Program-made: the position numbers and the translations under genes
Notes under the pieces: generated by a model
The model's database searches: none
Seen by the model: the letters and a program-made list of their open reading frames with translations, nothing else
What the model was told of the DNA's origin: nothing
Source of the DNA: Candidatus Dojkabacteria bacterium
GTDB lineage: Bacteria > Patescibacteriota > Dojkabacteria > J137
NCBI GenBank assembly: GCA_030950485.1
Contig: JAUZRK010000015.1
Location: forward strand, 2,010-66,009
DNA length: 64,000 nucleotides
Direction of reading: 5' to 3'
Shown here: positions 1 through 64,000 of the stretch, one piece after another
Layout: each line of letters begins with the position of its first letter
Numbering within the stretch: the first letter of the stretch is position 1

Positions 1-82
1 ATAAAACAACATTTTTCAATTTTACTATCTACAAAAAAGAAACTATAATCTAACTAAGAACATTATTTTTTAAATATATAAA

Positions 83-658
83 ATGGTAATTTTAGGAGGA
101 ATTTTAGGTGTACTAGCACTAGCTATACTTTTTGTAATAGGAATTTACAATAAACTTCAACAACAAAACGTAATGGTTGACGAAGGCTGGAGTGGAATTG
201 ATGTGCAATTAAAGAAAAGATTTGACTTAATTCCAAATTTAGTAGAAACAGTAAAAGGTTATGCTAAACATGAAAGTGGAACTTTTGAAAAAGTAACACA
301 ACTTAGATCTTCAATGATGGGGACAAATGATCCTAAGGAATTAGGAGAAATGGAGGGTGAATTTAGATCTACTCTTAAATCATTATTCGCAGTAGCTGAA
401 AACTACCCTGAGTTAAAAGCAGATGAGAACTTTAGACAACTACAAGCTTCATTACAAGCTATTGAAGATGAATTAGAAGGAGCAAGAAGATATTACAATG
501 GAACAGTTAGAGATTTAAATAGAATGGTTGTTGTATTTCCAAATTCAGTGATTGCTGGAATGTTTAATATTAAAAGAAGAGAATTCTTTGAGATTACAGA
601 TGCAGTAGAAAAACAAAATGTAAAAGTTGATTTTATATCAGAGCCTAAGGCAGAGTAA
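83..658 (+). CDS. lemA: LemA family membrane protein
   Basis: The N-terminal TM helix followed by the conserved stretch NKLQQQNV..VDEGWSGIDVQLKRR.DLIPNLVETVKGYA..E..TFE.VT..R is typical of LemA. It ends with TAA. Confidence 0.7.
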   Translation: MVILGGILGVLALAILFVIGIYNKLQQQNVMVDEGWSGIDVQLKKRFDLIPNLVETVKGYAKHESGTFEKVTQLRSSMMGTNDPKELGEMEGEFRSTLKSLFAVAENYPELKADENFRQLQASLQAIEDELEGARRYYNGTVRDLNRMVVVFPNSVIAGMFNIKRREFFEITDAVEKQNVKVDFISEPKAE

Positions 659-681
659 AAATTACTAATTCTAAATATTAA

Positions 682-711
682 AGCGGTCTATAAAATGGCC
701 GCTTTTTTTTA
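682..711. terminator. Bidirectional rho-independent terminator
   Basis: A 7-bp stem AGCGGTC/GGCCGCT with an 8-nt loop is followed by T8. It sits between convergent genes. Confidence 0.7.
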
Positions 712-1233
712 TTCATCGTCATTATTAGCCCATTCAAACCAGGGATTACCTTCTTCAAATTCTTCCATATCCTCATTCTCAGCTAGTTCTTTAAATTTAG
801 TATCATCTATCTCTACACCATATTTAGTTAAGTGAGTAACGAACTCTGGATCAATGTTCTCTGAAGTGTACCATCTAGAAGCTAATGCTATGAATTCCAT
901 TTGTTTTGTTAAGTCAGCTACTTTATTGTTTTCCTTATATTTTTCTAATTCCCTGAAAGGTAGACTTAAGGAAGAAATTTCTTTAGCTATGACATCTCTT
1001 ATATCTGGAAGTTCTTTAAAGTAAAAGTCAATTTTAAACCAAATATCTGTAACTATACTCCAAGACTCTTCTAAATTATCATTGCTAAGAATACTTTCCA
1101 TAAGATCATGAACTATATCCGGCGCGTTAATAGGATTTCGTTTTAGTTCATCAAAAAGAGTTAATTCAATATCTATTCCACCGATTTCTGTTTTGAATTT
1201 TGTTACTAGCAACATAATATCTTTAATAAACAA
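709..1233 (-). CDS. Hypothetical acidic protein
   Basis: 174-aa ORF with an acidic C-terminus. No recognisable domain. Confidence 0.4.
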   Translation of the reverse strand: MFIKDIMLLVTKFKTEIGGIDIELTLFDELKRNPINAPDIVHDLMESILSNDNLEESWSIVTDIWFKIDFYFKELPDIRDVIAKEISSLSLPFRELEKYKENNKVADLTKQMEFIALASRWYTSENIDPEFVTHLTKYGVEIDDTKFKELAENEDMEEFEEGNPWFEWANNDDE

Positions 1234-1317
1234 TAAAGAGGGTGAATTCTATCACCCTCTTTAGAAATTTTTAATTTTTGTGTCTTGAGTTAAATAACCA
1301 AGACTATTACCTTGTCC

Positions 1318-2217
1318 TTAAGGTAGTGTTAATACACTATTTGGTAAAATTAAACCAATACTTCCATTAGGTAAATACCCGACATCATTAGTATTAGCAT
1401 TATAAATGTTTACCCAACTAAACCCTGTTCCATAATAACCTTCCGAAATTTCCCAAAGTGTATCTCCAAGTTGAACTGTATATTCAGAATCCTGAATATC
1501 ACCCTTCTCATAGTCAGTTGCTGTCCAAACACCACTACTATTTATTAGCTTCATAGTAGCTGCTGCTTTTTTCATTGCAACAGGAGAATTTGAATTTGTA
1601 TTACTATCTGTTTCCCCGCTTATTACACTTCCCTCATTTGCTGATTCATTATTATCTTTTTCTGAATCATTGTTTTTATCTGAATCATTGTTTTCTGATT
1701 TTGAGTCTTCATCTTTACTAGAGCCATTCTCTGATTTAGTATCATCCTCTGACTTAGTATCTTCTTTTAAACTATCGTTGTCTTCTGATTTTTCCTCATC
1801 ATTTGTATCCTCAGCCTTATCTTCTGAACTATCTTCATCTTTCTCGTCTTCTTTTTCTGTATCATTAGCCTCAGCAGTGTTATCATTACTTTCTTCTACA
1901 TTTTCTTCGTTATTTTGCCCATCTTCGCTAGTAGTTTCTTCATTGTCACTGTCAGAACTTTCGTTGTTACTTTCTGCTTCCTCTGCAGTATTATCTACTT
2001 GTTCTGTATCATCTTGATCTTTATTATCATCAAGAATTACATTTCTAACAAAGAAAAATGTACCTACACCGATAGCAAATATTAATATCAGGATTATCAA
2101 TGAAGCTATTCCTAAAAGCCTATCATCATTTCTAATCTTATTAACAACTCCACCACTTTTTTCCTCGTTATTAGATGAAGATTGTTCTTTAGGTTGGCTG
2201 TTTTTATTTTTTGCCAT
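1318..2217 (-). CDS. LysM-domain membrane-anchored protein with an acidic D/E/S/N-rich low-complexity linker
   Basis: N-terminal TM helix (LLGIASLIILILIFAIGV). The C-terminal YTVQLGDTLWEISEGYYG...WVNIYNAN resembles LysM. The antisense ORF 1670..2017 is an artefact of the low-complexity region. Confidence 0.55.
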   Translation of the reverse strand: MAKNKNSQPKEQSSSNNEEKSGGVVNKIRNDDRLLGIASLIILILIFAIGVGTFFFVRNVILDDNKDQDDTEQVDNTAEEAESNNESSDSDNEETTSEDGQNNEENVEESNDNTAEANDTEKEDEKDEDSSEDKAEDTNDEEKSEDNDSLKEDTKSEDDTKSENGSSKDEDSKSENNDSDKNNDSEKDNNESANEGSVISGETDSNTNSNSPVAMKKAAATMKLINSSGVWTATDYEKGDIQDSEYTVQLGDTLWEISEGYYGTGFSWVNIYNANTNDVGYLPNGSIGLILPNSVLTLP

Positions 2218-2497
2218 ATAGTAAAGAACTTAAATTAATTTAAATATTCGTGCAAATAAATGCTAGCTTATTATCAACTAAATTTAACTCCACACTAAAT
2301 TAAATATAGATGAGTTAGCTAAGTTTCGATTTGCTGTGTGGAACAAATTTACAAACCAACTTATTATATAACTATTAACTGGTGCCTGCAAGGATTCGTG
2401 TGTTATGTATTAATAGACAATGATATTGATATGAATTTGAAATCAGAGATAAAACAAAATTATAATTTATTTTCTTCTTGATTATATTTAAATGAAG

Positions 2498-2568
2498 TTA
2501 CCGGGTAGGGATTCGAACCCCAATTGATGGTACCAAAAACCATAGTCCTACCATTAGACGACCCGGTA
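2498..2568 (-). tRNA. tRNA-Gln (anticodon TTG)
   Basis: Cloverleaf folded by hand. Acceptor TACCGGG/CCCGGTA, D-arm GTCT-AATGGTA-GGAC, anticodon stem ATGGT/ACCAT with loop TTTTGGT, T-arm TGGGG-TTCGAAT-CCCTA, discriminator A. CCA is not encoded. Confidence 0.75.
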
Positions 2569-2685
2569 ATTTTTAATTCCAGCTATTTTAGCAAATTAAT
2601 TACTCGTTTTGAAGACTAGAGATATTAAATTTATATAAATCTATATTAAAATGATTTATAATTAAAAACATTTGAGATAAATAAA

Positions 2686-5600
2686 TTGAAACGAATTAGA
2701 AAACAAATTAAGGCTATAATTTTCCTCTTACCATTAATTTTTGCCGGAGCTATTTCTATAAAAGTTATAAATAGCGTTGGGTTAGCAGAAGGATTATTTA
2801 CTTTCTTTATATTGATTTCTCTAAGAATAGGTTATGAAGCAGTTAGAAGTCCTATTCCAAGACGAGTAGGAATAAGAAATGTGCAGAGAAGATTAGGGAA
2901 TACATTCCTGGTTATAATGGGATCAATGGTTGGTGCGGCATTAATTTCAGGATCTCTTGTATTAAATGATTCATTAGATAAAACATTTGAAAATTTAACA
3001 TTTGCTCAAATAGGCGAAGGCGATGTTTTTATTTCTCCAGTAGAAAAGTCTTTAATAGACGAAAATTTAACTTATTTTAATACTGAAGAAGTAGAGCAAA
3101 TTAACACATTAATTGATGACTCTAGTATTTCAGATGGAACATTAAACTTAATGCGATTAACTGTTACTCCTGCGATTCTTGATGAAAAAGGTAAACCAGA
3201 GCTAAATGCTTATTTTTCAAGTCTTGTAGGTATTGATTATGAAAATGCTATTAGTGTTGGGGAAACTAAGGTAGAGATTCCAAAACTTACAAAGAAAAAT
3301 GGCGCTATTCTATCTGAGACAATGAAAAAAGAATTGCAGGCTGAAATTGGAGATACAATTCTTATAAATACTGGTGATATAAAAATTGGATTAGTAGTAG
3401 AAAGTTTTGTAGAAGATAAAAGTTTTTTAGGAGGACTTACTATAACTGTTGATAAAGGATATTTGAATTCTATTCTTGGAATAGAAAAAGGATCGGCAAA
3501 TGAAATTTATGTTTCTTCTATAGGTGGAGTAATACCAAAAGACTATGATGGAGAGGCATTCTTAAACGAAGTTAATGAATCATTAAAAGACTTTGATTCT
3601 GAAAGAGTTGATTTTAACTCTGTAGAAATTAAGGAACAGTTTTTAAATGGAGGTGGCTTTTCTGATGTTTCACTAATATTTTTAGCATTAAGTTCTTTCG
3701 GAATATTTTCAGGAATATTATTAATAGTAAATCTTTTCTCAATGTTTGCTGAAGAGAGAAAGAAAGAAATGGGTATTTTAAGAGTTGTTGCGTTCAATAA
3801 AAAAGATTTAACTAAAGCTTTCTTATTTGAAGGCTATATTTATTCTGTAATAGCTTCAGTAGTTGGTACGACAATAGGATTAGGTCTTGGCTTTATATTG
3901 ATATATTTGTTTACAGTTATCTTTGGCAATCTATTCTCTGCAATTGGGATTTCAGAGAATCTATTTGATATTTCCTATAGTGTTGAATTATCAAGCTTAG
4001 TAATAGCTTCCTCTGTTGGGGCTTTGATAACAATTTTTACAGCATATTTCGCTAGTCTAAGAATTAGTAATCTAAATATAATTGAGGCTATAAAGGATAT
4101 AAAAGTTAAGAAAAACAATAGATTAAATTTAAAATGGTGGCTGAAGACATTATTTTATTTTGGATATTCTCTTATAGGAACTATCTCTATTGTTCTTGGA
4201 CTTTTAATTGAAGGTATAGCTGACAGTTCTAGAGATGAGACTGGGTCGTTTTTTAATGAACTAAGTGTAGAAGACTTTAAACAGATAGTATTAGTTATGA
4301 AGGCATACCTCTTATACTTTGGTGTCGTCTATTTATCAATTTTTCTCTCTCTGCTCTTAATCAGAGCTTTTAATGATATATTTAAGAAAGGCCTATTGAA
4401 GTTGTTCGGAACCATTTCAAGCATTGTAGTTATAGGATTTACAATTATAGAATTTGGTTCAGAGGATTTTTCTTTTGCTCTAGATAGTGATTATGGAGTT
4501 GGATTATTTTTCTCTACAGGATTAGTATTAGTTTTAGCACTTTCAATACTTGTAACTTTAAATGTTGATTTTATAATCTGGTTACTTTCATTAATCTTTA
4601 ATAGATCAGCTAAAGGAGTATTAATTATGAAGGTTGCATTAAGATACCCTGCTGTTAATAGAAGCAGGACCGGATTAACACTTGTTATGTTTGCTTTAGT
4701 AATTTTCTTAATATCCTATATTAGTATTTTTAAATCTAGTATTGTTAATACAACTAGTAACAATACTGAAGAAGCATTTAATGGTTACGATTTGACAATC
4801 AATCCCGGCATTAACTCAACTTTATCCAGCAGAAATGAGATTTATAATGTAATTAACAATAACGAAAATGTAGAAAAGGTTAGTTCAATTACCTATTTAA
4901 ATGTAGTATTACCTGAATATAAATATAAAGACTTACCTGAATCTGCAAAGGAATTTAGTGATAATGGAGGTGGAATGCCGATTACACTTTCTGATGATGA
5001 TTCTTATAATACTGCCTTAAATATAGTTTCTCCAGAAGTTATTGCAGGTATTGACTCTCCATTGAAATTTAGATCTGATAAATATAGTACTGATGAAGAG
5101 GCATATGCTGCTGTAGCAAATGATCCAGATAAAGTTGTATTAGGATTCTTATATGCAAATCCAGATTTAATAGGAACTCTAAAATTAGAAGGTGGTGATA
5201 CATTAATAATAAGTGATGTATTTGAGGAACACATTTTTGAAAAAGAGGTTGTTGGTATAGTAGGCGCTGGTTTTTTTGGGAGTGCTGGATTTTCTCAATT
5301 TTTACCATTTATAATTTCAACAGATACTGAACTATTAAGTCAGCTTCCTGAGAGCTATCTGGTTAAAAATAGTTCAAATACAGTATTAACAGGTTTTAAA
5401 GCTGATATTGATCCAGACGTAGCTTTTCTAAATTTAAGAAAAGAATTAATTGATTATAATATTCTTCAAATAATAAACTTAAATGAGCTAACTGATACTA
5501 TAAGTACATTTATAGACTCTATGTTCTCAATGCTCCAGGGTTTCTTAGCATTTAGTCTAATAGTAGGAACTTCAGGGCTAGCAATTATTCTAACTAGATC

Positions 5601-5925
5601 AGTTTGGGAAAGAAGACAGCAAGTTGGAATGCTTAGAAGCTTAGGCTTTAGTAAAAAGATGATCTTTACAGCCTTTGTAATTGAGTCAAGCTTTATAAGC
5701 TTATTAGGTATTGCAATAGGAACTTCAATGGGATTGATAAGTGCTATTAATCAAATAGGAGGTAATAGTGCAGATGGCGAATCTTTTTTAAATGTTAGTG
5801 TATCTTATTCAGAAATAATAATAATTACATCTCTTGTTTATTTAGCATCGATGTTATTTTCGATTATTCCAATTGTTAAAGCAGCAAATTTAAGTCCTGT
5901 AGAGGCAACAAATTATCCAGAATAA
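2686..5925 (+). CDS. ABC transporter permease, MacB-like with two FtsX domains
   Basis: 1079 aa. N-terminal TM, a large extracytoplasmic domain, and two 4-TM FtsX-like blocks (..GILRVVAFNKKDL.. and ..GMLRSLGFSKKMI..). TTG start. Followed by an ABC ATPase. Confidence 0.65.
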   Translation: MKRIRKQIKAIIFLLPLIFAGAISIKVINSVGLAEGLFTFFILISLRIGYEAVRSPIPRRVGIRNVQRRLGNTFLVIMGSMVGAALISGSLVLNDSLDKTFENLTFAQIGEGDVFISPVEKSLIDENLTYFNTEEVEQINTLIDDSSISDGTLNLMRLTVTPAILDEKGKPELNAYFSSLVGIDYENAISVGETKVEIPKLTKKNGAILSETMKKELQAEIGDTILINTGDIKIGLVVESFVEDKSFLGGLTITVDKGYLNSILGIEKGSANEIYVSSIGGVIPKDYDGEAFLNEVNESLKDFDSERVDFNSVEIKEQFLNGGGFSDVSLIFLALSSFGIFSGILLIVNLFSMFAEERKKEMGILRVVAFNKKDLTKAFLFEGYIYSVIASVVGTTIGLGLGFILIYLFTVIFGNLFSAIGISENLFDISYSVELSSLVIASSVGALITIFTAYFASLRISNLNIIEAIKDIKVKKNNRLNLKWWLKTLFYFGYSLIGTISIVLGLLIEGIADSSRDETGSFFNELSVEDFKQIVLVMKAYLLYFGVVYLSIFLSLLLIRAFNDIFKKGLLKLFGTISSIVVIGFTIIEFGSEDFSFALDSDYGVGLFFSTGLVLVLALSILVTLNVDFIIWLLSLIFNRSAKGVLIMKVALRYPAVNRSRTGLTLVMFALVIFLISYISIFKSSIVNTTSNNTEEAFNGYDLTINPGINSTLSSRNEIYNVINNNENVEKVSSITYLNVVLPEYKYKDLPESAKEFSDNGGGMPITLSDDDSYNTALNIVSPEVIAGIDSPLKFRSDKYSTDEEAYAAVANDPDKVVLGFLYANPDLIGTLKLEGGDTLIISDVFEEHIFEKEVVGIVGAGFFGSAGFSQFLPFIISTDTELLSQLPESYLVKNSSNTVLTGFKADIDPDVAFLNLRKELIDYNILQIINLNELTDTISTFIDSMFSMLQGFLAFSLIVGTSGLAIILTRSVWERRQQVGMLRSLGFSKKMIFTAFVIESSFISLLGIAIGTSMGLISAINQIGGNSADGESFLNVSVSYSEIIIITSLVYLASMLFSIIPIVKAANLSPVEATNYPE

Positions 5926-5936
5926 TAAAATCATAT

Positions 5937-6626
5937 ATGAAAAATTCAAATCTAATTGCAAAGGCAAATAATTTAACTAAGATTTATAACGAAGGACAGG
6001 ATAACGAAGTAATAGCAGTTAATAATGTTAGCTTTGAAATAACTGAAGGAGAAATTATAACTGTAATGGGGCCATCAGGAAGTGGAAAAACAACGTTATT
6101 AAACATGATTTCAGGAATTGATGAGGCTAGTAGTGGAGAAATTTATATTGCTGGAGAGAATCTTGTAGAAATGGATGATGATTCAAAAACTAAGTACAGA
6201 GCTAAAAATATGGGATTTATTTTTCAAACATTTAACTTAATACCTGTCTTAAGTGCTGTTGAAAATACAGAAATGCCATTGCTTTTAAATGGTATTAAGA
6301 AAAATGAAGCAAGAAGGATAGCAAGCGAGATGTTAGAAAGAGTAGGGCTAGGAGACAGACTTCATCATAAACCAAATGAGCTTTCAGGAGGACAAAGACA
6401 AAGAGTTACAATCGCACGAGCTATTGTTCATAAACCTGCGGTAATTTGGGCAGATGAACCAACTGGAAATCTTGATACGAAGACTGCTAATAAAGTTTTT
6501 GAGCTTATGCTTGAACTTGCAAAGGAATTTAATCAAACTATTGTTGTTGTAACTCATGATGAGAATATAGCAGATAAGACAGATAGGGTTATCAAAATGG
6601 ATAGCGGTGAGCTGATTAGAGATTAA
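5937..6626 (+). CDS. ABC transporter ATP-binding protein (MacB/LolD-type)
   Basis: Walker A GPSGSGKTT, Q-loop, signature LSGGQRQRVTIARAI, Walker B IWADEPTGNLD, H-loop VVTHD. Confidence 0.85.
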   Translation: MKNSNLIAKANNLTKIYNEGQDNEVIAVNNVSFEITEGEIITVMGPSGSGKTTLLNMISGIDEASSGEIYIAGENLVEMDDDSKTKYRAKNMGFIFQTFNLIPVLSAVENTEMPLLLNGIKKNEARRIASEMLERVGLGDRLHHKPNELSGGQRQRVTIARAIVHKPAVIWADEPTGNLDTKTANKVFELMLELAKEFNQTIVVVTHDENIADKTDRVIKMDSGELIRD

Positions 6627-6681
6627 AAATAGAAATCTATATTTTTAAATTATGATAAAATAATTCGAAAACAAATTTGAA

Positions 6682-8103
6682 ATGAGTAATTCAATAGAAA
6701 TTCCAAAAATAGATAATATAGAAACAATAGTTGAGAAAATAAAGTCTAAAGAGCTAAAAGTCTTAGATTTAGTTATTGAACATCTAGAAAGAGCAAAATT
6801 AGTACAAGAAAAAACTAACTCATTTATAACTATTCTTGAAGACCAGGCTTTAGCAAACGCAAAGGAGTTGGATTTACAAATAGAAAAAGGTGAAGTTGAT
6901 ATCGAATCAAAACCCTTGTTAGGTATTCCCTTTACAGCAAAAGATCTTTATTTAGTAAAAGATACAAAAACAACTTTTGGAACAAAATTAATGGAGAATT
7001 TTGTTGCGCCATATACTTCTACTGTAGTACAGAAATGTTTAGATGCTGGAGCTATTTTAATTGCAAAAGCAAATTTAGATCCATTTGGTTATGGAAGTAG
7101 TGGAGAGAGTTCAGGTTACGGACCTACAAAGAATCCATATGATTTAGAAAGAGTTCCAGGAGGTTCTAGTTCTGGTTCAGGAGCTTCAATTGCTGCTGGA
7201 GTAGGATTATTCTCACTAGGTACGGATACTGGTGGATCTGTTAGACTACCAGCCTCTTTTTGTGGAGTATATGCTCTAAAGCCTACTTATGGACATAATT
7301 CAAGATATGGAGTTGGCGTATATGCTTCTTCTTTCGACACACCAGGATTTTTTTCTAGACATCCAGAAGACATCAAATTACTTGAAGATGTAATGAAGGG
7401 ACGGGATGAAAATGATGCTACAACATATGAAATAGATCATTTAGAAATTAAAAATAATAAGACAATTGGGTTACCAAGAGAATTCTTTACAGAAGATTTA
7501 AATCCTGAAATAAAAGACAAGATAAATCAAAAAGTTGAACTATTAAAATCTAATGGCTACGAGATTAAAGAAATTTCTATTCCATCATTAAAATATGCTC
7601 TAGCTGCATATTACGTTTTAGTAATGGCTGAAACATCTTCTAATAGAGCTAGATATGATGCTGTTAGGTACGGTGAGAAAATATCAGATGACTATGAAGA
7701 GAACATGAGCGGAGGAAGAGCGCAATTCTTTGAGGATGAGGTTAAAAGGAGAATTATGGTTGGTACTTATGTTTTGAGCGCTGGATACGGCGATCAATAT
7801 TATCAAAAAGCTAGTATTGTTAGAACTAAGCTTAAAAAAGAATTCGACGAGGCCTTTAAAGAAGTTGATGTGATAATATCTCCTATAGCTAATGAAACAG
7901 CTTTCAAGATTGAAGAAAAGTCATCAGATCCAGTTTCAATGTATTTAACAGATATTTATACAGTTACTGCTAATGTAGTTGGAATACCTGCTCTAGCTAT
8001 TCCTGCTGGAATGAGTTTAGAAGGATTGCCAATTGGAATGCAGCTAATTGGTAAAAAGTTCCATGAAGATCAACTGGTAGATGTTGCTAAAGTTGTTAGA
8101 TAA
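6682..8103 (+). CDS. gatA: Amidase signature enzyme, probably Glu-tRNA(Gln) amidotransferase subunit A
   Basis: Amidase signature GGSSSGSGASIAAG. The Ser-cisSer-Lys triad context (K..D, GTDTGGSVRLPA) and the 473-aa length are typical of GatA. Confidence 0.6.
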   Translation: MSNSIEIPKIDNIETIVEKIKSKELKVLDLVIEHLERAKLVQEKTNSFITILEDQALANAKELDLQIEKGEVDIESKPLLGIPFTAKDLYLVKDTKTTFGTKLMENFVAPYTSTVVQKCLDAGAILIAKANLDPFGYGSSGESSGYGPTKNPYDLERVPGGSSSGSGASIAAGVGLFSLGTDTGGSVRLPASFCGVYALKPTYGHNSRYGVGVYASSFDTPGFFSRHPEDIKLLEDVMKGRDENDATTYEIDHLEIKNNKTIGLPREFFTEDLNPEIKDKINQKVELLKSNGYEIKEISIPSLKYALAAYYVLVMAETSSNRARYDAVRYGEKISDDYEENMSGGRAQFFEDEVKRRIMVGTYVLSAGYGDQYYQKASIVRTKLKKEFDEAFKEVDVIISPIANETAFKIEEKSSDPVSMYLTDIYTVTANVVGIPALAIPAGMSLEGLPIGMQLIGKKFHEDQLVDVAKVVR

Positions 8104-8112
8104 AGACTAAAC

Positions 8113-10056
8113 TTACTTTAGTCTTAGTATATCTAAACTTCCATCTCCTATAAAACTTTCTAATACGTCTACTATCTCTTTATTGAATTGTAGAAATAAG
8201 AAAATTAAACCTGCGATAAAGAATATTATTGCTAATATTGTGATTAGACCATTTGAAGGTCCATCTGCATTATTATTTTTGTTTTTCTTTATCTTTTCCT
8301 CCTTTTTTTCACCCTTTACGACAGGTTTTGATTCTGCAGATGTATTATTCTGATTAAAATTAAAATTAGAGTTTGCCGTTGATTGGTTTGAAATATTGGC
8401 TTCTGTATTTGAAGAATTTGATAAATTAAAATTATTAGTTTCATTTTTTTCTTCTTTTTCATTCGTTACTTCTTCTATAGGAGCAGGACCTGGAGCTACT
8501 TCCATCATATCTTTTGCTTTATTCTCTTCTCTAGAAAATGGATTTGGCATCATCGTCTCATTATTGCTATTAGAATTTTGTGCTGGAATATTATTCTCAG
8601 GTTGTACTTGTTTTGGAACTTCTTGCTGCTGTGGTGTGTTTTGAATAATATTTTGTTCAAGTTTTTTAGGAATACTCAATTCGCGATTTATATCATTATT
8701 TTCAGCTGGCATAGCAGCTTGTAAATTTTGAGAGTTGGGTACACTTACTTGTTGAGTAGTCTGATTAGTAATATTATTCACATTTTGAGTTGTAGACATT
8801 GATCCTGGAATGATTATAGGATCTATATTACTGTTATTAACCTGATTTACTTTTGGACTTTCTGGAACTTGATTATTCAATGAATTATCATTTCTTGATA
8901 CAACATTTCCAAGATTAGTATTTAAGCCATTACCGTTTGGGGTAGGGATAGTATTTGTATTAGAATTCATAACTGCTGTTACATTATTACTCTGAGAGTT
9001 TTCTGAAAGTGGTTTGTTCAGCATATCACTTATATTACTTTGCGGAGATGTTGCATTTCCATTTGGGCTTACTGTAGGCTCTGCAACAATTGAGGCACCA
9101 TCATCTCCTGCGTTTAAAACTGCTACATTATCATTATCATCTGCGTCTAAGCCATCAACTTTTTCTGGAGTAACTGAGCTTGCTTTACTAATTTCAGATA
9201 AGAATGAACCATTATCAAATTCAGCTTTTGGCTGCTCTCCTTCAATTTCTGTAGAAGTAACTTCATTTGTAGTACTTTCATCAGGAATTTCTTTTACCAG
9301 TTCTTGTGTACCATTTTCTAATTCAGGAGCTACATCTACTGTTTCCGTTTTTGGTGTTTCACCCTCTGTATTTACACTATTATCTGGTAATATTTGTTCA
9401 CTAATTAAAGTTAAATTAACACCCTCAGCTGAAGAACTATCAGTCTCAATTGAAGAAGGTAATGTTTCATCATTTTCTGTTAGATTAGTATTCTCAGCAG
9501 TCATCGGAGTTTGCTCAACTGCAGCGTCCTCTGTCAATATTTCTTCTTCTTGGCTACCCATTCCTCCTACACCAGTTACTAATCCGCCTGCTTCTATTTC
9601 TTGATCTTCTATTTCTCTATCATGTTTTGCTTCCGCAACAGTTCTATCTTTGATAATTTCAGTGGAGTCATTTGTTGTGCTTGTTTGGCTAGTATTTGCC
9701 GTTACGTTATTTGTATTCATTCCTGTTTGCTGAGTTGTTGTCTGTTGAACAGGTAGTATTGCTTGATTTGTATTTTGACTTGCTGCTTTTTGTGTTGTTG
9801 ATGAACTTCCGCTTCCTTTTTGATCCTCGATTAGTTGATTGGAACTATTATTAGTTTCTTCCATTTCAGTATTGTCATCATTATTAATATTATTTGAGTC
9901 TTCATTTGTCACGTCGTTAGAATCATGGTCATTTTCTTCAATTACATTGCCATTCTCATCAATTATTTGCTTTTTCTTTCTATCTCCATTAGCTACTAAG
10001 GTAGGTGCTTCCATTGTTTTGTTATTAATTACTAAAACATTATATGTTTTTATCAT
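8113..10056 (-). CDS. Large low-complexity (N/T/S/Q/E-rich) protein with a C-terminal TM anchor
   Basis: 647 aa, mostly disordered composition. Single hydrophobic helix near the C-terminus (LITILAIIFFIAGLIFLFL). Antisense ORFs inside it are compositional artefacts. Confidence 0.45.
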   Translation of the reverse strand: MIKTYNVLVINNKTMEAPTLVANGDRKKKQIIDENGNVIEENDHDSNDVTNEDSNNINNDDNTEMEETNNSSNQLIEDQKGSGSSSTTQKAASQNTNQAILPVQQTTTQQTGMNTNNVTANTSQTSTTNDSTEIIKDRTVAEAKHDREIEDQEIEAGGLVTGVGGMGSQEEEILTEDAAVEQTPMTAENTNLTENDETLPSSIETDSSSAEGVNLTLISEQILPDNSVNTEGETPKTETVDVAPELENGTQELVKEIPDESTTNEVTSTEIEGEQPKAEFDNGSFLSEISKASSVTPEKVDGLDADDNDNVAVLNAGDDGASIVAEPTVSPNGNATSPQSNISDMLNKPLSENSQSNNVTAVMNSNTNTIPTPNGNGLNTNLGNVVSRNDNSLNNQVPESPKVNQVNNSNIDPIIIPGSMSTTQNVNNITNQTTQQVSVPNSQNLQAAMPAENNDINRELSIPKKLEQNIIQNTPQQQEVPKQVQPENNIPAQNSNSNNETMMPNPFSREENKAKDMMEVAPGPAPIEEVTNEKEEKNETNNFNLSNSSNTEANISNQSTANSNFNFNQNNTSAESKPVVKGEKKEEKIKKNKNNNADGPSNGLITILAIIFFIAGLIFLFLQFNKEIVDVLESFIGDGSLDILRLK

Positions 10057-10111
10057 TTAGGCTGCAAATAGAGCAGTGGCGCCAATATATAGTAACATGG
10101 TATAATAGCCT

Positions 10112-10783
10112 ATGAAAAATAATGGAAATTTAGACTCAGACTCAGAACTAAATCAAGAATTAGTTGAAGGATTTGATATAGAAGTCAATGGTGTTGAATA
10201 TAAGCTTGAATATGAAGGACAATTAGGTACTAACTATTCTTATATAGTAAAAGCCTATAGCCAGAAGGTTGGTATTTTAGATATTGATCTGAAACCAAAT
10301 CAACCAATTCAAGTACAGTCTGATGTTGATGGTTTGTCAGAAGCTGTATTATTGAATCTTTCAAATGAAGACGAAGTTACCAGTAGGGTAGAAGAACTAA
10401 TTGATTTAATAAATTTAGAGGTTAACTGTTCGCAATCTAGATTTAATGTTTCTATTCAATCTGTTAGAAATTTAATTCAGTCTACATGTGTAACTGAAGA
10501 GGTTTTAGTTAAAAGTATTGAAGAACTACTAACTTGGCAATCTGGAAACGGAAAATTCTCAACATATAATAAGATGGGCTTCCCAGAGGTATTAACGTTG
10601 GCATTCGCTCACAATAAATGCGATTACAGAGTAGTTTGTGTAAAAGCTAATACGAGTAATGGTTCAGAATTGTATGTAGCAGAAATTGTACCTAGAGAGC
10701 AAATCAATACTGTTAATAATCAAAAGCAAGTTTTCAAAAAGGCTCTAACCAGTAAGAATGTTTATTATCAAACAGAGCAGTAA
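10112..10783 (+). CDS. Hypothetical protein
   Basis: 223-aa ORF with no recognisable motif. Confidence 0.4.
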   Translation: MKNNGNLDSDSELNQELVEGFDIEVNGVEYKLEYEGQLGTNYSYIVKAYSQKVGILDIDLKPNQPIQVQSDVDGLSEAVLLNLSNEDEVTSRVEELIDLINLEVNCSQSRFNVSIQSVRNLIQSTCVTEEVLVKSIEELLTWQSGNGKFSTYNKMGFPEVLTLAFAHNKCDYRVVCVKANTSNGSELYVAEIVPREQINTVNNQKQVFKKALTSKNVYYQTEQ

Positions 10784-10990
10784 ATCATTTCTCATTACCA
10801 AGTAGATAAATATGTTGCCAAAAATAGATGATGATAGTATAATTTCCGCAATGAATTATAAAAATTTAAATAAAAACATATCACTCAGCCTCAGCACTAT
10901 TATTATTGCTGTCATTTCTATTTTTAGAAATGATTTAGGAGGAAATTATGTAAGTTAAATTTAAATAAATAATATATTAAATTTTATAAA

Positions 10991-11013
10991 CCTCCAGAAA
11001 TGGAGGTTTTTTT
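10991..11013 (+). terminator. Rho-independent terminator
   Basis: CCTCCAGAAATGGAGG hairpin followed by T7. Nearly identical to the element at 12028. Confidence 0.6.
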
Positions 11014-11018
11014 GTCTT

Positions 11019-11819
11019 ATGTCACAAAATATAGATAACAGCTCACAATCAGGGAATATACAAGAGACGATAAAAGACTTGTATGTTTCTAGGTATGAAG
11101 CAGGTGCTACAGAAGAAAGTCCGGAGGAAAGTAGAACAGAAATGGCTGCAAATGTTATTACTAAAATCATCGCACATTTTGATCAGCAAGATGCAGAGGA
11201 TATGTATATAGCAGACTTAGCTGCTGGACCAGCTTCAGTTGAAAGAGAGATATTTAAAGTCATCCAGAAGGGAGAAATTAGATATGCTAGTGAGGCAGAT
11301 TTTAATAAGCTATATGCAGCTATTGGAAGAGTACATTTTTATACATATGATATCGCTGGAGATCCAAAGGATCCGCAATTTATGGACATGGCTCAAATAT
11401 TAGATATAAACCATACTGTAGGTGATTTGACTACTTGTGAATTACCAGCACAACAATTTGATTTAGTAATATCTAACCTTGGTGTAGATTTAATACCTGA
11501 AAGAGATTTAGCTTTAAGAAACGCTTTACAAAGCGCAAAGCCAGATGCAGAATTTATCTTTCACTTTCATCATAGACAAATTGCTAAAAATATAATTGAA
11601 CAAGGTGGTATGACTAATGATTGTATGGACGCAATGAACTATATTAACGAGAGCAATCATTACTTTTCTGATATTGAGAGCATTAGGGTATATTTACAAA
11701 ACTTAGGTTTTGATGTTCACTTTCTTTTTGTAGGAGTTGAAACCGTAGAAGACCCTAGGGTACATAACGGACCTTTAGATAGGTGGTGGATAATTAAAGC
11801 TAAAAAGAGTCTGAGGTAA
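11019..11819 (+). CDS. Hypothetical protein, possibly a class I SAM-dependent methyltransferase
   Basis: Weak motif I (DLAAGPA) and motif II (FDLVISNLG). GC is higher than the flanks. Confidence 0.35.
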   Translation: MSQNIDNSSQSGNIQETIKDLYVSRYEAGATEESPEESRTEMAANVITKIIAHFDQQDAEDMYIADLAAGPASVEREIFKVIQKGEIRYASEADFNKLYAAIGRVHFYTYDIAGDPKDPQFMDMAQILDINHTVGDLTTCELPAQQFDLVISNLGVDLIPERDLALRNALQSAKPDAEFIFHFHHRQIAKNIIEQGGMTNDCMDAMNYINESNHYFSDIESIRVYLQNLGFDVHFLFVGVETVEDPRVHNGPLDRWWIIKAKKSLR

Positions 11820-12027
11820 TAGATGTATATACTGAAGCATAATTTTTTTATTGAATAATATTTAATATTTTGTATAATTGTGACATTGTTTTAAAATAAC
11901 AATTAAAAAAATGAATATAGCTTTAGTAACAATTTCTCTCATTATTATTAGCACAATTATTATTATTGTGAACACTAATCTGTGGGAGGAGTCAGCTAGA
12001 TAAGCTATAAATTAAATATAATTTAAA

Positions 12028-12051
12028 CCTCCCAGAAATGGGAGGTTTTTT
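12028..12051 (+). terminator. Rho-independent terminator
   Basis: CCTCCCAGAAATGGGAGG hairpin followed by T6. Confidence 0.6.
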
Positions 12052-12077
12052 ATTACTTAAATTTTAAAATATAACAA

Positions 12078-13178
12078 ATGAAAGAACTGCTTTTTGATTT
12101 ACTAAAATTCGAATCTACTGAAGAAAAACCTTCTAAACTCTATGGAATAGTTGACCATCTGGATATGTATTTCAACGAGATTAATGTAACAACAAGGATG
12201 TATGAAAAAAATAAGAAGCCATCCTTTGTTGTAACAACAAAATTTACTAAATCACCAAAAATTTTTCTAAGTGGTCATTTAGATGTAGTTCCAGCTGATT
12301 ATGATAAAGCTTTTGAACCATATGAAAAAGATGGGAAGATCTATGCAAGAGGTACTAGTGATATGAAAGGTGTAGATGCTGCTATGATTACCGCAGTAAA
12401 GGAACTTGTTGAGGAGGGAGCAGATGTAGACGTAGGATTAATGTTGACAACTGATGAGGAAGTAGGAGGATTTGATGGTACTAACTATTTATTAGAAGAA
12501 CAAGGATATTCTTCTGAGGTCGTATTTTTACCGGATGGAGGTGAAGCTAATTGGAATGTTTGTCTTGGCGAAAAAGGAATATTTTTTGTTGAGTTAGAAT
12601 CTGAGAGTAGCGGAGGGCATGGATCTAGGCCGTGGGAAGTAGAAAATCCACTTAATAATTGCTGGAAAGTTTATAAAGAAATTCGAGATATATTCAGAGA
12701 AAAGTGGGGCAGAATCTCAAAAGAAGACAATTGGAAACCAACAATAAATTTAAGCTCTTTGCATGGTGGGGATTCATTTAACAAAGTACCTAATAAAGCA
12801 GTTATGAAACTAGATATAAGATTCCCTGCTAATACGCTAACCGATAGTCTTATGGATGAACTTTTAAAGAACGCATGTAATAAATATAACATTACATATA
12901 AATACGTACTTACCGCTAGTCCTGCTAGTATAGATAAGGATAACCAATATATCAAAAGGTGGGTTGAAGTGTCTAGATCTGCTATAGGTTCTGAACCACA
13001 ATTTTATAATACTCATGGAGGCTCAGATGGTAGATTTTTTGGGGCTAAAGGCATACCTATGTTATGTGTTAAGCCAAATGCTTCTTCAATGCATGTAGTT
13101 AATGAATGGATTGATTACGAAGACCTTATAAGGTTTAAGGATGTTTTAAAACAATGGATTTTAGATTCACATAAATAA
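12078..13178 (+). CDS. M20 family metallopeptidase (ArgE/DapE/CPG2-like)
   Basis: HLDVVPA..GTSDMKG metal-binding motifs. A dimerisation lid and a C-terminal H are also present. Confidence 0.7.
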   Translation: MKELLFDLLKFESTEEKPSKLYGIVDHLDMYFNEINVTTRMYEKNKKPSFVVTTKFTKSPKIFLSGHLDVVPADYDKAFEPYEKDGKIYARGTSDMKGVDAAMITAVKELVEEGADVDVGLMLTTDEEVGGFDGTNYLLEEQGYSSEVVFLPDGGEANWNVCLGEKGIFFVELESESSGGHGSRPWEVENPLNNCWKVYKEIRDIFREKWGRISKEDNWKPTINLSSLHGGDSFNKVPNKAVMKLDIRFPANTLTDSLMDELLKNACNKYNITYKYVLTASPASIDKDNQYIKRWVEVSRSAIGSEPQFYNTHGGSDGRFFGAKGIPMLCVKPNASSMHVVNEWIDYEDLIRFKDVLKQWILDSHK

Positions 13179-13195
13179 AACTTTAATTAAAAACT

Positions 13196-15565
13196 ATGGC
13201 AAATAATGCTGTAACTGAAGATACAGTTGATACAAAGAATAATAAGAAAGACTCTGAGGTAATTTCTTTAGATGATATATGTACAAATGAGGTTATTGAT
13301 AGGTTCGAAGGAATTAAAGACATAGTTGAAGTAACTGATAGGATTGGAGATGAACTTGATCTAACTCAAGACCAAAGACTTGGAAATGTATATTTAGTAA
13401 CCGATACCGAAGAAAGAAGATATGTGATGGTTGCTCCAGCTGCTAAGTGGCGAAGATTGGTTATGAAGGAAGAGGAAACTGGTAGAGTCACGTCTGTAAA
13501 CTCAAGAAATGTTGATGACCCTCATATAATGGTGAGCGAACTTCAAATATTAGCGTTATCCCCACTTTCAAGTCCAGAGTTTAGAAGAATAATATATGAT
13601 CTTGAGAGTATAAATGAAGACTTTAATTGTTGGGAGGCTAAAATATTAGAAAATGAAAAAAGAAGAAATTCAATGACTTCTGCTGATCAACTAAATAAGG
13701 CTGAAGAAGGATATTTAGGAATAGGTATAGAAGTTGAAATATCTATTGAGTATGCAATGAGGGAAATGCAAAGGAAATTAGACGGGTTGAGAGAGGACGT
13801 TATGTTGGTTGACCCAAGTCAAATGTCTACAGGTGATCCACTCTACAGAGAAAAACTTGAACTATTTTTAAATACAATTCAAGATGGTGTTCAAGAATTA
13901 TCAAAAGCTCAAAGAGAACTCTCTTCTCCAGGACCTGTAGCATCTATTTCTCAATTAACTGATGCTTATATGCAAATAATGTTGAAGATTAGAAATGAGG
14001 CTCATACTGGGGACTTAATAAATGTTTCATCAGTTCATCAATCTGGTATGGACCTAGATAATCCTATTAATACTACTTTAAACGCATCAGACTCTAGCTT
14101 TGGTAGTTATGTAGAAAATGTTGCAGGAAATCTGTTTAAATATTTTATAGATCCTTTTTTAGAAGATATGCCTGATCAAGTTAGGGACGCCTGGGAACAA
14201 ATAATAGGTGAAGAAAATGAGTTAGGAAAGTATGTTGAACAATATACAGATATGAGGTTTTGGATAATGAATTCATTCCATACGTCTCATTCAATGACAA
14301 CTTCAAAAGAAGAAGGCTATGTGTCAGATAGTGCTGCTAGAAATATAGCAAGAATTACAGCCTTATTTGCGCCAATGCTAGATGCGCTTAATTATTCTTC
14401 AAACTCAATGTTTGGGAAAACAGTAAGGATTGAGGGTGAAGCAGTTCATGATGTAAGGGCGTTGGCTAGAAACATAATACCTTCTTCTATGTATGGACCT
14501 GTATTGGCAGCTGATACCTCATTATTGACTCAAATGGTAAAGCATGTACTTACTGGTGTAACAAATGTAGCTGACAGGGGATTTGTTGAAACTGTAACTA
14601 GAGGTGGAGAAACTTTACCACAACAGCATGGGTTTCTAAGAGGAAGATTTACAATAGGAATAGATAAGGCATTTGGAGAAAATTATAATAAGAGTACTCC
14701 ATCTAATAGAATAGGGAATATTGCTAGAGTAGAAAGAACAGGTGGGTCAGCAACTCCATATGAAATTCCATATAGGGATGGTACTGCTATTTTTGACTTA
14801 CTAAAACAGGCTGGTCTTAAAGCAGACGAGGAGGGGAATGATGTAATCGCTTGGGTCATAGATAGGGTTAGCGATTTTGAAGAAAAGTTTGGAAATTTAA
14901 ATTTAGATCCAAATACAGATGAGTTCTTTGAAGAAATGGTGAAAACTTTAAGAGGTGAATTTAATATCGGTAAGCTCGAGTTATTAGAAGAAATTATAGA
15001 TGTAGTAGAATTAGAGATGATAGAAAGGGTAAGTAGACAAGGATTAAGTAATGATCAAAAGAATAGGCTAGTAGAGATCGCAGCAAGCTATGGGCTTGAC
15101 TTACCATTTGAGTTTACTGAAGAGTTCATAGGAAGGAGGTATGAGAATAATCAGTATAAGCAGATATTTCTTATTGCTGGTAGGGAATGGTTAGATCCAA
15201 GCTTAAGAGGAACAATTACAGCTAGTCGAGAAGGTATTCAGATTTATTACAACACTATAGATTTGATGTTAGAATATCAACAGTTACTGCAGAAAGAGCC
15301 TGAAAACAGACCTAATGGAATACTTAAGTTTAGACGAATGCTAGAGAGACCTGTAAGCTGGGGCGCATTTATTTATACTTTAGATGAAGCAGATATACGT
15401 CAGATTTTGTTTTATCTTGAAGTTGATGTTAGTATGACTGATAGTATAGAGACCTTAAAACAGAAACTGACTTACTCTTTCTGGTTCAACAGAGTAGGAC
15501 ATTATGAAGCTGATGTAGAGGAAGTAGAAATTCAGAAAACTCAAGTTGTCTCTATAGAAGGATAA
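13196..15565 (+). CDS. Large hypothetical protein (789 aa), compositionally atypical (R/G/A-richer)
   Basis: Long intact ORF at about 40% GC versus about 33% in the flanks. No recognised domain. Confidence 0.5.
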   Translation: MANNAVTEDTVDTKNNKKDSEVISLDDICTNEVIDRFEGIKDIVEVTDRIGDELDLTQDQRLGNVYLVTDTEERRYVMVAPAAKWRRLVMKEEETGRVTSVNSRNVDDPHIMVSELQILALSPLSSPEFRRIIYDLESINEDFNCWEAKILENEKRRNSMTSADQLNKAEEGYLGIGIEVEISIEYAMREMQRKLDGLREDVMLVDPSQMSTGDPLYREKLELFLNTIQDGVQELSKAQRELSSPGPVASISQLTDAYMQIMLKIRNEAHTGDLINVSSVHQSGMDLDNPINTTLNASDSSFGSYVENVAGNLFKYFIDPFLEDMPDQVRDAWEQIIGEENELGKYVEQYTDMRFWIMNSFHTSHSMTTSKEEGYVSDSAARNIARITALFAPMLDALNYSSNSMFGKTVRIEGEAVHDVRALARNIIPSSMYGPVLAADTSLLTQMVKHVLTGVTNVADRGFVETVTRGGETLPQQHGFLRGRFTIGIDKAFGENYNKSTPSNRIGNIARVERTGGSATPYEIPYRDGTAIFDLLKQAGLKADEEGNDVIAWVIDRVSDFEEKFGNLNLDPNTDEFFEEMVKTLRGEFNIGKLELLEEIIDVVELEMIERVSRQGLSNDQKNRLVEIAASYGLDLPFEFTEEFIGRRYENNQYKQIFLIAGREWLDPSLRGTITASREGIQIYYNTIDLMLEYQQLLQKEPENRPNGILKFRRMLERPVSWGAFIYTLDEADIRQILFYLEVDVSMTDSIETLKQKLTYSFWFNRVGHYEADVEEVEIQKTQVVSIEG

Positions 15566-15669
15566 ACTCTTCAATAAATTTTAATAGTAACTTAGATACT
15601 TTGTTTAAGTTACTTTTTTGTAACATTAGATCCTTCCTAACTTCAATCACAGTTGACTTGCTTTTAGCC

Positions 15670-16080
15670 TTAAAAGCCACCTTTATCCACGCTATTACAA
15701 AATGTACCTAACGATGAGCCAAGCATCTTATAGGCAGTGTCTATATTTAACATATTCGTATCATTATAAATTGAATCAGAAATGTTATTAAAAATAGTTT
15801 GTAACTTCCCCATATCATAAATATTCAAAAGTTCGCCTTTTAACTTCTTTTGATTTTTATGATATATCCCTGGATAAGTGTCATATTCATTCATAATCAT
15901 AAAAGGTGTTCTCTCAGTAGATGTATCTAAACCTTTATAAGCAGAATAGGGTGCTTTTACATCGTAAGTATGGAAGTGTACAATTCTGTTTACATCTCCA
16001 TTTTCTAAGAATTCTTTTAAATCATTTATCCATGGGTCTAATAATAACTCTCCCAGTTGATTCATTTCACCTTGGCTCAT
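15670..16080 (-). CDS. Hypothetical protein
   Basis: 136-aa ORF. Its start lies 4 nt after the stop of the upstream ORF, in a different frame. Confidence 0.35.
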   Translation of the reverse strand: MSQGEMNQLGELLLDPWINDLKEFLENGDVNRIVHFHTYDVKAPYSAYKGLDTSTERTPFMIMNEYDTYPGIYHKNQKKLKGELLNIYDMGKLQTIFNNISDSIYNDTNMLNIDTAYKMLGSSLGTFCNSVDKGGF

Positions 16081-16084
16081 ATCT

Positions 16085-16471
16085 CTATAAAGCTCTATTA
16101 GAATCGACTAATGATCTATGTATGTTAAAAAAGCCAACTGCCCAATCTAAATTATTGTCCTCAATATGTTTAAGTAATATTCCTATAAAGGCACTTAATC
16201 CAATATCCCTAGTTTCAACTCTTGATAGAGCGTCAGTTAATTCTTCTTCAGTTTGCAGATTTAAATATAGTAATACTGGCTTAGGTATTCTGTATCCTGA
16301 ATGGGGAAAGATTAATAAAGTTTTTGGGTTTTTAATAAATTTTAATTTTAGGATTCTTCCAAACGATTCACTTAAATCTTCGAAGTTATCGGAAACTTTG
16401 AAATCATCTAAATAGCCAAGATATTCAGAGTTAGTTTTTAGTACTTTCTGTTCAATTTTTTGTAAGTTCAT
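16085..16471 (-). CDS. Hypothetical protein
   Basis: 128-aa ORF. Possibly the N-terminal half of a split gene together with 15670..16080. Confidence 0.35.
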   Translation of the reverse strand: MNLQKIEQKVLKTNSEYLGYLDDFKVSDNFEDLSESFGRILKLKFIKNPKTLLIFPHSGYRIPKPVLLYLNLQTEEELTDALSRVETRDIGLSAFIGILLKHIEDNNLDWAVGFFNIHRSLVDSNRAL

Positions 16472-16506
16472 AAGGGTATTATATGAAGAATAGGGGAAAG
16501 TTAAAA

Positions 16507-16543
16507 GTCAAAAGTCAAAACTCAAAACTCAAAACTCAAAACT
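16507..16543. repeat. Heptanucleotide tandem repeat (GTCAAAA x2, CTCAAAA x3.3)
   Basis: Directly read. Lies 36-72 bp upstream of the start codon at 16471 and just 3' of rnpB. Confidence 0.9.
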
Positions 16544-16642
16544 ATTCTTACTACAAGTTACGATAAACTAAAGCATAATTACAAATTATAGAATCATTTG
16601 TGCAATCAACTATTTATTTGTAACTATGCCTGGTTTATTTTT

Positions 16643-17010
16643 TTATCCATTCAATAAGCCGAATCCTGTCTCCCGATAAATCGGGATGGAAATCATCTAT
16701 CTATGCGTTGGTTAAATCAACTTGCTCTAGGTAGGGGTTACCAGCACTCTTTTGTTACCAGAAGAGCCGGTGGTCTCTTACACCACCATTTCACCATCAC
16801 CATATACCAAGGTACATGGCAGTATTTTTCTGTTGCCCTCTTAGATTCCTCGATGAGTTTATACCCTAAGATTGCTCCCAGCCTCTTTTTCTACTAAGCA
16901 TAAAGCAAGTAGACTTTAAGGTACCTATCCCGTTATCTATAAGACATACGGGACCGAAATAGAGTTCAGACTTTCCTCTCAATTTAAATTTTTAAACGAG
17001 CGATTTCCTA
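16643..17010 (-). ncRNA. rnpB: RNase P RNA, bacterial type A
   Basis: On the minus strand: GAGGAAAGUCUGAAC (CR-I/P4), GGUGAAAUGGUGGUGUAAGAGACCACC (CR-II/III, P10-P12), ACAGGAUUCGGCUUAU (CR-V/P4). A 10-bp P1 stem UUAUCCAUUC/GAAUGGAUAA closes the molecule. About 368 nt. Confidence 0.8.
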
Positions 17011-17373
17011 GAATGGATAAGGTTATTATATCATTTTTATTGTTTGGGGTTGGTAAGATTACTGATAGCTTTTAAATGTTTCGTAGCAAGATACAACTAT
17101 GATTCAGTTTTCTAGTGTAGTGTCGAGTGCCTGAAGCGGAGCGGAAGGTGTCTAAACGGAGTAAAAGTGAAAGGAGTCAGGAGTTGAATGAACTTTGTTA
17201 ATGTTAAGCTATTCTCAAAAGATTTTGGAACAGGTGACAATCCTGTTTCAGCTTGAGAAAAAATATAATTAAGGATCTGAGGAAATCAGTTAGATCTGTG
17301 TTCTATTGTGTTCAGTTCTACTCTAGTGTTAACCCTGAATCACGCTTCGTTGTTCAGGGATTCTTGAACCAAA

Positions 17374-18030
17374 TCAACTAAACCTAGATGGAATAAAGAA
17401 CTTGATGATTTTATCTAACATATCAAGAGGGTATTCAAAAACTGTATACTTTAAATCTTCCTTTAAAGCCTCAGCACGAGCTACTTCAACTTCATCTAGA
17501 TCTAGCATATCTCTAGCATTTTTATGAACTTCTCTTAATGCTAGCTCAAACATACTATATGCGATTAATGAAATCAGTATACTAAGTGTCTGAATAGCTA
17601 TCGCTATATAGATCAATATATTTTGAAACCCTGAGGGGATAAATGACACTCCAAAAAAAACTAGCTCTATAAAAAATAGAAAGTTCTGAAGAGTTGAAAG
17701 ATCTCTTAATTTATTATGTTTTTTCTTTGTAAGTTCAAGTTGAAATAGTAAATAATAATTAGTAAAAAGATCGAATAGATATATTTTATTTCTATTTATT
17801 ACAATGAACTCCTCCATAGCGTAGGCAGGTAGCTCAATTTCTTCATGAACTCTTAAATTCACCTTTCCATGAACTCTAGAGTAATTCTCTAAAATAGTTG
17901 CAGCTTCTATTTGGCTACTTAAAGGGAATGAATAAGTTTTAATAAGTCCCTTTCGAACTATTAGTGCGAATAATCCACTGACTAGTTGGATTAGTATTAA
18001 AATCGCGAATATTGCTATAAATATTATCAT
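17374..18030 (-). CDS. Hypothetical multi-pass membrane protein
   Basis: 218-aa ORF with N-terminal and central TM helices. Confidence 0.4.
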   Translation of the reverse strand: MIIFIAIFAILILIQLVSGLFALIVRKGLIKTYSFPLSSQIEAATILENYSRVHGKVNLRVHEEIELPAYAMEEFIVINRNKIYLFDLFTNYYLLFQLELTKKKHNKLRDLSTLQNFLFFIELVFFGVSFIPSGFQNILIYIAIAIQTLSILISLIAYSMFELALREVHKNARDMLDLDEVEVARAEALKEDLKYTVFEYPLDMLDKIIKFFIPSRFS

Positions 18031-18081
18031 GGTATCATTTTATAGGTTCGTAACTTAACTAACAAGAACTAAACTTCTAAA

Positions 18082-18796
18082 ATGAATAAATCTCTAATAA
18101 TTAAAGAACTTAAATCATATTCAGATAAAGAATCATCAAAGACATCTGAGATTTTTTTATAAAGCATTCAAAGGCGGATACGGCGAGGGTGATAAGTTTA
18201 TAGGAGGTTTAACTGTTCCACTACAAAGAAAAATAGCGGAGAAATATTACAAAGATCTTACTTTGGAAGATATTGCTGAAATGTTAAATTCAAAATTTCA
18301 TGAAATAAGATTTACTGCGACCGAGCTACTAAAATTTAAATATAATTCTAGTAAAGAGATTACTGAAAAGGAGAAGTTAGTAAAATTTTATTTAAAGAAT
18401 TTAGATGGGATAAATAATTGGGATATAGTTGATAATTCTTGCTATAAGATTCTTGGTGATTATTTAGAAAAGAAAAATGATATAAGTATTTTATTAAAGC
18501 TTTCGGAAAGTAAGATTATGTGGGAGCAGAGGATTGCTATGGTTTCGACAATGGCGTTTATAAGAAATAACAAATTAGAGCCGACTTATCAGTTAGCTGA
18601 AATTTTAGTTAATCATAAACATGATTTAATGCATAAAGCAGTGGGATGGTTAATAAGAGAGGCTGGTAAGAGAGATATATCTAGGCTAAGAAATTTTTTA
18701 GATAAACATTATAAAACTATGCCAAGAACTGCTTTAAGATACGCGATTGAGAAGATGGGCAAAGAAGAAAGAGATAAATATCTTGGACGAAGCTAG
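18082..18796 (+). pseudogene. DNA alkylation repair enzyme (AlkD/HEAT-like repeat family) with a frameshift at a T7 run
   Basis: ATG at 18082 gives MNKSLIIKELKSYSDKESSKTSEIFL*. A shift at T7 (18152..18158) continues YKAFKGGYGEGDKFIGGLTVPLQRKIAEKYY...WLIREAGKRD, which matches the family. The ORF caller reports only 18263..18796. Confidence 0.55.
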
Positions 18797-18834
18797 TACT
18801 TACTTAATATAACGGTTCTTGATAAAATGTCGTT

Positions 18835-19362
18835 ATGAATAAAAAGAAATTTATCTATATAGTCCTTAGTTCGATCTTTATCTTTATGTTTGTAGTTATA
18901 CTATTTAGAGATGAGGCTTCGGCTCCGGTTATTGATGAAGTTGATATTCCTGAAGAAATAACTGATGAAACGCCTAGGTCTGCTTTTGATTTAATAAATA
19001 AATGGTATAAGGATAATTACGGAACCGTTTCTATACCGACTTTTATAGAATTAGAAGGTAGCATTTATAGCATTGATCTAGAAAAGGATAGCGATGTTTA
19101 TAATCTTGTTTTAAAGGATGATAAAAAAACTTTATACGAACTTAACTTTGAATCATTAGCAGAATTATATATTAATGATGCTTATCTTATCGAGGATGAG
19201 TTTATATTTTTTAATATTACTTTAGAAAAAGATTTTGAGTGTAGTGATACTGATGATAAAGAGATTTGTGTAAATTTGGCAAATAGAATATTGGGCATTT
19301 GGTATTATGATTTTACTACTGGAGAGGTTAGTAGCGTTGCGAGATTGGCGATTGTAGAGTAG
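18835..19362 (+). CDS. Hypothetical membrane-anchored/secreted protein
   Basis: N-terminal TM/signal anchor. 175 aa. Confidence 0.4.
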   Translation: MNKKKFIYIVLSSIFIFMFVVILFRDEASAPVIDEVDIPEEITDETPRSAFDLINKWYKDNYGTVSIPTFIELEGSIYSIDLEKDSDVYNLVLKDDKKTLYELNFESLAELYINDAYLIEDEFIFFNITLEKDFECSDTDDKEICVNLANRILGIWYYDFTTGEVSSVARLAIVE

Positions 19363-19387
19363 GGATAGAGATTATTTAGATGATAAA

Positions 19388-19419
19388 AGCATGAGTTTTT
19401 AGGACTCATGCTTTTTTAT
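19388..19419. terminator. Rho-independent terminator (bidirectional)
   Basis: AGCATGAGT-TTTTAGG-ACTCATGCT followed by T6. Confidence 0.65.
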
Positions 19420-19437
19420 TACTGTTTCACTAGCTGC

Positions 19438-20358
19438 CTAGAATGTTAAAGTAGAGACAAGAGTGTCTGCATCTCTTAAACTGTCAGTATCGCTAGCTTT
19501 AATACTAAATATCACAGGTAAACTAAGAGGATAGTCTCCCTCATATTTAACATTCTTTTTATTTTTACTTAACAAAGTAAGGTGAGTTTCATTAGGGACT
19601 GACTGTAGACAATATTTAACATATTCTATTCTTGTTTCGTTATAGCTACTAGGTATTAAATCTTTAGCAGAATTATAAACAGTCGCAAAATCATCATCAT
19701 TAGGAAAATAGACCCTCAAAAAGTAGCCGCTGTTGTTCTTGAATCTATACATTTTATTTTCAAGGTCTATTAAATCGTCATCATTTCTACAACTAGATAT
19801 AGCTGACCATCCAATGTTTCCAGGAATAAAGAGTAACATTTTAAGTTCTGTGTTATTTATTCTGTTTTTAAATAAAAGATAGTAATTCATTTTTGTAGAG
19901 AAATTGCCCTCTTCTCCAGAAGATTGGCTTATATCCCAGATACACTCGTAATAGGCAAAACTAAAGTTTTCTATATTAGGATTTGAATATTTAATAGCAC
20001 AATCATTTATTCTTGTAAAAGAAGCATCATCTAAAAACGCTTGTGAAAGATTTATAACCATAGCTTCACATACCTCGCTCCCGCCTTCAGTATCAAGATC
20101 ACAACTAAATAACTGATCTTCTCTTAGGTTCTCAAGAAAATCTAATTCTAGAGGCATCGCATCTGATGGCAAGAAGCTAAAGTATTCATTCTCATTATCA
20201 CTATTGTCTTTACTAATAAGCAATTGGCTTAGAAGAGCGGAGAAGAGATAAGAGACTATAAATGCTCCAATTAGCAGAACTGTTCTAGCTAAAATGATTC
20301 TTCTCCTAGTATCTAAGTGTTCTATTATGAATTTAATTTTTAATTTGATTTTCTTCAT
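19438..20358 (-). CDS. Hypothetical secreted/membrane-anchored protein
   Basis: 306 aa with an N-terminal TM helix. Confidence 0.4.
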   Translation of the reverse strand: MKKIKLKIKFIIEHLDTRRRIILARTVLLIGAFIVSYLFSALLSQLLISKDNSDNENEYFSFLPSDAMPLELDFLENLREDQLFSCDLDTEGGSEVCEAMVINLSQAFLDDASFTRINDCAIKYSNPNIENFSFAYYECIWDISQSSGEEGNFSTKMNYYLLFKNRINNTELKMLLFIPGNIGWSAISSCRNDDDLIDLENKMYRFKNNSGYFLRVYFPNDDDFATVYNSAKDLIPSSYNETRIEYVKYCLQSVPNETHLTLLSKNKKNVKYEGDYPLSLPVIFSIKASDTDSLRDADTLVSTLTF

Positions 20359-20377
20359 TAGAATTATTTCAATTGGT

Positions 20378-21067
20378 TTATCTTGCCCATTTTATAGTTT
20401 GTAAAATCTGATCTATTTCATAGTTTATAGATGGATCAAAAATTAGATCTTGTGGGTAAGAGATTTTTATCTCGTGAGTGAAATTACCTGCGGAAATTGA
20501 CCTCGTAAATTGACCAGCAAATGCATCATTAGAAGGATATGCTTCATCAATAACTATAATACTCTTATGTGAATCAGGCTTTAAAAAACTATTACTACCA
20601 TCCCCGTTCAGATTTGGAATAAGCAAATCTATCCCATCTATATTTAGGTGTCTATACATATCTACATAACCATTCTCAAGTAACCCTCCGTTCTCTAGTC
20701 CTTCAATTAATGATTTAATCTCAATTGATAAAATTACTCCATTCTTTTCTAATGTAATGACTTCTATAGTTCTGAAGTTATCACTAGTTCTTATATCTCT
20801 TCCTAGGCTCCATTCAGGTGAGGGAAATCTAACTTCAAAACTATTAACTTCAGATTTATAAAGCTTTCTATTATCAAAATTTTCCACAATAACTATATCA
20901 TTAATGTTCTCTAAATTACTTGTTGGGCTACTGGTTGGAATTGTATTATTAATGCTACTCTCGTTGTTAGGTTTATTTTCTTTATCTTCAGTTTCTAAGA
21001 AAGTAAACATTCCTAATGCAATTAATATAAGCATTAGTACTAGCAGTATTAAATATTTCCTATTCAT
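20378..21067 (-). CDS. Secreted hypothetical protein, paralog of 21123..21785
   Basis: Signal peptide. The conserved C-terminus ..IDQILQTIKWAR parallels ..IDQILLSIKWGD. Confidence 0.5.
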   Translation of the reverse strand: MNRKYLILLVLMLILIALGMFTFLETEDKENKPNNESSINNTIPTSSPTSNLENINDIVIVENFDNRKLYKSEVNSFEVRFPSPEWSLGRDIRTSDNFRTIEVITLEKNGVILSIEIKSLIEGLENGGLLENGYVDMYRHLNIDGIDLLIPNLNGDGSNSFLKPDSHKSIIVIDEAYPSNDAFAGQFTRSISAGNFTHEIKISYPQDLIFDPSINYEIDQILQTIKWAR

Positions 21068-21122
21068 AATATAAATTTAATAAACTCAGTATGTGAATTA
21101 ATTCACATACTGAGTTGTTAGT

Positions 21123-21785
21123 TTAGTCACCCCATTTAATAGATAAAAGAATTTGATCTATTTCTATTAAGATCTCTGGGTCGTAGTAATCTTGGGGAAG
21201 GTCGATAACAATATCATAATTATATTTACCAACATTAAATGCACATTCAAAAACTCCATCATTTTTTACGCTTTCATCTTTTAATCTAACTATTTGAGTG
21301 TAGGTGTATGGACCAAACTTCCCAGGTGAACCATCCCAGCCTTCTACCTTACCTCTCCATAGACTAACTCCATTAATATTTAGGTTAATACTTTCATTGA
21401 AAAATTTTTCTTGATATAAGCCTAGGCACCCTAAATCCTCTCTGTAATTCTCTATTATTATCCTTACTGAATGATTTGACTTAGACAACGTTAATTCTTC
21501 CCGTGCTTCCGATATAGTCTTGTTTAAATTCCATCCCTCATCATAAGAGATACTAAATCCAGATCTTGCACTAATAAAGTCTGGAGTTCGACCAGTAAAT
21601 ATTTGTTCGTATTCAAGATCATCAGATTGATCATCAGTCACAGGATTACTTGTAGGAGAATCAGTAAGTACATTACTATTGTTCTCTGAACTATTGCCAT
21701 CACTTTCTTCTTGCGTCAATTCAAATGTGGTAGCACTTATAGCAAATATCGCTAAGAGAATTAAAACCAAATATTTCTTATTCAT
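21123..21785 (-). CDS. Secreted hypothetical protein, paralog of 20378..21067
   Basis: Signal peptide. Shared architecture and C-terminal motif. Confidence 0.5.
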   Translation of the reverse strand: MNKKYLVLILLAIFAISATTFELTQEESDGNSSENNSNVLTDSPTSNPVTDDQSDDLEYEQIFTGRTPDFISARSGFSISYDEGWNLNKTISEAREELTLSKSNHSVRIIIENYREDLGCLGLYQEKFFNESINLNINGVSLWRGKVEGWDGSPGKFGPYTYTQIVRLKDESVKNDGVFECAFNVGKYNYDIVIDLPQDYYDPEILIEIDQILLSIKWGD

Positions 21786-21830
21786 AAAATTATTTAATAA
21801 TCAAAATTAATTAAACTCAGCACACTTGTT

Positions 21831-24800
21831 TTACCACGTGTACCAAGATGTTCCTTCATAACTAAATACACCAGCCCAGGTTCCTCCAGGTTTTGACTTA
21901 TTAATTACACTGTCCTTATTAGCAGTTCCCATTACATAAAAGTGAACTGTTCCTCCTAACTTTTTATTTCTAAACCTATATACAGCCTCTGTTCCATTTA
22001 CACAACCATTGCTATACCTATAAGATTTCCATGCTTCACCCTCGAATGTATAAGCTCCTGCCCAATCTCCTCCTGGTGCAATTTTACTTTTAAGGTTATC
22101 TCTTTCTGTGTCTCCTAAAAGATAGAAATGTGTCCCAGGGTAATGGTTGTTCCCAAACCTATAGACACTTTCTTCTTTTATTACAATTACATTAACTCTT
22201 TCTGTAACAGTATTATTTGATGTAACTGGATCATTCTGACTTCCACTAGTCTCTGCCTTAAATGTATTATAACCAGTATTATTTAGTTTTAATACAATAT
22301 CAGCTCGAGGCTTAATACCTGGCATAATTGAACTATAATTACATATAACTATCGAACCTGAAAGACTGCAACTAGATGGTTTACTAACTAAACTATATCC
22401 GCTAGGAAGAGTTAATTTAGAAACTACTCCCGTCGCTGTAATTGTTGAACTCATATTATGAGTATTCATAGACATAGTAAACTGTTCTCCTTTACTTACA
22501 GTTGTTTTACTAGGAGTTAAATAAACTCTAAGATCTACTGAACTGCTATTTGTAGGAGGTTCAACCGGCGGAACTACTACAGATCCTTTAAACTCACTAG
22601 GATTTCCGAATGCATAATAAGCAACTCTTTCATGTCTATAATTTATACTACTAAGATCTACACTTTTACCAAGATTGTAGAAGTGTGTTTGCCTACTATT
22701 TTCAGTATTAATGTATCTTTGAACTGGTGATGATCCATTGTAATCATCTTTTAAAGTCTCATCTTTAGTTGTTATCGGCGGATAAGCATAAAAAGCTAAA
22801 GCCGGATTTAAATAGTCAGGTATTGTAATAGAATTCTCAGTTGCAACATAAAGTAACGATTGATATACGTCACTCCAATATTGATAAACAGGTACAGTTC
22901 CAGTCGCTCTATTTTTAAAAGCATAAAAGGCTGTCATATCAAATCTCCAAATTGAAATACTATACTTAACCTGAATTTTATCTTTTGCATCATTTCCAAT
23001 TACGTATAGGTGAGCTGTTTGCCCCTCTATAGGTTTGTAAAATCTGTAAACTGGAGATAATCCAGTAGCAGGATCTACTTCAGCTATTCCAGTATTAGTA
23101 TGAGCTCTACAAGTCACTGCATCATCAATATAAAATATTGGTTGCCCTCCATTCCCAAGACTCCAGCTTATAGTTGGATCATCGTCATATGAATCAGGAC
23201 TGAAATTCTTCTCAGTAGTATAGAAATTTCTAAACGGACTGCTATTCTGAGTAAAAAGGTATACCGGTTTATATAAGTTATCAGGATTAGTTTTATATGC
23301 GAAACATATATTACTTTTATCAAAGTATTCCCCCGTACCAACTAAACTACCTGCTCTTTCATAATCTGCTGTAATCTCTATAACATCTCCTTGTGGTTTA
23401 TAAAGTGTATAAACTTTAAGTGGAGAATTCACCACCTCAGCTACTTCTTTCCCACCAGTTTTATATCCTCCATTACAAATTATTCCAACAGTATCTCTGT
23501 AAACGCAGAACGTATCTCGATCATCAAAGTAAATTGTATTCATTAAAAGCGGTTGGTCTCCAGGGCTTCCAAATTGAATAAGTTCTGAAGTCGAACCGTC
23601 CTTTGCTTTTATTGAAACAGCTGTATCTGTTAGTGCAATTCCTGAGATACTGCTTGTACTTGATCTTGTACTTACGCACCTTAAAGTATCAACGCTGTAA
23701 GAACATATATCGTCAAGCCCATCACTATTAATATCACCAAGAGCTAGGTATCCAAAAGGAATATTAGTCATTGGTGAACTTACAGTTCTGCTTGTATCAA
23801 TTACTCCATTTCTATTCATTGCACATTCAACTCCAGAGGTACTGTACACACATAATTCATCATATCCATCCCCATTTAAATCTCCTATCGCCGGAATACT
23901 TCCAACTTCTCCAAATTTAATTCGAATTACTCCTGGACAAATAAGCTCCCCTTCTCTATAAACACACCTCTCAGAAATACCATCACCGTTAATGTCTCCA
24001 ACTACAGGTAAATCCTTCGGATCTCCTATTTTGTTCTGGCTTTCAAAACCTATCTTACCTGGATCAGTATCACAGTAATAGTTCACTTCTTCTTCATTGA
24101 ACTTACAAAGGTCTTCATACCCATTACCGTCAATATCTTTTTTAAATACAGTTGTATATGGTAGATAAAATTTAAGTTTAAACGGTTCAGCTTTTGCAGT
24201 TAAAGTTACTCCAGAAGAGTTAGTATACTGATACTCAACTGTCCACTCAATTTCTTTGTTTACGGGGAATTGATCAATCTCTAAGAACTGAACTTCAAGC
24301 GCTGAGTTAGCATTAAATTCTTTATCACCATATTTAATTACTGCTTTTTTAACTTCCGAGTTAGTGAATCCTTCAAAATCCCAACTGAAATTTAAAAACT
24401 TCTTTACAGTATCAATATTTACAACAGAATTATCTACAGGACTCTTCAATATTAACTCTGGCGTTATTTTAAAACTAGTCTTTGCAGGATCTGTCCAAAT
24501 ATATTCATTTGTATTCCCGTTATTATTACTATCTGCTATGTCCTTGTAATATGCTGTTATATCCCAAGTTAAGTTTTTTCCTTCAATCGATGCCAAAGTA
24601 GAATAGGGTACTGAAACTGATGTTCCACTAATTTTTCCTTGATAATAGTAAGCTCCAGAAACGCTAGTTGGCCTGTCTCCACTAGCATCATAAATCCATA
24701 ACTCATAGTATCTAGTATCATTCCCGCTGCTGTTTGAGTCAGCTAAGAATTCCTCCCATTCAAATCTAATAGAGTTTCCGTCTGGTTCAGGAGTAGCATT

Positions 24801-26789
24801 TCCTATAGGAGATATAGGTTGTATCATGTTTGGAAAGTTATCTGACTTAAAGGCAATTCCACCTAAATCTACTGATACTGGCGTTCCTTTATAAACTTCA
24901 TTACAAATTGAATCGTCAGAGAATTTCTCCGAAGGATCTATAGACTTACCATATCCAGCAGAGTCTAATGTAGCTGTATCTAAGAATGTGAAATGTAAAT
25001 GGTATCCACATGTCCAGCCAGTATATCCAACTTTACCTATAATTTCTCCCCTTTTAATCTTAGTACCAGGTACTTGTAGTCTATCTGGAATACTATTTTT
25101 CATTAGATGTAAGCATATTGAAGAGGTTTGGTCATCATATTTAATTGTAACCATGTTAACTGTACTAGCATATGAGCTTGAGCAGCCACCTTGGTTCACG
25201 AATTGTTTATATATGCCATCTTCATATTTATCTGTTGCAATGTAAATAGTACCATCGGCTACAGTTGCAATTTCTTCTCCAAAACCCATACCAAAATCCA
25301 ATGCGTACTGATTATAATATTCACCTGTAACATGACTTCCGCCGTCATTTAAAAAGTCCTGACTAACCTCATGACTGATATCCCCTGGCCAAGGCAACTT
25401 ATAAGGACTCTCCTTACACTCCAAAACCACCTCGCTCTGCCCAAATCCAAAATCCAAACTATCACTAATTCCTAAAACCGTAGGGCTACTAATATCTCCA
25501 TATTGCACTAATAACTCAGAATCTACACTATAAGAATCGGTAATATCTCCATTACTTGGAACTCTAAGAATTTCAAAATGTAAGTGACAACCTTGATCCT
25601 CAAGCGGAGCCTCGGGATTATCTCTAACGTATCCAGTATTACCAACAGTACCAATTACCTGATTAGTGAGAATCTGATCTCCAACTTCAACATAAACATC
25701 CCTAAGGTGGTAATAAACAGATATATAACGATCTCCATTACTAAAAGTATGTAATATTTTTACGTAATTTCCAGGAGTATCGCTAGCACTTTCATTTCCT
25801 AAAACAACACCCTCAGTAAAAATCTCTATTATCTCTCCACCAGCAGGAGCTAAAACTTCTGTACCGCAATACAGTCCATAGTCAGTACCATTATGCAGCG
25901 TTCCATCCCTCTCTCCAAATTCAGAAGTAATCGAAACAACATACTCCTCACCAGTCTCAGGGTTAATTTGAATTTCACTATAAGGTCTTTCAAAACTAAC
26001 ACCATCCTCAGGATTTATAACAGGAGTAGAATCAAAACCCTGACATAAAAAGTTATCCAAAGTCCAACCGACAGTACCAGTTAAAGTCATAACCTGCATC
26101 CAATTATTACCTTCAGGATCAATAAAATTATCAATAAGATAAAGCGAATCACCAAGATTTAATTTATATAAAACAATACTTGAATATCTAGGAGAATAAA
26201 ATAATTCAACGCCAGCAGTATTACAAACATGAGCCTCTGTATAAGCTATGACCTCGCTTCCAACTCTAGTTACCTCCGCTAAATTACAACTACTTAACGC
26301 ACTATCAATCTGAGTATAACCAACTCTCCCGTCACTAAGTTCAGCCCTAAACCATTTAGCTCCGTTTATATCAAAAAGATATCCAGTTATTAGAACCTCC
26401 TCAGTACTTGGTAAGATAGTGATCCAATTACTAGAACTTGAAGGTGCCTGATAAATTACTAAACCACTATTTGAATTAACTAAACACGCTACATTACTAC
26501 CAATTCCAAAGTTATCATCGCCAGTATAATCAGGCAGCTCACTATCAGGATTACTTGTAAACTCCTCACCAACTAATCTAATATCAAATCTTAAAGTATC
26601 ATTATTAGACTCTTTTCCAGTTTTATCGTAAGCATCCTTAAACCAAGTCACCCCCTCATGAATAGCATCAATCTCTAAAACATAATCACCATTTTCTTCA
26701 GGAGTTAAAACTTTCAAAGTAATGTTTTTTGTATCGTTATAACTAACTCTAGAACTTAAAATCGCTCTATTATTATCTTTTTTATACAT
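21831..26789 (-). CDS. Giant surface protein (C-terminal 1652-aa segment): SH3b-like region, two M23/LytM-like peptidase domains, FG-GAP/Ca-binding repeats, repeated YRF..HFY modules
   Basis: HNGTDYG...GCHLHFEI and ...GYHLHFTF (M23 HxxxD/HxH motifs). GDINGDGISE, GDLNGDGYDE, GDINSDGLDD repeats. No signal peptide on this segment. Confidence 0.75.
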   Translation of the reverse strand: MYKKDNNRAILSSRVSYNDTKNITLKVLTPEENGDYVLEIDAIHEGVTWFKDAYDKTGKESNNDTLRFDIRLVGEEFTSNPDSELPDYTGDDNFGIGSNVACLVNSNSGLVIYQAPSSSSNWITILPSTEEVLITGYLFDINGAKWFRAELSDGRVGYTQIDSALSSCNLAEVTRVGSEVIAYTEAHVCNTAGVELFYSPRYSSIVLYKLNLGDSLYLIDNFIDPEGNNWMQVMTLTGTVGWTLDNFLCQGFDSTPVINPEDGVSFERPYSEIQINPETGEEYVVSITSEFGERDGTLHNGTDYGLYCGTEVLAPAGGEIIEIFTEGVVLGNESASDTPGNYVKILHTFSNGDRYISVYYHLRDVYVEVGDQILTNQVIGTVGNTGYVRDNPEAPLEDQGCHLHFEILRVPSNGDITDSYSVDSELLVQYGDISSPTVLGISDSLDFGFGQSEVVLECKESPYKLPWPGDISHEVSQDFLNDGGSHVTGEYYNQYALDFGMGFGEEIATVADGTIYIATDKYEDGIYKQFVNQGGCSSSYASTVNMVTIKYDDQTSSICLHLMKNSIPDRLQVPGTKIKRGEIIGKVGYTGWTCGYHLHFTFLDTATLDSAGYGKSIDPSEKFSDDSICNEVYKGTPVSVDLGGIAFKSDNFPNMIQPISPIGNATPEPDGNSIRFEWEEFLADSNSSGNDTRYYELWIYDASGDRPTSVSGAYYYQGKISGTSVSVPYSTLASIEGKNLTWDITAYYKDIADSNNNGNTNEYIWTDPAKTSFKITPELILKSPVDNSVVNIDTVKKFLNFSWDFEGFTNSEVKKAVIKYGDKEFNANSALEVQFLEIDQFPVNKEIEWTVEYQYTNSSGVTLTAKAEPFKLKFYLPYTTVFKKDIDGNGYEDLCKFNEEEVNYYCDTDPGKIGFESQNKIGDPKDLPVVGDINGDGISERCVYREGELICPGVIRIKFGEVGSIPAIGDLNGDGYDELCVYSTSGVECAMNRNGVIDTSRTVSSPMTNIPFGYLALGDINSDGLDDICSYSVDTLRCVSTRSSTSSISGIALTDTAVSIKAKDGSTSELIQFGSPGDQPLLMNTIYFDDRDTFCVYRDTVGIICNGGYKTGGKEVAEVVNSPLKVYTLYKPQGDVIEITADYERAGSLVGTGEYFDKSNICFAYKTNPDNLYKPVYLFTQNSSPFRNFYTTEKNFSPDSYDDDPTISWSLGNGGQPIFYIDDAVTCRAHTNTGIAEVDPATGLSPVYRFYKPIEGQTAHLYVIGNDAKDKIQVKYSISIWRFDMTAFYAFKNRATGTVPVYQYWSDVYQSLLYVATENSITIPDYLNPALAFYAYPPITTKDETLKDDYNGSSPVQRYINTENSRQTHFYNLGKSVDLSSINYRHERVAYYAFGNPSEFKGSVVVPPVEPPTNSSSVDLRVYLTPSKTTVSKGEQFTMSMNTHNMSSTITATGVVSKLTLPSGYSLVSKPSSCSLSGSIVICNYSSIMPGIKPRADIVLKLNNTGYNTFKAETSGSQNDPVTSNNTVTERVNVIVIKEESVYRFGNNHYPGTHFYLLGDTERDNLKSKIAPGGDWAGAYTFEGEAWKSYRYSNGCVNGTEAVYRFRNKKLGGTVHFYVMGTANKDSVINKSKPGGTWAGVFSYEGTSWYTW

Positions 26790-26978
26790 TGTAGTAGTAC
26801 CATCACTATTTAATAAAAGCCAATGATAAGAAATACTAACTGGGTTGTTAAGTCCTTCAATAACCGGGTACCAATTTAATGATCCAGTATTTTTAATAAT
26901 GAACTCTATATTAAATTCATTTGAAGTATTAAATTCAACTGGTAGATCTATTATTCCATAGTTACCACTTTCTACTTA

Positions 26979-27899
26979 TTCATCTTCTAAATATTCAATA
27001 CTATAAATAGGTATTTCAGGCAGAGTAGGAGTATCATTATCCCCACTCCCTGATCCATCTCCTGTATTAGGATCCCCATTTTCACCATTAGTCCCATCAT
27101 CAGGATTCTCTGTACTTTCTTTAATAATGAAAATTGAATCACTATAAACTTCAGAAATATTTCCAGCAGTATCTTTATACTTTACAAAAACATCAGCACT
27201 TCCAAACTCTATAGCAAAATCAAAACTCTCAAGTATGATCGAATGATTTTCTTCACCATTATCTGGAAAATTAGCCCATTCACTCCAAGTCGAAGAATCA
27301 GTGCTTATTGAGTAAGATACTGCAGTTTGAAAAATCTTAGCTTCTACAGGAGGTACGCATTCTCCAAGATAGTCACCATGTTCAAGGTGAGAATCGAGTG
27401 CATTTTCTGAAATTGTTATCTCGTATTTATTTTCTGGATTTCCATTTGGAATATGACAAATCTCAACTTTTAGTTTTTTAGTTTCTGTATCTACCTTATC
27501 ATTCTTCTTTTCCTGTCCTAAACCTTCTTCATCTGCTGGTTCAGAGGTGTTCCCCACCTCTAAATCTTTCCCATCGTCATTATCTAGACTTTCGATTTCC
27601 CCTGCTTCGTCAGTACACAAACCTAAATAATCACCATGTTCAAGATGAGAATCTAAAGCGCTTTCAGAAACTGAAATCTCATGAGCTACTTCATTACCTA
27701 GTTCGGGTTTATGGAATATTTCAACCTTACTTCCTTCTGAATCAGTTTCTGTAGTTTCTGGTAAGATCTCTTTAATAAATGAATCGTATGAATTTAAATA
27801 TATATTTACAATGCTTGAATCTGAGATTTCATCATTGCCATCAAGTGCTTTTATGTCTATAGAACCACTTGGCTTCCCTTGATCTAAAATTATTCTATC
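26979..27899 (-). CDS. Middle segment of the same giant protein, containing two HIPNGNPENKYEIT..ALDSHLEHGDYLG repeats
   Basis: Same frame as 21831..26789, separated only by a TAA at 26976..26978. A 93-codon open stretch upstream of its TTG lacks any start codon and runs back to the TGA at 27900..27902. Confidence 0.55.
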
Positions 27900-28298
27900 T
27901 CAAGATGAAACTGAGCTAATCTCGTCAACCTTAACCTCTATACAAATCTCATGTTCATCCTCGACTGTAGGAATATATCCAATTCGAGATAAATAACTTC
28001 CGCCTTCGTCTTCAAATATCTCTACCTCTTCAAATTCGCTCCATCCAGAATTATCTGAAAATTTATACTTTGCAAAACTAGGTGTAAAACCTTCGCTTAA
28101 ATAAGTTTTTGTATTTACTAAAACCTTATTTGTGAACTTATTATCTAAATAAGTATCTGAACTTGGATTTACAACTAATGAAACGGAATTAGCTGCTGGA
28201 TCAATTACTTCTTGTGCTTTTACTGCAGGTATTAAGCCAACTAATGGCGAAAGTAAAATCTGCAATAATAATATTAATGTTAATAATTTATTTTTCAT
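27900..28298 (-). CDS. N-terminal signal-peptide segment of the same giant protein (ends at an in-frame TGA)
   Basis: Signal peptide MKNKLLTLILLLQILLSPLVGLIPAVKAQE. The TGA at 27900..27902 is in frame with the downstream segments. Confidence 0.55.
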   Translation of the reverse strand: MKNKLLTLILLLQILLSPLVGLIPAVKAQEVIDPAANSVSLVVNPSSDTYLDNKFTNKVLVNTKTYLSEGFTPSFAKYKFSDNSGWSEFEEVEIFEDEGGSYLSRIGYIPTVEDEHEICIEVKVDEISSVSS

Positions 28299-28320
28299 GA
28301 TTTTTAAATGATTTCTATAA

Positions 28321-28959
28321 CTAAATATCTAAACTAATCGATTCTCTAATAACGCTATATTCTTCAAATGACTGAATTACAAAAGATGCTTTTGATGAAT
28401 CATTATTAAAAAATACTTCAGGCGTATAGAGTACGCCTGAGTTATTACCGAATTGATCGAAAAGGTAGCTATTTAGTACCTCTCCATTTGTTAAATTGAT
28501 AATATCCACTGACCTTGGAGTAGAGTAAGCTACTTTATTATTATCAGCACTGATGCTGACTAAAACTTGATCGCTAATATTTGTAGCAAGAACTTCTTGT
28601 GTATTATTTACCAAATTAATTAAACTTATTAATTTACTATCTTTTCCAAATGTATATATTAATTTAGTATTATCATCACTTAGCTTTGCCGTTATTACAT
28701 ATTGATTGTCTGTTAAGTAATTAACAACAATTCCGTTTTCATCTAACTCAGCAATTCTCCTTGATGTACCATTATCTAAAATCGCAAAATTAGAATTACT
28801 AATTTTATTTATTTCAAAAGATATATTTGAAACCTCCTCTGAGATACCCTCCTCTGCATTCGTTCTTATAGTGAATAAAATAAGACCGTATGTTAATAAA
28901 GTAGTTACTACAAATAAGCGTACAGAGTTTTGTGATATAAATTTTTTACTTATCCTCAT
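28321..28959 (-). CDS. Secreted protein, possibly a beta-propeller (PD40/TolB-like repeat)
   Basis: N-terminal signal anchor. Repeated ...NNKVAYS.../...TKLIYT... strand-like segments. Weak call. Confidence 0.3.
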   Translation of the reverse strand: MRISKKFISQNSVRLFVVTTLLTYGLILFTIRTNAEEGISEEVSNISFEINKISNSNFAILDNGTSRRIAELDENGIVVNYLTDNQYVITAKLSDDNTKLIYTFGKDSKLISLINLVNNTQEVLATNISDQVLVSISADNNKVAYSTPRSVDIINLTNGEVLNSYLFDQFGNNSGVLYTPEVFFNNDSSKASFVIQSFEEYSVIRESISLDI

Positions 28960-29103
28960 AATATTTGTTAATAAAATAATTAATGTATATATTATCCAGA
29001 TAGACGTATTCGGATAGTATCAAAAAAAAAGAAAGATAACATTGCATTGCAGCGCAAGTTTTCTGACAAAAGTGAAGAAATAATGAAGTAGAGTCTCAAA
29101 AGG

Positions 29104-29138
29104 TACAAAAATAGGGCACAATCGAAATTGTGCCCTAT
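29104..29138 (-). terminator. Rho-independent terminator for the zwf-gnd gene
   Basis: Perfect 11-bp stem TAGGGCACAAT/ATTGTGCCCTA with loop CGAA, followed by T5 in minus orientation. Confidence 0.7.
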
Positions 29139-29156
29139 GAAAATTAAAACTATGAA

Positions 29157-31460
29157 CTATTTCCTCACATCATGCCCACCAAACTGGTTTCTAAGTGCAG
29201 AAACAACTTGTCCAATATAGCTAGGATTACTTTTTGAATCTATTCTAAACTGCAAAGCATCTTCAATAACCTTTACTAATATGTCGATCTCTTTTGCAGC
29301 TTCAACAGTCCATTTTCCTTCGCCGTTACTATCAACTTCGCCGGAAATATTTTCTAAAGTAACTCCATCTTGATCAAAAGCTTTTAATAACCAACCAATC
29401 AATCTAGATTGGATAACACTACCTTTATTATAAATTTCAGAAACATCTTTTAGATTTAAGTTGAAATTTGATTTTCTTAAGACCTCAAAGCCTTCTGCAA
29501 TAGCCTGCATCATTCCATATTCAATTCCATTATGTACCATTTTTACAAAATGACCAGCTCCAGCTCCTTCAAAGAACTTATAACCACAAGGGAATGATAT
29601 CTGTTTAAACAATTCTTCAGTATGTAAGAAATTAGTATAATTCCCACCAATCATTGCGCAAGCACTATTTCTAGCACCACTAGGACCTCCTGAGATTCCA
29701 ACATCAATAAAATTAATGCCCTTCTGTTCAATTACCTCATATCTTTTAATAGTATTTTTATAATTTGAATTTCCAGCATCAATTAAATAATCTCCAGGCT
29801 CTAAATAATTTATTAATCCATCTTTAGCAACTAAAACATCTTCTACCGCATCGCCAGATGGAACCATAACCCAAATAATTCTAGGTGCTTTAAGTTTTTC
29901 TACTAATTCTTTATATGAATAAGCTCCTTCTCCTCCTAATCCAACAAAATTATCAATCTTATCTTTAGACCGATTATAAGCTATAACTTTCCAACCTTCT
30001 TCTAAAAGTTGTTCTGCAATACCTTGTCCCATTTTGCCTAAACCAACTACACCTATTTCTTTATTAGTTTTGTACGTGAACTTCTCATTAATGTAGTTAG
30101 ATGATTCAATAGCCTTATCTGAGTTTTGTTTATAGGTTTCTAGAGCAACTACATTATCATCCCAAGCGTTTACAATTGGATCAATAAATCTCCATGAAGC
30201 TAATACTTCTTTAAAACTTACAAACCAGGTCTGTTTTCCATGTATTACATCTAAAATTCCAATTTTGTATTCATCTAAGTACTGCTTTCTCTCCTTTGAT
30301 TCAAGAATCTTGCATTCTAGATTATCCCCATTGGCATACGACATCATATCGAAATTTATAGATAGATTTTCTTTAGGAGGAAGATTGAATTTAATATAAT
30401 TTTCTAAATTTTCAACTCCAAGATCTTTATGTGCTTTATCTACTTCTACTTCTCTAAATGTAATTTTTACATATTTTTCTTCGCTAGGAAGTTTTTTTCC
30501 TGACTGAATAATAATAGGTACATTTCTCCATTTAGGCATATCAATATAAAACTTTATTTTAAAGAATGTTTCTTTATTAGACTTTTTGTTAACACCGTCT
30601 ATTTCTCTGTATCCTTTATACTGAGCTCTATAGGTGTTATATTTTATCTCCTCAATATTCAATATTTTAAGTCTTGAAAGTAAATCAGCTCTCGCGCTTC
30701 TAATCTCTGCTGAACTAAAATCAACAGGCTTATCCATTGTTAATAAAGCTACTATTTGCAGAATATGATTTTGTCCTACGTCTTTTAATGTTCCTACACT
30801 ATCATAGAAGGCTCCTCTAGTTTCAACTCCGAAATCTTCATTTAAAACGATTTCAATTTTCTCTATTGAATCATTATCCCAGGCGAATTTATAAATAGAA
30901 TTGAAAAATCTTAATGCAAAGATATTTCTTACAATTCCCTTATGAAGATAGTGGTCAATTAAGAAAGTTTCTTCTTCACTAAAGCATGACTCTAAGAGTC
31001 TATTGATTTTTATTGCGCTTAAAAAATCAGTTCCTATTGGTTTCTCAACTATAATCCTAATATTTGTATCTTTAAATTCACCTCTAATATTTTTTAGATT
31101 ACCGATAATATCTGAATATGCATCTCCTCTTACAGCAAGATGGAAGATAGTATTTGAAGTAGAGTTCTTTAGTATTAATTTGCTTAACTCCTCATATCCT
31201 TTTGGATCATTAAAATCAGTTGAAACAAATTCTATTATTTCAAGGAATTTTTCAGTGCTTTCGCTGTAGTTATGAAGAACTTGTGTCTTTAGATATTCTC
31301 TAAATTCTTTATTATCAAAGGTTCTCCGAGAGATTCCTATAATTTTGAAATTTTTTGAAAGCTTATTTTCTTTATATAGTTCGAAGAGGGCTGGGAGGAT
31401 CTTCTTTTTAGCAAGATCTCCAGTTGCACCAAATAAAGCGAATGTTGCTGAGTTATCCAT
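29157..31460 (-). CDS. Fused glucose-6-phosphate dehydrogenase (N-terminal) and short-type 6-phosphogluconate dehydrogenase (C-terminal)
   Basis: N-terminus has FALFGATGDLAKKK (G6PD NADP site), IDHYLHK (DHYLGK motif) and RGAFYD. C-terminus has EIGVVGLGKMGQGIAEQL (Rossmann fold) and the 6PGD signature GAGAGHFVKMVHNGIEYGMMQAIAEGF. 767 aa in one ORF. Confidence 0.8.
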   Translation of the reverse strand: MDNSATFALFGATGDLAKKKILPALFELYKENKLSKNFKIIGISRRTFDNKEFREYLKTQVLHNYSESTEKFLEIIEFVSTDFNDPKGYEELSKLILKNSTSNTIFHLAVRGDAYSDIIGNLKNIRGEFKDTNIRIIVEKPIGTDFLSAIKINRLLESCFSEEETFLIDHYLHKGIVRNIFALRFFNSIYKFAWDNDSIEKIEIVLNEDFGVETRGAFYDSVGTLKDVGQNHILQIVALLTMDKPVDFSSAEIRSARADLLSRLKILNIEEIKYNTYRAQYKGYREIDGVNKKSNKETFFKIKFYIDMPKWRNVPIIIQSGKKLPSEEKYVKITFREVEVDKAHKDLGVENLENYIKFNLPPKENLSINFDMMSYANGDNLECKILESKERKQYLDEYKIGILDVIHGKQTWFVSFKEVLASWRFIDPIVNAWDDNVVALETYKQNSDKAIESSNYINEKFTYKTNKEIGVVGLGKMGQGIAEQLLEEGWKVIAYNRSKDKIDNFVGLGGEGAYSYKELVEKLKAPRIIWVMVPSGDAVEDVLVAKDGLINYLEPGDYLIDAGNSNYKNTIKRYEVIEQKGINFIDVGISGGPSGARNSACAMIGGNYTNFLHTEELFKQISFPCGYKFFEGAGAGHFVKMVHNGIEYGMMQAIAEGFEVLRKSNFNLNLKDVSEIYNKGSVIQSRLIGWLLKAFDQDGVTLENISGEVDSNGEGKWTVEAAKEIDILVKVIEDALQFRIDSKSNPSYIGQVVSALRNQFGGHDVRK

Positions 31461-31511
31461 ATGAATTTATCTACTAAATATATAGTAATAGAAAATTGAT
31501 ATGAATGTAAG

Positions 31512-31537
31512 TAGGGGGCAGTTAATTCCCGCCCCCT
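31512..31537. other. GC-rich hairpin (AGGGGGC...GCCCCCT) in an intergenic region
   Basis: 7-bp all-G/C stem in an otherwise AT-rich spacer between two minus-strand genes. Confidence 0.5.
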
Positions 31538-31562
31538 GAATTATTTATTAACTAAGACTTAA

Positions 31563-32786
31563 CTAAGCAGCCTGTACTATAGGTTTACCTTTACTGTTAG
31601 TATCAGATCTCTTCATAAAATCGGCTCTGTCAGATTTCTCAAAATCTCCTACTGGGCTAATATTTAATTGAGTATTGTAACTTGTAGGTAGACCTTGGGG
31701 ATCTGAAATTGTGAATACAATATTTGGTATTTGACCAGAATAATTTAAATCAGTAGGTGTAAAGGTTACATCTCCTGTTCTATTATTCACTGTGAATGTC
31801 CCGATACTATCTTCATTACCTACTTCTACAGGTGAAAAATCCTCATCTAACCCCACAGTAGTTATACCTCCAGTAAATGGAATTATATTTCCATCAATTG
31901 TAATGTTTGATAGTCTCAATTCGTTTAAATTATTGTCAACATCTTCAATTATTTCTATATTATCTTGGTCAGTGAAGGCATTAAATCTAGCTTCCTCTGT
32001 TTGATCAAAATTTAGAACCCTTCCGTTTGTTCCAAAATCTCTAATCACTTCAGGTTCATCATTAACTGAGCCAACAAAGACTCCATTAACAGCTACTGTA
32101 GTAGTTCCTCCACCAGAATCACTTACTCCAAAAACAAATCTTGGAACTTCACCATGAAAATTTAACTCAGGTGTGAAGTTTACGATACCAGTTTCTGGAT
32201 CTACCTCAATATGACCGACTATATTATTACCATCTGCGTCGTAGATTGCTACAGGTTCTTTAAAATCACTTGAAATATGAATTGTATCTTCTCCTGTGAT
32301 AACTCTAACGTCTGTGATTCTTGGGACATCTCCTTCATCAATATTTTCAACATAATCAAAGACACTTATTATAGAAGTAGTATCTTCTTCAATTTTTATC
32401 GTAGGTACGTTTTTTATTGTTGTAGGTGCGTCATTAACAGGATCTACTATTATATCTAATCTTTGAGATGCTGTTGAAATTCCGTCACTAACATTTACTT
32501 CAACATAAGGAACTGCTCCATTAAAGTTTTCAGTTGATCTAAAGAAAATATTTTCAGTTCCATTATTAACACTCAGTGTCCCAATAATTTCCCCTTTTGC
32601 ATTTAGTACCTCAATATTATTGGCACCCCCAGTTACTCCTATTGTCTCTCCATTAATTACTACATCAGTTATATTAAGAGCATCTCCACCAACATCAGTT
32701 ACATTATCAAATACATTATTTACAAAGATGTTTGTATCTTCGTTACCGGTTACCTCAATCGTGCTTATTGCTACTACGGGGCATCA
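31563..32786 (-). CDS. C-terminal segment of the VNDAP-repeat adhesin (frameshifted continuation of 32774..35578)
   Basis: The frame is open from 32783 to 31563 with no start codon. It reads ..VVAISTIEVTGNEDTNIFVNNVFDN.. directly after the ...PVNDAP* end of the upstream ORF. The GTG reported as a start is internal. Confidence 0.55.
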
Positions 32787-35578
32787 TTAACCGGAGTTAC
32801 AGTAATATCTAGCAATGTTGAATCGTATTCACCATTCCCGTCTCCAACATAAACTCTTGGCATCTCTGGAGTTCCATTATAATCCTGCGCTGGATCAAAC
32901 CAAGTACTTCCATCAGATGCTATAGCTAAGGTTCCTGCAATTACAGTGTTGTCCGCGGAGTCATTTACTGGTATAAATGTATATCCTGTCTGATCTAGAT
33001 AATGCCACTCATTGTTAATATAAACGGCAGCTACATTTAAGTTATCTCCATCAACATCAGTAAAATTATCTAATACATTAGGTAGTTGAGCAAAGTCTGT
33101 GAAATCACTAGAATAATCTTCTTCAATTTCAAATGGAATAGTTGGACTAAGTGCTTCGGGAGCGTCATTAACAGCAGCAGCTGATGTAGTAGCTGTAAAA
33201 CTAGTCCCTCCTGCTAAAGAAACTGTAATAGTTCCTATATCACCATTAAAGTTTTCAGGGGTAACTATGCTAACATCTCCATTTTTGCTTACTAATATTG
33301 CTACTGTTTCACCAGTTTCTAATGTTATATTTGTTGGCGAACCAATTTTGATTTCAACATCTCCAATTGTAATAGACTCAATTTGTACAGAGCCATTCAT
33401 ACTATCGAAATTATCTTTGATATTTCCAACTATATTCCAATCGTTATTTCCATCTTCATTTGAATCATAATCTTCTACTGTAGTTAGTGTAAGATTATCA
33501 TCATGAATTATTGGAGGCAATACTTCAAGTAAACCTTGAACATACTCTGAGTTATAACTATTGCTTTGCCAAATTACTTCTCCAGTACTATTAGTAGTAT
33601 GAGTCATTCTAGTTACTCCAGACTCATCTTCAATAAAGTAGTATTTATTACCTGCAGTATCCTCAGTAAAACCATACTCTATAGTTTCTGTTCCTATGTC
33701 TGTTACTCTTGTAAACTCATTTAGAGTAATAGTATCTCTTGTTAATTCTACTGTTTCGCCAGTTTCTTCATTAACAATAATTGCAGGCTCTCCTTCTTCA
33801 GTGTATAGAATTGCATAATCTATATTTAGCTCTGGTCTAACTGTAAAGTCTCCTCCAATAGAGTCTTTGTCGTGATAGTAAGTCTCACCATCTTGCTCTA
33901 CCGGATATAAGTTTCTTCCATCATCAGTTACAATAACTTCTCCTTCAACATAATTGAAACTATTACCTGGATCTCCGTAAACTAGAACTGCATCATCATT
34001 TGAATTTATATAGCTAACACTACTAATATAAGTACCATTAACTGTAATTTCTAATTGTTCATGTCCACCATTGTTGGTAGGTGCATATATTGTATAGTCA
34101 TTACTTCCATCTACATTCTCACTAATAGGAACAAATGTCGTCTCATTACTTCCATTTGATGAATCTTGGATGTAAAATCCAACAACTTCGTCCGCTTCAT
34201 TTGTCGCTACAAATACTGTATCGTTACCTTTTGCTATTCCTGCATTTCCACTTAATACAACTTGTTCACCTGCGTTATCAACAGTAATATGAGTAACTCC
34301 AGCAGCTTCTGCTAATTCACTATTTGTAACTATAAGAAGATTATCATCAGTATCATTATCTAATATTATATAGCCATCATCATTGTCCACTTCTATAGAA
34401 CCCAGCGGATTAGTATAAACTGTTTGTGCAGTTGCATTTGTAGTAGTGCTGCTTTGAATTTGGGCTATAGTTAAGTCAGCTACTGTTGTTTCAAGATAAT
34501 TAGTATCTCCCTCTCCCGATGCTACCCATCCAGTGTGCTCAGAACCAATGTTATCTTCGAAAGTAACTTCTAACCATGTAATACCTTCGTTATAAACGCT
34601 ATTGCCTGTTAGAGTTAAAGTATCTCCATCTGATATTGTAACTTCTGTATATCCATCTGGGTAAGTTACTTCATCAGAATTTGTTGAAGGGAAGCTTCTG
34701 AAATTTAAGTCAGCTTCGTTCGTAGCAACAGTTACAGTGGTATTAGCTTCGTGCTCTACTCTAGTATGAGTATTCTCATTACCTGATACAGTTTTGCTAA
34801 ATCTCCTATTTGTATGTTTATCATCATTACTATCTTTATCAGTACTATCACTAGAATGTTTTGATCTTACAGCCTTTATATGTTTATTTTCTTCTTTAGA
34901 TTCATCAGTTACAGTTAATGCTATTTTTGCAACACTTACTGTTCCATCCTTATTATCAATAATCTTATCTGTAACGATTTCTTTGTGATTTGCTGATAGT
35001 ATTTCAATCTCCTCTTGCTTACCTGCATCATCAAAAATTATCATTTTCGTAGATCCACCTTTGCTCGTATCTCTTGGATCATTAGGTGTAAACTTGAAGA
35101 TATTCTCACCTTCTTTGAAATAAACTGAACCATCTTTGTCTACTAATGTGGTATCGGTTTGTTTAAGTTCTTCTCTTAAATCTACTTTACTCGGGTCATA
35201 AACGATTATGTTTAATTGAGAAGCTACATATAACTGTATAGTTCTTAACATTAAATCAACTCTAGATTGAGCTAATTCAATATTTTCTTCTATTTGATCT
35301 CCTGCTTTTGCTAGAGATAACTCTAATATTTGAGTGATTTGTTCGCTTAGGAAATAAGCATTGGTAATTGCATTTTCTGTAACTAAAGTGGTTATTTCAC
35401 TTACTTTGTGTGCTAACTGATTTGCATTTAATTTAGCAGTTTCGACTGTATCGTTTACAGCTCTAGCAGTATCGATAAAATGAACTAGCGGAGTTGCCTC
35501 TATAGCTTCCGATGTTTCAGTAGCGTAATGATGCAAGATAGTTCCTAATTGATCATTTAATCCATGAAATGTATGCAT
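32774..35578 (-). CDS. Giant adhesin-like protein with cadherin/VCBS-like VNDAP repeats (N-terminal 934-aa segment)
   Basis: Recurrent ..VNDAP.. motifs. T/S/N/D/G-rich beta-strand repeats. Ends at a G4 run where the frame shifts. Confidence 0.65.
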   Translation of the reverse strand: MHTFHGLNDQLGTILHHYATETSEAIEATPLVHFIDTARAVNDTVETAKLNANQLAHKVSEITTLVTENAITNAYFLSEQITQILELSLAKAGDQIEENIELAQSRVDLMLRTIQLYVASQLNIIVYDPSKVDLREELKQTDTTLVDKDGSVYFKEGENIFKFTPNDPRDTSKGGSTKMIIFDDAGKQEEIEILSANHKEIVTDKIIDNKDGTVSVAKIALTVTDESKEENKHIKAVRSKHSSDSTDKDSNDDKHTNRRFSKTVSGNENTHTRVEHEANTTVTVATNEADLNFRSFPSTNSDEVTYPDGYTEVTISDGDTLTLTGNSVYNEGITWLEVTFEDNIGSEHTGWVASGEGDTNYLETTVADLTIAQIQSSTTTNATAQTVYTNPLGSIEVDNDDGYIILDNDTDDNLLIVTNSELAEAAGVTHITVDNAGEQVVLSGNAGIAKGNDTVFVATNEADEVVGFYIQDSSNGSNETTFVPISENVDGSNDYTIYAPTNNGGHEQLEITVNGTYISSVSYINSNDDAVLVYGDPGNSFNYVEGEVIVTDDGRNLYPVEQDGETYYHDKDSIGGDFTVRPELNIDYAILYTEEGEPAIIVNEETGETVELTRDTITLNEFTRVTDIGTETIEYGFTEDTAGNKYYFIEDESGVTRMTHTTNSTGEVIWQSNSYNSEYVQGLLEVLPPIIHDDNLTLTTVEDYDSNEDGNNDWNIVGNIKDNFDSMNGSVQIESITIGDVEIKIGSPTNITLETGETVAILVSKNGDVSIVTPENFNGDIGTITVSLAGGTSFTATTSAAAVNDAPEALSPTIPFEIEEDYSSDFTDFAQLPNVLDNFTDVDGDNLNVAAVYINNEWHYLDQTGYTFIPVNDSADNTVIAGTLAIASDGSTWFDPAQDYNGTPEMPRVYVGDGNGEYDSTLLDITVTPVNDAP

Positions 35579-35596
35579 AGCATCTTCTACTGTTTC

Positions 35597-36427
35597 TTAT
35601 TGTCCAATATATGAACTTCCTAAAATTGCTGATCCAAATGTTAAATTCGTAAGTCCATTAGCTGCCGCACTAACAGTATGTCCAAAATTTAATGCAGTAC
35701 TAACTGTGGTGCTAAGTGCTGCTCCATGGTAATAAGTTGCAATAAATGTTGCCGCTGAGTTATCTGACTCAAGAGCTGCGTTTCTCATAGACTCGCTTGC
35801 AGTTACTTCAATAGAGAAGTTTTTTAGGCCATACTCTAATGCTAGTCCAACTGGTCCAAATAAAGTCTTTAGTAGGGTGCTTACTCCAGCTGCTCCTGCC
35901 ATCATCATTAATTTTTGATTTGCCAATGCAATTTGCTCAGGATCTCCAGATTTTAATTGCATATCAATTTCTACAAGCATTATTCTCTGTGGGCTATTAG
36001 GATTTCTCAAGCTATTAATCATCTGACCACTTGTATATAAGCTATATACAGAGGCAGCGCTTTGTCCAAAAACTAAAGCCATTCCTCCTCCTGCTATAAA
36101 TCCAAATTTTGCGCCAATTTCAGCTGCTTTAGTAGCTCCCTCTAATGTTACTCCTCCGACACTATTTGCTAGGGTAGATGGTAAAGTCGCTCCTTTTTTA
36201 CTAGCTAGTTTGTATAATTCAACTAACTGAATAGGCTTACCATTAATATCGGTAACTCCCTGCTCTAATGCATTAGCTAATCCTTTAATATTTATAAATT
36301 TGAAATTTGATTGATCTAACTCAATCAATAGTTTGTTTAGTGCTCCATTTTCTAAAAGCGCATTTAATTTATCAGGGTCTAAAGTTCCATCTGCAGTTAA
36401 AAATTTAAAATCATCTTCTAGATTCAT
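35597..36427 (-). CDS. Hypothetical Gly/Ala-rich protein
   Basis: 276 aa. GATKAAEIGAKFGFIAGGGMALVFGQSAASVYSLYTSG region. Its TAA stop is in frame with, and 6 codons before, the ATG of the adhesin segment. Confidence 0.4.
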   Translation of the reverse strand: MNLEDDFKFLTADGTLDPDKLNALLENGALNKLLIELDQSNFKFINIKGLANALEQGVTDINGKPIQLVELYKLASKKGATLPSTLANSVGGVTLEGATKAAEIGAKFGFIAGGGMALVFGQSAASVYSLYTSGQMINSLRNPNSPQRIMLVEIDMQLKSGDPEQIALANQKLMMMAGAAGVSTLLKTLFGPVGLALEYGLKNFSIEVTASESMRNAALESDNSAATFIATYYHGAALSTTVSTALNFGHTVSAAANGLTNLTFGSAILGSSYIGQ

Positions 36428-36447
36428 GTTTATTGTCTTGAAGACAT

Positions 36448-36750
36448 CTAGAAAAGAGGTATCTGTAGCTGTTTTCCTAGTAATTTAAGTTCAATAGATC
36501 TAGCTAATGTTCTAAATCCTGTCTGTGTAAACACTTTAGAAAGAGCTGTTTCTGAAAACGCTCTTATTTCAGAGCTTGCCATTCTTACAGACTCTCTGGC
36601 AGAATTCCACATGTTTCCTACTCTTTGGAAAAAGCCAACTTCTTCATTTTCTGTTATTTCTCTTTGAACTATGTTGCCTGTATGAGCAGCTATAGTTGTT
36701 TTCATTGCAATGCTTTGTAAATCCTCATCACCGAAAACTATTCTGGCCAT
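36448..36750 (-). CDS. Hypothetical protein
   Basis: 100-aa ORF upstream in the same transcriptional direction as the adhesin block. Confidence 0.3.
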   Translation of the reverse strand: MARIVFGDEDLQSIAMKTTIAAHTGNIVQREITENEEVGFFQRVGNMWNSARESVRMASSEIRAFSETALSKVFTQTGFRTLARSIELKLLGKQLQIPLF

Positions 36751-37226
36751 ATTCTCAGCAGCGCTTCTTAATTGATTGAAGCCGTTAGAAATATCATTAA
36801 TTAACCCGCTATCTGTTTCTGAATCTGTAATAAGATCACTTCAGCTTATAGTTATATCAACCACGATTATCGAAATAAAAACATATATAATAACTATGCA
36901 ACAACTATATCATTGTTATGTAATTATGGCAACGCCTGGCATCACTATACAATCACTTGTAGAAAAAATCTTAATATGGGTCTTGAGTATAATTAGTCCA
37001 AATACACTTGTCATATAAGATATCAATTTAATAATGAGATAAGATTATTTAGAGTGTTTACATTTTTTACTATATATGTTTAAATACGCGTGGAAATAAG
37101 AACCTTAAAGAGAATTGATAAAGAAAAAATACAGATTTTCTGCAACCTATTTGAAGTATGAAAACGATCGCTCCAAGATGCTATTGTAAATATTTAGTTA
37201 TAGCGCTATAATTCGGCGTCAGGTAC

Positions 37227-37487
37227 ATGTCTTTAAAAAATAAAACAACCGAAACTGAAGAGGAAAGGATAAAAAGAATGAAGAGTCAGTCTTATAAGCT
37301 ATTCTTCAGAGTCTCTCTAATAGTTGTAGTACCGGCAATGCTGAGTACTTTAATAGGCTATCTTATAGATAGAAAATTTGATATAAAACCATACGGAACG
37401 CTAGGAAGCTTACTGTTCTTTTATATTGTAACCTGGGTCGTTTTAGCACTATTTTTAAAAAAGTCAGTTTTTAAAAACAATGAATAA
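37227..37487 (+). CDS. AtpZ/AtpI-like small membrane protein, first gene of the atp operon
   Basis: 86 aa with two TM helices. Overlaps atpB by 8 nt. Its position is typical of ATPase gene 1. Confidence 0.5.
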   Translation: MSLKNKTTETEEERIKRMKSQSYKLFFRVSLIVVVPAMLSTLIGYLIDRKFDIKPYGTLGSLLFFYIVTWVVLALFLKKSVFKNNE

Positions 37488-38289
37488 CTTTTTTGATTTT
37501 GTAACAATTGAAACAACTGATATTTCTATTGTTTCTGAAAGACTCTTTGAAATAAAGGAGATAGGTCTCAAGGTAACAGGTCCAATGATTACCGTCTTAT
37601 TTACAACATTCTTACTTATTATTGCTGCATTCTTTCTGAATGCATTTTTTATCAAAAAAGAAGGTGCACCAGGTAAAATTCAATCTTCTTTAGAATTATT
37701 ATATATCCAATTAAGTGATCTGATAGCAAAAATAGTAGGTGATAAAGAAGTTGGTCGAAAAATAATGCCAGCCATTTCTGCAGTTTTTGTATATATTCTT
37801 ATTGATAATGTACTTGGAATACTTATACCTTTTTTAGGAGCAGTTACTTATGATGGAAGTAGTATTTTTGTTACTAGTACTAGTGATTTAAATACAACTT
37901 TTGGAATAGCATCTACAGTTGTTTTATGGACTCATTATGAAAGCATAAAGAAAAACAATCCTATTAAACATATTCTGAAATTTATTAAATTAGATTCAGT
38001 TGCTAATGGAATTAAGAAAGGTCCAGGAGGAGTAGGACTTGCTTTAATTGATGTTTTTATAGGAATATTAGATATAGTTTCTGAGTTTGCAAAATCTTTA
38101 TCTCTTTCACTAAGATTATTTGGTAACATGTTTGCTGGTGAAGTTTTGATGACTCTTTTATTAAGTTCTTTTGCCTTAGTTCTACCTATAAGTTTGATGT
38201 TTATGGGTATTTTTACTGGAACATTACAAGCGTTAGTTTTTGCGGCTCTTAGTGCATCGTACTTTGGAGCAGCTTTAAAAGATGATTAA
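37480..38289 (+). CDS. atpB: F0F1 ATP synthase subunit a
   Basis: Conserved C-terminal motifs LSLSLRLFGNMFAGE and the essential Arg context. 5-6 TM helices. Confidence 0.85.
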   Translation: MNNFFDFVTIETTDISIVSERLFEIKEIGLKVTGPMITVLFTTFLLIIAAFFLNAFFIKKEGAPGKIQSSLELLYIQLSDLIAKIVGDKEVGRKIMPAISAVFVYILIDNVLGILIPFLGAVTYDGSSIFVTSTSDLNTTFGIASTVVLWTHYESIKKNNPIKHILKFIKLDSVANGIKKGPGGVGLALIDVFIGILDIVSEFAKSLSLSLRLFGNMFAGEVLMTLLLSSFALVLPISLMFMGIFTGTLQALVFAALSASYFGAALKDD

Positions 38290-38377
38290 TAATTAGTGAT
38301 TAGTAATTAATAATAATTAGAGAAATTTAAATCTCTAAGTAATTAATTCATAATTTTTAATTTTTAATTCAAACAAA

Positions 38378-38593
38378 ATGGGAGTAGAAGGAGCAACAGC
38401 TTTTGCTAAAGCAATTATAATATTAGCAATGATGCCTACAGCTTTAGCTGAAGGAATGTTAGTATCAAGCGCTTTTAGAGCGATTGGTAGAAATCCAAAG
38501 CTTGAGGAAACATTATTTCCAAAAGTAATTATCTCTGTAGCTTTAGTTGAGTCTACAGCTATCTATGCTCTAGTAGCATTCTTTACTTTATAA
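38378..38593 (+). CDS. atpE: F0F1 ATP synthase subunit c
   Basis: 71-aa hairpin proteolipid with the conserved carboxylate helix (..AFRAIGRNP...LVESTAIYALVAFF). Confidence 0.85.
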   Translation: MGVEGATAFAKAIIILAMMPTALAEGMLVSSAFRAIGRNPKLEETLFPKVIISVALVESTAIYALVAFFTL

Positions 38594-38625
38594 GTTTTAA
38601 TATCTTTCTTAACTAATGGTTAAGA

Positions 38626-39150
38626 TTGTTTAGCAATATGGATATACAAGAAATTTTTGACAAAATAGGATTTGACTTTAAAATGGCTATTTTTAACATG
38701 GTTAATTTTCTAGTCTTTTTCTTTATTCTTCATAAATTTGTTTTTGGTAAAATAGCAAAGATTATTGAAGAGAGAAACAACAAAATAGAGACTGGTTTGA
38801 AAGATGCAGAGGCTGCAAAGCAAGCAAAAAATCATGCAGAAGAAACAGCATTAGATATAGTTAGAGAAGCTAGTGAAAAGGCTAATACTATAATTGCTGA
38901 ATCTAAGAGTTCTGCAAATAAAGAAGTATCTGAAATAAAAGATAAAGCTCAAATAGAGATAAAGGACATGAAAGATAGAGCTAAAAAACAGCTTGAGACT
39001 GAAAAACAGGAAGTAATGGGAGAAATCAAAGAGAAGACAGCAGATCTTGCTATTCAGGCCACAGAAAAAATCATTGGTGAAAAAATCAATGATAAAAAAG
39101 ATAAAGAAATTATTAATGACTATCTAAACAAGATAGATCCAAATGTATAA
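38626..39150 (+). CDS. atpF: F0F1 ATP synthase subunit b
   Basis: N-terminal TM helix followed by a long K/E/A-rich coiled coil. 174 aa. Confidence 0.8.
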   Translation: MFSNMDIQEIFDKIGFDFKMAIFNMVNFLVFFFILHKFVFGKIAKIIEERNNKIETGLKDAEAAKQAKNHAEETALDIVREASEKANTIIAESKSSANKEVSEIKDKAQIEIKDMKDRAKKQLETEKQEVMGEIKEKTADLAIQATEKIIGEKINDKKDKEIINDYLNKIDPNV

Positions 39151-39152
39151 AA

Positions 39153-39392
39153 ATGAAAAATAATAAAGAAGAAAAAGATCAAAAGAAAAACATTATAACT
39201 TTGGTTGCTGCTCATAAAATAAGTAGTGAGTCAGTTAAAATTGTTAAAGAAAAATTTGGTGAAGATTATGAAATTAAAGAAATAATAGATGCCTCTTTGC
39301 TAGGTGGAATTATCGTTAAAAGTGATAAGAAAATCTTTGATGGATCTGTTAAAACCAAGTTACAAAACTTACATGAATCATTAAAAAAATAA
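39153..39392 (+). CDS. atpH: F0F1 ATP synthase subunit delta, unusually short (C-terminal domain only)
   Basis: The 79 aa align to the delta C-terminal domain (..[25 protein letters not shown]..). The N-terminal alpha-binding domain is absent. Confidence 0.55.
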
Positions 39393-39423
39393 TGATTCTG
39401 TTTTATTTATAATAAAATTTAGT

Positions 39424-40914
39424 ATGAATAAAGCTGATACTATAGTTGATGACATAAAAAAAGATATCGAAGATTTTGAGATTGATTCTGATACAGAAGA
39501 AGTTGGTGAAGTTATTGAGGTAAAGGATGGAATTGCGAAAATAAGAGGATTAATGTCTTGCGGCTCAAATGAGATGTTAGATCTTCCGCATGGAGTAATA
39601 GGATTAGCACTAAACCTTGAGAAAGAGACAGTAGGGGCTATTTTATTAGGTGACTATATTAAAATTAAACAAGGAGATATTGTAAAAAGGACAAGGAAAA
39701 TCATGTCAATCCCTGTCGGAGATAAAATGATAGGTAGAGTAGTAAATGCTCTTGGAGAGTCTATCGATGGGGAGGGAAAAATAGAGACTAGCAAAACAAT
39801 GCCTATTGAAAGAGTAGCACCTGGTGTTATTACAAGAGAGCCAGTCTCAGTACCTTTACAAACTGGAATAAAATCTATTGATGCTTTAATTCCAATTGGA
39901 AGAGGACAAAGAGAATTAATTCTTGGCGATCGACAAACAGGAAAGACTGCTCTTGCTATAGATACTATCATCAATCAAAAAGGACAAAATGTTATTTGTG
40001 TTTACGTTACAGTAGGTCAAAAGGCAAGTAAAATTGCTACTCTAGTTTCAAAACTTAGAGAGGCTGGAGCAATGGAATACACAACTGTTGTTTTAGCTGG
40101 TGCAAGTGAACCAGCCCCAATGCTTTATCTAGCTCCTTACTCTGGAGTTACTATAGCTGAATATTTTGCTGATCAAGGTAAAGATGTATTAGTTATTTAT
40201 GATGATCTTACTAAGCAAGCTATTGCTTATAGAGAAATGTCATTACTATTAAAAAGACCACCAGGACGTGAAGCTTACCCAGGAGACGTATTCTACTTAC
40301 ACTCAAGACTATTAGAAAGAGCTTGTAATCTAAACGATGATTTTGGTGGCGGTTCTATTACTGCCTTACCAATTATTGAAACGCAAGCAGGTGATATTAG
40401 TGCATATGTTCCAACAAACGTTATCTCTATTACAGATGGTCAAATATTTTTAGACACAGGTCTTTTCTATAAGGGAATGAGACCAGCTATTAATGTTGGA
40501 TCTTCAGTTTCTAGAGTTGGAAGTGCTGCTCAAATCAAACCGATGAAAAAAGTTGCAGGAAAATTAAAACTTGAACATGCTCAATTTAGAGAATTAGAAG
40601 CATTTGCAGAGTTTGCAAGTGATCTTGATGAAACAACCAAAAATAAAATTGATAGAGGTAAAAGATTAAGTGAAATCTTAAAGCAGAAACAGTACTCTCC
40701 TATGAAAGTAGAAGAGCAAGTAATTTCAATTTTTGCTGTAAATGAAGGTTTCTTTGATGATGTAGATACAAAAGAAGTATCAGAATTAGAAGGAAAATTA
40801 ATTGAACATTTTAAGAATTTGAAAAAAGATCTGTTAGCTAAATTAGAGGCTGGAGAATGGAGTGATGAAATTGTAGATGAGATAAAGAAAGGGTTAGAAG
40901 AATTTAAGAAATAA
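39424..40914 (+). CDS. atpA: F0F1 ATP synthase subunit alpha
   Basis: P-loop GDRQTGKT. Family-wide conservation across 496 aa. Confidence 0.95.
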
Positions 40915-40920
40915 TTTAGT

Positions 40921-40946
40921 GAAGGCGACAATGCATTGTCGCCTTC
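40921..40946 (+). promoter_or_regulatory. Perfect 13-bp GC-rich palindrome GAAGGCGACAATG|CATTGTCGCCTTC between atpA and atpG
   Basis: Directly read. It is not followed by a T-run, so it is not a canonical terminator. It could be an intra-operon stabiliser or processing hairpin. Confidence 0.45.
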
Positions 40947-40961
40947 ATAAACCTACATACA

Positions 40962-41873
40962 ATGGCAATAAACACTAAGGCAATCAAAACAAGGATTCAA
41001 TCAGTAGAGAACACGAAGAAGATAACTCGTGCAATGCAGATGATTGCTGCGGTAAAAATGAAGAAGGCTGTTAATGCAGCTATTAGAACAAGAGAATATA
41101 GTGAACTTTCTTACGATCTTATGAGAAATCTAGCAGGCACTGAGCTCAATCATCCCTTAGCAAAAATACGTAAGGCAAAGAACTGTCTTCTTATAGTTCA
41201 TACTTCAAATAGAGGCCTTTGCGGTAGTTACAATGCTAATATAATTAGATCAGTAAGTGAATATATTGATAATAACTCTGATGTTAATTTTTCAATGATT
41301 GCTTTAGGTAATAAAGCAGCAAGGGTAGCTAAAAATTATAATCTGGAATTAGTTGGATTATATGAAAAGTTAAATGAGAACCCTAAATATGAAGATATAA
41401 TTCCTCTTGCTAAGGAAATGACTGATAAATTTATTGATAACGATATAGATCAAGTCATTGTAGCTTATACAAATTATATTTCAGGACTAAATCAACAAGT
41501 AGAATTACGTGAGATCTTACCTTTCAAGAAAAAATCTATAGAAGATTTTTATAAGAATGCAGGATCAAGAAATGAAAGTGAAGAAATTGGTGAAAAAGGA
41601 ATTGATTCAAAAGATGAATATGAATTTGAACCAAAAAAATCAGAGGTTCTAAAATATATAATTCCGATACTTGTAGAAATACAACTTTATCAAGCATTAT
41701 TAGAATCAACTGCAAGTGAGCATAGTAGTAGGATGATTGCTATGAAAAATGCAAGCGATGCTGCAGGAGATATGATTGATGACTTAACTTTACAATTTAA
41801 TAAAGGTAGACAGGCTGCTATTACACAAGAAATTAGTGAAATAGTTGCAGGAGCATCTGCTTTAGATAACTAA
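40962..41873 (+). CDS. atpG: F0F1 ATP synthase subunit gamma
   Basis: N-terminal IKTRIQSVENTKKITRAMQMIAAVKMKKA and C-terminal ..ITQEISEIVAGASAL helices. Length is as expected. Confidence 0.85.
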   Translation: MAINTKAIKTRIQSVENTKKITRAMQMIAAVKMKKAVNAAIRTREYSELSYDLMRNLAGTELNHPLAKIRKAKNCLLIVHTSNRGLCGSYNANIIRSVSEYIDNNSDVNFSMIALGNKAARVAKNYNLELVGLYEKLNENPKYEDIIPLAKEMTDKFIDNDIDQVIVAYTNYISGLNQQVELREILPFKKKSIEDFYKNAGSRNESEEIGEKGIDSKDEYEFEPKKSEVLKYIIPILVEIQLYQALLESTASEHSSRMIAMKNASDAAGDMIDDLTLQFNKGRQAAITQEISEIVAGASALDN

Positions 41874-42405
41874 TGAGAGAAATAGAACTTAAATATAAGA
41901 TAAATGATAACCAAGATATAATTGGAATTCTTAATTCGTTAGGTTGTGATTTATCTGGTGAGATAGTTCAGAAGGATAAGGTTTACTCTAGAAAAATTGA
42001 TAATAAACATAGTGTTTTTAGAATAAGAACTCAAGAATATAGAGGAATTGAAAAGACTCTGTTGACATTAAAGCAAGATATTACTAGCGAGTTAGATTGT
42101 CTTGAAAGTGAAATTGAAGTTGACGATGCGGATAAGACTGAAGAAATGTTGGAATATTGGGATTTAAATTTGGAGTTGAGGTAAGTAAGAAGAGAAGAAA
42201 GGGGAATTGGAGAGGTGTTACTGTTTGTTTTGATACAGTAGAAGGACTGGGAGATTTCATAGAGCTAGAATATCTTACTGACGCAGAAGACGTAGACGCT
42301 GAACTTGAGATTAAAAAATTAGAAGGAAGAATGAGCGAAACTGGCATTGAAGGTTACGAAAGAGTATTTAAAGGATACGATAGCTTATTGCTAGAAAAAA
42401 AATAA
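41873..42405 (+). pseudogene. CYTH-domain protein (CyaB/thiamine-triphosphatase-like) inserted in the atp operon, frameshifted
   Basis: EIELKYKI...FRIRT...LTLKQ then, after a -1 shift near 42155..42160, GFKFGVEVSKKRRKGNWRGVTVCFDTVEGLGDFIELE. These are CYTH motifs. The two ORFs are in different frames and overlap by 28 nt. Confidence 0.55.
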
Positions 42406-42412
42406 TAATTAA

Positions 42413-43789
<1,377 letters not shown>

Positions 43790-43790
43790 A

Positions 43791-44210
43791 ATGATATTAA
43801 AAGTAGTAACTCCAGAAGGAAGAACCTTCGAAGGAGAAAAAATAAAATCAATAACACTTCCAACAAGTTCTGGGGTAATCACAGTAATGGATGAGCACGT
43901 TCCTCTTTTATCTATAATTACACCTGGTGGAATAGAAATTACAACTAGTGACGGCGAAGTTCATTTACTTGCTGTTTCTAGAGGAGTTTTAGAAGTTAGA
44001 AGAAATAGCATTATAGACATTCTTGCAGATACTGCTGAGAGAGCAGAAGTGATTGATATTGAAAGAGCTGAAGAGGCCAAGAAACGAGCTGAGGAATATT
44101 TAAAGAAGATGGAAGACATTGCAGATATAGAATTTGCTAGATTACAAGCTAAGATACAAAAAGAGCTTGCTAGGATTCAGATAGGAAAAAAATGGAAGAA
44201 ATTAAAATAG
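43791..44210 (+). CDS. atpC: F0F1 ATP synthase subunit epsilon
   Basis: N-terminal beta-sandwich (VVTPEG..FEGE) and a C-terminal helical hairpin. 139 aa. Confidence 0.8.
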   Translation: MILKVVTPEGRTFEGEKIKSITLPTSSGVITVMDEHVPLLSIITPGGIEITTSDGEVHLLAVSRGVLEVRRNSIIDILADTAERAEVIDIERAEEAKKRAEEYLKKMEDIADIEFARLQAKIQKELARIQIGKKWKKLK

Positions 44211-44230
44211 TATAGTTTAAAGAAAGTTTT

Positions 44231-44265
44231 ATAGAGGTCGTAAATTTACGACCTCTATATTTTTA
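44231..44265. terminator. Bidirectional terminator
   Basis: Palindrome AGAGGTCGTAAA|TTTACGACCTCT followed by ATATTTTT. It is flanked by atpC (+) and a minus-strand gene. Confidence 0.65.
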
Positions 44266-44268
44266 GCT

Positions 44269-44631
44269 TTATTTAGCTGCAACTTCTGATTTATTCATAA
44301 ATCCAAGATATCCTGCAACAACTGTAGCAATAATCATTACTAATAATGATAGGAAGTAAGCAATTCCAAAGCTGAAATCAACTCCTAAGTCTTTAGCATC
44401 TGATCTTTCTGCCATTGTATAAAGAACAATAACAACTGCATTTACTAATGCAACTGCCATAGTAGCCTTCATTAACATTGCGGCCATTTCTTTTTTGAGC
44501 AATGGTAGAAGTGAAACAGCAACTCCAACAAGAGCTAACCCTAGAATAATAACTCTAGCTCTAGCTTCTCCATTCCATAAAGTAGTAGATTCTGTAACTT
44601 CCTCTCCTAAAAAAGAGATAGAAACTTTCAT
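44269..44631 (-). CDS. Hypothetical multi-pass membrane protein
   Basis: 120-aa ORF. The frame stays open about 20 codons further upstream without a start. The adjacent out-of-frame ATG (MEMIKNMLLTF*) suggests another possible T-run frameshift. Speculative. Confidence 0.35.
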   Translation of the reverse strand: MKVSISFLGEEVTESTTLWNGEARARVIILGLALVGVAVSLLPLLKKEMAAMLMKATMAVALVNAVVIVLYTMAERSDAKDLGVDFSFGIAYFLSLLVMIIATVVAGYLGFMNKSEVAAK

Positions 44632-44872
44632 CCAATCTAATACAAAAACTAGAACAGCTGCTATAGCAAAGTGAACTGCTAGAATGTAAGGAGCATATTT
44701 TTAATCATTTCCATTAATAAAAAATAATAGATAAAATAATTAATATATGAGTTTACAGAAAAACAGCATGATATAAAGCAAAAAGACTTTGTTAATTCTT
44801 TTATTTTAGAGCACCTATGTATTAACTGATCAATTTAATCTTGCAAGTATCTAATTATTGTATAATTAACAA

Positions 44873-45277
44873 ATGGAAATATTATTTATAATTTATATCG
44901 TTACAGTTTTATCACTTTCTTGGGGAAGCTTACTATTTATTTTTCTTAAAAATAAAAAACTTCTTGATATCGAACTCGATAAGCCTAACTTTATTTATAA
45001 GGAGAGCTTAGCTTCTAAAGTAGGTAGGTTAAAGACTTCTTATCCTCTTTCAAAGATACGAGTTTATAATGATCTATTAGTTATTAGAGGCTATAAAAGT
45101 ATATCTCTAAAGCCTGATGAGATAGAAAGTATAAGTTTAAATAAAGAAATCATAGGAAGATCAATAATAATCATTCATTCTAAGTCAGGCATAAATAGAA
45201 AAATAAATCTGTGGTCAGCAAATATAGATTATCTATTCGAGCTTCTAGATAAGGCTTTCAGACAAAATACTGGATAA
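44873..45277 (+). CDS. Hypothetical membrane protein (PH-like C-terminal region)
   Basis: N-terminal TM helix. 134 aa. Confidence 0.35.
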   Translation: MEILFIIYIVTVLSLSWGSLLFIFLKNKKLLDIELDKPNFIYKESLASKVGRLKTSYPLSKIRVYNDLLVIRGYKSISLKPDEIESISLNKEIIGRSIIIIHSKSGINRKINLWSANIDYLFELLDKAFRQNTG

Positions 45278-45328
45278 ACTAAGCTCATAGGTATATTATG
45301 TACAATACAATTTTTTACCCTTTTAAAC

Positions 45329-46840
45329 GTGAATAAAAAAGTAATCTTATTAATCTTAGATGGTTGGGGTCTTACTGAACCTGACAAATATAACGCAGTT
45401 GATAATGCAAAAACTCCAGTAATAGATAAATTAATTCATGAATATCCTAATACAAGACTGAAATCGGATGGTCTTTCTGTTGGATTACCCGAGGGACAAT
45501 TTGGTACCTCAGAGATAAACCATCAAGTTATTGGTACAGGGCAAGTGGTCTTGCAAGATTTACCACGCATAGATACAGCAATAGAAGATGAATCATTTTT
45601 TAGTAATGATGAGCTAGTAAAAGCGTGTAACCACATAAAGGATAGTGGAGGTGCACTTCACTTAACAGGTATTATTTCAGATGGAAAAGTACATTGTTCT
45701 TTAGATCATCTCCTAGCACTAATAGAGCTAGCATCAAAACAAAACGTAAAGAATCTATATATTCATGCTTTCTTAGATGGTAGAGATGCTGCACCGAAAT
45801 CTGCAAAAAAGTACTTAAAAATAGTCCAAGATAAAATAAATGAATATAAATTTGAGAATGCATCAATTGCTACTATTCAAGGAAGATTTTTTCTAGACAG
45901 AGACAGGGACTGGTCAAAAACAGAAACTGCTTTATCTTTAATGGTAGATGGCGAGGGGGTAAATTATTCAAGTTATGAGACATTAATAAATTTTACATAT
46001 AACCAGAGTATTACTGACGAATTCTTCCCCCAATCGGTAATTGATAAGGATGGTTTAATTAAAGCTGGTGATAGCGTTGTTTTTTTTCACTATAGATCAG
46101 ATCGAATGTTTCAAATTCAAAGAAGACTAATAGATAGAAAAATAAAAGATTTAAATATAGTAAGTTTCATTAGTGTATTTCAAGAAGAAGAAACAGGTAT
46201 TGCTTTCCCAAGAAAGAAGATTGAAGTAAATTTATCTGGAACAATTTCTAAGAGTGAGAAAAAACAAATTCATATTACAGAAACTGAGAAATATACACAT
46301 TTAACATTTTTCTTTAACGCAGGGAGAGACGTAGAATATCCACTAGAAGAGTGGCTTTTACATCCATCAGATAGATTTGTTAAACCTTTTTATAACTTTT
46401 CACCAAGTATGCAATCAGATAAGATTACTGAATCAATAATAGAATCTGTCGACAAAGAATATGATTTTATTCTTGTGAATTTCTCAAACCCAGACATGGT
46501 GGGACACACTGGTAACTATGAAGCAGCTGTTGTAGCGATAGAAAATGTAGATTATTGTGTAGGGAAAGTTTATGAAAAAATTAAAGATAAGCTAGATGAA
46601 TACGCACTAATAATACTTTCTGATCACGGTAATAGTGACGTTATGTGGGATTACGAGAATAACCAACCTCATACACAACACACAACATCACCTGTTCCAT
46701 TTATTTTAGTCACTGATTTAGGTGTAAAATTACATAGAAGAGATACTTTAGCAGATGTAGCACCTACAATTCTTGACCTAATGGGAGTTTCAGTTCCTAA
46801 AGAGATGGAAGGTGAATCATTAATTATTAAAGATAAGTAA
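45329..46840 (+). CDS. gpmI: 2,3-bisphosphoglycerate-independent phosphoglycerate mutase
   Basis: N-terminal ILDGWG and other iPGM metal/phosphoserine-region motifs (DGRD, SDHGN). 503 aa. Confidence 0.85.
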   Translation: MNKKVILLILDGWGLTEPDKYNAVDNAKTPVIDKLIHEYPNTRLKSDGLSVGLPEGQFGTSEINHQVIGTGQVVLQDLPRIDTAIEDESFFSNDELVKACNHIKDSGGALHLTGIISDGKVHCSLDHLLALIELASKQNVKNLYIHAFLDGRDAAPKSAKKYLKIVQDKINEYKFENASIATIQGRFFLDRDRDWSKTETALSLMVDGEGVNYSSYETLINFTYNQSITDEFFPQSVIDKDGLIKAGDSVVFFHYRSDRMFQIQRRLIDRKIKDLNIVSFISVFQEEETGIAFPRKKIEVNLSGTISKSEKKQIHITETEKYTHLTFFFNAGRDVEYPLEEWLLHPSDRFVKPFYNFSPSMQSDKITESIIESVDKEYDFILVNFSNPDMVGHTGNYEAAVVAIENVDYCVGKVYEKIKDKLDEYALIILSDHGNSDVMWDYENNQPHTQHTTSPVPFILVTDLGVKLHRRDTLADVAPTILDLMGVSVPKEMEGESLIIKDK

Positions 46841-46853
46841 GAAGTCAGAATTC

Positions 46854-46900
46854 AAAAGTCAAAATTGTTAAGATTTTGACTTTTAACTTTTTATTTTTAA
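46854..46900 (+). terminator. Hairpin plus T-rich tract between gpmI and eno (terminator or attenuator)
   Basis: 12-bp stem AAAAGTCAAAAT/ATTTTGACTTTT with loop TGTTAAG, followed by AACTTTTTATTTTTAAC. Confidence 0.5.
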
Positions 46901-46911
46901 CTTATTTTTTC

Positions 46912-48156
46912 ATGAAAATTAAATCAATTAAAGCAAGACAAATCATTGACTCTAGAGCAAATCCAACTCTAGAAGTAGACATGTACTTAGAAGATGGCTC
47001 TTTTGGAAGAGCAGCAGTACCAAGTGGTGCTTCAACAGGAGTACACGAGGCACTTGAACTAAGAGATGGCGATAAATCTGATTACTTAGGTAAGTCAGTT
47101 CATAAGGCAGTTTCTAACGTAAATGAAACTATTTCAAATAAAATCATAGGTGAAGATTTTGGAACTCAAGAATCTTTAGATAAAATGCTTTTAGACTTAG
47201 ATGGAACTGAAAATAAATCTAGTCTAGGTGCTAATGCTATCTTAGGTGTTTCATTAGCTTTTGCTCATGCAGTAGCAGCTTCTAAAAAACTTCCATTATT
47301 TAAACATATCGAAAGTATATATGGCGGTACAGCTAAGATGCCAAGGCCAATGTTTAATATTATGAATGGAGGAAAGCACGCAAACTGGTCAACTGATATC
47401 CAAGAGTTCATGGTGATTATAGAAAATAGAAGCTACGAAGAACAGTTAAGAGCAGGTTGCGAAATCTTTCTAAATTTAGAAAAACTTTTGAAATCTAAAG
47501 GGTTAGCTACAAATGTTGGTAATGAAGGAGGATTTGCACCAGGTTTTGCAAATAACGAAGATGCAATCTCAAATATATCTGAGGCTGTTGATAACGCAGG
47601 ATATAAATTAGGGACTGATGTATTCTTTGCGCTTGATGTTGCATCTAGCGAATTCTTCGATAAAGAAACTGAAAAGTATACACTTAAGACTGAAAATAGA
47701 GTATTAAGTAAAGATGAATGGCTAGAGACTTTAGTTAACTGGGTAAATAAATATCCAATTGTAAGTCTTGAGGATGGTTTTGATGAAGATGATTGGTCAA
47801 CATGGGCTAAATTTACAGATAGAGTTGGAGATAAAATTCAAATTGTTGGAGATGATCTTTTAGTTACAAATGCTAAAAGAGTAAAAAGAGCCATTGAAGA
47901 AAAATCTTGTAATTCATTATTAGTCAAAGTTAATCAAATTGGAACATTAACTGAAACATTTGAGGCTATGAAGGCTTCAGAGGCAGCTGGTTGGACTAAT
48001 GTGATTTCTCACAGAAGTGGAGAAACAGAGGACGTTACTATTTCTCATATAGCTGCAGGAACTGGAGCTGGACAAATTAAAATAGGTGCTCCTTCAAGAG
48101 GGGAGAGAACTGCTAAATTTAATGAGTTATTGAGAATTAGCGAGGTTATTTATTAA
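46912..48156 (+). CDS. eno: Enolase
   Basis: IKARQIIDSRANPTLEVD, SGASTGVHEA, and the catalytic loop region. The real start is most likely the ATG at 46912 (MKIKSI). The TTG at 46876 lies inside the terminator hairpin. Confidence 0.95.
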   Translation: MKIKSIKARQIIDSRANPTLEVDMYLEDGSFGRAAVPSGASTGVHEALELRDGDKSDYLGKSVHKAVSNVNETISNKIIGEDFGTQESLDKMLLDLDGTENKSSLGANAILGVSLAFAHAVAASKKLPLFKHIESIYGGTAKMPRPMFNIMNGGKHANWSTDIQEFMVIIENRSYEEQLRAGCEIFLNLEKLLKSKGLATNVGNEGGFAPGFANNEDAISNISEAVDNAGYKLGTDVFFALDVASSEFFDKETEKYTLKTENRVLSKDEWLETLVNWVNKYPIVSLEDGFDEDDWSTWAKFTDRVGDKIQIVGDDLLVTNAKRVKRAIEEKSCNSLLVKVNQIGTLTETFEAMKASEAAGWTNVISHRSGETEDVTISHIAAGTGAGQIKIGAPSRGERTAKFNELLRISEVIY

Positions 48157-48163
48157 TAACCCT

Positions 48164-48712
48164 ATGTTTACATACATTACATCTAACGTTAATAAAATTA
48201 AATCAGCTACTGAAAGACTTTCTAAGGAAGGTATAGAATTTAGACATGAATCAATTGATTTAGTAGAGATTCAGTCTAGAGATACTAACGAAATTGCACA
48301 CTATAAATTAAAGTTCGCTAGTAAGCAGATTAAAGGAGCAATACTTATAAATGACGTAGAATGGAGAATCCCTGCGCTTAACGGCTTTCCTGGACCTTAC
48401 GCGCATGATGTTTTTAAATGGTTGGATGAAAAAGATATATTGCGTTTAATGAATGAACTGAAAGATAGAAGAATAATTTTAAATTCCACTCTTGGATATA
48501 AAGATAATGATACAGAGATAATCTTTAATAATGAGAGAGAAGGTGAAATTTTAAAAGTAGCCTCAGGTATAGGAAAGTTTAATTTAGATAGGATTATTTC
48601 ATTTAGAGCAGACAAACTGTCTATAGCCTACTGTGAGGATAATAGCTTAGAAAAACATGATGATAAATCATCGGCATGGGATAAATTTATAGAATGGTAT
48701 TTTAAAAAATAA
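48164..48712 (+). CDS. Ham1/RdgB-like non-canonical purine NTP pyrophosphatase
   Basis: F.TSN.NK at the N-terminus, and ALNGFPGPYAHD matches the family motif ALNG.PG.YSAR. Confidence 0.55.
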   Translation: MFTYITSNVNKIKSATERLSKEGIEFRHESIDLVEIQSRDTNEIAHYKLKFASKQIKGAILINDVEWRIPALNGFPGPYAHDVFKWLDEKDILRLMNELKDRRIILNSTLGYKDNDTEIIFNNEREGEILKVASGIGKFNLDRIISFRADKLSIAYCEDNSLEKHDDKSSAWDKFIEWYFKK

Positions 48713-48778
48713 ACTACCTTTTGTCATCAACCCATTCATTAGATTCTCCTGCGACCCATTTTCCTCTTTGACTATCAC

Positions 48779-49165
48779 CTAATTTTTTACTTCTTTAAAG
48801 ATTGGAGTTTCATACCTTAAAAGTACACCTTGAATTAACCTTTCCCCTTTTTTAATTTCAACTACTTTGTCAGTAATATTCATTAATTGCGCAACAGCTT
48901 CTTCATCATTCCCTCTATAAAATGGATCCCATACTCCAACTCCATTGGCTAATACTAAGCCTTTCTTTGAAGGTGTTCCACTTCTAGAAAATAGTAATAT
49001 TACAAAACCTTCAGGTATTTCTATAGCATTATTTAGAGGAACTACTCCAATTTTCCCAGGTTCAATTGATACATCTAATCTACAATAGAAATCAAACCCA
49101 GCTGCCATATTTTTTAATTCTATGTCTGGTAGCGTTTTATCAAACTTTTTATATTTTATATTCAT
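48779..49165 (-). CDS. dut: dUTP diphosphatase-like protein
   Basis: Beta-rich 128 aa with GLVLANGVGVWDPFYRG, which resembles dUTPase motif 3. Confidence 0.55.
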   Translation of the reverse strand: MNIKYKKFDKTLPDIELKNMAAGFDFYCRLDVSIEPGKIGVVPLNNAIEIPEGFVILLFSRSGTPSKKGLVLANGVGVWDPFYRGNDEEAVAQLMNITDKVVEIKKGERLIQGVLLRYETPIFKEVKN

Positions 49166-49206
49166 TAATAGATGCAGACTTATTCTAAGATTTTATCATT
49201 AAAAAA

Positions 49207-49240
49207 AAGGTAGGGAAAACCCTACCTTTTATTTTTAATA
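49207..49240. terminator. Bidirectional terminator
   Basis: A8-GGTAGGG-AAAA-CCCTACC followed by TTTTATTTTT. Confidence 0.65.
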
Positions 49241-49253
49241 TTAATATAACGCT

Positions 49254-50000
49254 TTAAATTGTATAAAAAACCTTTTTAAAAATGTTTGCTGAATGGATAA
49301 AATATTGATCATTAGAAATTTCTAAATATTTCAATCTATTATTACTGAAATCTAGAGTTACAACATGACCATCAAAGATTAAAATATCTAAGTCCTTTGT
49401 AAGTGAATTATTTTTATCTACTTTATAATCATAACTTGTGTATCGCTCCTTTAGCCATTCTCCTGCATCTGATTTATTAGAAACAACTATTTGTTTTAAC
49501 TCTGAGTTTTTTTCCTTTTGGGCATTTTTAATTTTTTGACCATTCTCAGAAAAGAATTCGTGAGTTTTGTTGTAATCTGTATAAGAAAGCATTACTGATG
49601 AATTAAGAGCCCTTGAATATGCATCTCTAGCCATTTGAAATGCCTTCAATCCTTCAAATTCTACAACAGTTAGTAATTTACTATTAGCATCAGTATCCTT
49701 CGATATTGACGGATTTACATTCTTAGCAATAATTAATCTAATATATTGGCTTAAACTTATATGCTCATCATTAGCCCTTTTACCAAGCTCTGAATAAAGC
49801 TTTGGATCTAGAAGGATTTGATACTTAATTATATCATCTGAATCATTTACCTCAGGTAGTTCTGAAGCATCGATATTCTCATTCTTAGCTCTTTTTAGCC
49901 AGATTCTAATAAGCGCAGATTTAGTAATACCTTTCTTATTAGAGGAAGATAACAATAAATCGTGTAAATTTTTATCTAAATTTATCTGTAGTCTTCTCAT
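49254..50000 (-). CDS. Hypothetical protein
   Basis: 248-aa ORF. Confidence 0.4.
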   Translation of the reverse strand: MRRLQINLDKNLHDLLLSSSNKKGITKSALIRIWLKRAKNENIDASELPEVNDSDDIIKYQILLDPKLYSELGKRANDEHISLSQYIRLIIAKNVNPSISKDTDANSKLLTVVEFEGLKAFQMARDAYSRALNSSVMLSYTDYNKTHEFFSENGQKIKNAQKEKNSELKQIVVSNKSDAGEWLKERYTSYDYKVDKNNSLTKDLDILIFDGHVVTLDFSNNRLKYLEISNDQYFIHSANIFKKVFYTI

Positions 50001-50218
50001 ATATTACTATTATATCATATTACGTATAAAATATCTTTCACTACTAGGATTATAAGACATAGGCAAGACTTCTGTAACTTTTTTGCATAATTTTTACAGA
50101 GTTATAAAAAATGTAAACTTTATTTAAATACTTGATTAGAAAGTAAGTAGCAGAATAAGCAGCAGGAAAACATATTGATAATTAATTAGGTTGTTTATTT
50201 GCATTTTATGTAAGAATT

Positions 50219-50712
50219 CTATAACTCCTTGGATTTTCTTTTAAAGTGTCCGAAGTCAGTTATAGTAAATACACCAACATGTCTTTGGGAGAAAGATAAT
50301 CCGAGTATATTTGAATCATCATCTATAATAAGTTCTGTTGTATCACAGTGCAATAACTGTATTGCTTTATCAGAATTTTTGTAAAGAGAAAATACAATTC
50401 TTCCAAATTCTTCTACTCCTGTTACTATTTGACCTAGCATCTCTAGACTTCCAGGCTTGCCATATGATCTCCTATTAGAAATAGCCTTTTTGTCATCTCC
50501 TCTTTCCTTTATAAAGTTTATCTGGGTTCGCTGTATATCGACATCTTGGGGCAATATGTGTACTCTAACTATGAAATCTGTAGATTTAATAGCATCTAAT
50601 AGAGTAATATCATCGTATTCTTCACCTAAATTAGTTTTACTAAAGAATTCATTTATATAAATACTTATACTTTCACTTCCAAGATTAGTACCATCTTCTA
50701 TTACAAGAGATT
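50219..50712 (-). CDS. Hypothetical protein with an uncertain start
   Basis: The reported ORF starts at TTG (50552). The frame is open 53 more codons upstream to 50712 without ATG/GTG/TTG. Confidence 0.3.
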
Positions 50713-50790
50713 TCTAAATAGAAGGAGAGTCATTGTCAGTTTTTCTTTCTAATTGGTAATCATTAAATGGCATTATTACCTATTAATAAA

Positions 50791-52496
50791 TCAATTTTGT
50801 TTAGTTCTTTTTGTAAAGTTAGCAATTAAGAAAAATAGATTTAATACACCTATTCTTCCAAATAGCATTAAGGTTATCATTACCCATTTAGATCCAATAC
50901 TGAAAGCTGCATAGCCTCCGGCTGGACCCTCATTTATAGCTCCAAAGAAGTCTGTTGGTCCAATATTTCCAAGATTTGCAATTGAAGCATTAAAGGCTGT
51001 AGCGAAGTCTATGAATTTTGAATCAAAGATTAAAATTAATATACCTCCTGCTATAAACAATATAAAGTAAAAAGCTATGTTTACAGTGATTAAAGACATA
51101 TCTCGTCTATTAAATTTACTCTCATCAATTTTTATATCTTGAAACTCATGCTTTCCTGATATAAAGTTACTAACTTCATTTTAATGTTGATAAAAAAAGC
51201 AATAAACCTTTTTACTTTAAGCCCTCCTCCAGTAGATCCAACTGTTCCACCTACAAAATAAACTATGAAAAGAATAGTTACAGCAATTATTGGCCACCCT
51301 GTAAAATCCCAATTTTCTAGTCCTGTAGTAGAAATTACAGTACCAACAGCAAAGAACGAGTATCTTAAAGTTTCTTCAATATTTGAATAATAATTATAGT
51401 GCCACAGGGTTAATGCTATTAGGCCGGATATTAAAAAGCTTAAAGCTATATATACTTTCATTTCTGTATTTTTCCAAAATGCTTTTTTATCTTTCTTGTA
51501 AAAGAATATATACCAAACTCCAGAATTTGCACCACTAGCAAACATAAAGAAAGTAATTATCCATTCCGAGACTGGGTTCTGAAGTCCCCCCATTATAAAA
51601 TGACCACTTTCATCAAGAATAAGTTCCCCATTCTCAGACACCTCAGGTAGACCTGCGATGTTTCCGTAGTGACTAAATCCTCCAGTACCTAATGTTGAAA
51701 ATGAATGTGTAATAGAATCATAAGCATTATCATACCAATGTTCGTAAGGCTGTTGTCTAAAGAATTGTCCCGAGATTAACATTAGAACAATCATTATAAG
51801 TGTTAATAGGCCGTAAGTTTTTATAAAGTCAAATCCTGAGTTTCTTGCTTCATGTTCATCTTTAAATTCTGTAGCTTCAGGTGATTCAACTTCTGCATTT
51901 ATTAGATTAAATCTACTATATTTAAAATTATTTAATAGCGTTATGGTCATATATACAAGTCCCATTCCTCCAATCCAGTGAGAGACTGTTCTCCACATTA
52001 GTACACTTCTTGGTAATGATTCAATATCTAACAAAATAGTTGACCCTGTTGTAGTTAATCCAGACATTGATTCAAAGAACCCATCAGTAAAGACTCTCAT
52101 CGCACTAAAGGTCTATCCAGTAGGAGAGTTTGGATATCCAGCTAAAATAAATACTATTGCAGAAATTAAACTAGCTATTATCCAAGCATTAACAACTATT
52201 AAGACTGATAACTTAAAATCTATTTTTCTTTCGAAAATATGGTGCCCGTGTAAGTAGTGTCCAATACCAAATAAAATAGCAGCTATACCCGAACCTATAA
52301 ATGTCGGCAGCAGATTCTCGTCTTCAAATCTATTATCATTTATAACTAAATAGAAAAAGCCTATCCCTGCACTGAAAAGTAATCCAAGGAATATACTTAA
52401 TTGAAAGTGCAGTGCTACTATTATCGAATAAAATATGTTTTCATTATATGGTAACTTTTTATCAGTAATAATAACCTTACTTATTAAATAAATCAA
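50791..52496 (-). pseudogene. trkH: TrkH/KtrB-family K+ uptake permease split into three ORFs
   Basis: The family signature runs across 52496..52113, 52100..51132 and 51099..50791, including GLTTTGST, GGLKVKRF..., and SIANLGNIGPT...KWVMITLMLFGRIGVL. A TAG at 52113..52115 is in frame between fragments 1 and 2. Fragments 2 and 3 are joined by a 1-nt frameshift near 51130..51136. Confidence 0.75.
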
Positions 52497-52620
52497 TTAG
52501 TTACATAGGCTATAGAAATTAATTGATAATAAATCTTTTTGAAGTTATAATTTTTTTGCTAAAGAGGAAAAGATAACGGTTCAGTGAAAATTAAAAACTA
52601 AAGTGTATAAATTAAAACAT

Positions 52621-52695
52621 GGCCCTATCGTTTAACGGTTAGGACACTAGATTCTCAATCTAGCAATCCGGGTTCGATTCCCGGTGGGGTCACCA
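52621..52695 (+). tRNA. tRNA-Glu (anticodon CTC), CCA encoded
   Basis: Cloverleaf: acceptor GGCCCTA/TGGGGTC (two G-U pairs), anticodon stem CTAGA/TCTAG with loop TTCTCAA, T-arm CCGGG-TTCGATT-CCCGG, 3' ACCA. Confidence 0.8.
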
Positions 52696-52712
52696 TAATC
52701 AAATATTCCCAA

Positions 52713-53006
52713 CTAGGTTTTAGTATTTTTCTTCGTGAATTTTTCTGGTACAAAATTAGGATATTCTCGAAGTTTTTTCACAAACAACTCATATGAATAA
52801 TCATATTCAGTTAACATTTTAATCACCTCTTCTTCTGATAAAGCTTTACTTTCACTTTTATTTTCTTCCATCCCACTATTTAAAGACAGTGTAAAACTAC
52901 CTCCATTAACTGGCCAGATACCCCATTCTTGATCAAGATACCTTGATACGAAGAAATAGCCTTTTTTAATTTTCTTTAAAAACCTTTTTGCCTGTGCTTC
53001 TGTCAT
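52713..53006 (-). CDS. Hypothetical protein
   Basis: 97-aa basic ORF. Confidence 0.35.
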   Translation of the reverse strand: MTEAQAKRFLKKIKKGYFFVSRYLDQEWGIWPVNGGSFTLSLNSGMEENKSESKALSEEEVIKMLTEYDYSYELFVKKLREYPNFVPEKFTKKNTKT

Positions 53007-53187
53007 ATTTTGTTTATAAATATATACATTTAAATCTTAATATGCAAGATAGTAGACGTCAACTAAGCTTATAATAAATACTCTGATCTGAGTTAATATC
53101 ATATGAAAACATAGTCCCTTTAAATTCATACTAGATTCATTCAATGCATGTAATATATATTTATTAATTAATTTTATTACATTCAGT

Positions 53188-53872
53188 ATGAATACTAGTT
53201 CAAAAAGTGCTCTGATTTTTGGAATACCCTTATTAATTATATTCGTATTCTATATTTTTTCTGGTAGTGATAGCGATGATAATTTAGAAGATACTATAAG
53301 TAATGATGTAGATAATTTTATTGAACACGAAACTCCAGAGCCTGAATACGTTGTTAATAAAAATGATCTTGTTAACCATAGTGAAGTTTTAGATATAGAT
53401 AAGACTCTGAATTAAGTGAAGAGGAGATCTCAGATCTTATATATATGAGGGAGGAAGAAAAACTAGCACATGACGTATATGTAACTTTATATGAGCAATG
53501 GAAAAAAACGTTTTTAATAATATTTCAAAAAGTGAAATAACTCATACAGAGTCAATTAAAACTTTGTTAGATGCATATGAGATAAATGATCCATTTATAG
53601 AAGGAGTAGGTGAATTTACAAACAAAGATCTGTCAGCACTTTATGATCAACTAACAGTATATGAAAATCTACAAAGAGGTTCGCGAAATCATTTAAGAGC
53701 TTTTGTTAAAAATCTGAATAATTATGGAGAAGATTATTCCCCAAGTTATATTTCTAAAGAAGAATTTAATCTAATTATTTCTGGGGAAAATGAAATAGGC
53801 CAGGGATCATCAGGCAATCAAGATGATGGATCTGGACTAAGTAGAGGAAGCGGGTATAAAAATATTAGGTAA
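53188..53872 (+). pseudogene. DUF2202-like (ferritin/rubrerythrin-like) secreted protein carrying two frameshifts
   Basis: A signal-peptide ORF runs 53188..53415. It is followed, in other frames, by LSEEEISDLIYMREEEKLAHDVYVTLYEQW and then NVFNNISKSEITHTESIKTLLDAYEINDP. The shifts sit at 53410..53415 and at the A7 run 53502..53508. Confidence 0.45.
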
Positions 53873-53952
53873 TTAGCCCTATCAATAAAATAATAGATAA
53901 GCGGTTGTTTTTTAGCTATTTATTTTTTCTTTCTTTCTTCTTGATAAATTTC

Positions 53953-53997
53953 AAACTGTTTAATATACTATACCCTATATAGTATATTAAACAGTTT
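53953..53997. promoter_or_regulatory. Perfect 20-bp inverted repeat AAACTGTTTAATATACTATA-CCCTA-TATAGTATATTAAACAGTTT immediately upstream of the CsoR-like gene
   Basis: Directly read. It ends 2 bp before the start codon at 54000. Candidate operator or promoter element. Confidence 0.6.
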
Positions 53998-53999
53998 TT

Positions 54000-54248
54000 A
54001 TGAAAGAACTAGAGAACAGAGTAAATAGAATCATAGGTCAATTAGAGTCAGTTAAAAAAGAGATTACAAAAGAGAACTATGACTGTGGACAAATTGTTCA
54101 GCAAGTAAAAGCTATCTCAGGCTCTATAAAATCATTTGGGAAAGCCTTTGCAGAGGAAGATATTAAAGCCTGCATGAATAAGGATTTATCAAAAGAGGAA
54201 ATTAAAGAAAGACTAGAAACTATTCTAGATGTCGCATTTAAATATTAA
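54000..54248 (+). CDS. CsoR/RcnR-family repressor, CstR-like (two conserved Cys)
   Basis: The RIIGQLESVKKEI...YDCGQIVQQVKAISGS...IKACM helix pattern and length (82 aa) match the CsoR family. Two Cys are placed as in persulfide-sensing CstR. Confidence 0.65.
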   Translation: MKELENRVNRIIGQLESVKKEITKENYDCGQIVQQVKAISGSIKSFGKAFAEEDIKACMNKDLSKEEIKERLETILDVAFKY

Positions 54249-54260
54249 TAAATAATAAGT

Positions 54261-54578
54261 ATGGATACTATTAGCGTAAAAGAATTAAAAGAAAAATTGA
54301 AGAATATGTCTGAAGATGAAATTGTAGTTGATGTACGAACTCAGGCTGAGTTTTCAGAAGTAAGAATAGATGATCCAAAGGTTATAAATATAGAGCTGAG
54401 TACAGTTATTCATAATGCTGAAGCTTTAGAAGGCAAGAAAGCATACTTAATCTGTAATAGTTGAAGTCGTAGTTATATGGCGCAACTTTTACTTGCAAAT
54501 AAGGGAATTCAAGCTGTAAATATTGACGGTGGAATGGTTTTATGGATAGAGCCTAAATATCCAGTAATAAAAGATTAA
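54261..54578 (+). pseudogene. Single-domain rhodanese with an in-frame TGA at the active-site Gly position (CNS[TGA]SRS)
   Basis: ...KKAYLICNS then TGA (54462..54464), then SRSYMAQLLLANKGIQAVNIDGGMVLWIEP in the same frame. The rhodanese loop consensus is C-x-x-G-x-R-(S/T). Confidence 0.6.
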
Positions 54579-54599
54579 TTTAGATTTTTAAAGTAAATT

Positions 54600-56303
54600 A
54601 TGAAAGCTATAGACATAAACAAAAATCAATTTAAAAAAGAAGTATTAGACTCAGAAAAAGCAGTATTAGTAGACTTTTGGGCTCCTTGGTGCGGACCTTG
54701 TAGAATGATGGCACCAATCTTAGATGAATTAGCATCTGATGAAGATCTTAAGGATAAATTAAAGATTGTAAAAATAAATACAGAAGAAGTTGAGAATAGA
54801 GACCTTGCTATCCTTTACAAAATACAGAGTATACCTAATATGAAACTGTTTTTTAATGGTCAAGTAGTCGAAGATTTTATTGGATTTAGAGCTAGAGCTG
54901 ATTTTAAAAGAGATCTACAAGCTTCAATTTCTAAACTTGAAGTTAAAGCAAGTGCTTCTCAGGAAGATAAATATGGAATAACAAGATTTTATGATGAAAA
55001 TCTAGCACATGCGTCGTATGCAATAATTTCTGATAAGAAAGTGATGTTGATTGATCCAAGTAGAGATTTACAGAAATATTATGATTTTGCAGATGAAAAT
55101 AATGCTGAAATAATCGGGGTGATTGAGACACATCCACATGCAGATTTTATATCTTCTCATAAGCTTATTTCTCTAGAAAAGGGTGCAAAAGTGTACGTTT
55201 CAGAATTACTAGGAGCGGAGTATGAATATGAAGGATTTGATAATGGCGACGAAATTAAGATGGGTCAAGTAGTTTTTGAATCATTTAATACGCCTGGACA
55301 TTCACCAGATAGTATATCGATTTTAATTAAGGATAATGAAGGAACCCAAATAGCTATTTTTACCGGCGATACTTTATTTGTTGGTGATGTTGGAAGGCCT
55401 GATTTAAGAGAAGGCGTTGGGAATGTAATGATGAGTAGAGAAGAACTAGCTGAGAAACTATATCACTCTATTCATGATGTTATAGCAGAGTTTAAAGATG
55501 AAGTTATAGTTTATCCTGCTCATGGTAATGGATCATTATGTGGAAAAAATCTATCAGATGAGCCTAGTTCAACTATTGGAAAAGAGAAGAAAACTAATCC
55601 AGGCTTTTTAGCTAAGGATAAAAATGAATTCGTTAAGTATATTTTGGAAGGGCAACCCTATGTTCCAAAATATTTTCCAAATTCAGTTCAGTTAAATAGA
55701 AAAGGAGTCTTAAGCTATAAAAACAGACTTACTGAACTTGCAAATTCTGAAAATGTCTCAATATTAAAAGAGGATGATATGGTTATCGATATAAGAAGTA
55801 AGGCTGATTATGAAATTAAACACATTCCGGGATCACTAAACATTCAGTTTGACGGTAAGTTTGAAACCTGGCTAGGATCAATCTTAGATCCAAAAGAGAG
55901 ATTCTATATAGTAAAGGGTGCGTATCTATTGGAAGATGTCGTAAGAAGAGTAGCAAACATTGGGTACGAAGAAAATATTATTTCTATAATCTCAGACGAT
56001 TCGATTGTTTCTAACTCTGTTATTTCTTCTCTTCCAGAAAGTAAAGAAATTCTAGAAAAGGAATTTACGATTATAGATGTAAGAGAGGAATCCGAGGTAG
56101 AAAATCGTAAGTACTTTGAATCTTCAATTAATATTCCCTTACAACATTTACGAGAGCGAGTAAACGAGATAGATACTTCAAAACCCATAATAGTTCACTG
56201 TGCTGGGGGTTATAGATCTCAAAGTGCAGCTACTATACTGAGAGATCATTTTAAGAATAGAGTTGAAGTTTATGATCTTGGTTCAAGTGTTGATAAATAT
56301 TAA
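54600..56303 (+). CDS. Thioredoxin - metallo-beta-lactamase (persulfide dioxygenase-like) - rhodanese fusion, CstB-like
   Basis: N-terminal WAPWCGPCR thioredoxin motif. MBL motif ETHPHADF plus downstream His/Asp ligands. C-terminal rhodanese with the catalytic IVHCAGGYRSQ. Confidence 0.7.
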   Translation: MKAIDINKNQFKKEVLDSEKAVLVDFWAPWCGPCRMMAPILDELASDEDLKDKLKIVKINTEEVENRDLAILYKIQSIPNMKLFFNGQVVEDFIGFRARADFKRDLQASISKLEVKASASQEDKYGITRFYDENLAHASYAIISDKKVMLIDPSRDLQKYYDFADENNAEIIGVIETHPHADFISSHKLISLEKGAKVYVSELLGAEYEYEGFDNGDEIKMGQVVFESFNTPGHSPDSISILIKDNEGTQIAIFTGDTLFVGDVGRPDLREGVGNVMMSREELAEKLYHSIHDVIAEFKDEVIVYPAHGNGSLCGKNLSDEPSSTIGKEKKTNPGFLAKDKNEFVKYILEGQPYVPKYFPNSVQLNRKGVLSYKNRLTELANSENVSILKEDDMVIDIRSKADYEIKHIPGSLNIQFDGKFETWLGSILDPKERFYIVKGAYLLEDVVRRVANIGYEENIISIISDDSIVSNSVISSLPESKEILEKEFTIIDVREESEVENRKYFESSINIPLQHLRERVNEIDTSKPIIVHCAGGYRSQSAATILRDHFKNRVEVYDLGSSVDKY

Positions 56304-56320
56304 ATTAAAAAATTTAAAAA

Positions 56321-56785
56321 ATGAACGTTAAATTAAATAAAAATTCACTAAAAATCTTTACTGCAATCTTTGGAACAATTATTGTTGTTGGCTTTTTTAT
56401 CATTATGAATTCTAATGATAAATGTGCAAATGATTCAGAAGGTAATACAGAATCTATAGCTCAATTTCAAACAGTAAATGCTTCAGATTTTCAAAAAGAG
56501 ATTGTAGAACAAGATGCTGTGATTTTAGATATAAGAACAAAGGATGAGTATGATTTGGGAAGAATTTCTAATTCTATAAATATCGATTATTACAGTCCTA
56601 GGTTCAGAAATGAGTTAGAAAAATTAGATAAAGATGCAGAATATAAAATTTATTGTAATTCAGGAAATCGAAGTAAGACAGCTTTAGATATTATGAAAGA
56701 ATTGGGATTTACAAATGTAACAGAGCTAAAAGGTGGGATTCAGGCGTGGATTAACTCAGGGGGAGAGACTTGTGTAAATTGCTAG
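56321..56785 (+). CDS. Membrane-anchored/secreted single-domain rhodanese
   Basis: N-terminal TM helix. Catalytic loop KIYCNSGNRSKTA. Confidence 0.65.
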   Translation: MNVKLNKNSLKIFTAIFGTIIVVGFFIIMNSNDKCANDSEGNTESIAQFQTVNASDFQKEIVEQDAVILDIRTKDEYDLGRISNSINIDYYSPRFRNELEKLDKDAEYKIYCNSGNRSKTALDIMKELGFTNVTELKGGIQAWINSGGETCVNC

Positions 56786-56832
56786 GAATGAAATAAGTTA
56801 AGAAGGGAACTCTATTAGCTCCCTTCTTATTT

Positions 56833-57804
56833 CTATTCAGAAATTTTTAATACAACATTTCCAATTTTATGACCAGAATCTACATACTCATGAGCTCTAA
56901 CTATTTCATCTAGACTATAAATTTTACTAATTACAGGTTTGATCATTTTTCTTTCATATAAATCCTTCAAGTAATCTAATTTCTCTTTTGTATCATTTGA
57001 AACACCAGAAACAATTTTCTTAGAATTAAAAATATTACTGATAAACATTCTTAGATAAAAGGGTAATCCTCCAACCATTTGAACAAACTTTCCTTTTTCT
57101 ACTAGGGAATCTTTAGAGTCTGAAAAGTTTAATTTACCAATAGTATCTAATATCACATCATATTTCTTTTCTAACTTTGTAAAGTCCTCAGACTTATAAT
57201 CGATTACAAAATCTGCACCTAGAGTGCTAATTAATTCATGATTCTTTTTAGTACTAATACCTGTAACTTCTGCACCAAATATTTTTGCTAATTGGACTGC
57301 GGCAGTTCCCACACTTCCGGAAGCCCCGTTAATCAACACTTTATCACCGCTTTTAACTCCAGCTTTTGTAAGGAAATAGTGTGCTGCTCCAAACCCAAAC
57401 GGAATAGATGCTGCATCTTCAAAACTCATATTATTAGACATTTTAACTATTACATTATCAGCCTTTATCTTCATAAATTCAGCATTAGCACCAGATTTTG
57501 ATGAATAGCCAAATACTTTATCTCCAACATTAAACTCTGTAACATCAGCTCCAGTTTCAGTAATGATCCCAGAAAACTCACTTCCCAAAATACTATATTT
57601 GGGCTTTTTAAATCCAAACATCAACCTGACGAAAAAACTCATACCTTCAGGGACATTAATAGCTCTAATTCTAGCCTCACCTGATGTGACACTTCCTGAT
57701 TTTACTTCTATTAAAACTTCATCTATTGATATTTTTGTCTTACTTATATCTTGAATCTGAAAAACGTCTGCGTCGCCATAGCTATTTATTATTACTGCTT
57801 TCAT
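56833..57804 (-). CDS. MDR-family NAD(P)H quinone oxidoreductase / zinc-independent alcohol dehydrogenase-like protein
   Basis: GASGSVGTAAVQLAKIFGA cofactor-binding motif. 323 aa. Confidence 0.7.
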   Translation of the reverse strand: MKAVIINSYGDADVFQIQDISKTKISIDEVLIEVKSGSVTSGEARIRAINVPEGMSFFVRLMFGFKKPKYSILGSEFSGIITETGADVTEFNVGDKVFGYSSKSGANAEFMKIKADNVIVKMSNNMSFEDAASIPFGFGAAHYFLTKAGVKSGDKVLINGASGSVGTAAVQLAKIFGAEVTGISTKKNHELISTLGADFVIDYKSEDFTKLEKKYDVILDTIGKLNFSDSKDSLVEKGKFVQMVGGLPFYLRMFISNIFNSKKIVSGVSNDTKEKLDYLKDLYERKMIKPVISKIYSLDEIVRAHEYVDSGHKIGNVVLKISE

Positions 57805-57828
57805 AATTTTAAACTTAAAAATTTGTAT

Positions 57829-58035
57829 TTACTTATATTCGAAAACTTTACTAATATCTTTATTAAAAACTTTAGAGATTTTAAATGCAAGCTCAAGAGA
57901 AGGCGAGTAATTACATTTTTCTATTGCAATAATAGTTTGTCTAGTTACCTCAACTAGTTTTGCTAGATCTTCTTGTGTTAAACCAGCTTCTGCTCTTAAA
58001 GTTTTTATATTGTTTGCAATACTTTCCTTACTCAT
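57829..58035 (-). CDS. XRE-family helix-turn-helix transcriptional regulator
   Basis: LTQEDLAKLVEVTRQTIIAIEK (Cro/C1 HTH). 68 aa. Overlaps the upstream membrane gene by 4 nt (ATGA). Confidence 0.75.
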   Translation of the reverse strand: MSKESIANNIKTLRAEAGLTQEDLAKLVEVTRQTIIAIEKCNYSPSLELAFKISKVFNKDISKVFEYK

Positions 58036-58490
58036 GCTTTTAATTTACCTCTGTAATAACAAATTTTAGATAGAGAACCGATAACTTCTGATAAGACTCC
58101 AAATACAACAATGATACTAAACATTACAGCTAAAGATTGACCAATTGCTGCTGATACTAAGGCTAAACCAAAACCTATTAGAAATACTGCCTGCCCATTT
58201 CGCTCTCCTTTTAAATCAATTAATTTATCTCTTTCATCTACTATTTCCTTAAAATCACTTTCTTTTCCTGTAGCTATAGCTGTAGCAATTGCTACTAAGA
58301 TATACATTACTATCATTGAAACAATTCTTAATGGAATCATTATTAAAATTGCAGTAGCCCAGAATTTTAATTCCTCATCATTAGAAAGGTTTTTATCTTG
58401 ATAAGTAATAAATACTGAAACTATATAAGGAAGTCCAACTAGCAATAAGCTAGATAATGAGATTAGGATTTCTCTCTCTTTAGAAGACAT
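58032..58490 (-). CDS. Multi-pass membrane protein co-transcribed with the XRE regulator (DUF2975-like arrangement)
   Basis: 152 aa with 4 TM helices. This is a commonly seen pairing. Confidence 0.4.
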   Translation of the reverse strand: MSSKEREILISLSSLLLVGLPYIVSVFITYQDKNLSNDEELKFWATAILIMIPLRIVSMIVMYILVAIATAIATGKESDFKEIVDERDKLIDLKGERNGQAVFLIGFGLALVSAAIGQSLAVMFSIIVVFGVLSEVIGSLSKICYYRGKLKA

Positions 58491-58521
58491 TTTGTTTTGT
58501 TAATAAGTTATAAATATATAT

Positions 58522-58560
58522 TAATGTAAAGTTTACTTTACGTCAAGTATTTTTTACATT
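58522..58560. promoter_or_regulatory. Nested inverted repeats AATGTAAA-GTTTACTTTAC-...-TTTACATT upstream of the membrane/XRE operon
   Basis: GTAAAGTTTACTTTAC is a 16-bp palindrome (58526..58541), flanked by AATGTAAA/TTTACATT. Confidence 0.4.
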
Positions 58561-58862
58561 ACTTATTGCATTTTATTTAATGGACTTCTAATTAATATTT
58601 TCAAATTTCTGCTATTTCTCTGAAGAGCAGCAGTTTTGAAGATTATATTTATTTATCTATGTTATAGTATATATATTCACCAATTGGCAAATATCTCATG
58701 CCTGATAACGAGAGCTTCTAGTATATATAACTTAGTAATTTAAATTCTTTGTGTCCCAAGTATATATAAATTGTTCAATGTTTATGAAGTAAGATAATCA
58801 ATGAAACAAGCCTATTTATAATAATATTTATTTTGAGTATTAACTACATATTAAATTAGATA

Positions 58863-59471
58863 ATGGACGTAACAACAAAAATCAATAAAATTAATAAACG
58901 TAAATGGGAGGAGTATAATATTCGAACAGATTTTACCTCATTACGTATTTTAACTTTTATTAAGGTAATGATTATAACAACTGTAGTATTAGCAACTTAT
59001 TGGTTTATGACTAATATTATTACCTCAGTTTATATATCGAAAATTTCAGTCCTCTTACTTATAGTTTTAATATTTTATTATTTAGTAGAGACTTTAGTTT
59101 TTTTACATAAAAGCTCACTAACTATTCTTTTTATCCCAGGAAATATTCAGATTATTGAAGGAAATTACTTTGATTCAATTCAAGGGAAAATAATTATAAA
59201 TCGCGGGTTAATTTTTAAAAGAATAAGAACATTAGGGATAAGTGAATTTGATAGAGTTACTGTTTTTCAAAATCCTATTCAAAGGATTTTAAATACTGGA
59301 ACTATTAAACTTATTGAAGTAAATAAATTATCAGATACAACTTCAATTTACTTTTCGTATATTAAGAATCCTCAGAATATTGCTAGAAAAATTCAGAGTA
59401 TGATAGATATTGAAGGCAGTGTAACTCAGAGAATTAAATCTTTCTCAAATGCTGAGGTTATTTCTCAGTGA
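58863..59471 (+). CDS. Membrane-flanked bacterial PH-domain protein (YdbS/YdbT-like)
   Basis: Two N-terminal TM helices, then a beta-rich ..IQIIEGNYFDSIQGKIIINRGLIFKRIRTLGISEFDRVTVFQNPIQRILNTGTIKL.. PH-like fold. Confidence 0.45.
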   Translation: MDVTTKINKINKRKWEEYNIRTDFTSLRILTFIKVMIITTVVLATYWFMTNIITSVYISKISVLLLIVLIFYYLVETLVFLHKSSLTILFIPGNIQIIEGNYFDSIQGKIIINRGLIFKRIRTLGISEFDRVTVFQNPIQRILNTGTIKLIEVNKLSDTTSIYFSYIKNPQNIARKIQSMIDIEGSVTQRIKSFSNAEVISQ

Positions 59472-59601
59472 TGACTCTTCTCTAAAAGTTAAGTCAAGAA
59501 ATTAATCAGGTTAATAAATATTTCTAGAAATAAGATTTAGAAATTTCTCAAGATAAACGAAATGAGATGTTGTCATTTATTTTAACAAGCTTAATGTATC
59601 C

Positions 59602-60081
59602 TTATTTCTTTACTAAGTCTGATTGAATTACATCTATAATGTTTTTTATTATAGGTATTTGAAGCTTATAGCCTCCGGTAAAGTTAAATCCAATATAGTA
59701 TGCAAGAACATCAAGATAATCAAATACATCAGCATTACTCATAGGAGCAAGCTTTTGCGTAATCTCAATTAGGACAGGAGTTAAAATTCCGCCAATTAAG
59801 CAAGTATTCCAACTATATGGTTTTTCATTTAAAGTAAGAGTAGCAGCACGCATTAGTACAGCTGCTGCAGTAGGTTCAAGAAGATCTTTTATATGTCCTC
59901 CAAAAATTTGAACCACAGGATTGTTTGTACCCTCTATAAGCATTTTAATTGCAGCTGTAGTAACTATACAAAGCAGTTGAACTGGTAGGACATTTACCTG
60001 CTCTGACTCAATTTGACTATTTTCCTTAAGTTGAGTAACTTCATGATTAATTGCAGAATCAATTTCTAAATCACTACTCAT
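59602..60081 (-). CDS. Hypothetical protein
   Basis: 159-aa ORF. Confidence 0.35.
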   Translation of the reverse strand: MSSDLEIDSAINHEVTQLKENSQIESEQVNVLPVQLLCIVTTAAIKMLIEGTNNPVVQIFGGHIKDLLEPTAAAVLMRAATLTLNEKPYSWNTCLIGGILTPVLIEITQKLAPMSNADVFDYLDVLAYYIGFNFTGGYKLQIPIIKNIIDVIQSDLVKK

Positions 60082-60242
60082 TTGTTTTAAATTTAAAGAT
60101 AAGCCCGAGATATTATCATGGAATATCTATTACGTGCAATATAGCTTATAAAGTCAGAAGAGCTTACTGTATAGTATAAGATTATTATTTAAGAAGATAG
60201 TTTAAGGATTCAATATATATCGAATAGATAAACAACTTTTTA

Positions 60243-60749
60243 TTATACTTCTTGTGCCCATTTCTCTATCTCATTCCAATCTCTATAATCGCCTTCGCTA
60301 GCTCCTTTTAGTTTTAAAAGAAATTTTAAGATATATCTAGTATGAAAAGGCACTCTTTTTAATTCCACAGCTCCTGCGAAACCCTTTACATCTATTGGGT
60401 TTAAACTAGGATTTATATTTCTTATATATTCAGCGTACTTTTGACCTCTTTTAGTTGATCTTTCTGATTTAGAAGATAATGTTAAACAAACGAAAAAATA
60501 GAAAAGACGTTTGTTTTTTAAAACTTTAGTATTATTTTTTAGAAAATCCCTAGCTTCATTCATCCATTTATCATATCTAATTGGAGAACCTACAATTACT
60601 GTATCGTATTTCTGTAGATTTATAACATCCTCAATATTAAAAACGTCAACATTATTCTCTTTCTCTTTCAGCGTCTTCCCGATTTTCTCTGCGACTTCTT
60701 TTGTTGAGCCTAATTTTGTAGAGTATGTGACTAAAATATTTTTATCCAT
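60243..60749 (-). CDS. Flavodoxin-like protein, HemG-like (menaquinone-dependent protoporphyrinogen oxidase family)
   Basis: ILVTYSTKLGSTKEVAEKIG..., TVIVGSPIRYDKW, and ..DYRDWNEIEKWAQEV parallel HemG (..VIGASIRYGHY.., ..YTDWEQVANFA..). Confidence 0.45.
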   Translation of the reverse strand: MDKNILVTYSTKLGSTKEVAEKIGKTLKEKENNVDVFNIEDVINLQKYDTVIVGSPIRYDKWMNEARDFLKNNTKVLKNKRLFYFFVCLTLSSKSERSTKRGQKYAEYIRNINPSLNPIDVKGFAGAVELKRVPFHTRYILKFLLKLKGASEGDYRDWNEIEKWAQEV

Positions 60750-60916
60750 ATATAAAAGCTTATTAGAATTTTAATTTTTTTACAACATATTTGTTTTTAA
60801 ATTCTAATTGATATTAAGTATTGCCTTAGAATTTATTGTTGGACTTCACAGATTAGGTTTATTGAATAAAGCAATAATTGATGCTTTAATGATTTATATA
60901 TGATCATTTAATACAA

Positions 60917-61639
60917 ATGGACTTAACTGCGATTATTACGACAATTAGACACGGTGAAAAAGATGATTCTGGATCTTTAACTGATGATGGAGCAAATCAA
61001 TAAAGATTAAGAGCGTTAGAAGTTGACCACCTTAAGGGAGATCTTATCTTATTTCATAGTGGAGTAAATCGAGTAGAAGACACTATAAAGCACTTAGCTT
61101 CAAATATTCATGCAATTGAAGTCTCACAGTTTGATATTAAACTCCAAAATGAACTTCATATGCAAGATTATATAGTACCTAATCTTCATTATTTATATGA
61201 CCCTAGTATAAAGGGTAGGTATTTTGGAGAATGGGATAATATTGAAATGACTGAAAAAAGTATTCTGGATAGAATAGATGGATTCTTAAATTTTAAAGAT
61301 AAAAGTCTAGAACCGAATATTTTTCCTTCACCTCTTGAAATGTTTAAGAGGATCTCAAGTGTTATTAGGTCTCAGATTAATTTCGCAACAATTACTGATA
61401 GCACCCATAGAACTAATTTTATAAATGGAACACATGAACCAGTAATATCTGCATTTATATTCTTTCTACTAAAAAAGATGAGTGACAAGAGTATCACTAA
61501 AATAGATGACATAGGAGGCCCTATTGGTTTTGCTGAAGGGTTAGATATACTAGTATTTCAAGATAAAAATCAGGAGATTAAATTAGAACTCAATTTTAGA
61601 GGGAAGAATTATCCATTTGAATTATCTGATTTAGGATAA
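60917..61639 (+). pseudogene. Histidine phosphatase superfamily (phosphoglycerate-mutase-like) protein with an in-frame TAA
   Basis: MDLTAIITTIRHGEKDDSGSLTDDGANQ, then TAA (61001..61003), then RLRALEV... in frame through the ORF reported at 61160..61639. RHGE is the family catalytic motif. Confidence 0.5.
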
Positions 61640-62060
61640 AAGATCTTTCTAAACTTATAACATAACAGTTATCTCTACCTGAACTAAATCACCAACCTTT
61701 ATTCTCTCACTATCTCTAACAGATTTCTTAATAGGGAGTATAAAACTATTCGATTTTTTATCTGTAAAAATCGAGGTTTTGAAGTTAGAATTACTAATAG
61801 TTACATTTACGGGAAGTGAACCCCAGCCTCACTTCTGATCAGCATATCTAAAGTCTATAAGCTCTTTTATATCTTTTGGTAACGTTATAAAGTGCCAAGC
61901 TGCTTTTTCGCTAGAGTGGATCCATAATACTGCTTTGAATTTTAATTTATCCATTTAGTATATATTTAAACATATTTATTTTACTTTAATAGAAAACTTA
62001 ACACTATATTCATATTAAATTCACTACTTCGAAATATAATATGGTTAATTAAATTAAAAC

Positions 62061-62294
62061 ATGAAAAATGAAAATGTAAAATTATCTTTTCCCTTATTAT
62101 TAGGAGTATTTATTCTAGTAATTGGAATAGGTATCTCTTTAGTATTTATATCCTACGCTTCAAATAGTGGAAATGTTGAAGCAACAGTTGATGGAAGTAA
62201 TAATAACAATACAGCACAGCAGGATATTAGAAAAACTATTAGTACTAAGAGTAGTAATAATAAGGGTAATTCTAGAAGAAATGACGCTTCATAA
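62061..62294 (+). CDS. Small membrane-anchored protein
   Basis: 77 aa. TM helix followed by a polar N/S/K-rich tail. Ends ATGA-overlapped with apbE. Confidence 0.3.
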   Translation: MKNENVKLSFPLLLGVFILVIGIGISLVFISYASNSGNVEATVDGSNNNNTAQQDIRKTISTKSSNNKGNSRRNDAS

Positions 62295-63191
62295 ATGAAA
62301 AACGATCCTAATCTAATAAGAAAAATAAAATTTAGAGCAATTGGTACTAATTGGTACTTTGAATTTTTTGAAGATGTGCAAATAGATTTAGTTTCAAGGG
62401 CAAAAGATATAATTGAAGAATTTGAAAAGAAATTTTCTAGGTTTATAGATACAAGTTTTGTCTCGCAGCTAAATTCGGATAAATACTTCAATAATCCAGA
62501 TGATGAGTTCTTTGAATTAATAAAGATTGGAAAAGATGCTAATAAAGTTACAAATGGATCTTTTGATATAAGTATAGGAGGAATACTAGAAGATAGAGGT
62601 TATGATTCGAACTATTCTTATATTCCTAAAGACAATAGGAATCAAGTAGGGAATGTCAGTGTTACAAAGGGTGAAATTAGAATAAGCCCAAATTCAAGAA
62701 TTGATCTTGGGGGTCTTGGAAAAGGTTATTTAGTTGATAAAGTAAAAAACTTTTTTTTAAAGAATAATATTAAGTATTTTTTAATCAATGCGGGAGGCGA
62801 TATTTATGCTACGAGCGATAATAAAGAAAAAATAAGGTTTGAACTTGAAAGCCCATTTGAAACTTCTGAGACGATAGGGGAGCTTTTAATAAGTAACTCA
62901 GCAATAGCAGCCTCATCAAATTCTAAAAGAAATTGGAGCTATGGAGGAACGGAGTATGGACATTTAGTACAAACCAATAAACTAATTAGAAATAAAATTA
63001 TCAAATCAGTTTATACTTTTGGAAATAAGTGCCTAGACGTAGACATTGCGGCAACTTGTATTTTTCTATCTGAAGTAGGTTTATATAAAAAAATAAGCAG
63101 TTACTATAATGTGCAATATCTAATTTTATTCGAGGATGGTACTTTTACTAAGAGCGAAGGATATCCTGCTGAGTTATATTTAAACAAATGA
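62295..63191 (+). CDS. apbE: FAD:protein FMN transferase (ApbE family)
   Basis: ApbE motifs DISIGGILEDRGYDS, IDLGGLGKGYLVDKV, INAGGDIYATSD, DIAATCIFL. Confidence 0.75.
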   Translation: MKNDPNLIRKIKFRAIGTNWYFEFFEDVQIDLVSRAKDIIEEFEKKFSRFIDTSFVSQLNSDKYFNNPDDEFFELIKIGKDANKVTNGSFDISIGGILEDRGYDSNYSYIPKDNRNQVGNVSVTKGEIRISPNSRIDLGGLGKGYLVDKVKNFFLKNNIKYFLINAGGDIYATSDNKEKIRFELESPFETSETIGELLISNSAIAASSNSKRNWSYGGTEYGHLVQTNKLIRNKIIKSVYTFGNKCLDVDIAATCIFLSEVGLYKKISSYYNVQYLILFEDGTFTKSEGYPAELYLNK

Positions 63192-64000
63192 AAATTAACA
63201 AACTAACATTATTATATAGTACGATTGTTCTTTCTTACCTATACTAATACCAGCTCTTTACTTTACTAAAAGTTATGGGTTTGCTTTAAATGAGTCATTT
63301 TGGGTAATAGGCTCAATTACAGGCTTACTAGCATTTATACTTTTTTTCTGGGAATATTTATTAACTGTAAAGCCCTTAGTAAGGTTATATACTAAAGATG
63401 TAATTTCACTAATAAACTTACACAGATGGATAGGTATAAACATGCTTGTTCTTCTTTTACTCCATCCAATAGCTTTGATTTTAGAATCATTAATTAATAG
63501 AAGTGAATTACTAATAACAATAATTCCAAGTAATTCTTATAATCTATATTTAATGCTTGGAGAACTATCGTTCATTTTGTTATATCCATTTGGATAACAA
63601 GTTATTTGGCTAGAAAGAAAATGTCATATAGGATTTGGCGAATATCTCACCTTTTAACTTACTTAGTATTTCCAATCACCTTGATTCATACGATTAAGAT
63701 AGGAACATATTTTAGTAGTATTTTTATAAGTACATACATATATGTCATCTTTTCGTTATTCATACTTATAGTTTTATATAAATTTCTACACTTTGCATCA
63801 ATATTAGGGAATAGATATGTTATTACGAAGATTGAAGACATTAATTCAGAGATATATTTAGTTCATTTAAAACCTACAATAAAAAAAATTAAAATAAAGG
63901 GTGGTCAATTTATTCAGCTTAGGTTAAATCCATTTGGTGAAAGTCATCCATTTAGTGTATTAGACTTTGATGAAACTACTGGAGAGATTGCTTTAGGTAT
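63188..64000 (+). pseudogene. Ferric-reductase-like transmembrane domain plus FNR-like FAD-binding domain protein, disrupted and running off the window end
   Basis: MKINKLTLLYSTIVLSYLY, then TAA (63245..63247), then an in-frame YPALYF...LHRWIG...HP... ferric-reductase TM region. A +1 frameshift at the TTT run 63588..63590 continues WITSYLARKKMSYRIW...H... and then RYVITKIEDI...GQFIQLRL...HPFS (FAD-binding RxYS-type motif). Confidence 0.5.

Follow-up and report, generated by a model that had tools for sequence, protein, structure and literature searches.

Interrupted genes in a Candidatus Dojkabacteria contig

The window (the whole stretch of DNA analysed here, 64,000 nucleotides) is a contig of a MAG from an uncultured clone of Candidatus Dojkabacteria (CPR), with a GC content of ~31%. 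Inside genes that otherwise represent full-length members of their families, we confirmed eight one-base frameshifts and six in-frame stop codons (TAA, TAG and TGA all occur), plus one 39-codon in-frame deletion in a DUF2202 gene. The first-pass annotation had counted at least seven homopolymer frameshifts and at least six in-frame stops. Its overall tally stands, and the codons and homopolymers it cited are all present where it placed them, but several of the sites are not lesions as described, and both the DUF2202 deletion and a TGA in a DUF1905 gene had been missed. The lesion-bearing genes number ~11 of 60 in the 64 kb (~18%, about one in six) and make up 17.4 of the 57.8 kb of coding DNA. 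As had been proposed, the housekeeping genes are intact: ATP synthase, gpmI, eno, gatA and zwf-gnd give full-length Pfam matches. A sister MAG, GCA_030949735.1, spans 52,971 bp of the window (~53 kb) and represents the same clone; no SNPs between the two assemblies are convincing.

Lesion-spanning Pfam domains or full-length homologues were found for TrkH, Rhodanese, CYTH, DNA_alkylation, DUF2202, Ferric_reduct, DUF1905 and the histidine-phosphatase-like gene; for the two giant surface proteins, a peptidase and an adhesin, the evidence is confined to frame continuity and repeats. In the potassium uptake gene trkH (50791..52496, minus strand), a single Pfam TrkH domain runs across an in-frame TAG (52113-52115) and a frameshift, and the read-through product, aligned across 96% of its length, shows 69% identity to intact orthologues of 540-554 aa, in which the TAG position is a conserved Glu. 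The frameshift had been placed around 51133; we confirmed it, but located it to the T4 run 51179-51182, where the coding strand has gone from A5 to A4. This gene deviates at 1 of 94 otherwise invariant columns, no more than its intact homologues do. In the AlkD-like DNA-alkylation repair gene (18082..18796, plus strand), the full Pfam DNA_alkylation profile (positions 1-213 of 213) is matched only when two frames are joined at the T7 run 18152-18158, most simply by assuming a change from T6 to T7. A gene for alkylation repair is itself among those bearing lesions. The sister MAG carries both trkH lesions and an identical T7 site.

Three smaller genes contain one stop each, all of them also present in the sister MAG. 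In a single-domain rhodanese (54261..54578, plus strand), the Pfam Rhodanese domain extends over a TGA (54462-54464) that takes the place of a Gly in the active-site loop (CNS*SRS, compared with CNSGNRS in the intact paralogue at 56321-56785); intact rhodanese paralogues adjoin the broken gene. A histidine-phosphatase-like gene with an RHG motif (60917..61639, plus strand) is interrupted by a TAA (61001-61003), which aligns to Ala or Ser in its homologues. Pfam returned no match for the read-through product, and 50 homologues of ~245 aa, some of them annotated as histidine phosphatase, cover 94-100% of it; it deviates at 1 of 43 otherwise invariant columns, again no more than intact homologues do. 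In the DUF1905 gene (61655..61954, minus strand), the whole Pfam profile (positions 1-81 of 81) extends across the TGA at 61829-61831.

The DUF2202 (ferritin-like) gene (53188..53872, plus strand) combines two frameshifts, one within 53403-53415 and one in the A7 run 53502-53508, where A8 is needed to keep the frame, with the in-frame deletion, whose junction lies near 53650. Pfam DUF2202 profile positions 79-116 are missing from the gene, all 150 of the 150 best homologues match its product in two stretches ~35 aa apart, and alignment shows that the 117 nt deleted encoded nine otherwise invariant residues. These lesions, too, are common to both MAGs, and a deletion of this size is beyond what base-calling produces. 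The ferric-reductase-like flavoprotein gene (63188..64000, plus strand) runs off the end of the window and has frameshifts within 63220-63247 and 63543-63597, both also found in the sister MAG; the second lies within the Pfam Ferric_reduct match (positions 1-120 of 121). The TAA at 63245, previously read as a stop in the same frame, is actually the end of the frameshifted N-terminus.

The remaining disrupted genes on the minus strand are very long. The giant secreted M23 peptidase (21831..28298, ~2155 codons) forms one continuous frame in which a TGA (27900-27902) and a TAA (26976-26978) sever the signal peptide and 500 N-terminal residues from the rest. We found no homologue spanning either stop. 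After the stops at 26976 and 27900, 93 and 62 codons, respectively, remain open without a start, and we accept both stops as lesions because such stretches exceed the expectation for a random frame, which in this genome meets a stop about every 13 codons. Gene calling in the sister MAG yields the same two fragments, of 132 aa and 214 aa. The cadherin-like repeat adhesin (31563..35578, ~1338 codons) has a frameshift, also in the sister MAG, at the run 32778-32781, which is C4 on the coding strand and would be restored to frame by C5; the shift is confined to an interval of just 10 nt (TGCCCCGTAG), beyond which 404 open codons continue with the same cadherin-like PVNDAP repeat. A TAA at 35597, upstream of the adhesin, had been listed as a weaker lesion and proved to be the normal end of a gene; an ATG follows six codons further on.

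Thus the in-frame stops called earlier in trkH (TAG 52113), the rhodanese (TGA 54462), the histidine phosphatase (TAA 61001) and the peptidase (TAA 26976 and TGA 27900) are borne out by domains, homologues or open frames, and the frameshifts called in the alkD-like, adhesin, CYTH and DUF2202 (two) genes and at the second ferric-reductase site by profiles or frame continuity. Seven of the eight frameshifts are simplest as one-base deletions. Four lie inside runs of 4-8 identical bases, and in several of the intervals the longest run is no more than 2-4 bases. Inspection by eye revealed no common sequence motif around the stops, and the eight frameshift sites have no slippery motif in common.

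Further candidates are less clear. In the ApbE flavin-transferase gene (62061..63191, plus strand), a TAA at 62292-62294 parts a membrane anchor from the ApbE domain, which begins at an ATG just after the stop; judged from the sequence, this is a possible lesion, but could equally be two genes sharing a frame by chance. A hypothetical gene without a family match (50219..50773, minus strand) has a possible in-frame stop lesion, a TAG at 50714-50716, where 53 open codons lacking a start come after a 19-codon piece that begins with ATG. A frameshift near 44690 is also possible.

Comparison of the two assemblies

Fourteen of the 15 lesions covered by the sister MAG are identical there, all six stops included, although the two MAGs were submitted in one batch (their locus-tag prefixes, Q9M76 and Q9M91, are adjacent) and presumably have platform and pipeline, possibly even reads, in common. 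The fifteenth, and the only lesion private to the window's assembly, is the frameshift in the CYTH gene between atpG and atpD (41873..42405, plus strand). Pfam CYTH matches across the joined frames, and the shift reflects a one-base deletion at 42153 (GGAAT versus GGAAAT); in the sister MAG the extra A is present and the gene encodes an intact 183-aa CYTH protein.

The sister MAG itself has 53 private differences, with indels outnumbering substitutions by ~4:1, most of them G/C insertions and length changes in A/T runs. That these are consensus errors is evident from their targets: they disrupt atpB, atpE, gpmI, eno, zwf-gnd and ApbE, genes that the window has intact, and include false stops in the essential genes eno (47284) and gpmI (45904). 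One 5.6-kb contig contains 12 one-base indels and zero mismatches, and elsewhere there are garbled patches and clusters of errors at contig ends. An assembly so full of one-base indels implies that the underlying data are error-prone long reads.

The lesions found in both assemblies are distributed otherwise: none of the 14 falls in a housekeeping gene, compared with 21 of the 53 sister-private errors (Fisher one-sided p=0.0025), and under a uniform model, with 13.7 kb of housekeeping genes, zero such hits has p=0.023. The shared set comprises 7-8 deletions or run-length changes and six nonsense substitutions. With 5.3% of random substitutions creating a stop, six nonsense errors would imply more than 100 substitution errors per 64 kb, a load incompatible with the 12 isolated mismatches seen when one assembly is compared with the other. 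Homopolymers in the window are mostly resolved correctly; A/T runs that stand in frame inside intact ORFs include 94 of at least 6 bases and 17 of at least 7.

Genuine pseudogenes or consensus errors

We think that most of the lesions are probably genuine mutations that inactivated genes and became fixed recently in a clonal population of this member of the CPR/Patescibacteria; we favour this reading because of the mutational spectrum, the sparing of essential genes and the DUF2202 deletion. The lesions would then reside in the DNA and not just in the consensus. They take the form of nonsense substitutions, one-base slippage at short runs and the single 117-nt deletion, and their targets are dispensable or redundant (trkH, AlkD, a spare rhodanese, DUF2202, DUF1905, the histidine phosphatase, the ApbE/ferric-reductase pair and the two giant surface proteins), leaving the core energy and carbon genes untouched. 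These genes would have died recently, since, lesions aside, their conservation equals that of intact homologues, and the mutational input would be biased towards G:C-to-T:A changes (GAG to TAG, GGA to TGA) and contraction of runs. The first-pass annotation had left the choice between decay and consensus error open; the evidence leans towards real lesions, but the CYTH frameshift, and possibly one or two sites in long A/T runs, may still belong to a minority of residual consensus errors.

Several observations count against genuine pseudogenes. Identical lesions are also compatible with a platform-systematic error, both MAGs being one batch, and one-base deletions associated with runs are the classic type of long-read error. 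The trkH and histidine-phosphatase genes have no excess of changes at invariant positions, as would be seen in functional genes carrying errors, and the eno and gpmI stops show that false stops in essential genes do arise in this type of data. The CYTH frameshift is missing from the sister MAG, and lesions are not significantly clustered within genes (P=0.31 and 0.05). Pseudogenes are also generally reported to be scarce in CPR genomes (PMC9166423).

The main alternative is that the genes are intact in the organism and that we are looking at residual consensus errors in long-read metagenomes, which recur through a common platform, pipeline or set of reads. We regard this as unlikely, though it deserves serious weight: the lesions resemble the broken ORFs that Nanopore or PacBio consensus errors leave in MAGs, in that they include one-base indels, several of them at homopolymers, of the kind in which the sister MAG abounds along with its garbled patches and contig-end clusters. 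Several A/T runs of at least 7 bases differ between the two MAGs (17653, 39456, 42395 and 51192), the window has its own private error candidate in the CYTH gene, the broken genes are perfectly conserved apart from their lesions, and a search of public collections found no contig of this organism assembled from Illumina data. Such errors should, however, fall irrespective of gene function, whereas the shared lesions avoid housekeeping genes; six shared nonsense substitutions lacking a motif are not a known systematic error of long reads, and the substitution load that they would imply is ruled out by the near-identity of the assemblies. Nor is the 117-nt deletion a product of base-calling. One-base homopolymer indels do not predominate, with six stops against eight frameshifts; several of the frameshift intervals contain no long run, while most long homopolymers are in frame. 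Finally, the lesions are reproducible in two assemblies, just the CYTH frameshift failing to recur, with the caveat that systematic errors would recur too.

A mixture, in which the stops and the deletion are real and most of the homopolymer frameshifts (T7, A7, C4, T4) are systematic errors in dead or dispensable genes, seems to us quite improbable. Disagreement in run length between the MAGs is indeed common, and two of the frameshifts lie in A/T runs of 7, but the errors would have to coincide with the already broken trkH and DUF2202 genes or with dispensable genes and yet spare the 17 long runs in intact ORFs; by our own Poisson estimate, the chance that at least two of ~16 random lesions would fall in the 0.7-kb gene bearing the deletion is ~0.015. 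Recoding, whether by an altered code, stop read-through or programmed frameshifting that keeps the genes functional, is effectively refuted: this is a CPR organism with one in-frame TGA exactly at a conserved Gly, that of the rhodanese, as in code 25 (TGA = Gly) of its CPR relatives Gracilibacteria and SR1/Absconditabacteria, but TAA and TAG are also in frame, the other conserved ORFs all lack TGA, intact ORFs run to 1652 codons with none of the three stops, the frameshifts do not have a slippery motif in common and no suppressor tRNA was found within the window. We likewise rejected codes 25 and 4 as alternatives, with three stops involved, a single TGA at a Gly position and long table-11 ORFs uninterrupted, in agreement with the earlier exclusion of a genetic-code change.

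Relation to pseudogene-rich genomes

Sodalis glossinidius, Mycobacterium leprae, Shigella and Salmonella Typhi have pseudogene-rich genomes and are recently bottlenecked or host-restricted. The window resembles them in that many genes have between one and three nonsense or frameshift lesions but good conservation elsewhere, in that the genes hit have accessory, transport, surface and repair roles and core metabolism is spared, and in that the population is clonal. It differs from them in lineage, belonging to the CPR, whose genomes are generally reported to be compact and poor in pseudogenes (PMC9166423). Within the 64-kb window we also saw no expansion of IS elements, and the lesions are known from assemblies.

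These observations reflect either a quality issue or ordinary pseudogenisation. If the lesions are real, as we favour, the lineage is unusual but the kind of feature is ordinary. We also put forward, as a tentative possibility that goes further than the pseudogene reading itself, that this may be a CPR lineage caught in the course of genome reduction: at least 15 inactivating lesions would have been fixed per 64 kb, affecting ~18% of the genes, too fast for missense decay to follow, from a mutational input of G:C-to-T:A nonsense changes and homopolymer slippage that looks repair-deficient, with the alkylation-repair gene itself among the losses. If true, this would provide a rare snapshot of how the minimal gene sets of the CPR arise.

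Disrupted genes and intact neighbours

The window (GC ~31%) holds about 60 genes, and in ~11 of these we count eight frameshifts, six solid in-frame stops and one deletion; the lesion-bearing genes account for 17.4 of the 57.8 kb of coding DNA. After the fragments were joined and the conceptual products scanned against Pfam, a single domain ran across the lesion or lesions for TrkH, Rhodanese, CYTH, DNA_alkylation (profile positions 1-213 of 213, across the T7 run at 18152-18158), DUF2202 and Ferric_reduct, and all of the ATP-synthase genes, gpmI, eno, gatA and zwf-gnd gave full-length matches. The first-pass annotation's observation of many disrupted genes is confirmed and extended, and every codon and homopolymer that it cited lies where it was placed. 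It was right that trkH carries a frameshift, but this falls in a T4 run at 51179-51182 rather than around 51133. We dropped two of its stops: TAA 35597 is the normal end of a gene, and TAA 63245 is where a frameshifted N-terminus ends, and was reclassified as a frameshift. The frameshift that it suggested around 44690 is at most a candidate. Overlooked in that annotation were a TGA at 61829-61831 (-) in a DUF1905 gene, where profile positions 1-81 of 81 span the stop, a 39-codon (117-nt) in-frame deletion in the DUF2202 gene that removes nine otherwise invariant residues, and possible extra stops at 50714 and 62292. The 0.7-kb DUF2202 gene also holds two of the frameshifts (53403-53415 and 53502-53508).

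For several genes, homologues show what the lesion replaced. The TrkH read-through product is 69% identical over 96% of its length to intact orthologues of 540-554 aa, and its TAG (52113) aligns with their conserved Glu. In the broken rhodanese, which is flanked by intact paralogues, the TGA at 54462 takes the place of the catalytic-loop Gly (CNS*SRS versus CNSGNRS in the intact paralogue 2 kb downstream). The histidine-phosphatase-like gene has no Pfam match, and Pfam and PDB searches gave nothing or weak hints; a large protein search returned 50 full-length homologues of ~245 aa, in which its TAA (61001) aligns to an Ala/Ser column. The adhesin frameshift (32778-32781) is pinned to a 10-nt window, TGCCCCGTAG, beyond which 404 open codons continue the same PVNDAP repeat. 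The probable ferric-reductase partner of ApbE is hit (frameshifts at 63220-63247 and 63543-63597), and so may be ApbE itself, through the possible stop at 62292.

For the two stops in the giant M23 peptidase (TAA 26976 and TGA 27900), no spanning homologue was found, and only a ~45-aa internal repeat module has relatives. The gene nonetheless keeps to one frame throughout, and the stops are followed by 93 and 62 open codons that lack a start, in a genome where a random frame meets a stop about every 13 codons. The module (…ICHIPNGNPENKYEITISENALDSHLEHGDYLGEC…), which has no Pfam match, occurs twice at residues ~175-350 (27000-27700, -), and many unrelated secreted proteins from metagenomes contain it at 56-66% identity.

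The ORF-free, GC-richer stretch at 16471-17374 is explained by a class A bacterial RNase P RNA (16639-17020, -; 133.5 bits, full-length model match), and tRNA-Gln(TTG) and tRNA-Glu(CTC) lie at 2497-2568 (-) and 52621-52695 (+). A sulfur/redox cluster at 54000-57804 comprises a CsoR-like metal-sensitive repressor, the broken rhodanese, a secreted rhodanese, a zinc-type alcohol dehydrogenase and a 567-aa thioredoxin/MBL-fold/double-rhodanese fusion. The zwf-gnd gene (29157-31460, -) encodes one 767-aa fusion of glucose-6-phosphate dehydrogenase and short-form 6-phosphogluconate dehydrogenase. Within the F-type ATP-synthase operon, a CYTH gene (class IV adenylate cyclase/triphosphatase-like; 41873-42405, +) sits between atpG and atpD, and the delta (OSCP) gene (39153-39392, +) has 79 codons matching only profile positions 111-172 of 172. 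Its N-terminal two-thirds are missing, with no space between atpF and atpA, in both of the assemblies compared below; the short form could be a lineage trait or a further deletion.

Comparison with a second assembly

By exact sequence the window falls on a 67,784-bp contig of a MAG (Candidatus Dojkabacteria bacterium; locus tag Q9M76, proteins MDQ6985xxx) that has a single close relative in the genome and metagenome collections searched. Exact-protein look-ups for several window proteins found only one other genome, GCA_030949735.1 (Q9M91, MDQ702xxxx), a MAG from the same submission batch that encodes the same proteins. TrkH and histidine-phosphatase homologues likewise indicate Dojkabacteria/WS6. 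The nearest species, GCA_964635995.1, has a TrkH 69% identical and no synteny to the window; a scan of a genome-contig collection for close relatives gave only an alphaproteobacterial TrkH (30% identical), the best relatives in a metagenome-contig collection reached only 33-43% identity, and a literature search on the assembly accession found nothing.

Together, four contigs of this sister MAG (7, 15, 33 and 9) span 52,971 bp of the window, and neighbours overlap by 0.4-1.1 kb when placed on its coordinates. The two are the same clone, and their 53 difference events are of the noisy-consensus type: ~4:1 indels to substitutions, with many G/C insertions, A/T-run length changes and two garbled patches, and only ~12 isolated mismatches in 53 kb. 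The events cluster at the sister's contig ends, and its isolated mismatches and insertions are skewed to G/C despite the 31% GC genome; it looks like a low-coverage long-read consensus. Where differences fall within recognisable genes (atpB, atpE, atpA, gpmI, eno, zwf-gnd, ApbE and others), the intact copy is the window's. CYTH is the sole exception: its frameshift at 42153 is private to the window, and the sister's CYTH is intact at 183 aa (a 2-nt A-run difference also separates the two at the 3′ end, 42395). The first-pass annotation had proposed comparison with an independent assembly; the sister carries the 14 other covered lesions in identical form, all of the stops and the DUF2202 deletion among them, although the shared submission batch may limit its independence. 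Next to the RNase P gene lies a tandem repeat of 7 nt (AAAACTC, ~6 copies, 16497-16543) that has two more units (14 nt) in the sister; of the length differences between the assemblies, this one alone resembles a VNTR and not an error.

Real lesions or consensus errors

Of the two alternatives raised in the first-pass annotation, genomic decay and consensus error, the evidence favors decay, and we consider real, recent pseudogenisation the probable explanation. Systematic error common to both MAGs is a less likely account, although it has points in its favor: platform-systematic errors would recur in MAGs from one batch, most frameshifts are deletions of a single base and four lie in homopolymers of 4-8 nt, and the sister demonstrably has false stops in the essential genes eno and gpmI. 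Furthermore, in trkH and the phosphatase, a relaxed-constraint test at invariant columns found no extra changes, and clustering of lesions within genes, a potential sign of decay, fell short of significance, whether judged by distinct genes hit (P=0.31) or by small genes with two hits (P=0.05).

Four lines of evidence speak for real lesions, beginning with the spectrum. The errors that can be demonstrated are rich in insertions and poor in substitutions, whereas the shared lesions are deletions and nonsense changes. A random substitution in these ORFs yields a stop in just 5.3% of cases; for six nonsense "errors", the 64 kb would need to contain more than 100 substitution errors, far above the isolated mismatches seen. 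No common sequence or methylation motif was seen around the stops. The housekeeping genes (13.7 kb) contain 0/14 shared lesions versus 21/53 sister-private errors (Fisher p=0.0025; p=0.023 for no hit under a uniform model), as expected for a footprint of selection. Base-calling cannot produce the 117-nt deletion, and most long homopolymers stay in frame: intact window ORFs contain 94 in-frame A/T runs of 6 or more, 17 of them of 7 or more.

The little probability left by these two readings goes to a mixture, or to recoding; the window has no suppressor tRNA. A genetic-code change is excluded, as the first-pass annotation had held, since the in-frame stops comprise TAA, TAG and TGA alike and ORFs as long as 1652 codons are free of them.

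If pseudogenisation is real, inactivating mutations would have become fixed in dispensable or redundant genes of a clonal population, the two MAGs showing no credible SNPs. Those nonsense changes whose ancestral codon can be reconstructed would be G-to-T (GAG to TAG, GGA to TGA), and the frameshifts mostly one-base run contractions, a pattern that oxidative damage together with slippage would leave where repair is weak. The near absence of missense decay suggests that the events were recent.

Possible bearing on genome reduction

The feature is not of a new kind: recently bottlenecked or host-restricted bacteria undergo pseudogene waves that resemble it. It would be unusual in CPR, a group with genomes reported as compact and poor in pseudogenes (PMC9166423). 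On either reading, the deposited annotation, in which gene fragments are entered as separate proteins, needs correction before metabolic inference; if the lesions are errors, a public MAG has ~30% of its coding DNA in this region wrongly annotated as fragments. If they are real, pseudogenes are unusually numerous in this MAG for a CPR genome, and it provides a dated snapshot of functions that this Dojkabacteria lineage is now discarding, namely K+ uptake, alkylation repair, a flavin-based ferric-reductase module, and surface peptidase and adhesin genes, and would thus bear on the route by which CPR genomes shrank.

Follow-up and report, generated by a model that had tools for sequence, protein, structure and literature searches.

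LytM/lysostaphin-type M23 endopeptidases such as MepM, ShyA/ShyC and Pgp3 share with the protein described here the PF01551 domain (present twice) and the HxxxD and HxH motifs (in domain 1). The giant M23 proteins of Dojkabacteria share with it a common order, consisting of a beta-sandwich with a Cys pair, an AGNIS beta-sandwich, an LPxYxIEY linker, an NBR1-like Ig domain, two SH3b domains, M23 and DUF5648, and are 37-39% identical to it overall and 52-57% identical in the M23 domain. Directly downstream of these giant homologues there are between one and three small genes, of about 200-220 aa. Ordinary bacterial nonsense pseudogenes have in common with the present locus premature stops relative to intact homologues, fragments annotated as separate hypothetical proteins, and disrupted surface-protein genes nearby. 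Bacterial selenoprotein genes have in common with it a UGA codon aligned with a homologue Cys, the pattern by which Sec/Cys pairs are classically recognised in sequence data.

The window analysed here is a 64 kb stretch of a metagenome-assembled genome (MAG) of Candidatus Dojkabacteria, an uncultured bacterium belonging to the candidate phyla radiation (CPR) with the standard genetic code. The gene under study occupies 28298..21831 on the minus strand, and is split in GenBank into three CDSs (MDQ6985722.1, MDQ6985721.1 and MDQ6985720.1). Minus-strand translation of 21831-28298 gives 2,156 codons in a single frame with stops at codon 133 (TGA), codon 441 (TAA) and the terminal TAA and no others, so that 2,154 codons are otherwise without further stop or frameshift; the off-frames of the same strand contain 159 and 353 stops. 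The features of the locus are as follows, in the direction of the gene.

28215..28298, minus strand: putative Sec signal peptide, MKNKLLTLILLLQILLSPLVGLIPAVKA/QE, judged by eye and by similarity to the N-terminal ends of homologues P0013-P0015
27903..28298, minus strand: segment A, 132 codons, signal peptide and most of beta-sandwich domain 1 (hypothetical protein MDQ6985722.1)
27852..28190, minus strand: beta-sandwich (FnIII/PKD/Ig-like) domain 1, spanning the TGA, with the conserved strand ...S[C]DxIIxD after the stop
27902..27900, minus strand: premature TGA, codon 133, inside beta-sandwich domain 1
26979..27899, minus strand: segment B, 307 open codons, with an annotated 214-aa CDS from TTG 27620
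27609..27728, minus strand: Cys/His mini-domain copy 1, degenerate (first Cys replaced by Phe), holding the annotated TTG start
27351..27470, minus strand: Cys/His mini-domain copy 2, KVEICHIPNGNPEN...HLEHGDYLGEC
27117..27338, minus strand: beta-sandwich domain 2, ...VFVKYKDTAGNISEVYSDSIFI, kept in 5/5 homologues
26978..26976, minus strand: premature TAA, codon 441, in the linker following the conserved LPxYxIEY
21834..26975, minus strand: segment C, 1,714 open codons, first start ATG 26789 at codon 63
26631..26969, minus strand: NBR1-like Ig domain, beginning 2-6 residues past the TAA
26316..26468, minus strand: SH3b-like domain, weak Pfam match (E 1e-3)
25563..25898, minus strand: Peptidase_M23 domain 1, 67.1 bits (segment C residues 360-471), HNGTD and HLH intact
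24978..25310, minus strand: Peptidase_M23 domain 2, 45.5 bits, HLH intact
23703..23903, minus strand: FG-GAP / FG-GAP_3 repeats (Pfam)
22833..23081, minus strand: DUF5648 copy 1 (Pfam)
22200..22535, minus strand: DUF11 (CLIPPER) domain (Pfam)
21837..22175, minus strand: DUF5648 copy 2, C-terminal (Pfam)
20378..21785, minus strand: two tandem paralogous small proteins (220 and 229 aa), directly downstream, each with an N-terminal TM segment or signal

Using segment C as query, we recovered five uninterrupted Dojkabacteria homologues (P0011-P0015, 1,559-1,888 aa) that are collinear across both stop positions. One homologue is a 1,863-aa protein on JAGQLJ010000002.1 (GCA_020429495.1). The uninterrupted family also includes P0020 and P0024, and at the homologue loci L084 and L085 the gene is a single ORF. 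Uninterrupted homologues of the kind that the original prediction had proposed to look for therefore exist and, together with the continuity of the frame, uphold its view that the three segments form one reading frame. The TGA falls at a Cys that is invariant in all five homologues (residues 693, 223, 703, 195 and 703), and TGT or TGC becomes TGA by one base change. The TAA falls at a variable linker residue, for which the homologues have Q, S, Y, P and Y; a single base separates TAA from CAA (Gln) and from TAT or TAC (Tyr). Segments A and B are 21-44% identical to the homologues, a level of conservation similar to the 29-43% of the non-catalytic parts of segment C. Searches with the N-terminal part behaved differently: the joined 781-aa query gave only proteins with the ICH...HGD...C motif, the scoring having covered 8,000 candidates that share most words with it, and true homologues were missed, probably for this reason. 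The joined N-terminus had no match in genome-contig and metagenome-contig collections, and a profile query built from the junction-domain alignment returned the window's own 132-aa fragment alone. The ICH mini-domain is present between the beta-sandwiches of homologue P0014.

GenBank presents three products of 132 aa, 214 aa (TTG 27620) and 1,652 aa (ATG 26789, MDQ6985720.1, "peptidoglycan DD-metalloendopeptidase family protein"), and it is highly improbable that these represent three (or two) truly separate genes, as this public annotation has it. The annotated TTG (27618..27620) is the Leu of ...HGDYLG-L-C in the first mini-domain copy and falls within the conserved HGDYLGxC end of that domain, whereas 37/37 confident window genes listed begin with ATG. 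ATG 26789 sits in the middle of the NBR1-like Ig domain. The Pfam N_BRCA1_IG match to this domain is weak (E 0.02); an exhaustive search with the region matched 701 proteins at E<=1e-3, many of them from query residue 2-6 past the TAA, and these matches run past the ATG at residue 63. Among the matches listed, the best-scoring stretch never begins before target residue 24. After the TGA there are 93 codons without ATG, GTG or TTG, as had been counted before, and after the TAA there are 62, one fewer than the 63 first given, compared with a start at most ~20 codons past the preceding in-frame stop in all other credible window genes. Credible starts after each stop, with homologues that begin there, had been named as favouring three genes; no canonical start lies directly past either stop, and none of the homologues (0) starts at either junction. 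Both downstream products would lack a signal peptide despite domains that are all of extracytoplasmic types, in line with the earlier claim that only the first piece carries one. The 132-aa product would miss the last core strand of its own domain.

Signals for separate expression were also sought. Inside the gene there are 15 promoter-like sites where 28.6 are expected, i.e. no excess, and no terminator-like hairpin was found in a scan of the gene. No Shine-Dalgarno sequence precedes any of the 37 confident window starts (0/37), and the ribosome-binding-site test of internal starts is therefore unusable: in a host genome without Shine-Dalgarno sequences, a missing site at the internal starts is uninformative with respect to separate genes. 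Since intact homologues are collinear with the locus, the internal starts lie within conserved domains, and the signal peptide is on the first piece only, this is, as judged from sequence, one gene rather than three, and the reading as separate genes is already largely refuted.

The domain content predicted from the letters alone was confirmed with Pfam for the two Peptidase_M23 domains, FG-GAP and the two DUF5648 copies; SH3b gave the weak match listed above, and a DUF11 domain was found in addition. A second SH3b-like domain probably follows the first. The duplicated motif reported in the original prediction is real (59 nt, 78% identity, 27364-27422 against 27622-27680), with the TTG "start" inside the first copy. 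The M23 assignment of the whole protein is clear (101 bits against a gathering cut-off of 28.7 bits for PF01551), and the Peptidase_M23 domains span segment C residues 360-471 and 556-666. In domain 1, HxxxD occurs as HNGTD (25881-25895) and HxH as HLH in HLHFEI (25569-25586). In domain 2, H-x11-D stands in place of the first Zn-ligand motif, an arrangement that may resemble LasA-type M23A enzymes. The best NCBIfam matches are MepM, ShyC, Pgp3 and ShyA; their scores are far under the equivalog cut-offs (MepM 53 bits against 341), and the protein is therefore orthologous to no named M23 enzyme. We infer a peptidoglycan-cleaving or host-interaction role for the ancestral protein.

In an AF2 model of the P0013 equivalent of domain 1, the strand E104-110, a core strand just after the TGA-aligned Cys, lies in the block of highest pLDDT, and the top Foldseek matches of this domain model are RbmA and PKD domains. 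The alignment and the model suggest that the TGA-aligned Cys and a second conserved Cys may have a structural part, as a disulfide, and not a redox one.

We ruled out an alternative code in which UGA is a sense codon (table 4 or 25), as the other long ORFs, which include ATP synthase, G6PD, amidase and iPGM, contain zero in-frame TGA codons. TGA also serves as the terminator of several window ORFs, a UGA-sense code would leave the second internal stop, TAA, unexplained, and, of the closest relatives by ATP synthase beta (<=80% identity), most are Patescibacteria with the standard code. No in-frame stop was found in any other conserved gene of the window.

The original prediction had offered stop-codon readthrough as one of its two alternatives. 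Under programmed recoding, UGA would be decoded as selenocysteine or read through by a near-cognate or suppressor tRNA; with readthrough of the UAA as well, small amounts of the full-length protein would be made and secreted. The in-frame UGA facing a Cys invariant in 5/5 homologues and the otherwise intact frame of 2,154 codons are as such a mechanism would have them. However, UAA is the least leaky stop and is unable to encode Sec, so that the second stop cannot be Sec, and the homologues carry ordinary sense codons, with neither stop conserved. Neither the UGA (z -1.1) nor the UAA (z -1.4) is followed by a stable or SECIS-like hairpin; the 60-nt fold 3' of the UGA has -8.7 kcal/mol, and 28/200 shuffles fold as well. 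No Rfam match was found in the stop region, and no tRNA-Sec or suppressor tRNA in the 64-kb window. The Cys belongs to a conserved pair within an extracellular beta-sandwich, suggesting a disulfide, and the other window genes are without in-frame stops. Given the lack of a SECIS-like hairpin and of any homologue that conserves either stop, recoding appears unsupported by the sequence, and we consider it very unlikely; the readthrough option gained no positive support from homologue codons, downstream structure or the use of two different stop codons. Its strongest form, in which the cell tolerates two genuine stops, recoding the UGA (to Sec, or through efficient near-cognate/suppressor decoding) and reading through the UAA to make a giant secreted hydrolase from the three-segment frame, is even less probable. 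If true, this would be the first extracellular CPR protein with dual stop-codon recoding or with selenocysteine.

A near-identical second MAG (GCA_030949735.1) contains both stops identically and differs from the window elsewhere. The two MAGs represent the same population, with 0 substitutions in 16 kb of sequence distant from contig ends, and the accession ranges of their GenBank proteins lie close to each other (MDQ6985xxx and MDQ7021xxx); the two MAGs may not be independent evidence for the stops. The original prediction did not raise assembly error, which is the main rival and a live one, although we consider it unlikely. The gene would then be intact in the organism, and the stops would come from uncorrected mistakes in base calling or polishing, or from the consensus of a minority strain, in two assemblies from the same or similar long-read data. 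The MAGs differ mostly by indels in homopolymers or tandem repeats and by contig ends dense in errors, as is typical of long-read assemblies. A 3-nt substitution in the second MAG places a TAG in the housekeeping gene iPGM, and there are several homopolymer frameshifts besides; in the window, two indels break a CYTH gene that is intact in the other MAG. The break of the neighbouring adhesin gene at a C4 homopolymer and the pristine state of the remaining giant ORF, as for a functional gene, are also what such an artefact would give. However, both changes are substitutions outside homopolymers, and are the same in two assemblies that disagree elsewhere. Since only 5.3% of random substitutions in the giant gene create stops, two random consensus errors that both do so are unlikely. 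At the substitution discordance of ~1e-4 per base observed between the assemblies, about 0.03-0.04 spurious stops would be expected in 6.5 kb, and without a systematic error a pair of them would be very improbable. The absence of in-frame stops from the other conserved window genes also stands against such error.

We consider that the gene is probably a recent nonsense-inactivated pseudogene, which favours the "freshly inactivated" alternative of the original prediction. Where the locus has its two premature stops, intact homologues have sense codons, and the downstream pieces are without a plausible start or targeting signal. The ancestor would have been a Sec-exported modular cell-wall hydrolase of ~2,150 aa and a member of the Dojkabacteria giant M23 family, with the order signal peptide, beta-sandwich, Cys/His mini-domains, beta-sandwich, NBR1-like Ig, SH3b-like, two M23, FG-GAP and DUF5648/DUF11. 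In the present population, two single-base nonsense substitutions would have turned codon 133, for Cys (TGY), into TGA and codon 441, in a linker, into TAA. Translation would halt after 132 residues, within the first beta-sandwich, and the downstream 2,020 codons would lack both a signal peptide and any start that lies outside of folded domains; for this reason the allele would be effectively null. Inactivation would be recent, as the frame is otherwise free of stops and frameshifts and has kept its M23 catalytic motifs. We infer that the DNA itself carries the stops and that full-length protein is not made. Two nonsense substitutions and zero indels in 6.5 kb are, however, a slightly unusual pattern of decay for a pseudogene.

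The neighbourhood was also examined. The tandem genes at 20378..21785 are paralogs, as first predicted (BLASTP E 7e-18); the label "beta-propeller-like" given to the protein at 28321..28959 was left unconfirmed, with no Pfam match. The small downstream genes of the window and of the homologue loci are of similar size and position, with no significant sequence similarity between them. A cadherin-like adhesin gene adjoining the giant gene is frameshifted, at a C4 homopolymer. The Cys/His mini-domain (~38 aa) is undescribed: PDB sequence and fold searches with it gave no meaningful match, and in the literature nothing was found on its motif string or on the assembly accession, and nothing relevant on Dojkabacteria pseudogenes.

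For annotation, the value of these findings is that three unrelated-looking GenBank CDSs are fragments of one gene, and that the 1,652-aa "peptidase" as annotated starts within a domain and is without an export signal. If the stops are real, a giant M23 surface hydrolase, and possibly the adjacent cadherin-like adhesin with it, has only just disappeared from the lineage, and the locus marks ongoing turnover of the cell-surface repertoire; giant M23 surface proteins are plausible tools for host-cell attachment or wall remodelling in episymbiotic CPR bacteria. If the stops are artefactual, the locus is a caution on substitution errors in long-read MAGs. Neither outcome alters mechanistic understanding; a recently dead gene, like a sequencing flaw, is ordinary. 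For domain curation, the uninterrupted family (P0011-P0015, P0020 and P0024) and the Cys/His mini-domain offer modest leads.

Compared with ordinary nonsense pseudogenes, the putative disruption of this gene appears very young, with 2,154 codons otherwise intact. Unlike bacterial selenoprotein genes, it has no SECIS-like hairpin, has a second stop, UAA, and places the UGA in an extracellular structural setting rather than a redox active site. The giant protein is ~5 times larger than LytM/lysostaphin-type M23 enzymes, and differs from them in its two catalytic domains, its many adhesion-type modules and its interruption. Within the Dojkabacteria giant M23 family, three homologues carry an extra DUF11-rich N-terminal region of ~600 aa, unlike the window gene, and the C-terminal halves of the homologues contain LGFP, CHAP or other modules, whereas that of the window gene has FG-GAP and a second DUF5648/DUF11 arrangement.

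Translation of the minus strand at 28298..21831 gave a single frame of 2,156 codons, interrupted only by a TGA and a TAA before its terminal TAA, with 159 and 353 stops in the remaining two frames of that strand over the same region. We refer to the pieces before the TGA, between the two stops and after the TAA as segments A, B and C.

27902..27900, minus strand: premature TGA, codon 133
26978..26976, minus strand: premature TAA, codon 441

A scan for ATG, GTG and TTG found none in the 93 codons following the TGA and none in the 62 codons following the TAA. The coordinates and three in-frame segments of the original prediction were correct, as was its start-less stretch after the TGA; the stretch after the TAA had been put at 63 codons. 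In every other credible gene of the window the start lay at most about 20 codons from the preceding in-frame stop, and the sole similar start-less anomaly was the neighbouring adhesin gene. GenBank annotates the three pieces as MDQ6985722.1 (132 aa), MDQ6985721.1 (214 aa) and MDQ6985720.1 (1,652 aa), on a 67,784-nt contig of a Dojkabacteria MAG distinct from the near-identical GCA_030949735.1.

31563..35578, minus strand: cadherin-like giant adhesin, split by a frameshift at about 32774..32783

In this adhesin, a 934-aa ORF ends in ITVTPVNDAP at TAG 32774, and the next repeat unit (VVAISTIEVTGNED...) lies in the -1 frame, where it extends over 406 codons and no start occurs for 245 codons. The break coincides with a C4 homopolymer (gat gcc ccg tag), identical in GCA_030949735.1, so either 1 nt has been lost or the homopolymer is miscalled.

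Searching with segment C identified five uninterrupted Dojkabacteria proteins (P0011-P0015; 1,559-1,888 aa), and in a MAFFT alignment all five were continuous across both stop junctions, which upheld the predicted single frame by the proposed check of finding uninterrupted orthologs. The TGA column held an invariant Cys (homologue residues 693, 223, 703, 195 and 703) within the conserved block ...(K)xIC(V)x(V)K...S-C-D-x-I-I-x-D..., so one TGY to TGA change explains this stop. The TAA column, part of a variable linker between a conserved LPxYxIEY and a conserved Ig-like domain (...KNxGxxxWYP...NPVNISYHW...), held Q, S, Y, P and Y; TAA is reachable by one change from CAA or from TAY. P0014 and the window gene share the order signal peptide, beta-sandwich, ICH mini-domain, AGNIS beta-sandwich, linker, Ig domain, SH3b and M23, and two homologue loci carry the giant gene as one ORF. 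The equivalent first domain of P0013 was modelled by AlphaFold as a beta-sandwich (6 aligned sequences only, mean pLDDT 70) with RbmA FnIII and PKD domains as Foldseek neighbours. The strand SCDQIIL, directly after the TGA-aligned Cys, lies in the best-predicted part of this model, so the 132-aa product would be without a core strand of its beta-sandwich.

When the first 340 residues beyond the TAA were searched exhaustively with HMMER, 701 proteins matched at E<=1e-3. Many matches ran from query residue 2-6 through residue ~114, indicating that the Ig-like domain begins right after the TAA and that ATG 26789 (residue 63) is mid-domain. Matches to fully collinear homologues began at target residue 290-839, and among the matches listed the best-scoring stretch never began before target residue 24. 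As predicted, the annotated TTG start (27620) falls in a duplicated motif: segment B carries two copies of ~38 aa (59 nt at 78% identity, 258 nt apart), and the TTG is a Leu codon within ...HGDYLG-L-C of the first. No Shine-Dalgarno sequence preceded any of 37 confident gene starts in the window, and all 37 of those listed were ATG with A/T-rich sequence before, a pattern implying that translation in this Dojkabacteria genome is initiated independently of SD motifs; because of this genome-wide absence, a ribosome-binding-site test is inapplicable to the internal starts. A scan inside the giant gene found no hairpin resembling a terminator, and promoter-like sites were not in excess. Neither the start scan nor the HMMER search and alignment gave credible starts or homologues beginning after the stops, which the original prediction had said would favour three genes. 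Collinearity, starts inside domains, the homologue loci and the promoter and terminator scan led us to reject three separate genes; the public annotation is a fragmentation artefact.

The alignment of UGA with Cys is the classical selenoprotein signature, and we therefore tested for a SECIS element.

16639..17020, minus strand: class A RNase P RNA (133.5 bits)

Neither the 60 nt behind the UGA (z -1.1) nor the 60 nt behind the UAA (z -1.4) folded better than shuffled sequences. Rfam found only the RNase P RNA and two tRNAs across the window, and ARAGORN found no tRNA-Sec or suppressor tRNA within it. Since, in addition, the second stop is UAA, neither stop is kept in the homologues and the aligned Cys belongs to a conserved Cys pair of an extracellular beta-sandwich, recoding is very unlikely, which tells against the readthrough originally offered as an alternative. 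The genetic code is standard, because no other long ORF of the window contains an in-frame TGA and several terminate with TGA.

Both stops were identical in GCA_030949735.1, a GenBank Candidatus Dojkabacteria bacterium MAG of the same population, although reads may be common to both assemblies. The window was 99.8-99.9% identical to its contigs, with 0 substitutions over 7,260..23,165; ATP synthase beta was at most 80% identical to that of other Patescibacteria. The two MAGs differed mostly by homopolymer or tandem-repeat indels and at error-dense contig ends, and both look like long-read assemblies. At ~16514, intergenic beside the RNase P RNA, they differ by 14 nt (2 x TCAAAAC) in tandem-repeat copy number. 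GCA_030949735.1 has an extra homopolymer frameshift in the giant M23 gene (window position 25793), others in a split ATP synthase subunit a and in a 218-aa gene (17374..18030), and an in-frame TAG in iPGM (phosphoglycerate mutase) from a 3-nt substitution, where it reads TTA (L001 6483..6485) against CAG in the window (45904..45906); the TAG and homopolymer frameshifts are evidence of consensus errors there. The window is cleaner, yet two indels break its CYTH-domain gene, for which GCA_030949735.1 has an intact 183-aa ORF; either the window assembly contains errors or the strain is decaying.

41873..42425, plus strand: CYTH-domain gene, broken in the window (A missing at 42152, A8 for A6 at 42395)

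Such flaws in both assemblies could make the stops assembly artefacts as well, but this is unlikely: both are substitutions outside homopolymers, common to assemblies that differ elsewhere, only 5.3% of substitutions in the giant gene were computed to create a stop, and 0 other conserved window genes carry one in frame. The stops are probably real nonsense mutations.

Segment C, 1,714 codons, minus strand: two Peptidase_M23, FG-GAP/FG-GAP_3, two DUF5648 and DUF11 (Pfam)
Segment C residues 360-471: Peptidase_M23 domain 1 (Pfam)
Segment C residues 556-666: Peptidase_M23 domain 2 (Pfam)

Pfam thus recovered the predicted M23, FG-GAP and DUF5648 domains; SH3 appeared as a weak SH3_3 match near the segment C N-terminus, with a weak N_BRCA1_IG match. 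Segments A and B matched nothing in Pfam or NCBIfam. The segment A N-terminus (MKNKLLTLILLLQILLSPLVGLIPAVKA/QE) is like those of P0013-P0015 and, by inspection, reads as a signal peptide. From these domain families, the intact protein would be exported by Sec, its SH3b, DUF5648 and DUF11 modules would keep it at or near a cell wall, and its two M23 domains would cut peptidoglycan cross-links. The FG-GAP and beta-sandwich modules suggest an adhesion role. In the present allele, translation would end at codon 133. The 2,020 codons beyond it would lack an export signal as well as any start outside a folded domain, and the gene therefore appears effectively null. HNGTD and HLH are both kept in M23 domain 1 and HLH in domain 2, and conservation against the homologues is about equal in segments A and B and in the non-catalytic regions of segment C. 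Apart from the two stops the frame is intact, as are the catalytic motifs, which points to a probably very recent event, in keeping with the freshly inactivated gene first proposed.

27351..27470 and 27609..27728, minus strand: Cys/His mini-domain copies, also in P0001-P0009 and P0014

This ~38-aa mini-domain (KITICHxPPGNPxN..TIxISENAW..H.AHGD..G.C) has invariant H6, H31, D33, G36 and C38 and nearly invariant C5, H28 and G32. It occurs in secreted proteins as a single copy or in arrays of 11 or more; two carriers have a Por_Secre_tail (T9SS sorting) and one is a Tol-like beta-propeller protein. AlphaFold predicted a beta-beta-alpha fold with confidence (pLDDT 94), for which the PDB gave no match; Pfam and NCBIfam gave no match, and a literature search found the motif string in no paper. 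It is widespread and apparently uncurated, and may be a metal-binding or disulfide-stapled module.

20378..21785, minus strand: two small paralogs after the giant M23 gene
L084 13603..14262 and L085 13590..15751: small downstream genes at homologue loci

The predicted tandem paralogs were confirmed (E 7e-18). In three genomes the giant gene is followed by one to three small genes (~200-230 aa, N-terminal hydrophobic segment); their proteins showed no significant similarity between genomes, and only position and size suggest a conserved partnership. Two fusions were also seen in the window, the first in both MAGs.

29157..31460, minus strand: 767-aa G6PD-6PGD fusion (G6PD_N, G6PD_C, 6-phosphogluconate-dehydrogenase-like NAD-binding, partial 6PGD C-terminal domain)
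54600..56303, plus strand: 567-aa thioredoxin, metallo-beta-lactamase and rhodanese fusion

The window gene is a member of a Dojkabacteria giant M23 family, from which it differs in its C-terminal module set and its interruption. Its NCBIfam scores were far under the cut-offs, and it is therefore an orthologue of no named M23 enzyme. Nonsense-split genes annotated as several CDSs are a known and ordinary phenomenon.

Follow-up and report, generated by a model that had tools for sequence, protein, structure and literature searches.

Repeats of the tandem-95 (NCBIfam: NF012211), Cadherin_5 (Pfam: PF17892), Cadherin_4 (Pfam: PF17803) and Big_9 (Pfam: PF17963) families are units of about 95-130 residues, which open with a VNDAP motif and continue with an ED motif and a D-x-D-G-D acidic loop. 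CshA of Streptococcus gordonii (NCBIfam: TIGR04225, Pfam: PF19076) carries a far larger number of repeats together with a signal peptide and an LPXTG wall anchor. In the T1SS RTX adhesins LapA, SiiE, MpIBP and FrhA, tandem Ig/cadherin-like repeats occur without an N-terminal signal peptide and in combination with RTX repeats, a target domain, a retention module and an adjacent ABC/MFP pair.

Here we describe a surface-protein gene of this kind in an uncultured member of Candidatus Dojkabacteria (CPR/Patescibacteria), a name which NCBI also gives to the sibling assembly GCA_030949735.1. Coordinates refer to a 64-kb stretch of DNA, called the window; the gene and the two ORFs upstream of it lie on the reverse strand. 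The encoded units resemble those of tandem-95 proteins in their VNDAP opening, the ED motif that follows and the acidic loop. There are just four or five of them, and a mid-unit insertion in each extends their length to 118-138 aa; unlike in tandem-95 proteins, they are joined to about 690 N-terminal residues without homologues and occur in a CPR host. In their C-terminal halves, the units fit the CshA repeat model, whereas the protein lacks the wall anchor and signal peptide of S. gordonii CshA and has far fewer repeats.

The gene is found in two pieces. The 5' part (32774..35578) has 934 codons followed by TAG and ends with TPVNDAP, and the 3' part (31563..32777) has 404 codons followed by TAG and encodes the rest of repeat R2, repeats R3 and R4 and the tail. 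On the coding strand the site of the break reads GAT GCC CCG TAG, where the run of four C (C4) corresponds to G4 on the forward strand (32778-32781); the initial annotation had given this run and the extent and VNDAP-stop ending of the 5' part correctly. Just upstream of 32783, a TGA blocks the downstream frame; the upstream frame ends at 32776. Both frames are open only in 32777..32783, so the break must sit in this interval on the reverse strand, TGCCCCG, which contains C4. Within it, a gain of one base or a loss of two rejoins the frames. The -1 frame from 32777 begins with VVAISTIEVTGNEDTNIF and is open for 404 codons up to the stop at 31563-31565, which agrees with the proposal that one more base would carry the frame on to 31563. 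Given the local base composition, the chance of 404 open codons is about 5e-16, and the remaining two frames of this stretch contain 47 and 65 stops. No ATG, GTG or TTG precedes the GTG at 32048 (245 codons in) in the downstream frame, as expected from its earlier description as a tail without a start and with an internal GTG.

Joining the frames regains the canonical VNDAPV..ED repeat start and gives a protein of 1,338 aa. Two distant repeat proteins (P0001 and P0002) align continuously over the junction, with VTPVNDAP and, directly behind the junction, VVAISTIEVTGNEDT versus VTAVQDPPVARDDVITVQEDT. The two parts are one ancestral ORF, the exact position of whose break is fixed. The description as a giant VNDAP-repeat adhesin is right about a repeat gene broken at a G run, but giant is an overstatement for 1,338 aa with four VND(A/E)P units.

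The four regular repeats are R1 (32792..33172, residues 803-929 of the joined protein), R2 (32439..32791, residues 930-1047), R3 (32067..32438, residues 1048-1171) and R4 (31653..32066, residues 1172 to about 1309). They can be aligned with each other, and R2, which spans the break with its VNDAP coded upstream and its beta-sandwich downstream, is a normal member. R3 and R4, downstream of the break, are the further VNDAP-type repeats that had been noticed in the 3' part. R4 opens with VNDEP and is the best stretch for both Cadherin_5 and CshA_repeat. It is followed by a C-terminal tail of 29 residues, in which no sorting signal could be recognised.

A profile search for cadherin-like repeats, as suggested earlier, found Cadherin_5 above its gathering threshold of 26.5 bits in the 5' piece (27.0 bits) as well as in the 3' piece (48.6 bits, E=7.6e-13). 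Cadherin_4 reached 25.2 bits in the 5' piece and CshA_repeat an E-value of 1.1e-8 in the 3' piece. With NF012211, the joined C-terminal 604 aa reach 126.5 bits in six stretches and pass the curated whole-protein cut-off of 90 bits, whereas the separate pieces stay below it (30.4 bits for the 5' and 79.8 bits for the 3' piece). Likewise, the joined protein passes the 60-bit cut-off of TIGR04225 with 65.7 bits and the pieces fail with 17.7 and 55.2 bits. The repeat family is therefore tandem-95 or bacterial cadherin-like. An AF2 model of the first 118 residues past the break (pLDDT 92.8) has nine strands in a complete all-beta Ig-like sandwich, for which Foldseek returned generic Ig/cadherin-like matches only (TM ≤0.54, E-value 3.6e-3 or weaker).

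The 5' part is composed of an orphan helical N-terminus, an SH3-like stretch, an orphan beta-rich middle, a degenerate repeat and R1, so that about 690 orphan residues precede one degenerate and four regular repeats. The SH3-like stretch (34514..34711, residues 290-355 of the 934-aa piece) is a weak, sub-threshold SH3_3 match (E=0.0063); the NCBI name of the sibling copy is 'SH3 domain-containing protein'. Among 1.84 billion representative proteins we found no homologues of the N-terminus.

The initial annotation had suggested a T1SS-type, C-terminally secreted adhesin and a search of the C-terminus for a secretion signal. With LapA, SiiE, MpIBP and FrhA the protein shares the tandem repeats and the absence of a visible signal peptide; what else characterises them is missing here, and the host belongs to the CPR. 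Neither piece has a HemolysinCabind (Pfam: PF00353) match for RTX GGxGxD nonapeptides at E≤0.01. There is no NCBIfam match to a T1SS C-terminal target domain or N-terminal retention module at E≤0.1, which is not absolute proof of absence as T1SS signals are poorly conserved. No ABC transporter, membrane-fusion protein and outer-membrane channel adjoin the gene, whose neighbours are a zwf-gnd fusion, orphan ORFs and the ATP synthase operon. The lone ABC system in the window, of the FtsX/MacB type, lies 25 kb away (2686..6626). Members of the CPR are generally regarded as having no outer membrane. A T1SS-type RTX adhesin is not supported, as RTX repeats, target domain and retention module were not found at these cut-offs and adjacent T1SS genes are lacking.

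Both assemblies are prone to indels. The sibling contigs (L081 and L082) are 99.65-99.94% identical to the window and represent the same population, and the differences are mostly 1-nt indels in homopolymers of 1-5 bases, one being C3 versus C4 at 31391. Over 1.15 kb, the end of one sibling contig shares only 82% identity with the window, whereas a second contig of GCA_030949735.1 matches this stretch near-perfectly, which is a signature of noisy long reads. The CYTH gene of the window is split by a 1-nt deletion, with an intact sibling copy of 183 aa, and the DNA-alkylation repair, TrkH and ferric-reductase genes are each broken by a homopolymer frameshift. Altogether there are at least seven frameshifts among the roughly 60 genes in the window, several of them in conserved genes. 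Gene-fragmenting homopolymer indels are documented for Nanopore assemblies (PMC9262707).

Because of the sibling 1-nt indels, the 82% contig end and the broken conserved genes, a long-read consensus error is most likely the cause of the break, with a real recent frameshift ranked second. We thus read the locus, with a probability of roughly 0.55, as one gene of about 1,338 residues whose frame was lost by an unprogrammed break, most likely a surviving consensus error of an error-prone long-read metagenome assembly. The C run would be one base short, C4 where C5 would preserve the frame, at the linker opening R2, and the uncorrected error would have persisted in the consensus. This particular indel is accordingly taken as a probable error and not as a true mutation. 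Two points count against an error: for a systematic miscall of a homopolymer, C4 is short, and C4 together with the surrounding TGCCCCG is identical in L081, where a random error would not be shared if the assemblies are independent.

A real recent frameshift fixed in the population is the strongest competitor of a consensus error, even if we hold it to be less probable. The gene would then be a young pseudogene or encode a truncated 934-residue product ending cleanly after R1, with 404 codons as yet undecayed. The C4 common to both assemblies speaks for it, although the two may share reads and their agreement would then not be independent. Moreover, indel-type errors cannot make stops, and the window has four in-frame stops (TAA 35597, TGA 27900, TAA 26976 and TAG 52113) that are not explicable as homopolymer miscalls, so some disruptions may be real mutations. 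The first three show no difference in the sibling, which suggests real disruption, and TAG 52113 lies outside the sibling loci. As the break coincides with a domain boundary, folding of a truncated product is also conceivable. On the other hand, there is zero decay across the 404 AT-rich codons, so many frameshifts in the window would burden a streamlined CPR genome with an unusual number of pseudogenes, and at least one frameshift, that in CYTH, is missing from the sibling assembly. No other copies of the locus beyond the same population were found in public metagenome and genome collections.

Upstream of the gene are two more orphan ORFs. The first (35597..36427) encodes 276 aa, is predicted to be all-helical and may stand alone as a gene or form an N-terminal module of the adhesin gene. 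It is composed of 13.4% L, 12.7% A and 10.1% G and has two moderately hydrophobic Gly/Ala-rich segments (about 101-130 and 172-198), and its Kyte-Doolittle maxima are 1.3-1.4. It had only self-matches among the 1.84 billion representative proteins, and its single-sequence structure model is uninformative (pLDDT 37.6). The second (36448..36750, 100 aa) is the first ORF of the same-strand cluster and overlaps at its end with the open leader of the 276-aa frame; protein-family profile searches gave no family matches. As reported before, the TAA of the 276-aa ORF (35597..35599) precedes the ATG at 35578 by six codons in the same frame; the same is found in L081. Such spacing is weak evidence, arising in one of three cases by chance, and six open codons are not significant.

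It is possible, though less probable than not, that the 276-aa ORF, perhaps together with the 100-aa ORF, makes up N-terminal modules of this protein, severed by the nonsense change TAA 35597 and perhaps also by an indel in a T run near 36450. Besides the in-frame TAA shortly before the ATG, the two Gly/Ala-rich segments of the 276-aa ORF next to an adhesin part without signal peptide would fit such an arrangement and, more speculatively, one additional T in the T4 run near 36450 fuses the 100-aa and 276-aa frames. The gene next door, of about 2,150 residues, has two undoubted in-frame stops in this assembly, TGA and TAA, after which come leaders of 93 and 62 codons without a start, so that the idea of severed modules stays alive. 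Against it, the six codons are uninformative, the TAA is directly followed by a good ATG whose upstream region is A-rich as in other genes here, the hydrophobicity of the 276-aa ORF is under the usual transmembrane threshold and the fused architecture is seen in no homologue. A signal peptide, which the initial annotation had not seen in either piece, is absent even from the longest version.

Improbable in our view is that the disruptions are real and tolerated, with the two largest surface-protein genes of the lineage segmented at domain boundaries, the adhesin by the frameshift and the TAA and its neighbour by the TGA and the TAA. The segments would be made via low-level recoding (read-through, or -1 slippage beside the stop) or as separate modules. 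All these disruptions are common to both assemblies, and each downstream frame is fully preserved.

Known contingency loci typically have G/C tracts of about seven bases or more. The initial annotation had raised slipped-strand phase variation, in which frequent changes in tract length would toggle the full-length adhesin on and off, and we regard this as very improbable. As in the contingency loci of Neisseria, Haemophilus, Campylobacter and Helicobacter, a G/C homopolymer lies exactly where the frame of a surface-protein ORF fails. Unlike in these loci, the tract has four bases, does not stand out from the other 69 of the 70 G/C runs of at least four bases in the window (six of them inside 31563..36750) and shows no length difference between the two assemblies compared, both of which have C4. 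Similar frameshifts are also found in housekeeping and other conserved genes. The frameshift would belong to a general class of errors or mutations and does not look like a dedicated switch.

A programmed -1 ribosomal frameshift, with the P-site tRNA-Pro slipping from CCG to CCC while TAG is in the A site and with products of 934 and 1,338 residues, has an equally slight probability: the 0-frame stop directly after the C run, the needed shift of -1, the possible re-pairing of CCC/CCG and the perfectly kept downstream frame are in its favour, but the site GAT GCC CCG TAG is no X XXY YYZ heptamer, the 120 nt downstream have an MFE of -18.2 kcal/mol versus -20.25 on average for shuffled sequences (z = +0.68) and thus fold no better than these, a Shine-Dalgarno-like stimulator is absent from this genome and no close homologues outside the same population were found in which the site could be conserved. 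A -1 product would contain VNDAPVVAISTIEV across the break.

For the whole protein of about 1,338 residues we infer a surface or extracellular location. Going by their family, the repeats may form a Ca2+-stiffened stalk of the type found in fibrillar adhesins, with an adhesive or stalk function. Segmentation of the two large surface-protein genes, if true, would give an episymbiont a means of varying or titrating its surface structures.

The minus-strand ORF 32774..35578 encodes 934 residues and ends with ...DITVTPVNDAP, followed by TAG. At the break the coding strand has GAT GCC CCG TAG TAG, with a C4 run that appears as G4 on the plus strand (32778-32781). In the -1 frame from 32777 a stretch that starts VVAISTIEVTGNEDTNIF... 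stays open for 404 codons up to the stop at 31563-31565. The chance of this is about 5e-16 when computed from the local base composition, and the other two frames contain 47 and 65 stops across the same stretch. The initial annotation had the ORF ending at the G run with a second frame continuing behind it, and this description holds. It was also right in calling the GTG at 32048 internal, since this is the earliest ATG, GTG or TTG of the tail frame and lies 245 codons in. Immediately upstream of 32783 a TGA blocks the downstream frame, and the upstream frame ends at 32776. Only TGCCCCG (32777-32783) is thus open in both frames, which places the break in or beside the C run. The tryptic peptide predicted across the break in the joined reading is VNDAPVVAISTIEVTGNEDTNIFVNNVFDNVTDVGGDALNITDVVINGETIGVTGGANNIEVLNAK.

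Both ORFs belong to a single gene, of a type already known. A profile search for Cadherin-like domains, as proposed in the initial annotation, was positive for both pieces, with Pfam Cadherin_5 scores of 27 bits (5' piece) and 48.6 bits (3' piece); there are also matches to Cadherin_4 and CshA_repeat. Taken separately, the pieces score 30.4 and 79.8 bits against the NCBIfam tandem-95 repeat model (NF012211), both below its curated cut-off of 90 bits. With one base added to join the frames, the C-terminal 604 residues reach 126.5 bits with this model, in six stretches, and 65.7 bits with the CshA fibril repeat model (cut-off 60 bits). The joined protein has 1,338 residues with four units delimited by VND(A/E)P (residues 803-929, 930-1047, 1048-1171 and 1172 to ~1309) and one degenerate unit N-terminal to them. 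Aligned with each other, the four units show the interrupted one to be an ordinary member. Distant repeat proteins align uninterrupted across the junction, and the VNDAPVA..(t)vxED start of the family is reproduced by the joined reading only. Tail residues 1-118, modelled with a 19-unit alignment, form a complete nine-strand beta-sandwich (pLDDT 92.8), whose structural neighbours are generic Ig or cadherin-like folds only. The family, unit-alignment and model evidence together place the break in the linker opening the second regular unit. The tail cannot be a separate gene, as it has no start codon of its own. The adhesin is therefore a tandem-95/cadherin-like repeat surface protein in a CPR bacterium.

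The initial annotation proposed a T1SS-type adhesin, which the searches do not support: RTX repeats, a T1SS target domain and a retention module were not detected in the adhesin with Pfam and NCBIfam, and there are no T1SS genes flanking the locus. The C-terminus (...NISPVGDFEKSDRADFMKRSDTNSKGKPIVQAA) has no LPXTG motif, hydrophobic tail or T9SS domain, so the C-terminal search suggested there for a T1SS or T9SS signal found neither. By these results the protein is not a T1SS adhesin. A signal peptide is absent at the start of the adhesin, of the 276-aa ORF (35597..36427, minus strand) and of the 100-aa ORF (36448..36750, minus strand), confirming what had been said of the first two.

The window is chromosomal, with ~31% G+C, and its genes include those of the ATP synthase operon, eno, pgm, gatA and a zwf-gnd fusion. 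The latter (29157..31460, minus strand) joins glucose-6-phosphate dehydrogenase and 6-phosphogluconate dehydrogenase in one protein of 767 aa; its full-length relatives (loci L001-L080) are at most 59% identical and mostly from Patescibacteria MAGs, as are the best ones. Database proteins matching the adhesin locus come solely from GCA_030949735.1, a sibling assembly of the same population, in which the adhesin copy is named 'MAG: SH3 domain-containing protein [Candidatus Dojkabacteria bacterium]' by NCBI. An exact-protein look-up returned no record for the 934-aa product and led to the sibling for the 276-aa and 132-aa products. Among 5.8 billion proteins searched by word index, the adhesin matched cadherin-repeat proteins only (26-28% identity), and its ~690-residue N-terminal region, the 276-aa ORF and the 100-aa ORF had no homologue. 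With the 276-aa ORF and the adhesin N-terminus as queries, HMMER run exhaustively against 1.84 billion representative proteins recovered the sibling's own proteins only. No match came from 185,579 species-representative genomes, nor from JGI metagenomes, which were searched both with the protein and with a DNA pattern across the C run. For the N-terminal region and the 276-aa and 100-aa ORFs, there were no meaningful hits to Pfam (permissive thresholds), PHROGs or NCBIfam. Sequence searches of the PDB were negative, as was a literature search by assembly accession. PHROGs lent no support to reading the cluster as a prophage or tape measure, apart from a generic M23 domain in the gene next to it, and this reading was rejected.

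The frameshift probably has no biological basis, and we put the probability that the apparent split is an assembly artefact at roughly 55%. Homopolymer indels that fragment genes are described as a known property of Nanopore-only assemblies (PMC9262707). A C5 run read as C4 would belong to the same class of error. Two sibling contigs, L081 and L082, cover window positions 17901-46418 with 99.65% (body of L081) and 99.94% (L082) identity, and their differences from the window are chiefly indels of a single base in runs 1-5 bases long. One of them, C3 against C4, lies at 31391, ~170 bases from the adhesin stop. The two contigs overlap by ~1.1 kb (L081 16650-17814 and L082 1-1150, window 28590-29740); identity to the window is only 82% for one copy, the last ~1.15 kb of a sibling contig, and ~99.5% for the other. 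From its sequence, the divergent end would appear to be an unpolished, noisy long-read tail. At the sibling's extra indels, its genes are broken and those of the window are intact.

At least seven frameshifts are present in the 64-kb window, several of them in conserved genes. A CYTH-domain gene (41873..42405, plus strand) has lost one A at A2 (42153-42154), which leaves pieces of 103 aa and 88 codons, and is intact in the sibling (183 aa, L081 3993-4544); a T8/T6 difference at ~42402 also alters its C-terminus. A DNA-alkylation repair gene (18083..18796, plus strand) loses its N-terminus to a frame change at 18152-18158, within a T7 run that the sibling shares; the sibling's annotators used a CTG start. 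A ferric-reductase-like membrane protein gene (63189..64000, plus strand) is apparently broken twice: after the short piece MKINKLTLLYSTIVLSYLY and a stop the frame changes close to a T run (~63235), and it changes again at ~63543-63597. The TrkH-type cation transporter gene (50791..52496, minus strand) combines a frameshift at ~51135-51180 with an in-frame TAG (52113-52115) inside a conserved stretch (...GYPNSPTG, stop, TFSAMRVFTDGFFESMSGLTTTG...).

A real, recent frameshift or inactivating mutation is a serious rival, to which we give a smaller but considerable chance. The sibling has the same C4, in an assembly that is not necessarily independent, and genes of the window contain in-frame stops. 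The neighbouring gene for a secreted protein of ~2,150 residues (21831..28298, minus strand), with a signal peptide, Ig-like domains, M23 peptidase, FG-GAP, DUF11 and DUF5648, has two of them, TGA 27900-27902 and TAA 26976-26978. A 132-aa piece with the signal peptide precedes the TGA; 307 codons follow, the first 93 without a start codon, up to the TAA. The first ATG among the 1,715 codons behind it comes only after 62 codons, in which an Ig-like domain has already begun. Both start-less leaders are clearly coding. Both stops are also found in L082 and lie near apparent domain boundaries. Sequencing errors of the indel type cannot give rise to stops and so do not account for these two or the TrkH TAG. 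A search for homologues spanning the stops of the neighbouring gene gave only a short HGD..G.C motif. Between the two stops (26979..27899, minus strand), a ~35-residue motif (E)ICH.PNGNPEN..EITISENALDSHLEHGDYLG.C occurs in two copies; many unrelated secreted proteins, some of them T9SS-sorted, have short matches to it (50-68% identity).

The in-frame stops of the neighbouring gene also keep alive the idea that the 276-aa ORF and the adhesin are a single gene, which we consider doubtful. As initially annotated, the TAA of this ORF (35597-35599) is in frame with the adhesin ATG at 35578 and six codons before it; the in-frame spacing alone has a chance of 1 in 3. The 276-aa product is predicted to be helical, with low confidence (single-sequence model, pLDDT 37.6), and has two Gly/Ala-rich segments with hydropathy of 1.3-1.4, below the usual transmembrane threshold. 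At 36448..36484 (minus strand) the 100-aa ORF extends at its end into the leader that is open in the 276-aa frame, and one extra T in a T4 run (cctcttttctag) would fuse the two, which may be chance.

In principle, programmed -1 frameshifting could also join the frames, with tRNA-Pro slipping from CCG to CCC beside the TAG stop. Against this, the slippery heptamer is absent, downstream RNA structure was not found (z = +0.68), Shine-Dalgarno is not used in the genome, and no homologue was found for a conservation comparison. A Shine-Dalgarno-like motif lies upstream of none of the ~50 window genes, whose upstream regions are merely A/T-rich, and therefore it is unusable as evidence for independent starts. 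Some CPR lineages read TGA as sense, and an alternative code of this kind was considered and rejected: all three stop codons end well-conserved genes (TAA 35, TAG 15 and TGA 6 in the window), atpA, atpD, eno, gatA, pgm and zwf-gnd are uninterrupted under table 11, and the window contains no suppressor tRNA. Slipped-strand phase variation, raised in the initial annotation, is very unlikely, because known contingency tracts are far longer than these four bases, the run is one among 70 G/C runs of at least 4 bases in the window, and its length is equal in both assemblies.

If the split is an assembly artefact, the finding bears above all on data quality: the annotated 934-aa and 161-aa proteins should merge into one ~1,338-aa tandem-95/cadherin-like protein, and consensus indels would inflate the gene counts and 'pseudogene' calls of this Dojkabacteria MAG. 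What interest is left attaches to the in-frame stops that both assemblies share in large surface-protein genes, and only if these and the frameshift are real would the locus say something new on the expression of giant surface proteins in these organisms. The adhesin itself, of modest interest, is a lineage-specific large CPR surface protein, and such proteins are candidates for host-cell attachment.

Follow-up and report, generated by a model that had tools for sequence, protein, structure and literature searches.

Organisation of the locus

The window (the whole stretch of DNA analysed, 64,000 nucleotides in length) carries between positions 53953 and 56785 a compact cluster of four forward-strand genes, which encode a CsoR-family repressor, a small rhodanese with an in-frame TGA, a fusion of thioredoxin, metallo-β-lactamase (MBL) and rhodanese domains, and a rhodanese with an N-terminal membrane anchor. 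This gene content, proposed in an earlier sequence-only reading, is borne out by a Pfam domain search, and every feature described in that reading lies where it had been placed. The genes are separated by gaps of 12–21 nt and are preceded by a long palindrome. At the other end, a hairpin with 13-nt arms that are 92% complementary (56799..56829) stands between the end of the operon and a convergent dehydrogenase gene, and its terminator-like sequence makes it likely that it is a bidirectional terminator. A cluster of the same four genes is found in an orthologous locus, L001, that is 44% identical.

The host had been described as Bacteroidota-like, which is wrong; it is a member of Candidatus Dojkabacteria, in the candidate phyla radiation (CPR), and a near-identical second assembly is available (GCA_030949735.1). 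The accompanying remark that the organism is SD-less does hold, since an SD-like motif precedes 2 of 35 genes against a background of 11.5%.

A conserved palindrome at the predicted promoter

The palindrome (53953..53997) consists of two 20-nt arms, 53953–53972 (AAACTGTTTAATATACTATA) and 53978–53997, which are 100% complementary around the spacer CCCTA, and it ends, as originally reported, 2 nt 5′ of the repressor ATG at 54000. Only one other perfect inverted repeat of at least 20 nt is present in the 64 kb. The conserved core of the element spans approximately 53962–53988 (ATATACTATA-CCCTA-TATAGTATAT), and the window contains a single instance of the core pattern TACTATA-N1-9-TATAGTA, where 0.01 would be expected.

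The proposal that this palindrome is an operator gains strength from phylogenetic footprinting, in which the same core recurs in independent loci. When the window is compared with L001, the sole conserved upstream block is ATACTATACCC..TAT.GTATA. The core ATACTATAC...GTATAGTAT is also found 5′ of related CsoR-like genes at other metagenomic loci (L001, L085–L087, L088, L089, L090 and L094); the count is six further loci besides L001, and none of 80 unrelated control loci. The best σ70-like promoter in the interval 53300–57000 (TTGATA-17-TATACT, 53941..53969, forward strand, 10 of 12 matches) has its −10 hexamer formed by the left half-site of the candidate operator; in this AT-rich interval the total count of promoter-like sites is not above chance. 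In the related loci it is the right half-site, TATAGT, that would act as the −10, 5–6 nt before the ATG.

A CstR-like repressor

The first gene of the operon (54000..54248, forward strand) encodes an 82-residue protein that matches the Pfam family Trns_repr_metal (PF02583) over residues 2–75 (1.5e-15, 57.7 bits against a cutoff of 22.8). The assignment to the CsoR/CstR family had been made to hinge on two conserved cysteines, and both are present as Cys29 and Cys58, which correspond in the alignment to C30 and C59 of SpCstR, a persulfide sensor, and do not vary within the repressor subfamily. The position of the Cu-ligand histidine is taken by Asp54, which aligns with N55 of SpCstR. This arrangement is the x-C-x-C fingerprint (two Cys and no His at the Y position) that serves as a rule for recognising CstR proteins (PMC8643695).

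Membership of the CstR group can be defined by a sequence that is nearer to the known CstRs (SSN clusters 3, 4 and 10) than to other CsoR-family sensors. Among solved structures the best match to the repressor is SpCstR (7MQ1), at 2.5e-5 for the single sequence and 4.7e-11 for the subfamily profile; the repressor is approximately 30% identical to SpCstR, and the profile gives 46.0 bits for SpCstR and 42.5 for InrS, a margin over InrS and CsoR of about 3.5 bits. The genes around it are of the kind that accompanies CstR, with three rhodanese-bearing genes and a CstB-like persulfide dioxygenase (PDO) in the same operon, both in the window and in L001. Related repressors adjoin genes for thioredoxin, an exported rhodanese or Sulf_transp/DUF6691 proteins. 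A protein homologue search with the 82-residue sequence returned the repressor itself as its only match and, as far as we have found, a subfamily with this operator has not been described in the literature.

A thioredoxin–CstB fusion and an anchored rhodanese

The third gene (54600..56303, forward strand) encodes a protein with Pfam matches to Thioredoxin (2.9e-26), Lactamase_B (1.6e-14) and, in two stretches, Rhodanese (6e-19). These correspond to a thioredoxin domain at residues 1–110 (WCGPC), a CstB-like persulfide dioxygenase at approximately 127–370, an inactive rhodanese domain at approximately 380–470 that is devoid of cysteine, and an active one at 482–561 (Cys534). Residues 127–552 align with Staphylococcus aureus CstB 3R2U (1.5e-59) and with 3TP9 (2.6e-64). 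The metal ligands of the MBL domain, singled out beforehand as a point on which the persulfide dioxygenase assignment could fail, are all kept as HxHxD, His, Asp and His (H178/H180/D182, H234, D257 and H308). Also kept are the CstB-specific Cys-Gly loop (C314-G315, equivalent to C201-G202 of CstB) and the rhodanese residues R495, C534 and R539 (R370, C408 and R413), which in CstB comprise the catalytic cysteine and two steering arginines (PMC12934615). As judged by these aligned residues, the main enzyme is a CstB-type persulfide dioxygenase–rhodanese with its full catalytic complement.

The protein departs from the three-domain architecture of CstB, of approximately 445 residues, in having the extra N-terminal thioredoxin, which brings it to 567. 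This domain contains the sequence FWAPWCGPC, scores 101.6 bits against TIGR01068 (cutoff 96.8) and is 56–58% identical to CPR thioredoxins. Such fusions are rare, as among the best 120 homologues there is one other (P0001); the nearest relatives, at approximately 50% identity, belong to Cytophagales, Pontibacter and Algoriphagus among them. An exact look-up of the fusion protein gave no match. A profile search of genome contigs, keyed on the thioredoxin motif DFWAPWC, recovered stand-alone thioredoxins only, and no description of a thioredoxin–persulfide dioxygenase fusion was found in titles or abstracts of the literature. The fusion is of interest as a natural experiment for the recently proposed shuttle mechanism of CstB, and gives a hint of the thiol partner by which the enzyme is loaded or reset.

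The last gene (56321..56785, forward strand) encodes an N-terminal hydrophobic segment, which would be a membrane anchor or signal, followed by a rhodanese domain (9.6e-20) with the loop CNSGNRS and a C-terminal C-x-x-C (TCVNC). The L001 orthologue retains the hydrophobic N-terminus and ends in TCTNC. Of the original description of this protein as a membrane-anchored periplasmic rhodanese, the anchor stands, whereas the location is better worded as extracytoplasmic, a predicted topology that rests on the protein sequence.

Relationship to known sulphur and metal regulons

The cluster had been likened to the CstR-regulated cst operon of Firmicutes. The likeness is real for the CstR-like repressor, the CstB-like enzyme and the rhodaneses, but it does not extend to SQR, CstA and TauE, for which no domains are found in 53000–57900. 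With the S. aureus cst system (CstR, CstA, CstB, SQR and TauE) the locus shares a dithiol CsoR-family repressor that lacks the Cu-ligand histidine, an AT-rich inverted-repeat operator with TATAC...GTATA flanks, and a CstB-type PDO-RHD-RHD enzyme with the Cys-Gly loop, the rhodanese cysteine and both steering arginines. It differs in having no SQR, no multidomain CstA and no TauE, in the fusion of thioredoxin to CstB, in the exported rhodanese and in its CPR host. In addition, the operon begins with the repressor gene, whereas the repressor gene of S. aureus is transcribed divergently.

The cst-like operons of Enterococcus faecalis and Streptococcus mitis comprise CstR, RhdA, CoA-persulfide reductase and RhdB. 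They resemble the present cluster in combining CstR with single-domain rhodaneses, and it is the streptococcal SpCstR that is the closest solved structure to the repressor described here. The S. mitis cst operator, ATATACCCTTATGGGGTATAT, resembles the core shared by the window and L001; the half-site is TATACTATAC in the window as against ATATACCCC in the E. faecalis and S. mitis operons. Beyond the low identity of the repressors, the main difference is that CoA-persulfide reductase is absent from the Dojkabacteria cluster and a persulfide dioxygenase stands in its place.

Pairs of PDO and rhodanese have already been published for CPR bacteria, including Doudnabacteria, Kaiserbacteria and others (PMC10811913), and they share with the present cluster the occurrence of a PDO and a neighbouring sulphurtransferase in a CPR genome. 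In that paper the PDO and the rhodanese are encoded separately and modelled after the BpPRF type, whereas the enzyme of the window is of the CstB type; term searches of its text found thioredoxin nowhere, and the passages retrieved describe no regulator, operator or exported rhodanese. Finally, the Cu-sensing CsoR proteins of Mycobacterium tuberculosis, Bacillus subtilis and Thermus belong to the same Pfam family and have the same two cysteine positions, but the window protein has Asp in place of their His ligand and copper efflux genes are absent nearby. Taken with these comparisons, the locus is a variant of the known cst system and not a new kind of system.

Proposed function of the operon

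The cluster is probably an autoregulated operon that deals with reactive sulphur species (persulfide or sulfide stress) in this Candidatus Dojkabacteria genome, a function predicted from its genes and their arrangement. In the proposed mechanism, the repressor would bind the palindrome and, since this overlaps the −10 hexamer and the transcription start, would block RNA polymerase. Sulfane sulphur would then link Cys29 and Cys58′ through a di-, tri- or tetrasulfide, and the sulphur-bridged repressor would leave the DNA, allowing the operon to be transcribed. By analogy with CstB, Cys314 of the enzyme would acquire a persulfide that is oxidised to an S-sulfonate at the Fe(II) site, and this may meet Cys534 in the C-terminal rhodanese domain, likewise persulfidated, to give thiosulfate. 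Acting in cis, the fused thioredoxin (WCGPC) probably delivers protein persulfides or polysulfides, or else resolves them, which is conjecture on our part, and it could replace the low-molecular-weight thiol carriers of Firmicutes. Outside the cell, the membrane-anchored rhodanese may handle sulfane sulphur or thiosulfate.

A more far-reaching reading, which we put forward tentatively and regard as doubtful, is that the thioredoxin is a built-in persulfide carrier or resolving thiol, so that protein thiols suffice for the conversion of sulfane sulphur to thiosulfate and neither glutathione, bacillithiol nor CoA is needed. Together with a divergent CsoR subfamily and its operator ATATACTATAC-N2-5-GTATAGTATAT, which would double as the −10 of short-leader or leaderless transcripts, this would constitute a thioredoxin-centred reactive-sulphur regulon of which we have found no description.

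A point against a persulfide-stress operon is that persulfide dioxygenase requires O2, as CPR bacteria are mostly portrayed as fermenters that live anaerobically. Their metabolism is thought to be minimal and mostly fermentative, and their gene regulation is poorly known. A complete sensor–operator–enzyme module for reactive sulphur would show that they actively manage sulfide or persulfide stress, probably at oxic–sulfidic interfaces; the enzyme is of the O2-dependent CstB type and the operator is footprinted by comparison of loci. It would also supply a repressor–operator pair that is directly testable, which is rare for CPR.

Alternative readings of the operon

The palindrome could be an RNA hairpin instead of a protein-binding site, serving to terminate the upstream DUF2202 gene, which ends 80 nt before it, or to occlude the start codon. 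Transcribed in full it would fold at −22.2 kcal/mol (z = −9.3), and a short T run follows it; the T tract is nevertheless too short for a terminator scan to make a call. An Rfam search of 53300–57000 matched no RNA family, and a predicted transcription start near 53976 would leave the right arm alone in the transcript. The related loci point the same way, as their inverted-repeat arms are just 8–12 nt long and yet the sequence is conserved, always before a CsoR-like gene and apparently doubling as the −10, and a hairpin is on this evidence distinctly unlikely. The repressor, in turn, might be an ordinary sensor of Cu(I) or another metal, of the CsoR/RcnR kind, whose location among sulphur genes is coincidental. 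Its Pfam family and its NCBI name (metal-sensitive transcriptional regulator, Candidatus Dojkabacteria) suggest as much, its only NCBIfam matches are weak ones to RcnR, FrmR and RicR, and two relatives that share the operator (L085 and L087) do have His at the Cu-ligand Y position. That residue is replaced by Asp not only in the window protein but also in its L001 orthologue, however, and the cluster contains no copA, copZ or other metal efflux gene, while tight, operon-like gaps join the repressor to sulphurtransferases and a persulfide dioxygenase in two organisms. Where related repressors do have genuine copper genes beside them, moreover, the operator motif is missing; the example is L091, where a CsoR gene is followed by an 852-residue gene that by eye we take to be a CopA-type ATPase. 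A metal-sensing role is very unlikely in these circumstances.

The operon might, in place of persulfide detoxification, serve sulphur assimilation, the extraction of energy from thiosulfate or persulfide, or a general response to thiol/disulfide stress with thioredoxin at its centre. It has been proposed that the PDO–rhodanese pairs of CPR oxidise thiosulfate for energy (PMC10811913), and tetrathionate is another compound with which CstR proteins react in vitro (PMC8643695). Several of the related repressors (L089, L090 and L094) control a thioredoxin gene alone. The enzyme here is nonetheless of the CstB type, whose Cys-Gly shuttle loop in S. aureus turns two persulfides into thiosulfate with no energy conserved, and the cluster includes no electron-transport partner. 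We consider these other roles unlikely and retain persulfide or sulfide stress as the function of the operon.

An in-frame TGA in the small rhodanese

The second gene (54261..54578, forward strand) encodes a single-domain rhodanese of 67 residues if it terminates at an in-frame TGA (54462..54464) and of 105 residues if this codon is read through, in which case it matches Pfam Rhodanese at 1.1e-11. The TGA does fall, as first noticed, on the glycine of the catalytic loop, giving C-N-S-[TGA]-S-R-S where the paralogues have CNSGNRS and CAGGYRS. In the L001 orthologue this codon is GGT (Gly) and the gene is uninterrupted. The likeliest explanation of the TGA is a nonsense allele of recent origin, and the codon is best read in this way and not as a feature of the sulphur system; a GGA-to-TGA change would have inactivated the cytoplasmic single-domain rhodanese in this strain.

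The alternative is that the TGA is translated, as glycine (genetic code 25), as selenocysteine or by programmed readthrough, and that the gene is functional. The frame does stay open beyond the codon, its C-terminal part retains RS, GG and W, and identity to the L001 orthologue is 38% after the TGA compared with 49% before it. The codon is common to GCA_030949735.1 and hence present in two assemblies, and the window contains two further in-frame TGAs with continuing ORFs. Glycine at TGA is a property of Gracilibacteria/SR1, which use code 25. Here, other genes of the window use TGA as their terminator (examples are an ATGA overlap at 58032–58035 and TGATGA at 59469–59474), and in five of eight genes it falls among the final 15 codons of the extended frame (P ~1e-5 for a uniformly placed sense codon). 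The TGA in a DUF1905 gene aligns with Arg or Lys in most of 25 homologues, drawn from a representative-protein search, and with Gly in one only; a solved-structure search with DUF1905 gave nothing useful. Code 25 is rejected on these grounds, and the large conserved genes for AtpA, AtpD and enolase have no TGA inside them. Selenocysteine is likewise rejected. A rhodanese selenoprotein family is known (NF041203), but the small rhodanese scores 24.4 bits against its cutoff of 115, the selenocysteine of that family would fall one residue earlier (C+2, going by the name rhodanese_LYCAU) than the TGA at C+3, and no SECIS-like or other stable hairpin is found 3′ of the TGAs (z = 0.56 for the rhodanese, −0.53 and −1.13). 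Translation of the TGA in any form is extremely unlikely. The four in-frame stops have no sequence motif in common around them, of the sort that a systematic base-calling error would leave. One of the other disrupted genes of the window, TrkH, carries an in-frame TAG together with a frameshift, so that disruptions here are not specific to TGA.

A cst-like operon encoding a Trx-CstB fusion

The gene content and order that the sequence-only reading had proposed for 54000-56785 were borne out by open reading frames and Pfam matches. Four plus-strand genes, separated by 12, 21 and 17 nt, encode a CsoR-family repressor (54000-54248; Trns_repr_metal, 1.5e-15), a small rhodanese (54261-54578; matched by Rhodanese on reading through an in-frame TGA at 54462-54464), a 567-aa fusion of thioredoxin to CstB (54600-56303; Thioredoxin, Lactamase_B and two Rhodanese stretches) and an exported-type rhodanese (56321-56785; a hydrophobic N-terminus, then Rhodanese). 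A hairpin at 56799-56829 lies between the operon end and a convergent dehydrogenase gene. Directly upstream of the operon is a DUF2202 (ferritin-like) gene (53188-53872) that appears truncated or degraded; its best stretch covers only profile positions 117-161 of 162, and it is preceded by a distinct 75-aa ORF whose N-terminus is signal-like.

The best solved-structure matches to fusion residues 127-552 are 3TP9 (2.6e-64) and 3R2U (1.5e-59). The latter matches the Staphylococcus aureus persulfide dioxygenase (PDO)-rhodanese CstB: once its numbering is shifted by a constant 24 residues for a tag, the Cys-Gly, Arg, Cys and Arg of 3R2U are exactly the published key residues C201-G202, R370, C408 and R413 (PMC12934615). 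All of these catalytic residues are kept in the fusion (C314-G315, R495, C534, R539), the middle rhodanese domain of which, like that of CstB, has no Cys. The metallo-β-lactamase domain was found to carry the expected persulfide-dioxygenase metal ligands, in THPHAD (H178, H180, D182), TPGH (H234), TGD (D257) and AHG (H308). The closest full-length relatives of this core, about 50% identical, are 447-aa proteins from Cytophagales (Pontibacter, Algoriphagus). The suggested additional N-terminal thioredoxin is likewise present (NCBIfam thioredoxin equivalog, 101.6 against a cutoff of 96.8 bits), has a WCGPC active site and shares 56-58% identity with stand-alone thioredoxins from other candidate phyla radiation (CPR) bacteria. 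Among the best 120 homologues only one other is fused to thioredoxin (P0001; 582 aa, 58% identical). It is encoded on a metagenomic contig of 40% G+C, L001, that carries all four genes in identical order, and so the fusion is genuine rather than an artefact of assembly.

Cys29 and Cys58 of the repressor align with C30 and C59 of SpCstR (7MQ1), a structurally characterised streptococcal persulfide sensor, and where CsoR has its Cu(I)-ligand His, the repressor has Asp54 and SpCstR has Asn55. SpCstR also ranked first (4.7e-11) with a profile built from seven subfamily members, its lead over InrS being only about 3.5 bits, and NCBIfam matches of the repressor are weak. Because of this narrow margin and these weak matches we call the protein CstR-like in its working parts and make no claim for its placement in the established CstR clusters. 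Two subfamily members (from loci L085 and L087) have His at the copper-ligand position, a caution for the CsoR-like subfamily as a whole and not for the window repressor.

A candidate operator that overlaps the predicted promoter

The predicted perfect inverted repeat with a CCCTA spacer is present, with arms at 53953-53972 (AAACTGTTTAATATACTATA) and 53978-53997, and it ends 2 nt ahead of the repressor ATG at 54000. Only one other perfect inverted repeat of at least 20 nt occurs in the 64-kb window, a perfect 34-bp palindrome at 21083-21116 (AACTCAGTATGTGAATTAATTCACATACTGAGTT) that sits between paralogous minus-strand genes for secreted proteins (20378-21067 and 21123-21785). When the sequences upstream of the clusters in the window and in L001 were compared, the sole shared block, ATACTATACCC..TAT.GTATA, fell at the palindrome. 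A metagenome scan with both repressors as queries returned 25 loci, of which the closest relatives have the same inverted repeat ahead of a CsoR-like gene, as ATATACTATACT-GG-AGTATAGTATAT in L089, L090 and L094, as TATACTATA-CCCCA-TATAGTATA in L087, and as variants in L085, L086 and L088. The motif TACTATA-N1-9-TATAGTA matches once in the window (0.01 expected) and at six further independent CsoR loci, and is found at none of 80 unrelated thioredoxin loci used as a control set; within the 20-nt arms, the outermost 8-10 nt are particular to this Dojkabacteria genome. The motif resembles the Streptococcus mitis cst operator, ATATACCCTTATGGGGTATAT (PMC8643695).

The best promoter match in this region, TTGATA-17-TATACT (53941-53969), uses the left half-site as its -10 box, and transcription would start near 53976, inside the palindrome. 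In L001, L088, L089, L090 and L094, read by eye, the right half-site TATAGT stands 5-6 nt before the ATG and has a -35-like hexamer 17-18 nt upstream of it; it therefore also supplies the -10 box of these loci, whose transcripts would have little or no leader. In both arrangements a repressor bound at the candidate operator would occlude RNA polymerase.

Pfam searches of the neighbourhoods found CsoR followed by thioredoxin in L089 (1766-2247), L090 (1066-1640) and L094 (3986-4554), a membrane-anchored rhodanese divergent from a CsoR-thioredoxin pair in L088 (3534-4564), and a TlpA-like redoxin, DUF6691 and Sulf_transp divergent from CsoR in L085 (957-2903). These neighbours tie the repressor subfamily to the trafficking of thiols and sulfur, with thioredoxin a recurrent partner. 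These five loci may represent a thioredoxin-centred regulon, none such having been found described, and the neighbourhoods fit a possible derivation of the Trx-CstB fusion from a cstR-trx-cstB arrangement. Thioredoxins adjoining the operator-bearing CsoR-like genes have WCPPC or WCAPC active sites.

The in-frame TGA of the small rhodanese

The small rhodanese does have TGA at the loop Gly, as had been noted (C-N-S-[TGA]-S-R-S); the two active paralogous loops of the cluster have CNSGNRS and CAGGYRS. In the L001 orthologue this codon is GGT (Gly), so one G-to-T substitution in GGA would account for the stop. Identity to L001 is 38% after the TGA, against 49% before it; the downstream part is still conserved, so the lesion is recent. 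Two more in-frame TGAs with continuing ORFs occur, at 27902 and 61831 (minus strand), one in a 440-aa secreted repeat protein and one in a full-length DUF1905 domain. A frameshift and an in-frame TAG (52115) split the TrkH gene (50776-52496, minus strand) into three ORFs.

Use of TGA as a sense codon in this genome was rejected on several grounds, the TAG and frameshift of TrkH among them. The large conserved genes of the window have no TGA. When frames are extended to the following TAA or TAG, the TGA of five genes lies among the final 15 codons (P ~1e-5 for a uniformly placed sense codon), examples being an ATGA stop/start overlap at 58032-58035 and TGATGA at 59469-59474. Moreover, the DUF1905 site is Arg or Lys in most of 25 homologues and Gly in only one, so no single reassignment fits both it and the rhodanese. 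A selenoprotein was also discounted: the small rhodanese did not match the known rhodanese selenoprotein model, and no significant hairpin lies downstream of any of the in-frame TGAs. A second public assembly (GCA_030949735.1, JAUZSD010000007.1), of almost the same genome, spans 32434-55795 at 99.8-99.9% identity, with 17 substitutions and 26 gaps over 21 kb. Most differences are 1-nt indels, many within homopolymers, which makes both assemblies somewhat noisy; the pattern resembles consensus noise from error-prone (long-read-like) assembly, and one difference, at window position 54849, breaks the Trx-CstB gene in the second. The rhodanese TGA and TrkH TAG are common to both assemblies and so are not random consensus errors, the alternative being a systematic error that both have in common. 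The rhodanese TGA is best read as a true nonsense allele and as one of several marks of gene decay in the genome.

Comparison with known cst systems

We propose that a CstR-type dithiol repressor would occupy the promoter-overlapping palindrome until its cysteines become cross-linked by sulfane sulfur, which would derepress the operon; the Trx-CstB fusion would then turn persulfides into thiosulfate, with its thioredoxin domain hypothetically an in-cis persulfide carrier or reductant, and the exported rhodanese would work outside the membrane. The cluster would operate in the manner of the Firmicutes cst systems, but SQR, CstA, TauE and CoA-persulfide reductase are absent from it. PDO-rhodanese pairs in CPR bacteria are described in a 2024 report (PMC10811913), so PDO in CPR is not itself new. 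What appears to be new among searchable material is the Trx-CstB fusion, with two examples found, the predicted exported rhodanese with a C-terminal CxxC in such an operon, and a divergent CsoR subfamily with its own conserved candidate operator.

Host and other features of the window

Dojkabacteria (WS6) belong to the CPR. The window (31.7% G+C) was earlier thought Bacteroidota-like, which proved incorrect: AtpD and the repressor each have a 100% identical protein at NCBI, labelled 'MAG: Candidatus Dojkabacteria bacterium'. The host is indeed SD-less, SD-like motifs preceding 2 of 35 genes against an 11.5% background.

A 767-aa fusion (29157-31460, minus strand) joins glucose-6-phosphate dehydrogenase (G6PD_N and G6PD_C) to a 6-phosphogluconate dehydrogenase-like module (NAD_binding_2 and 6PGD). 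Between atpG and atpD, a 103-aa ORF (41873-42184) has no Pfam match; its counterpart in GCA_030949735.1 is called as a 183-aa CYTH-domain protein, so the window ORF may be shortened by an indel. Two very large surface-type proteins are encoded on the minus strand (21831-26789 and 32774-35578), one of 1652 aa with two M23 peptidase stretches, FG-GAP, DUF11 and three DUF5648 stretches and one of 934 aa with cadherin-like domains, and the flanks of the L001 cluster encode domains similar to theirs.
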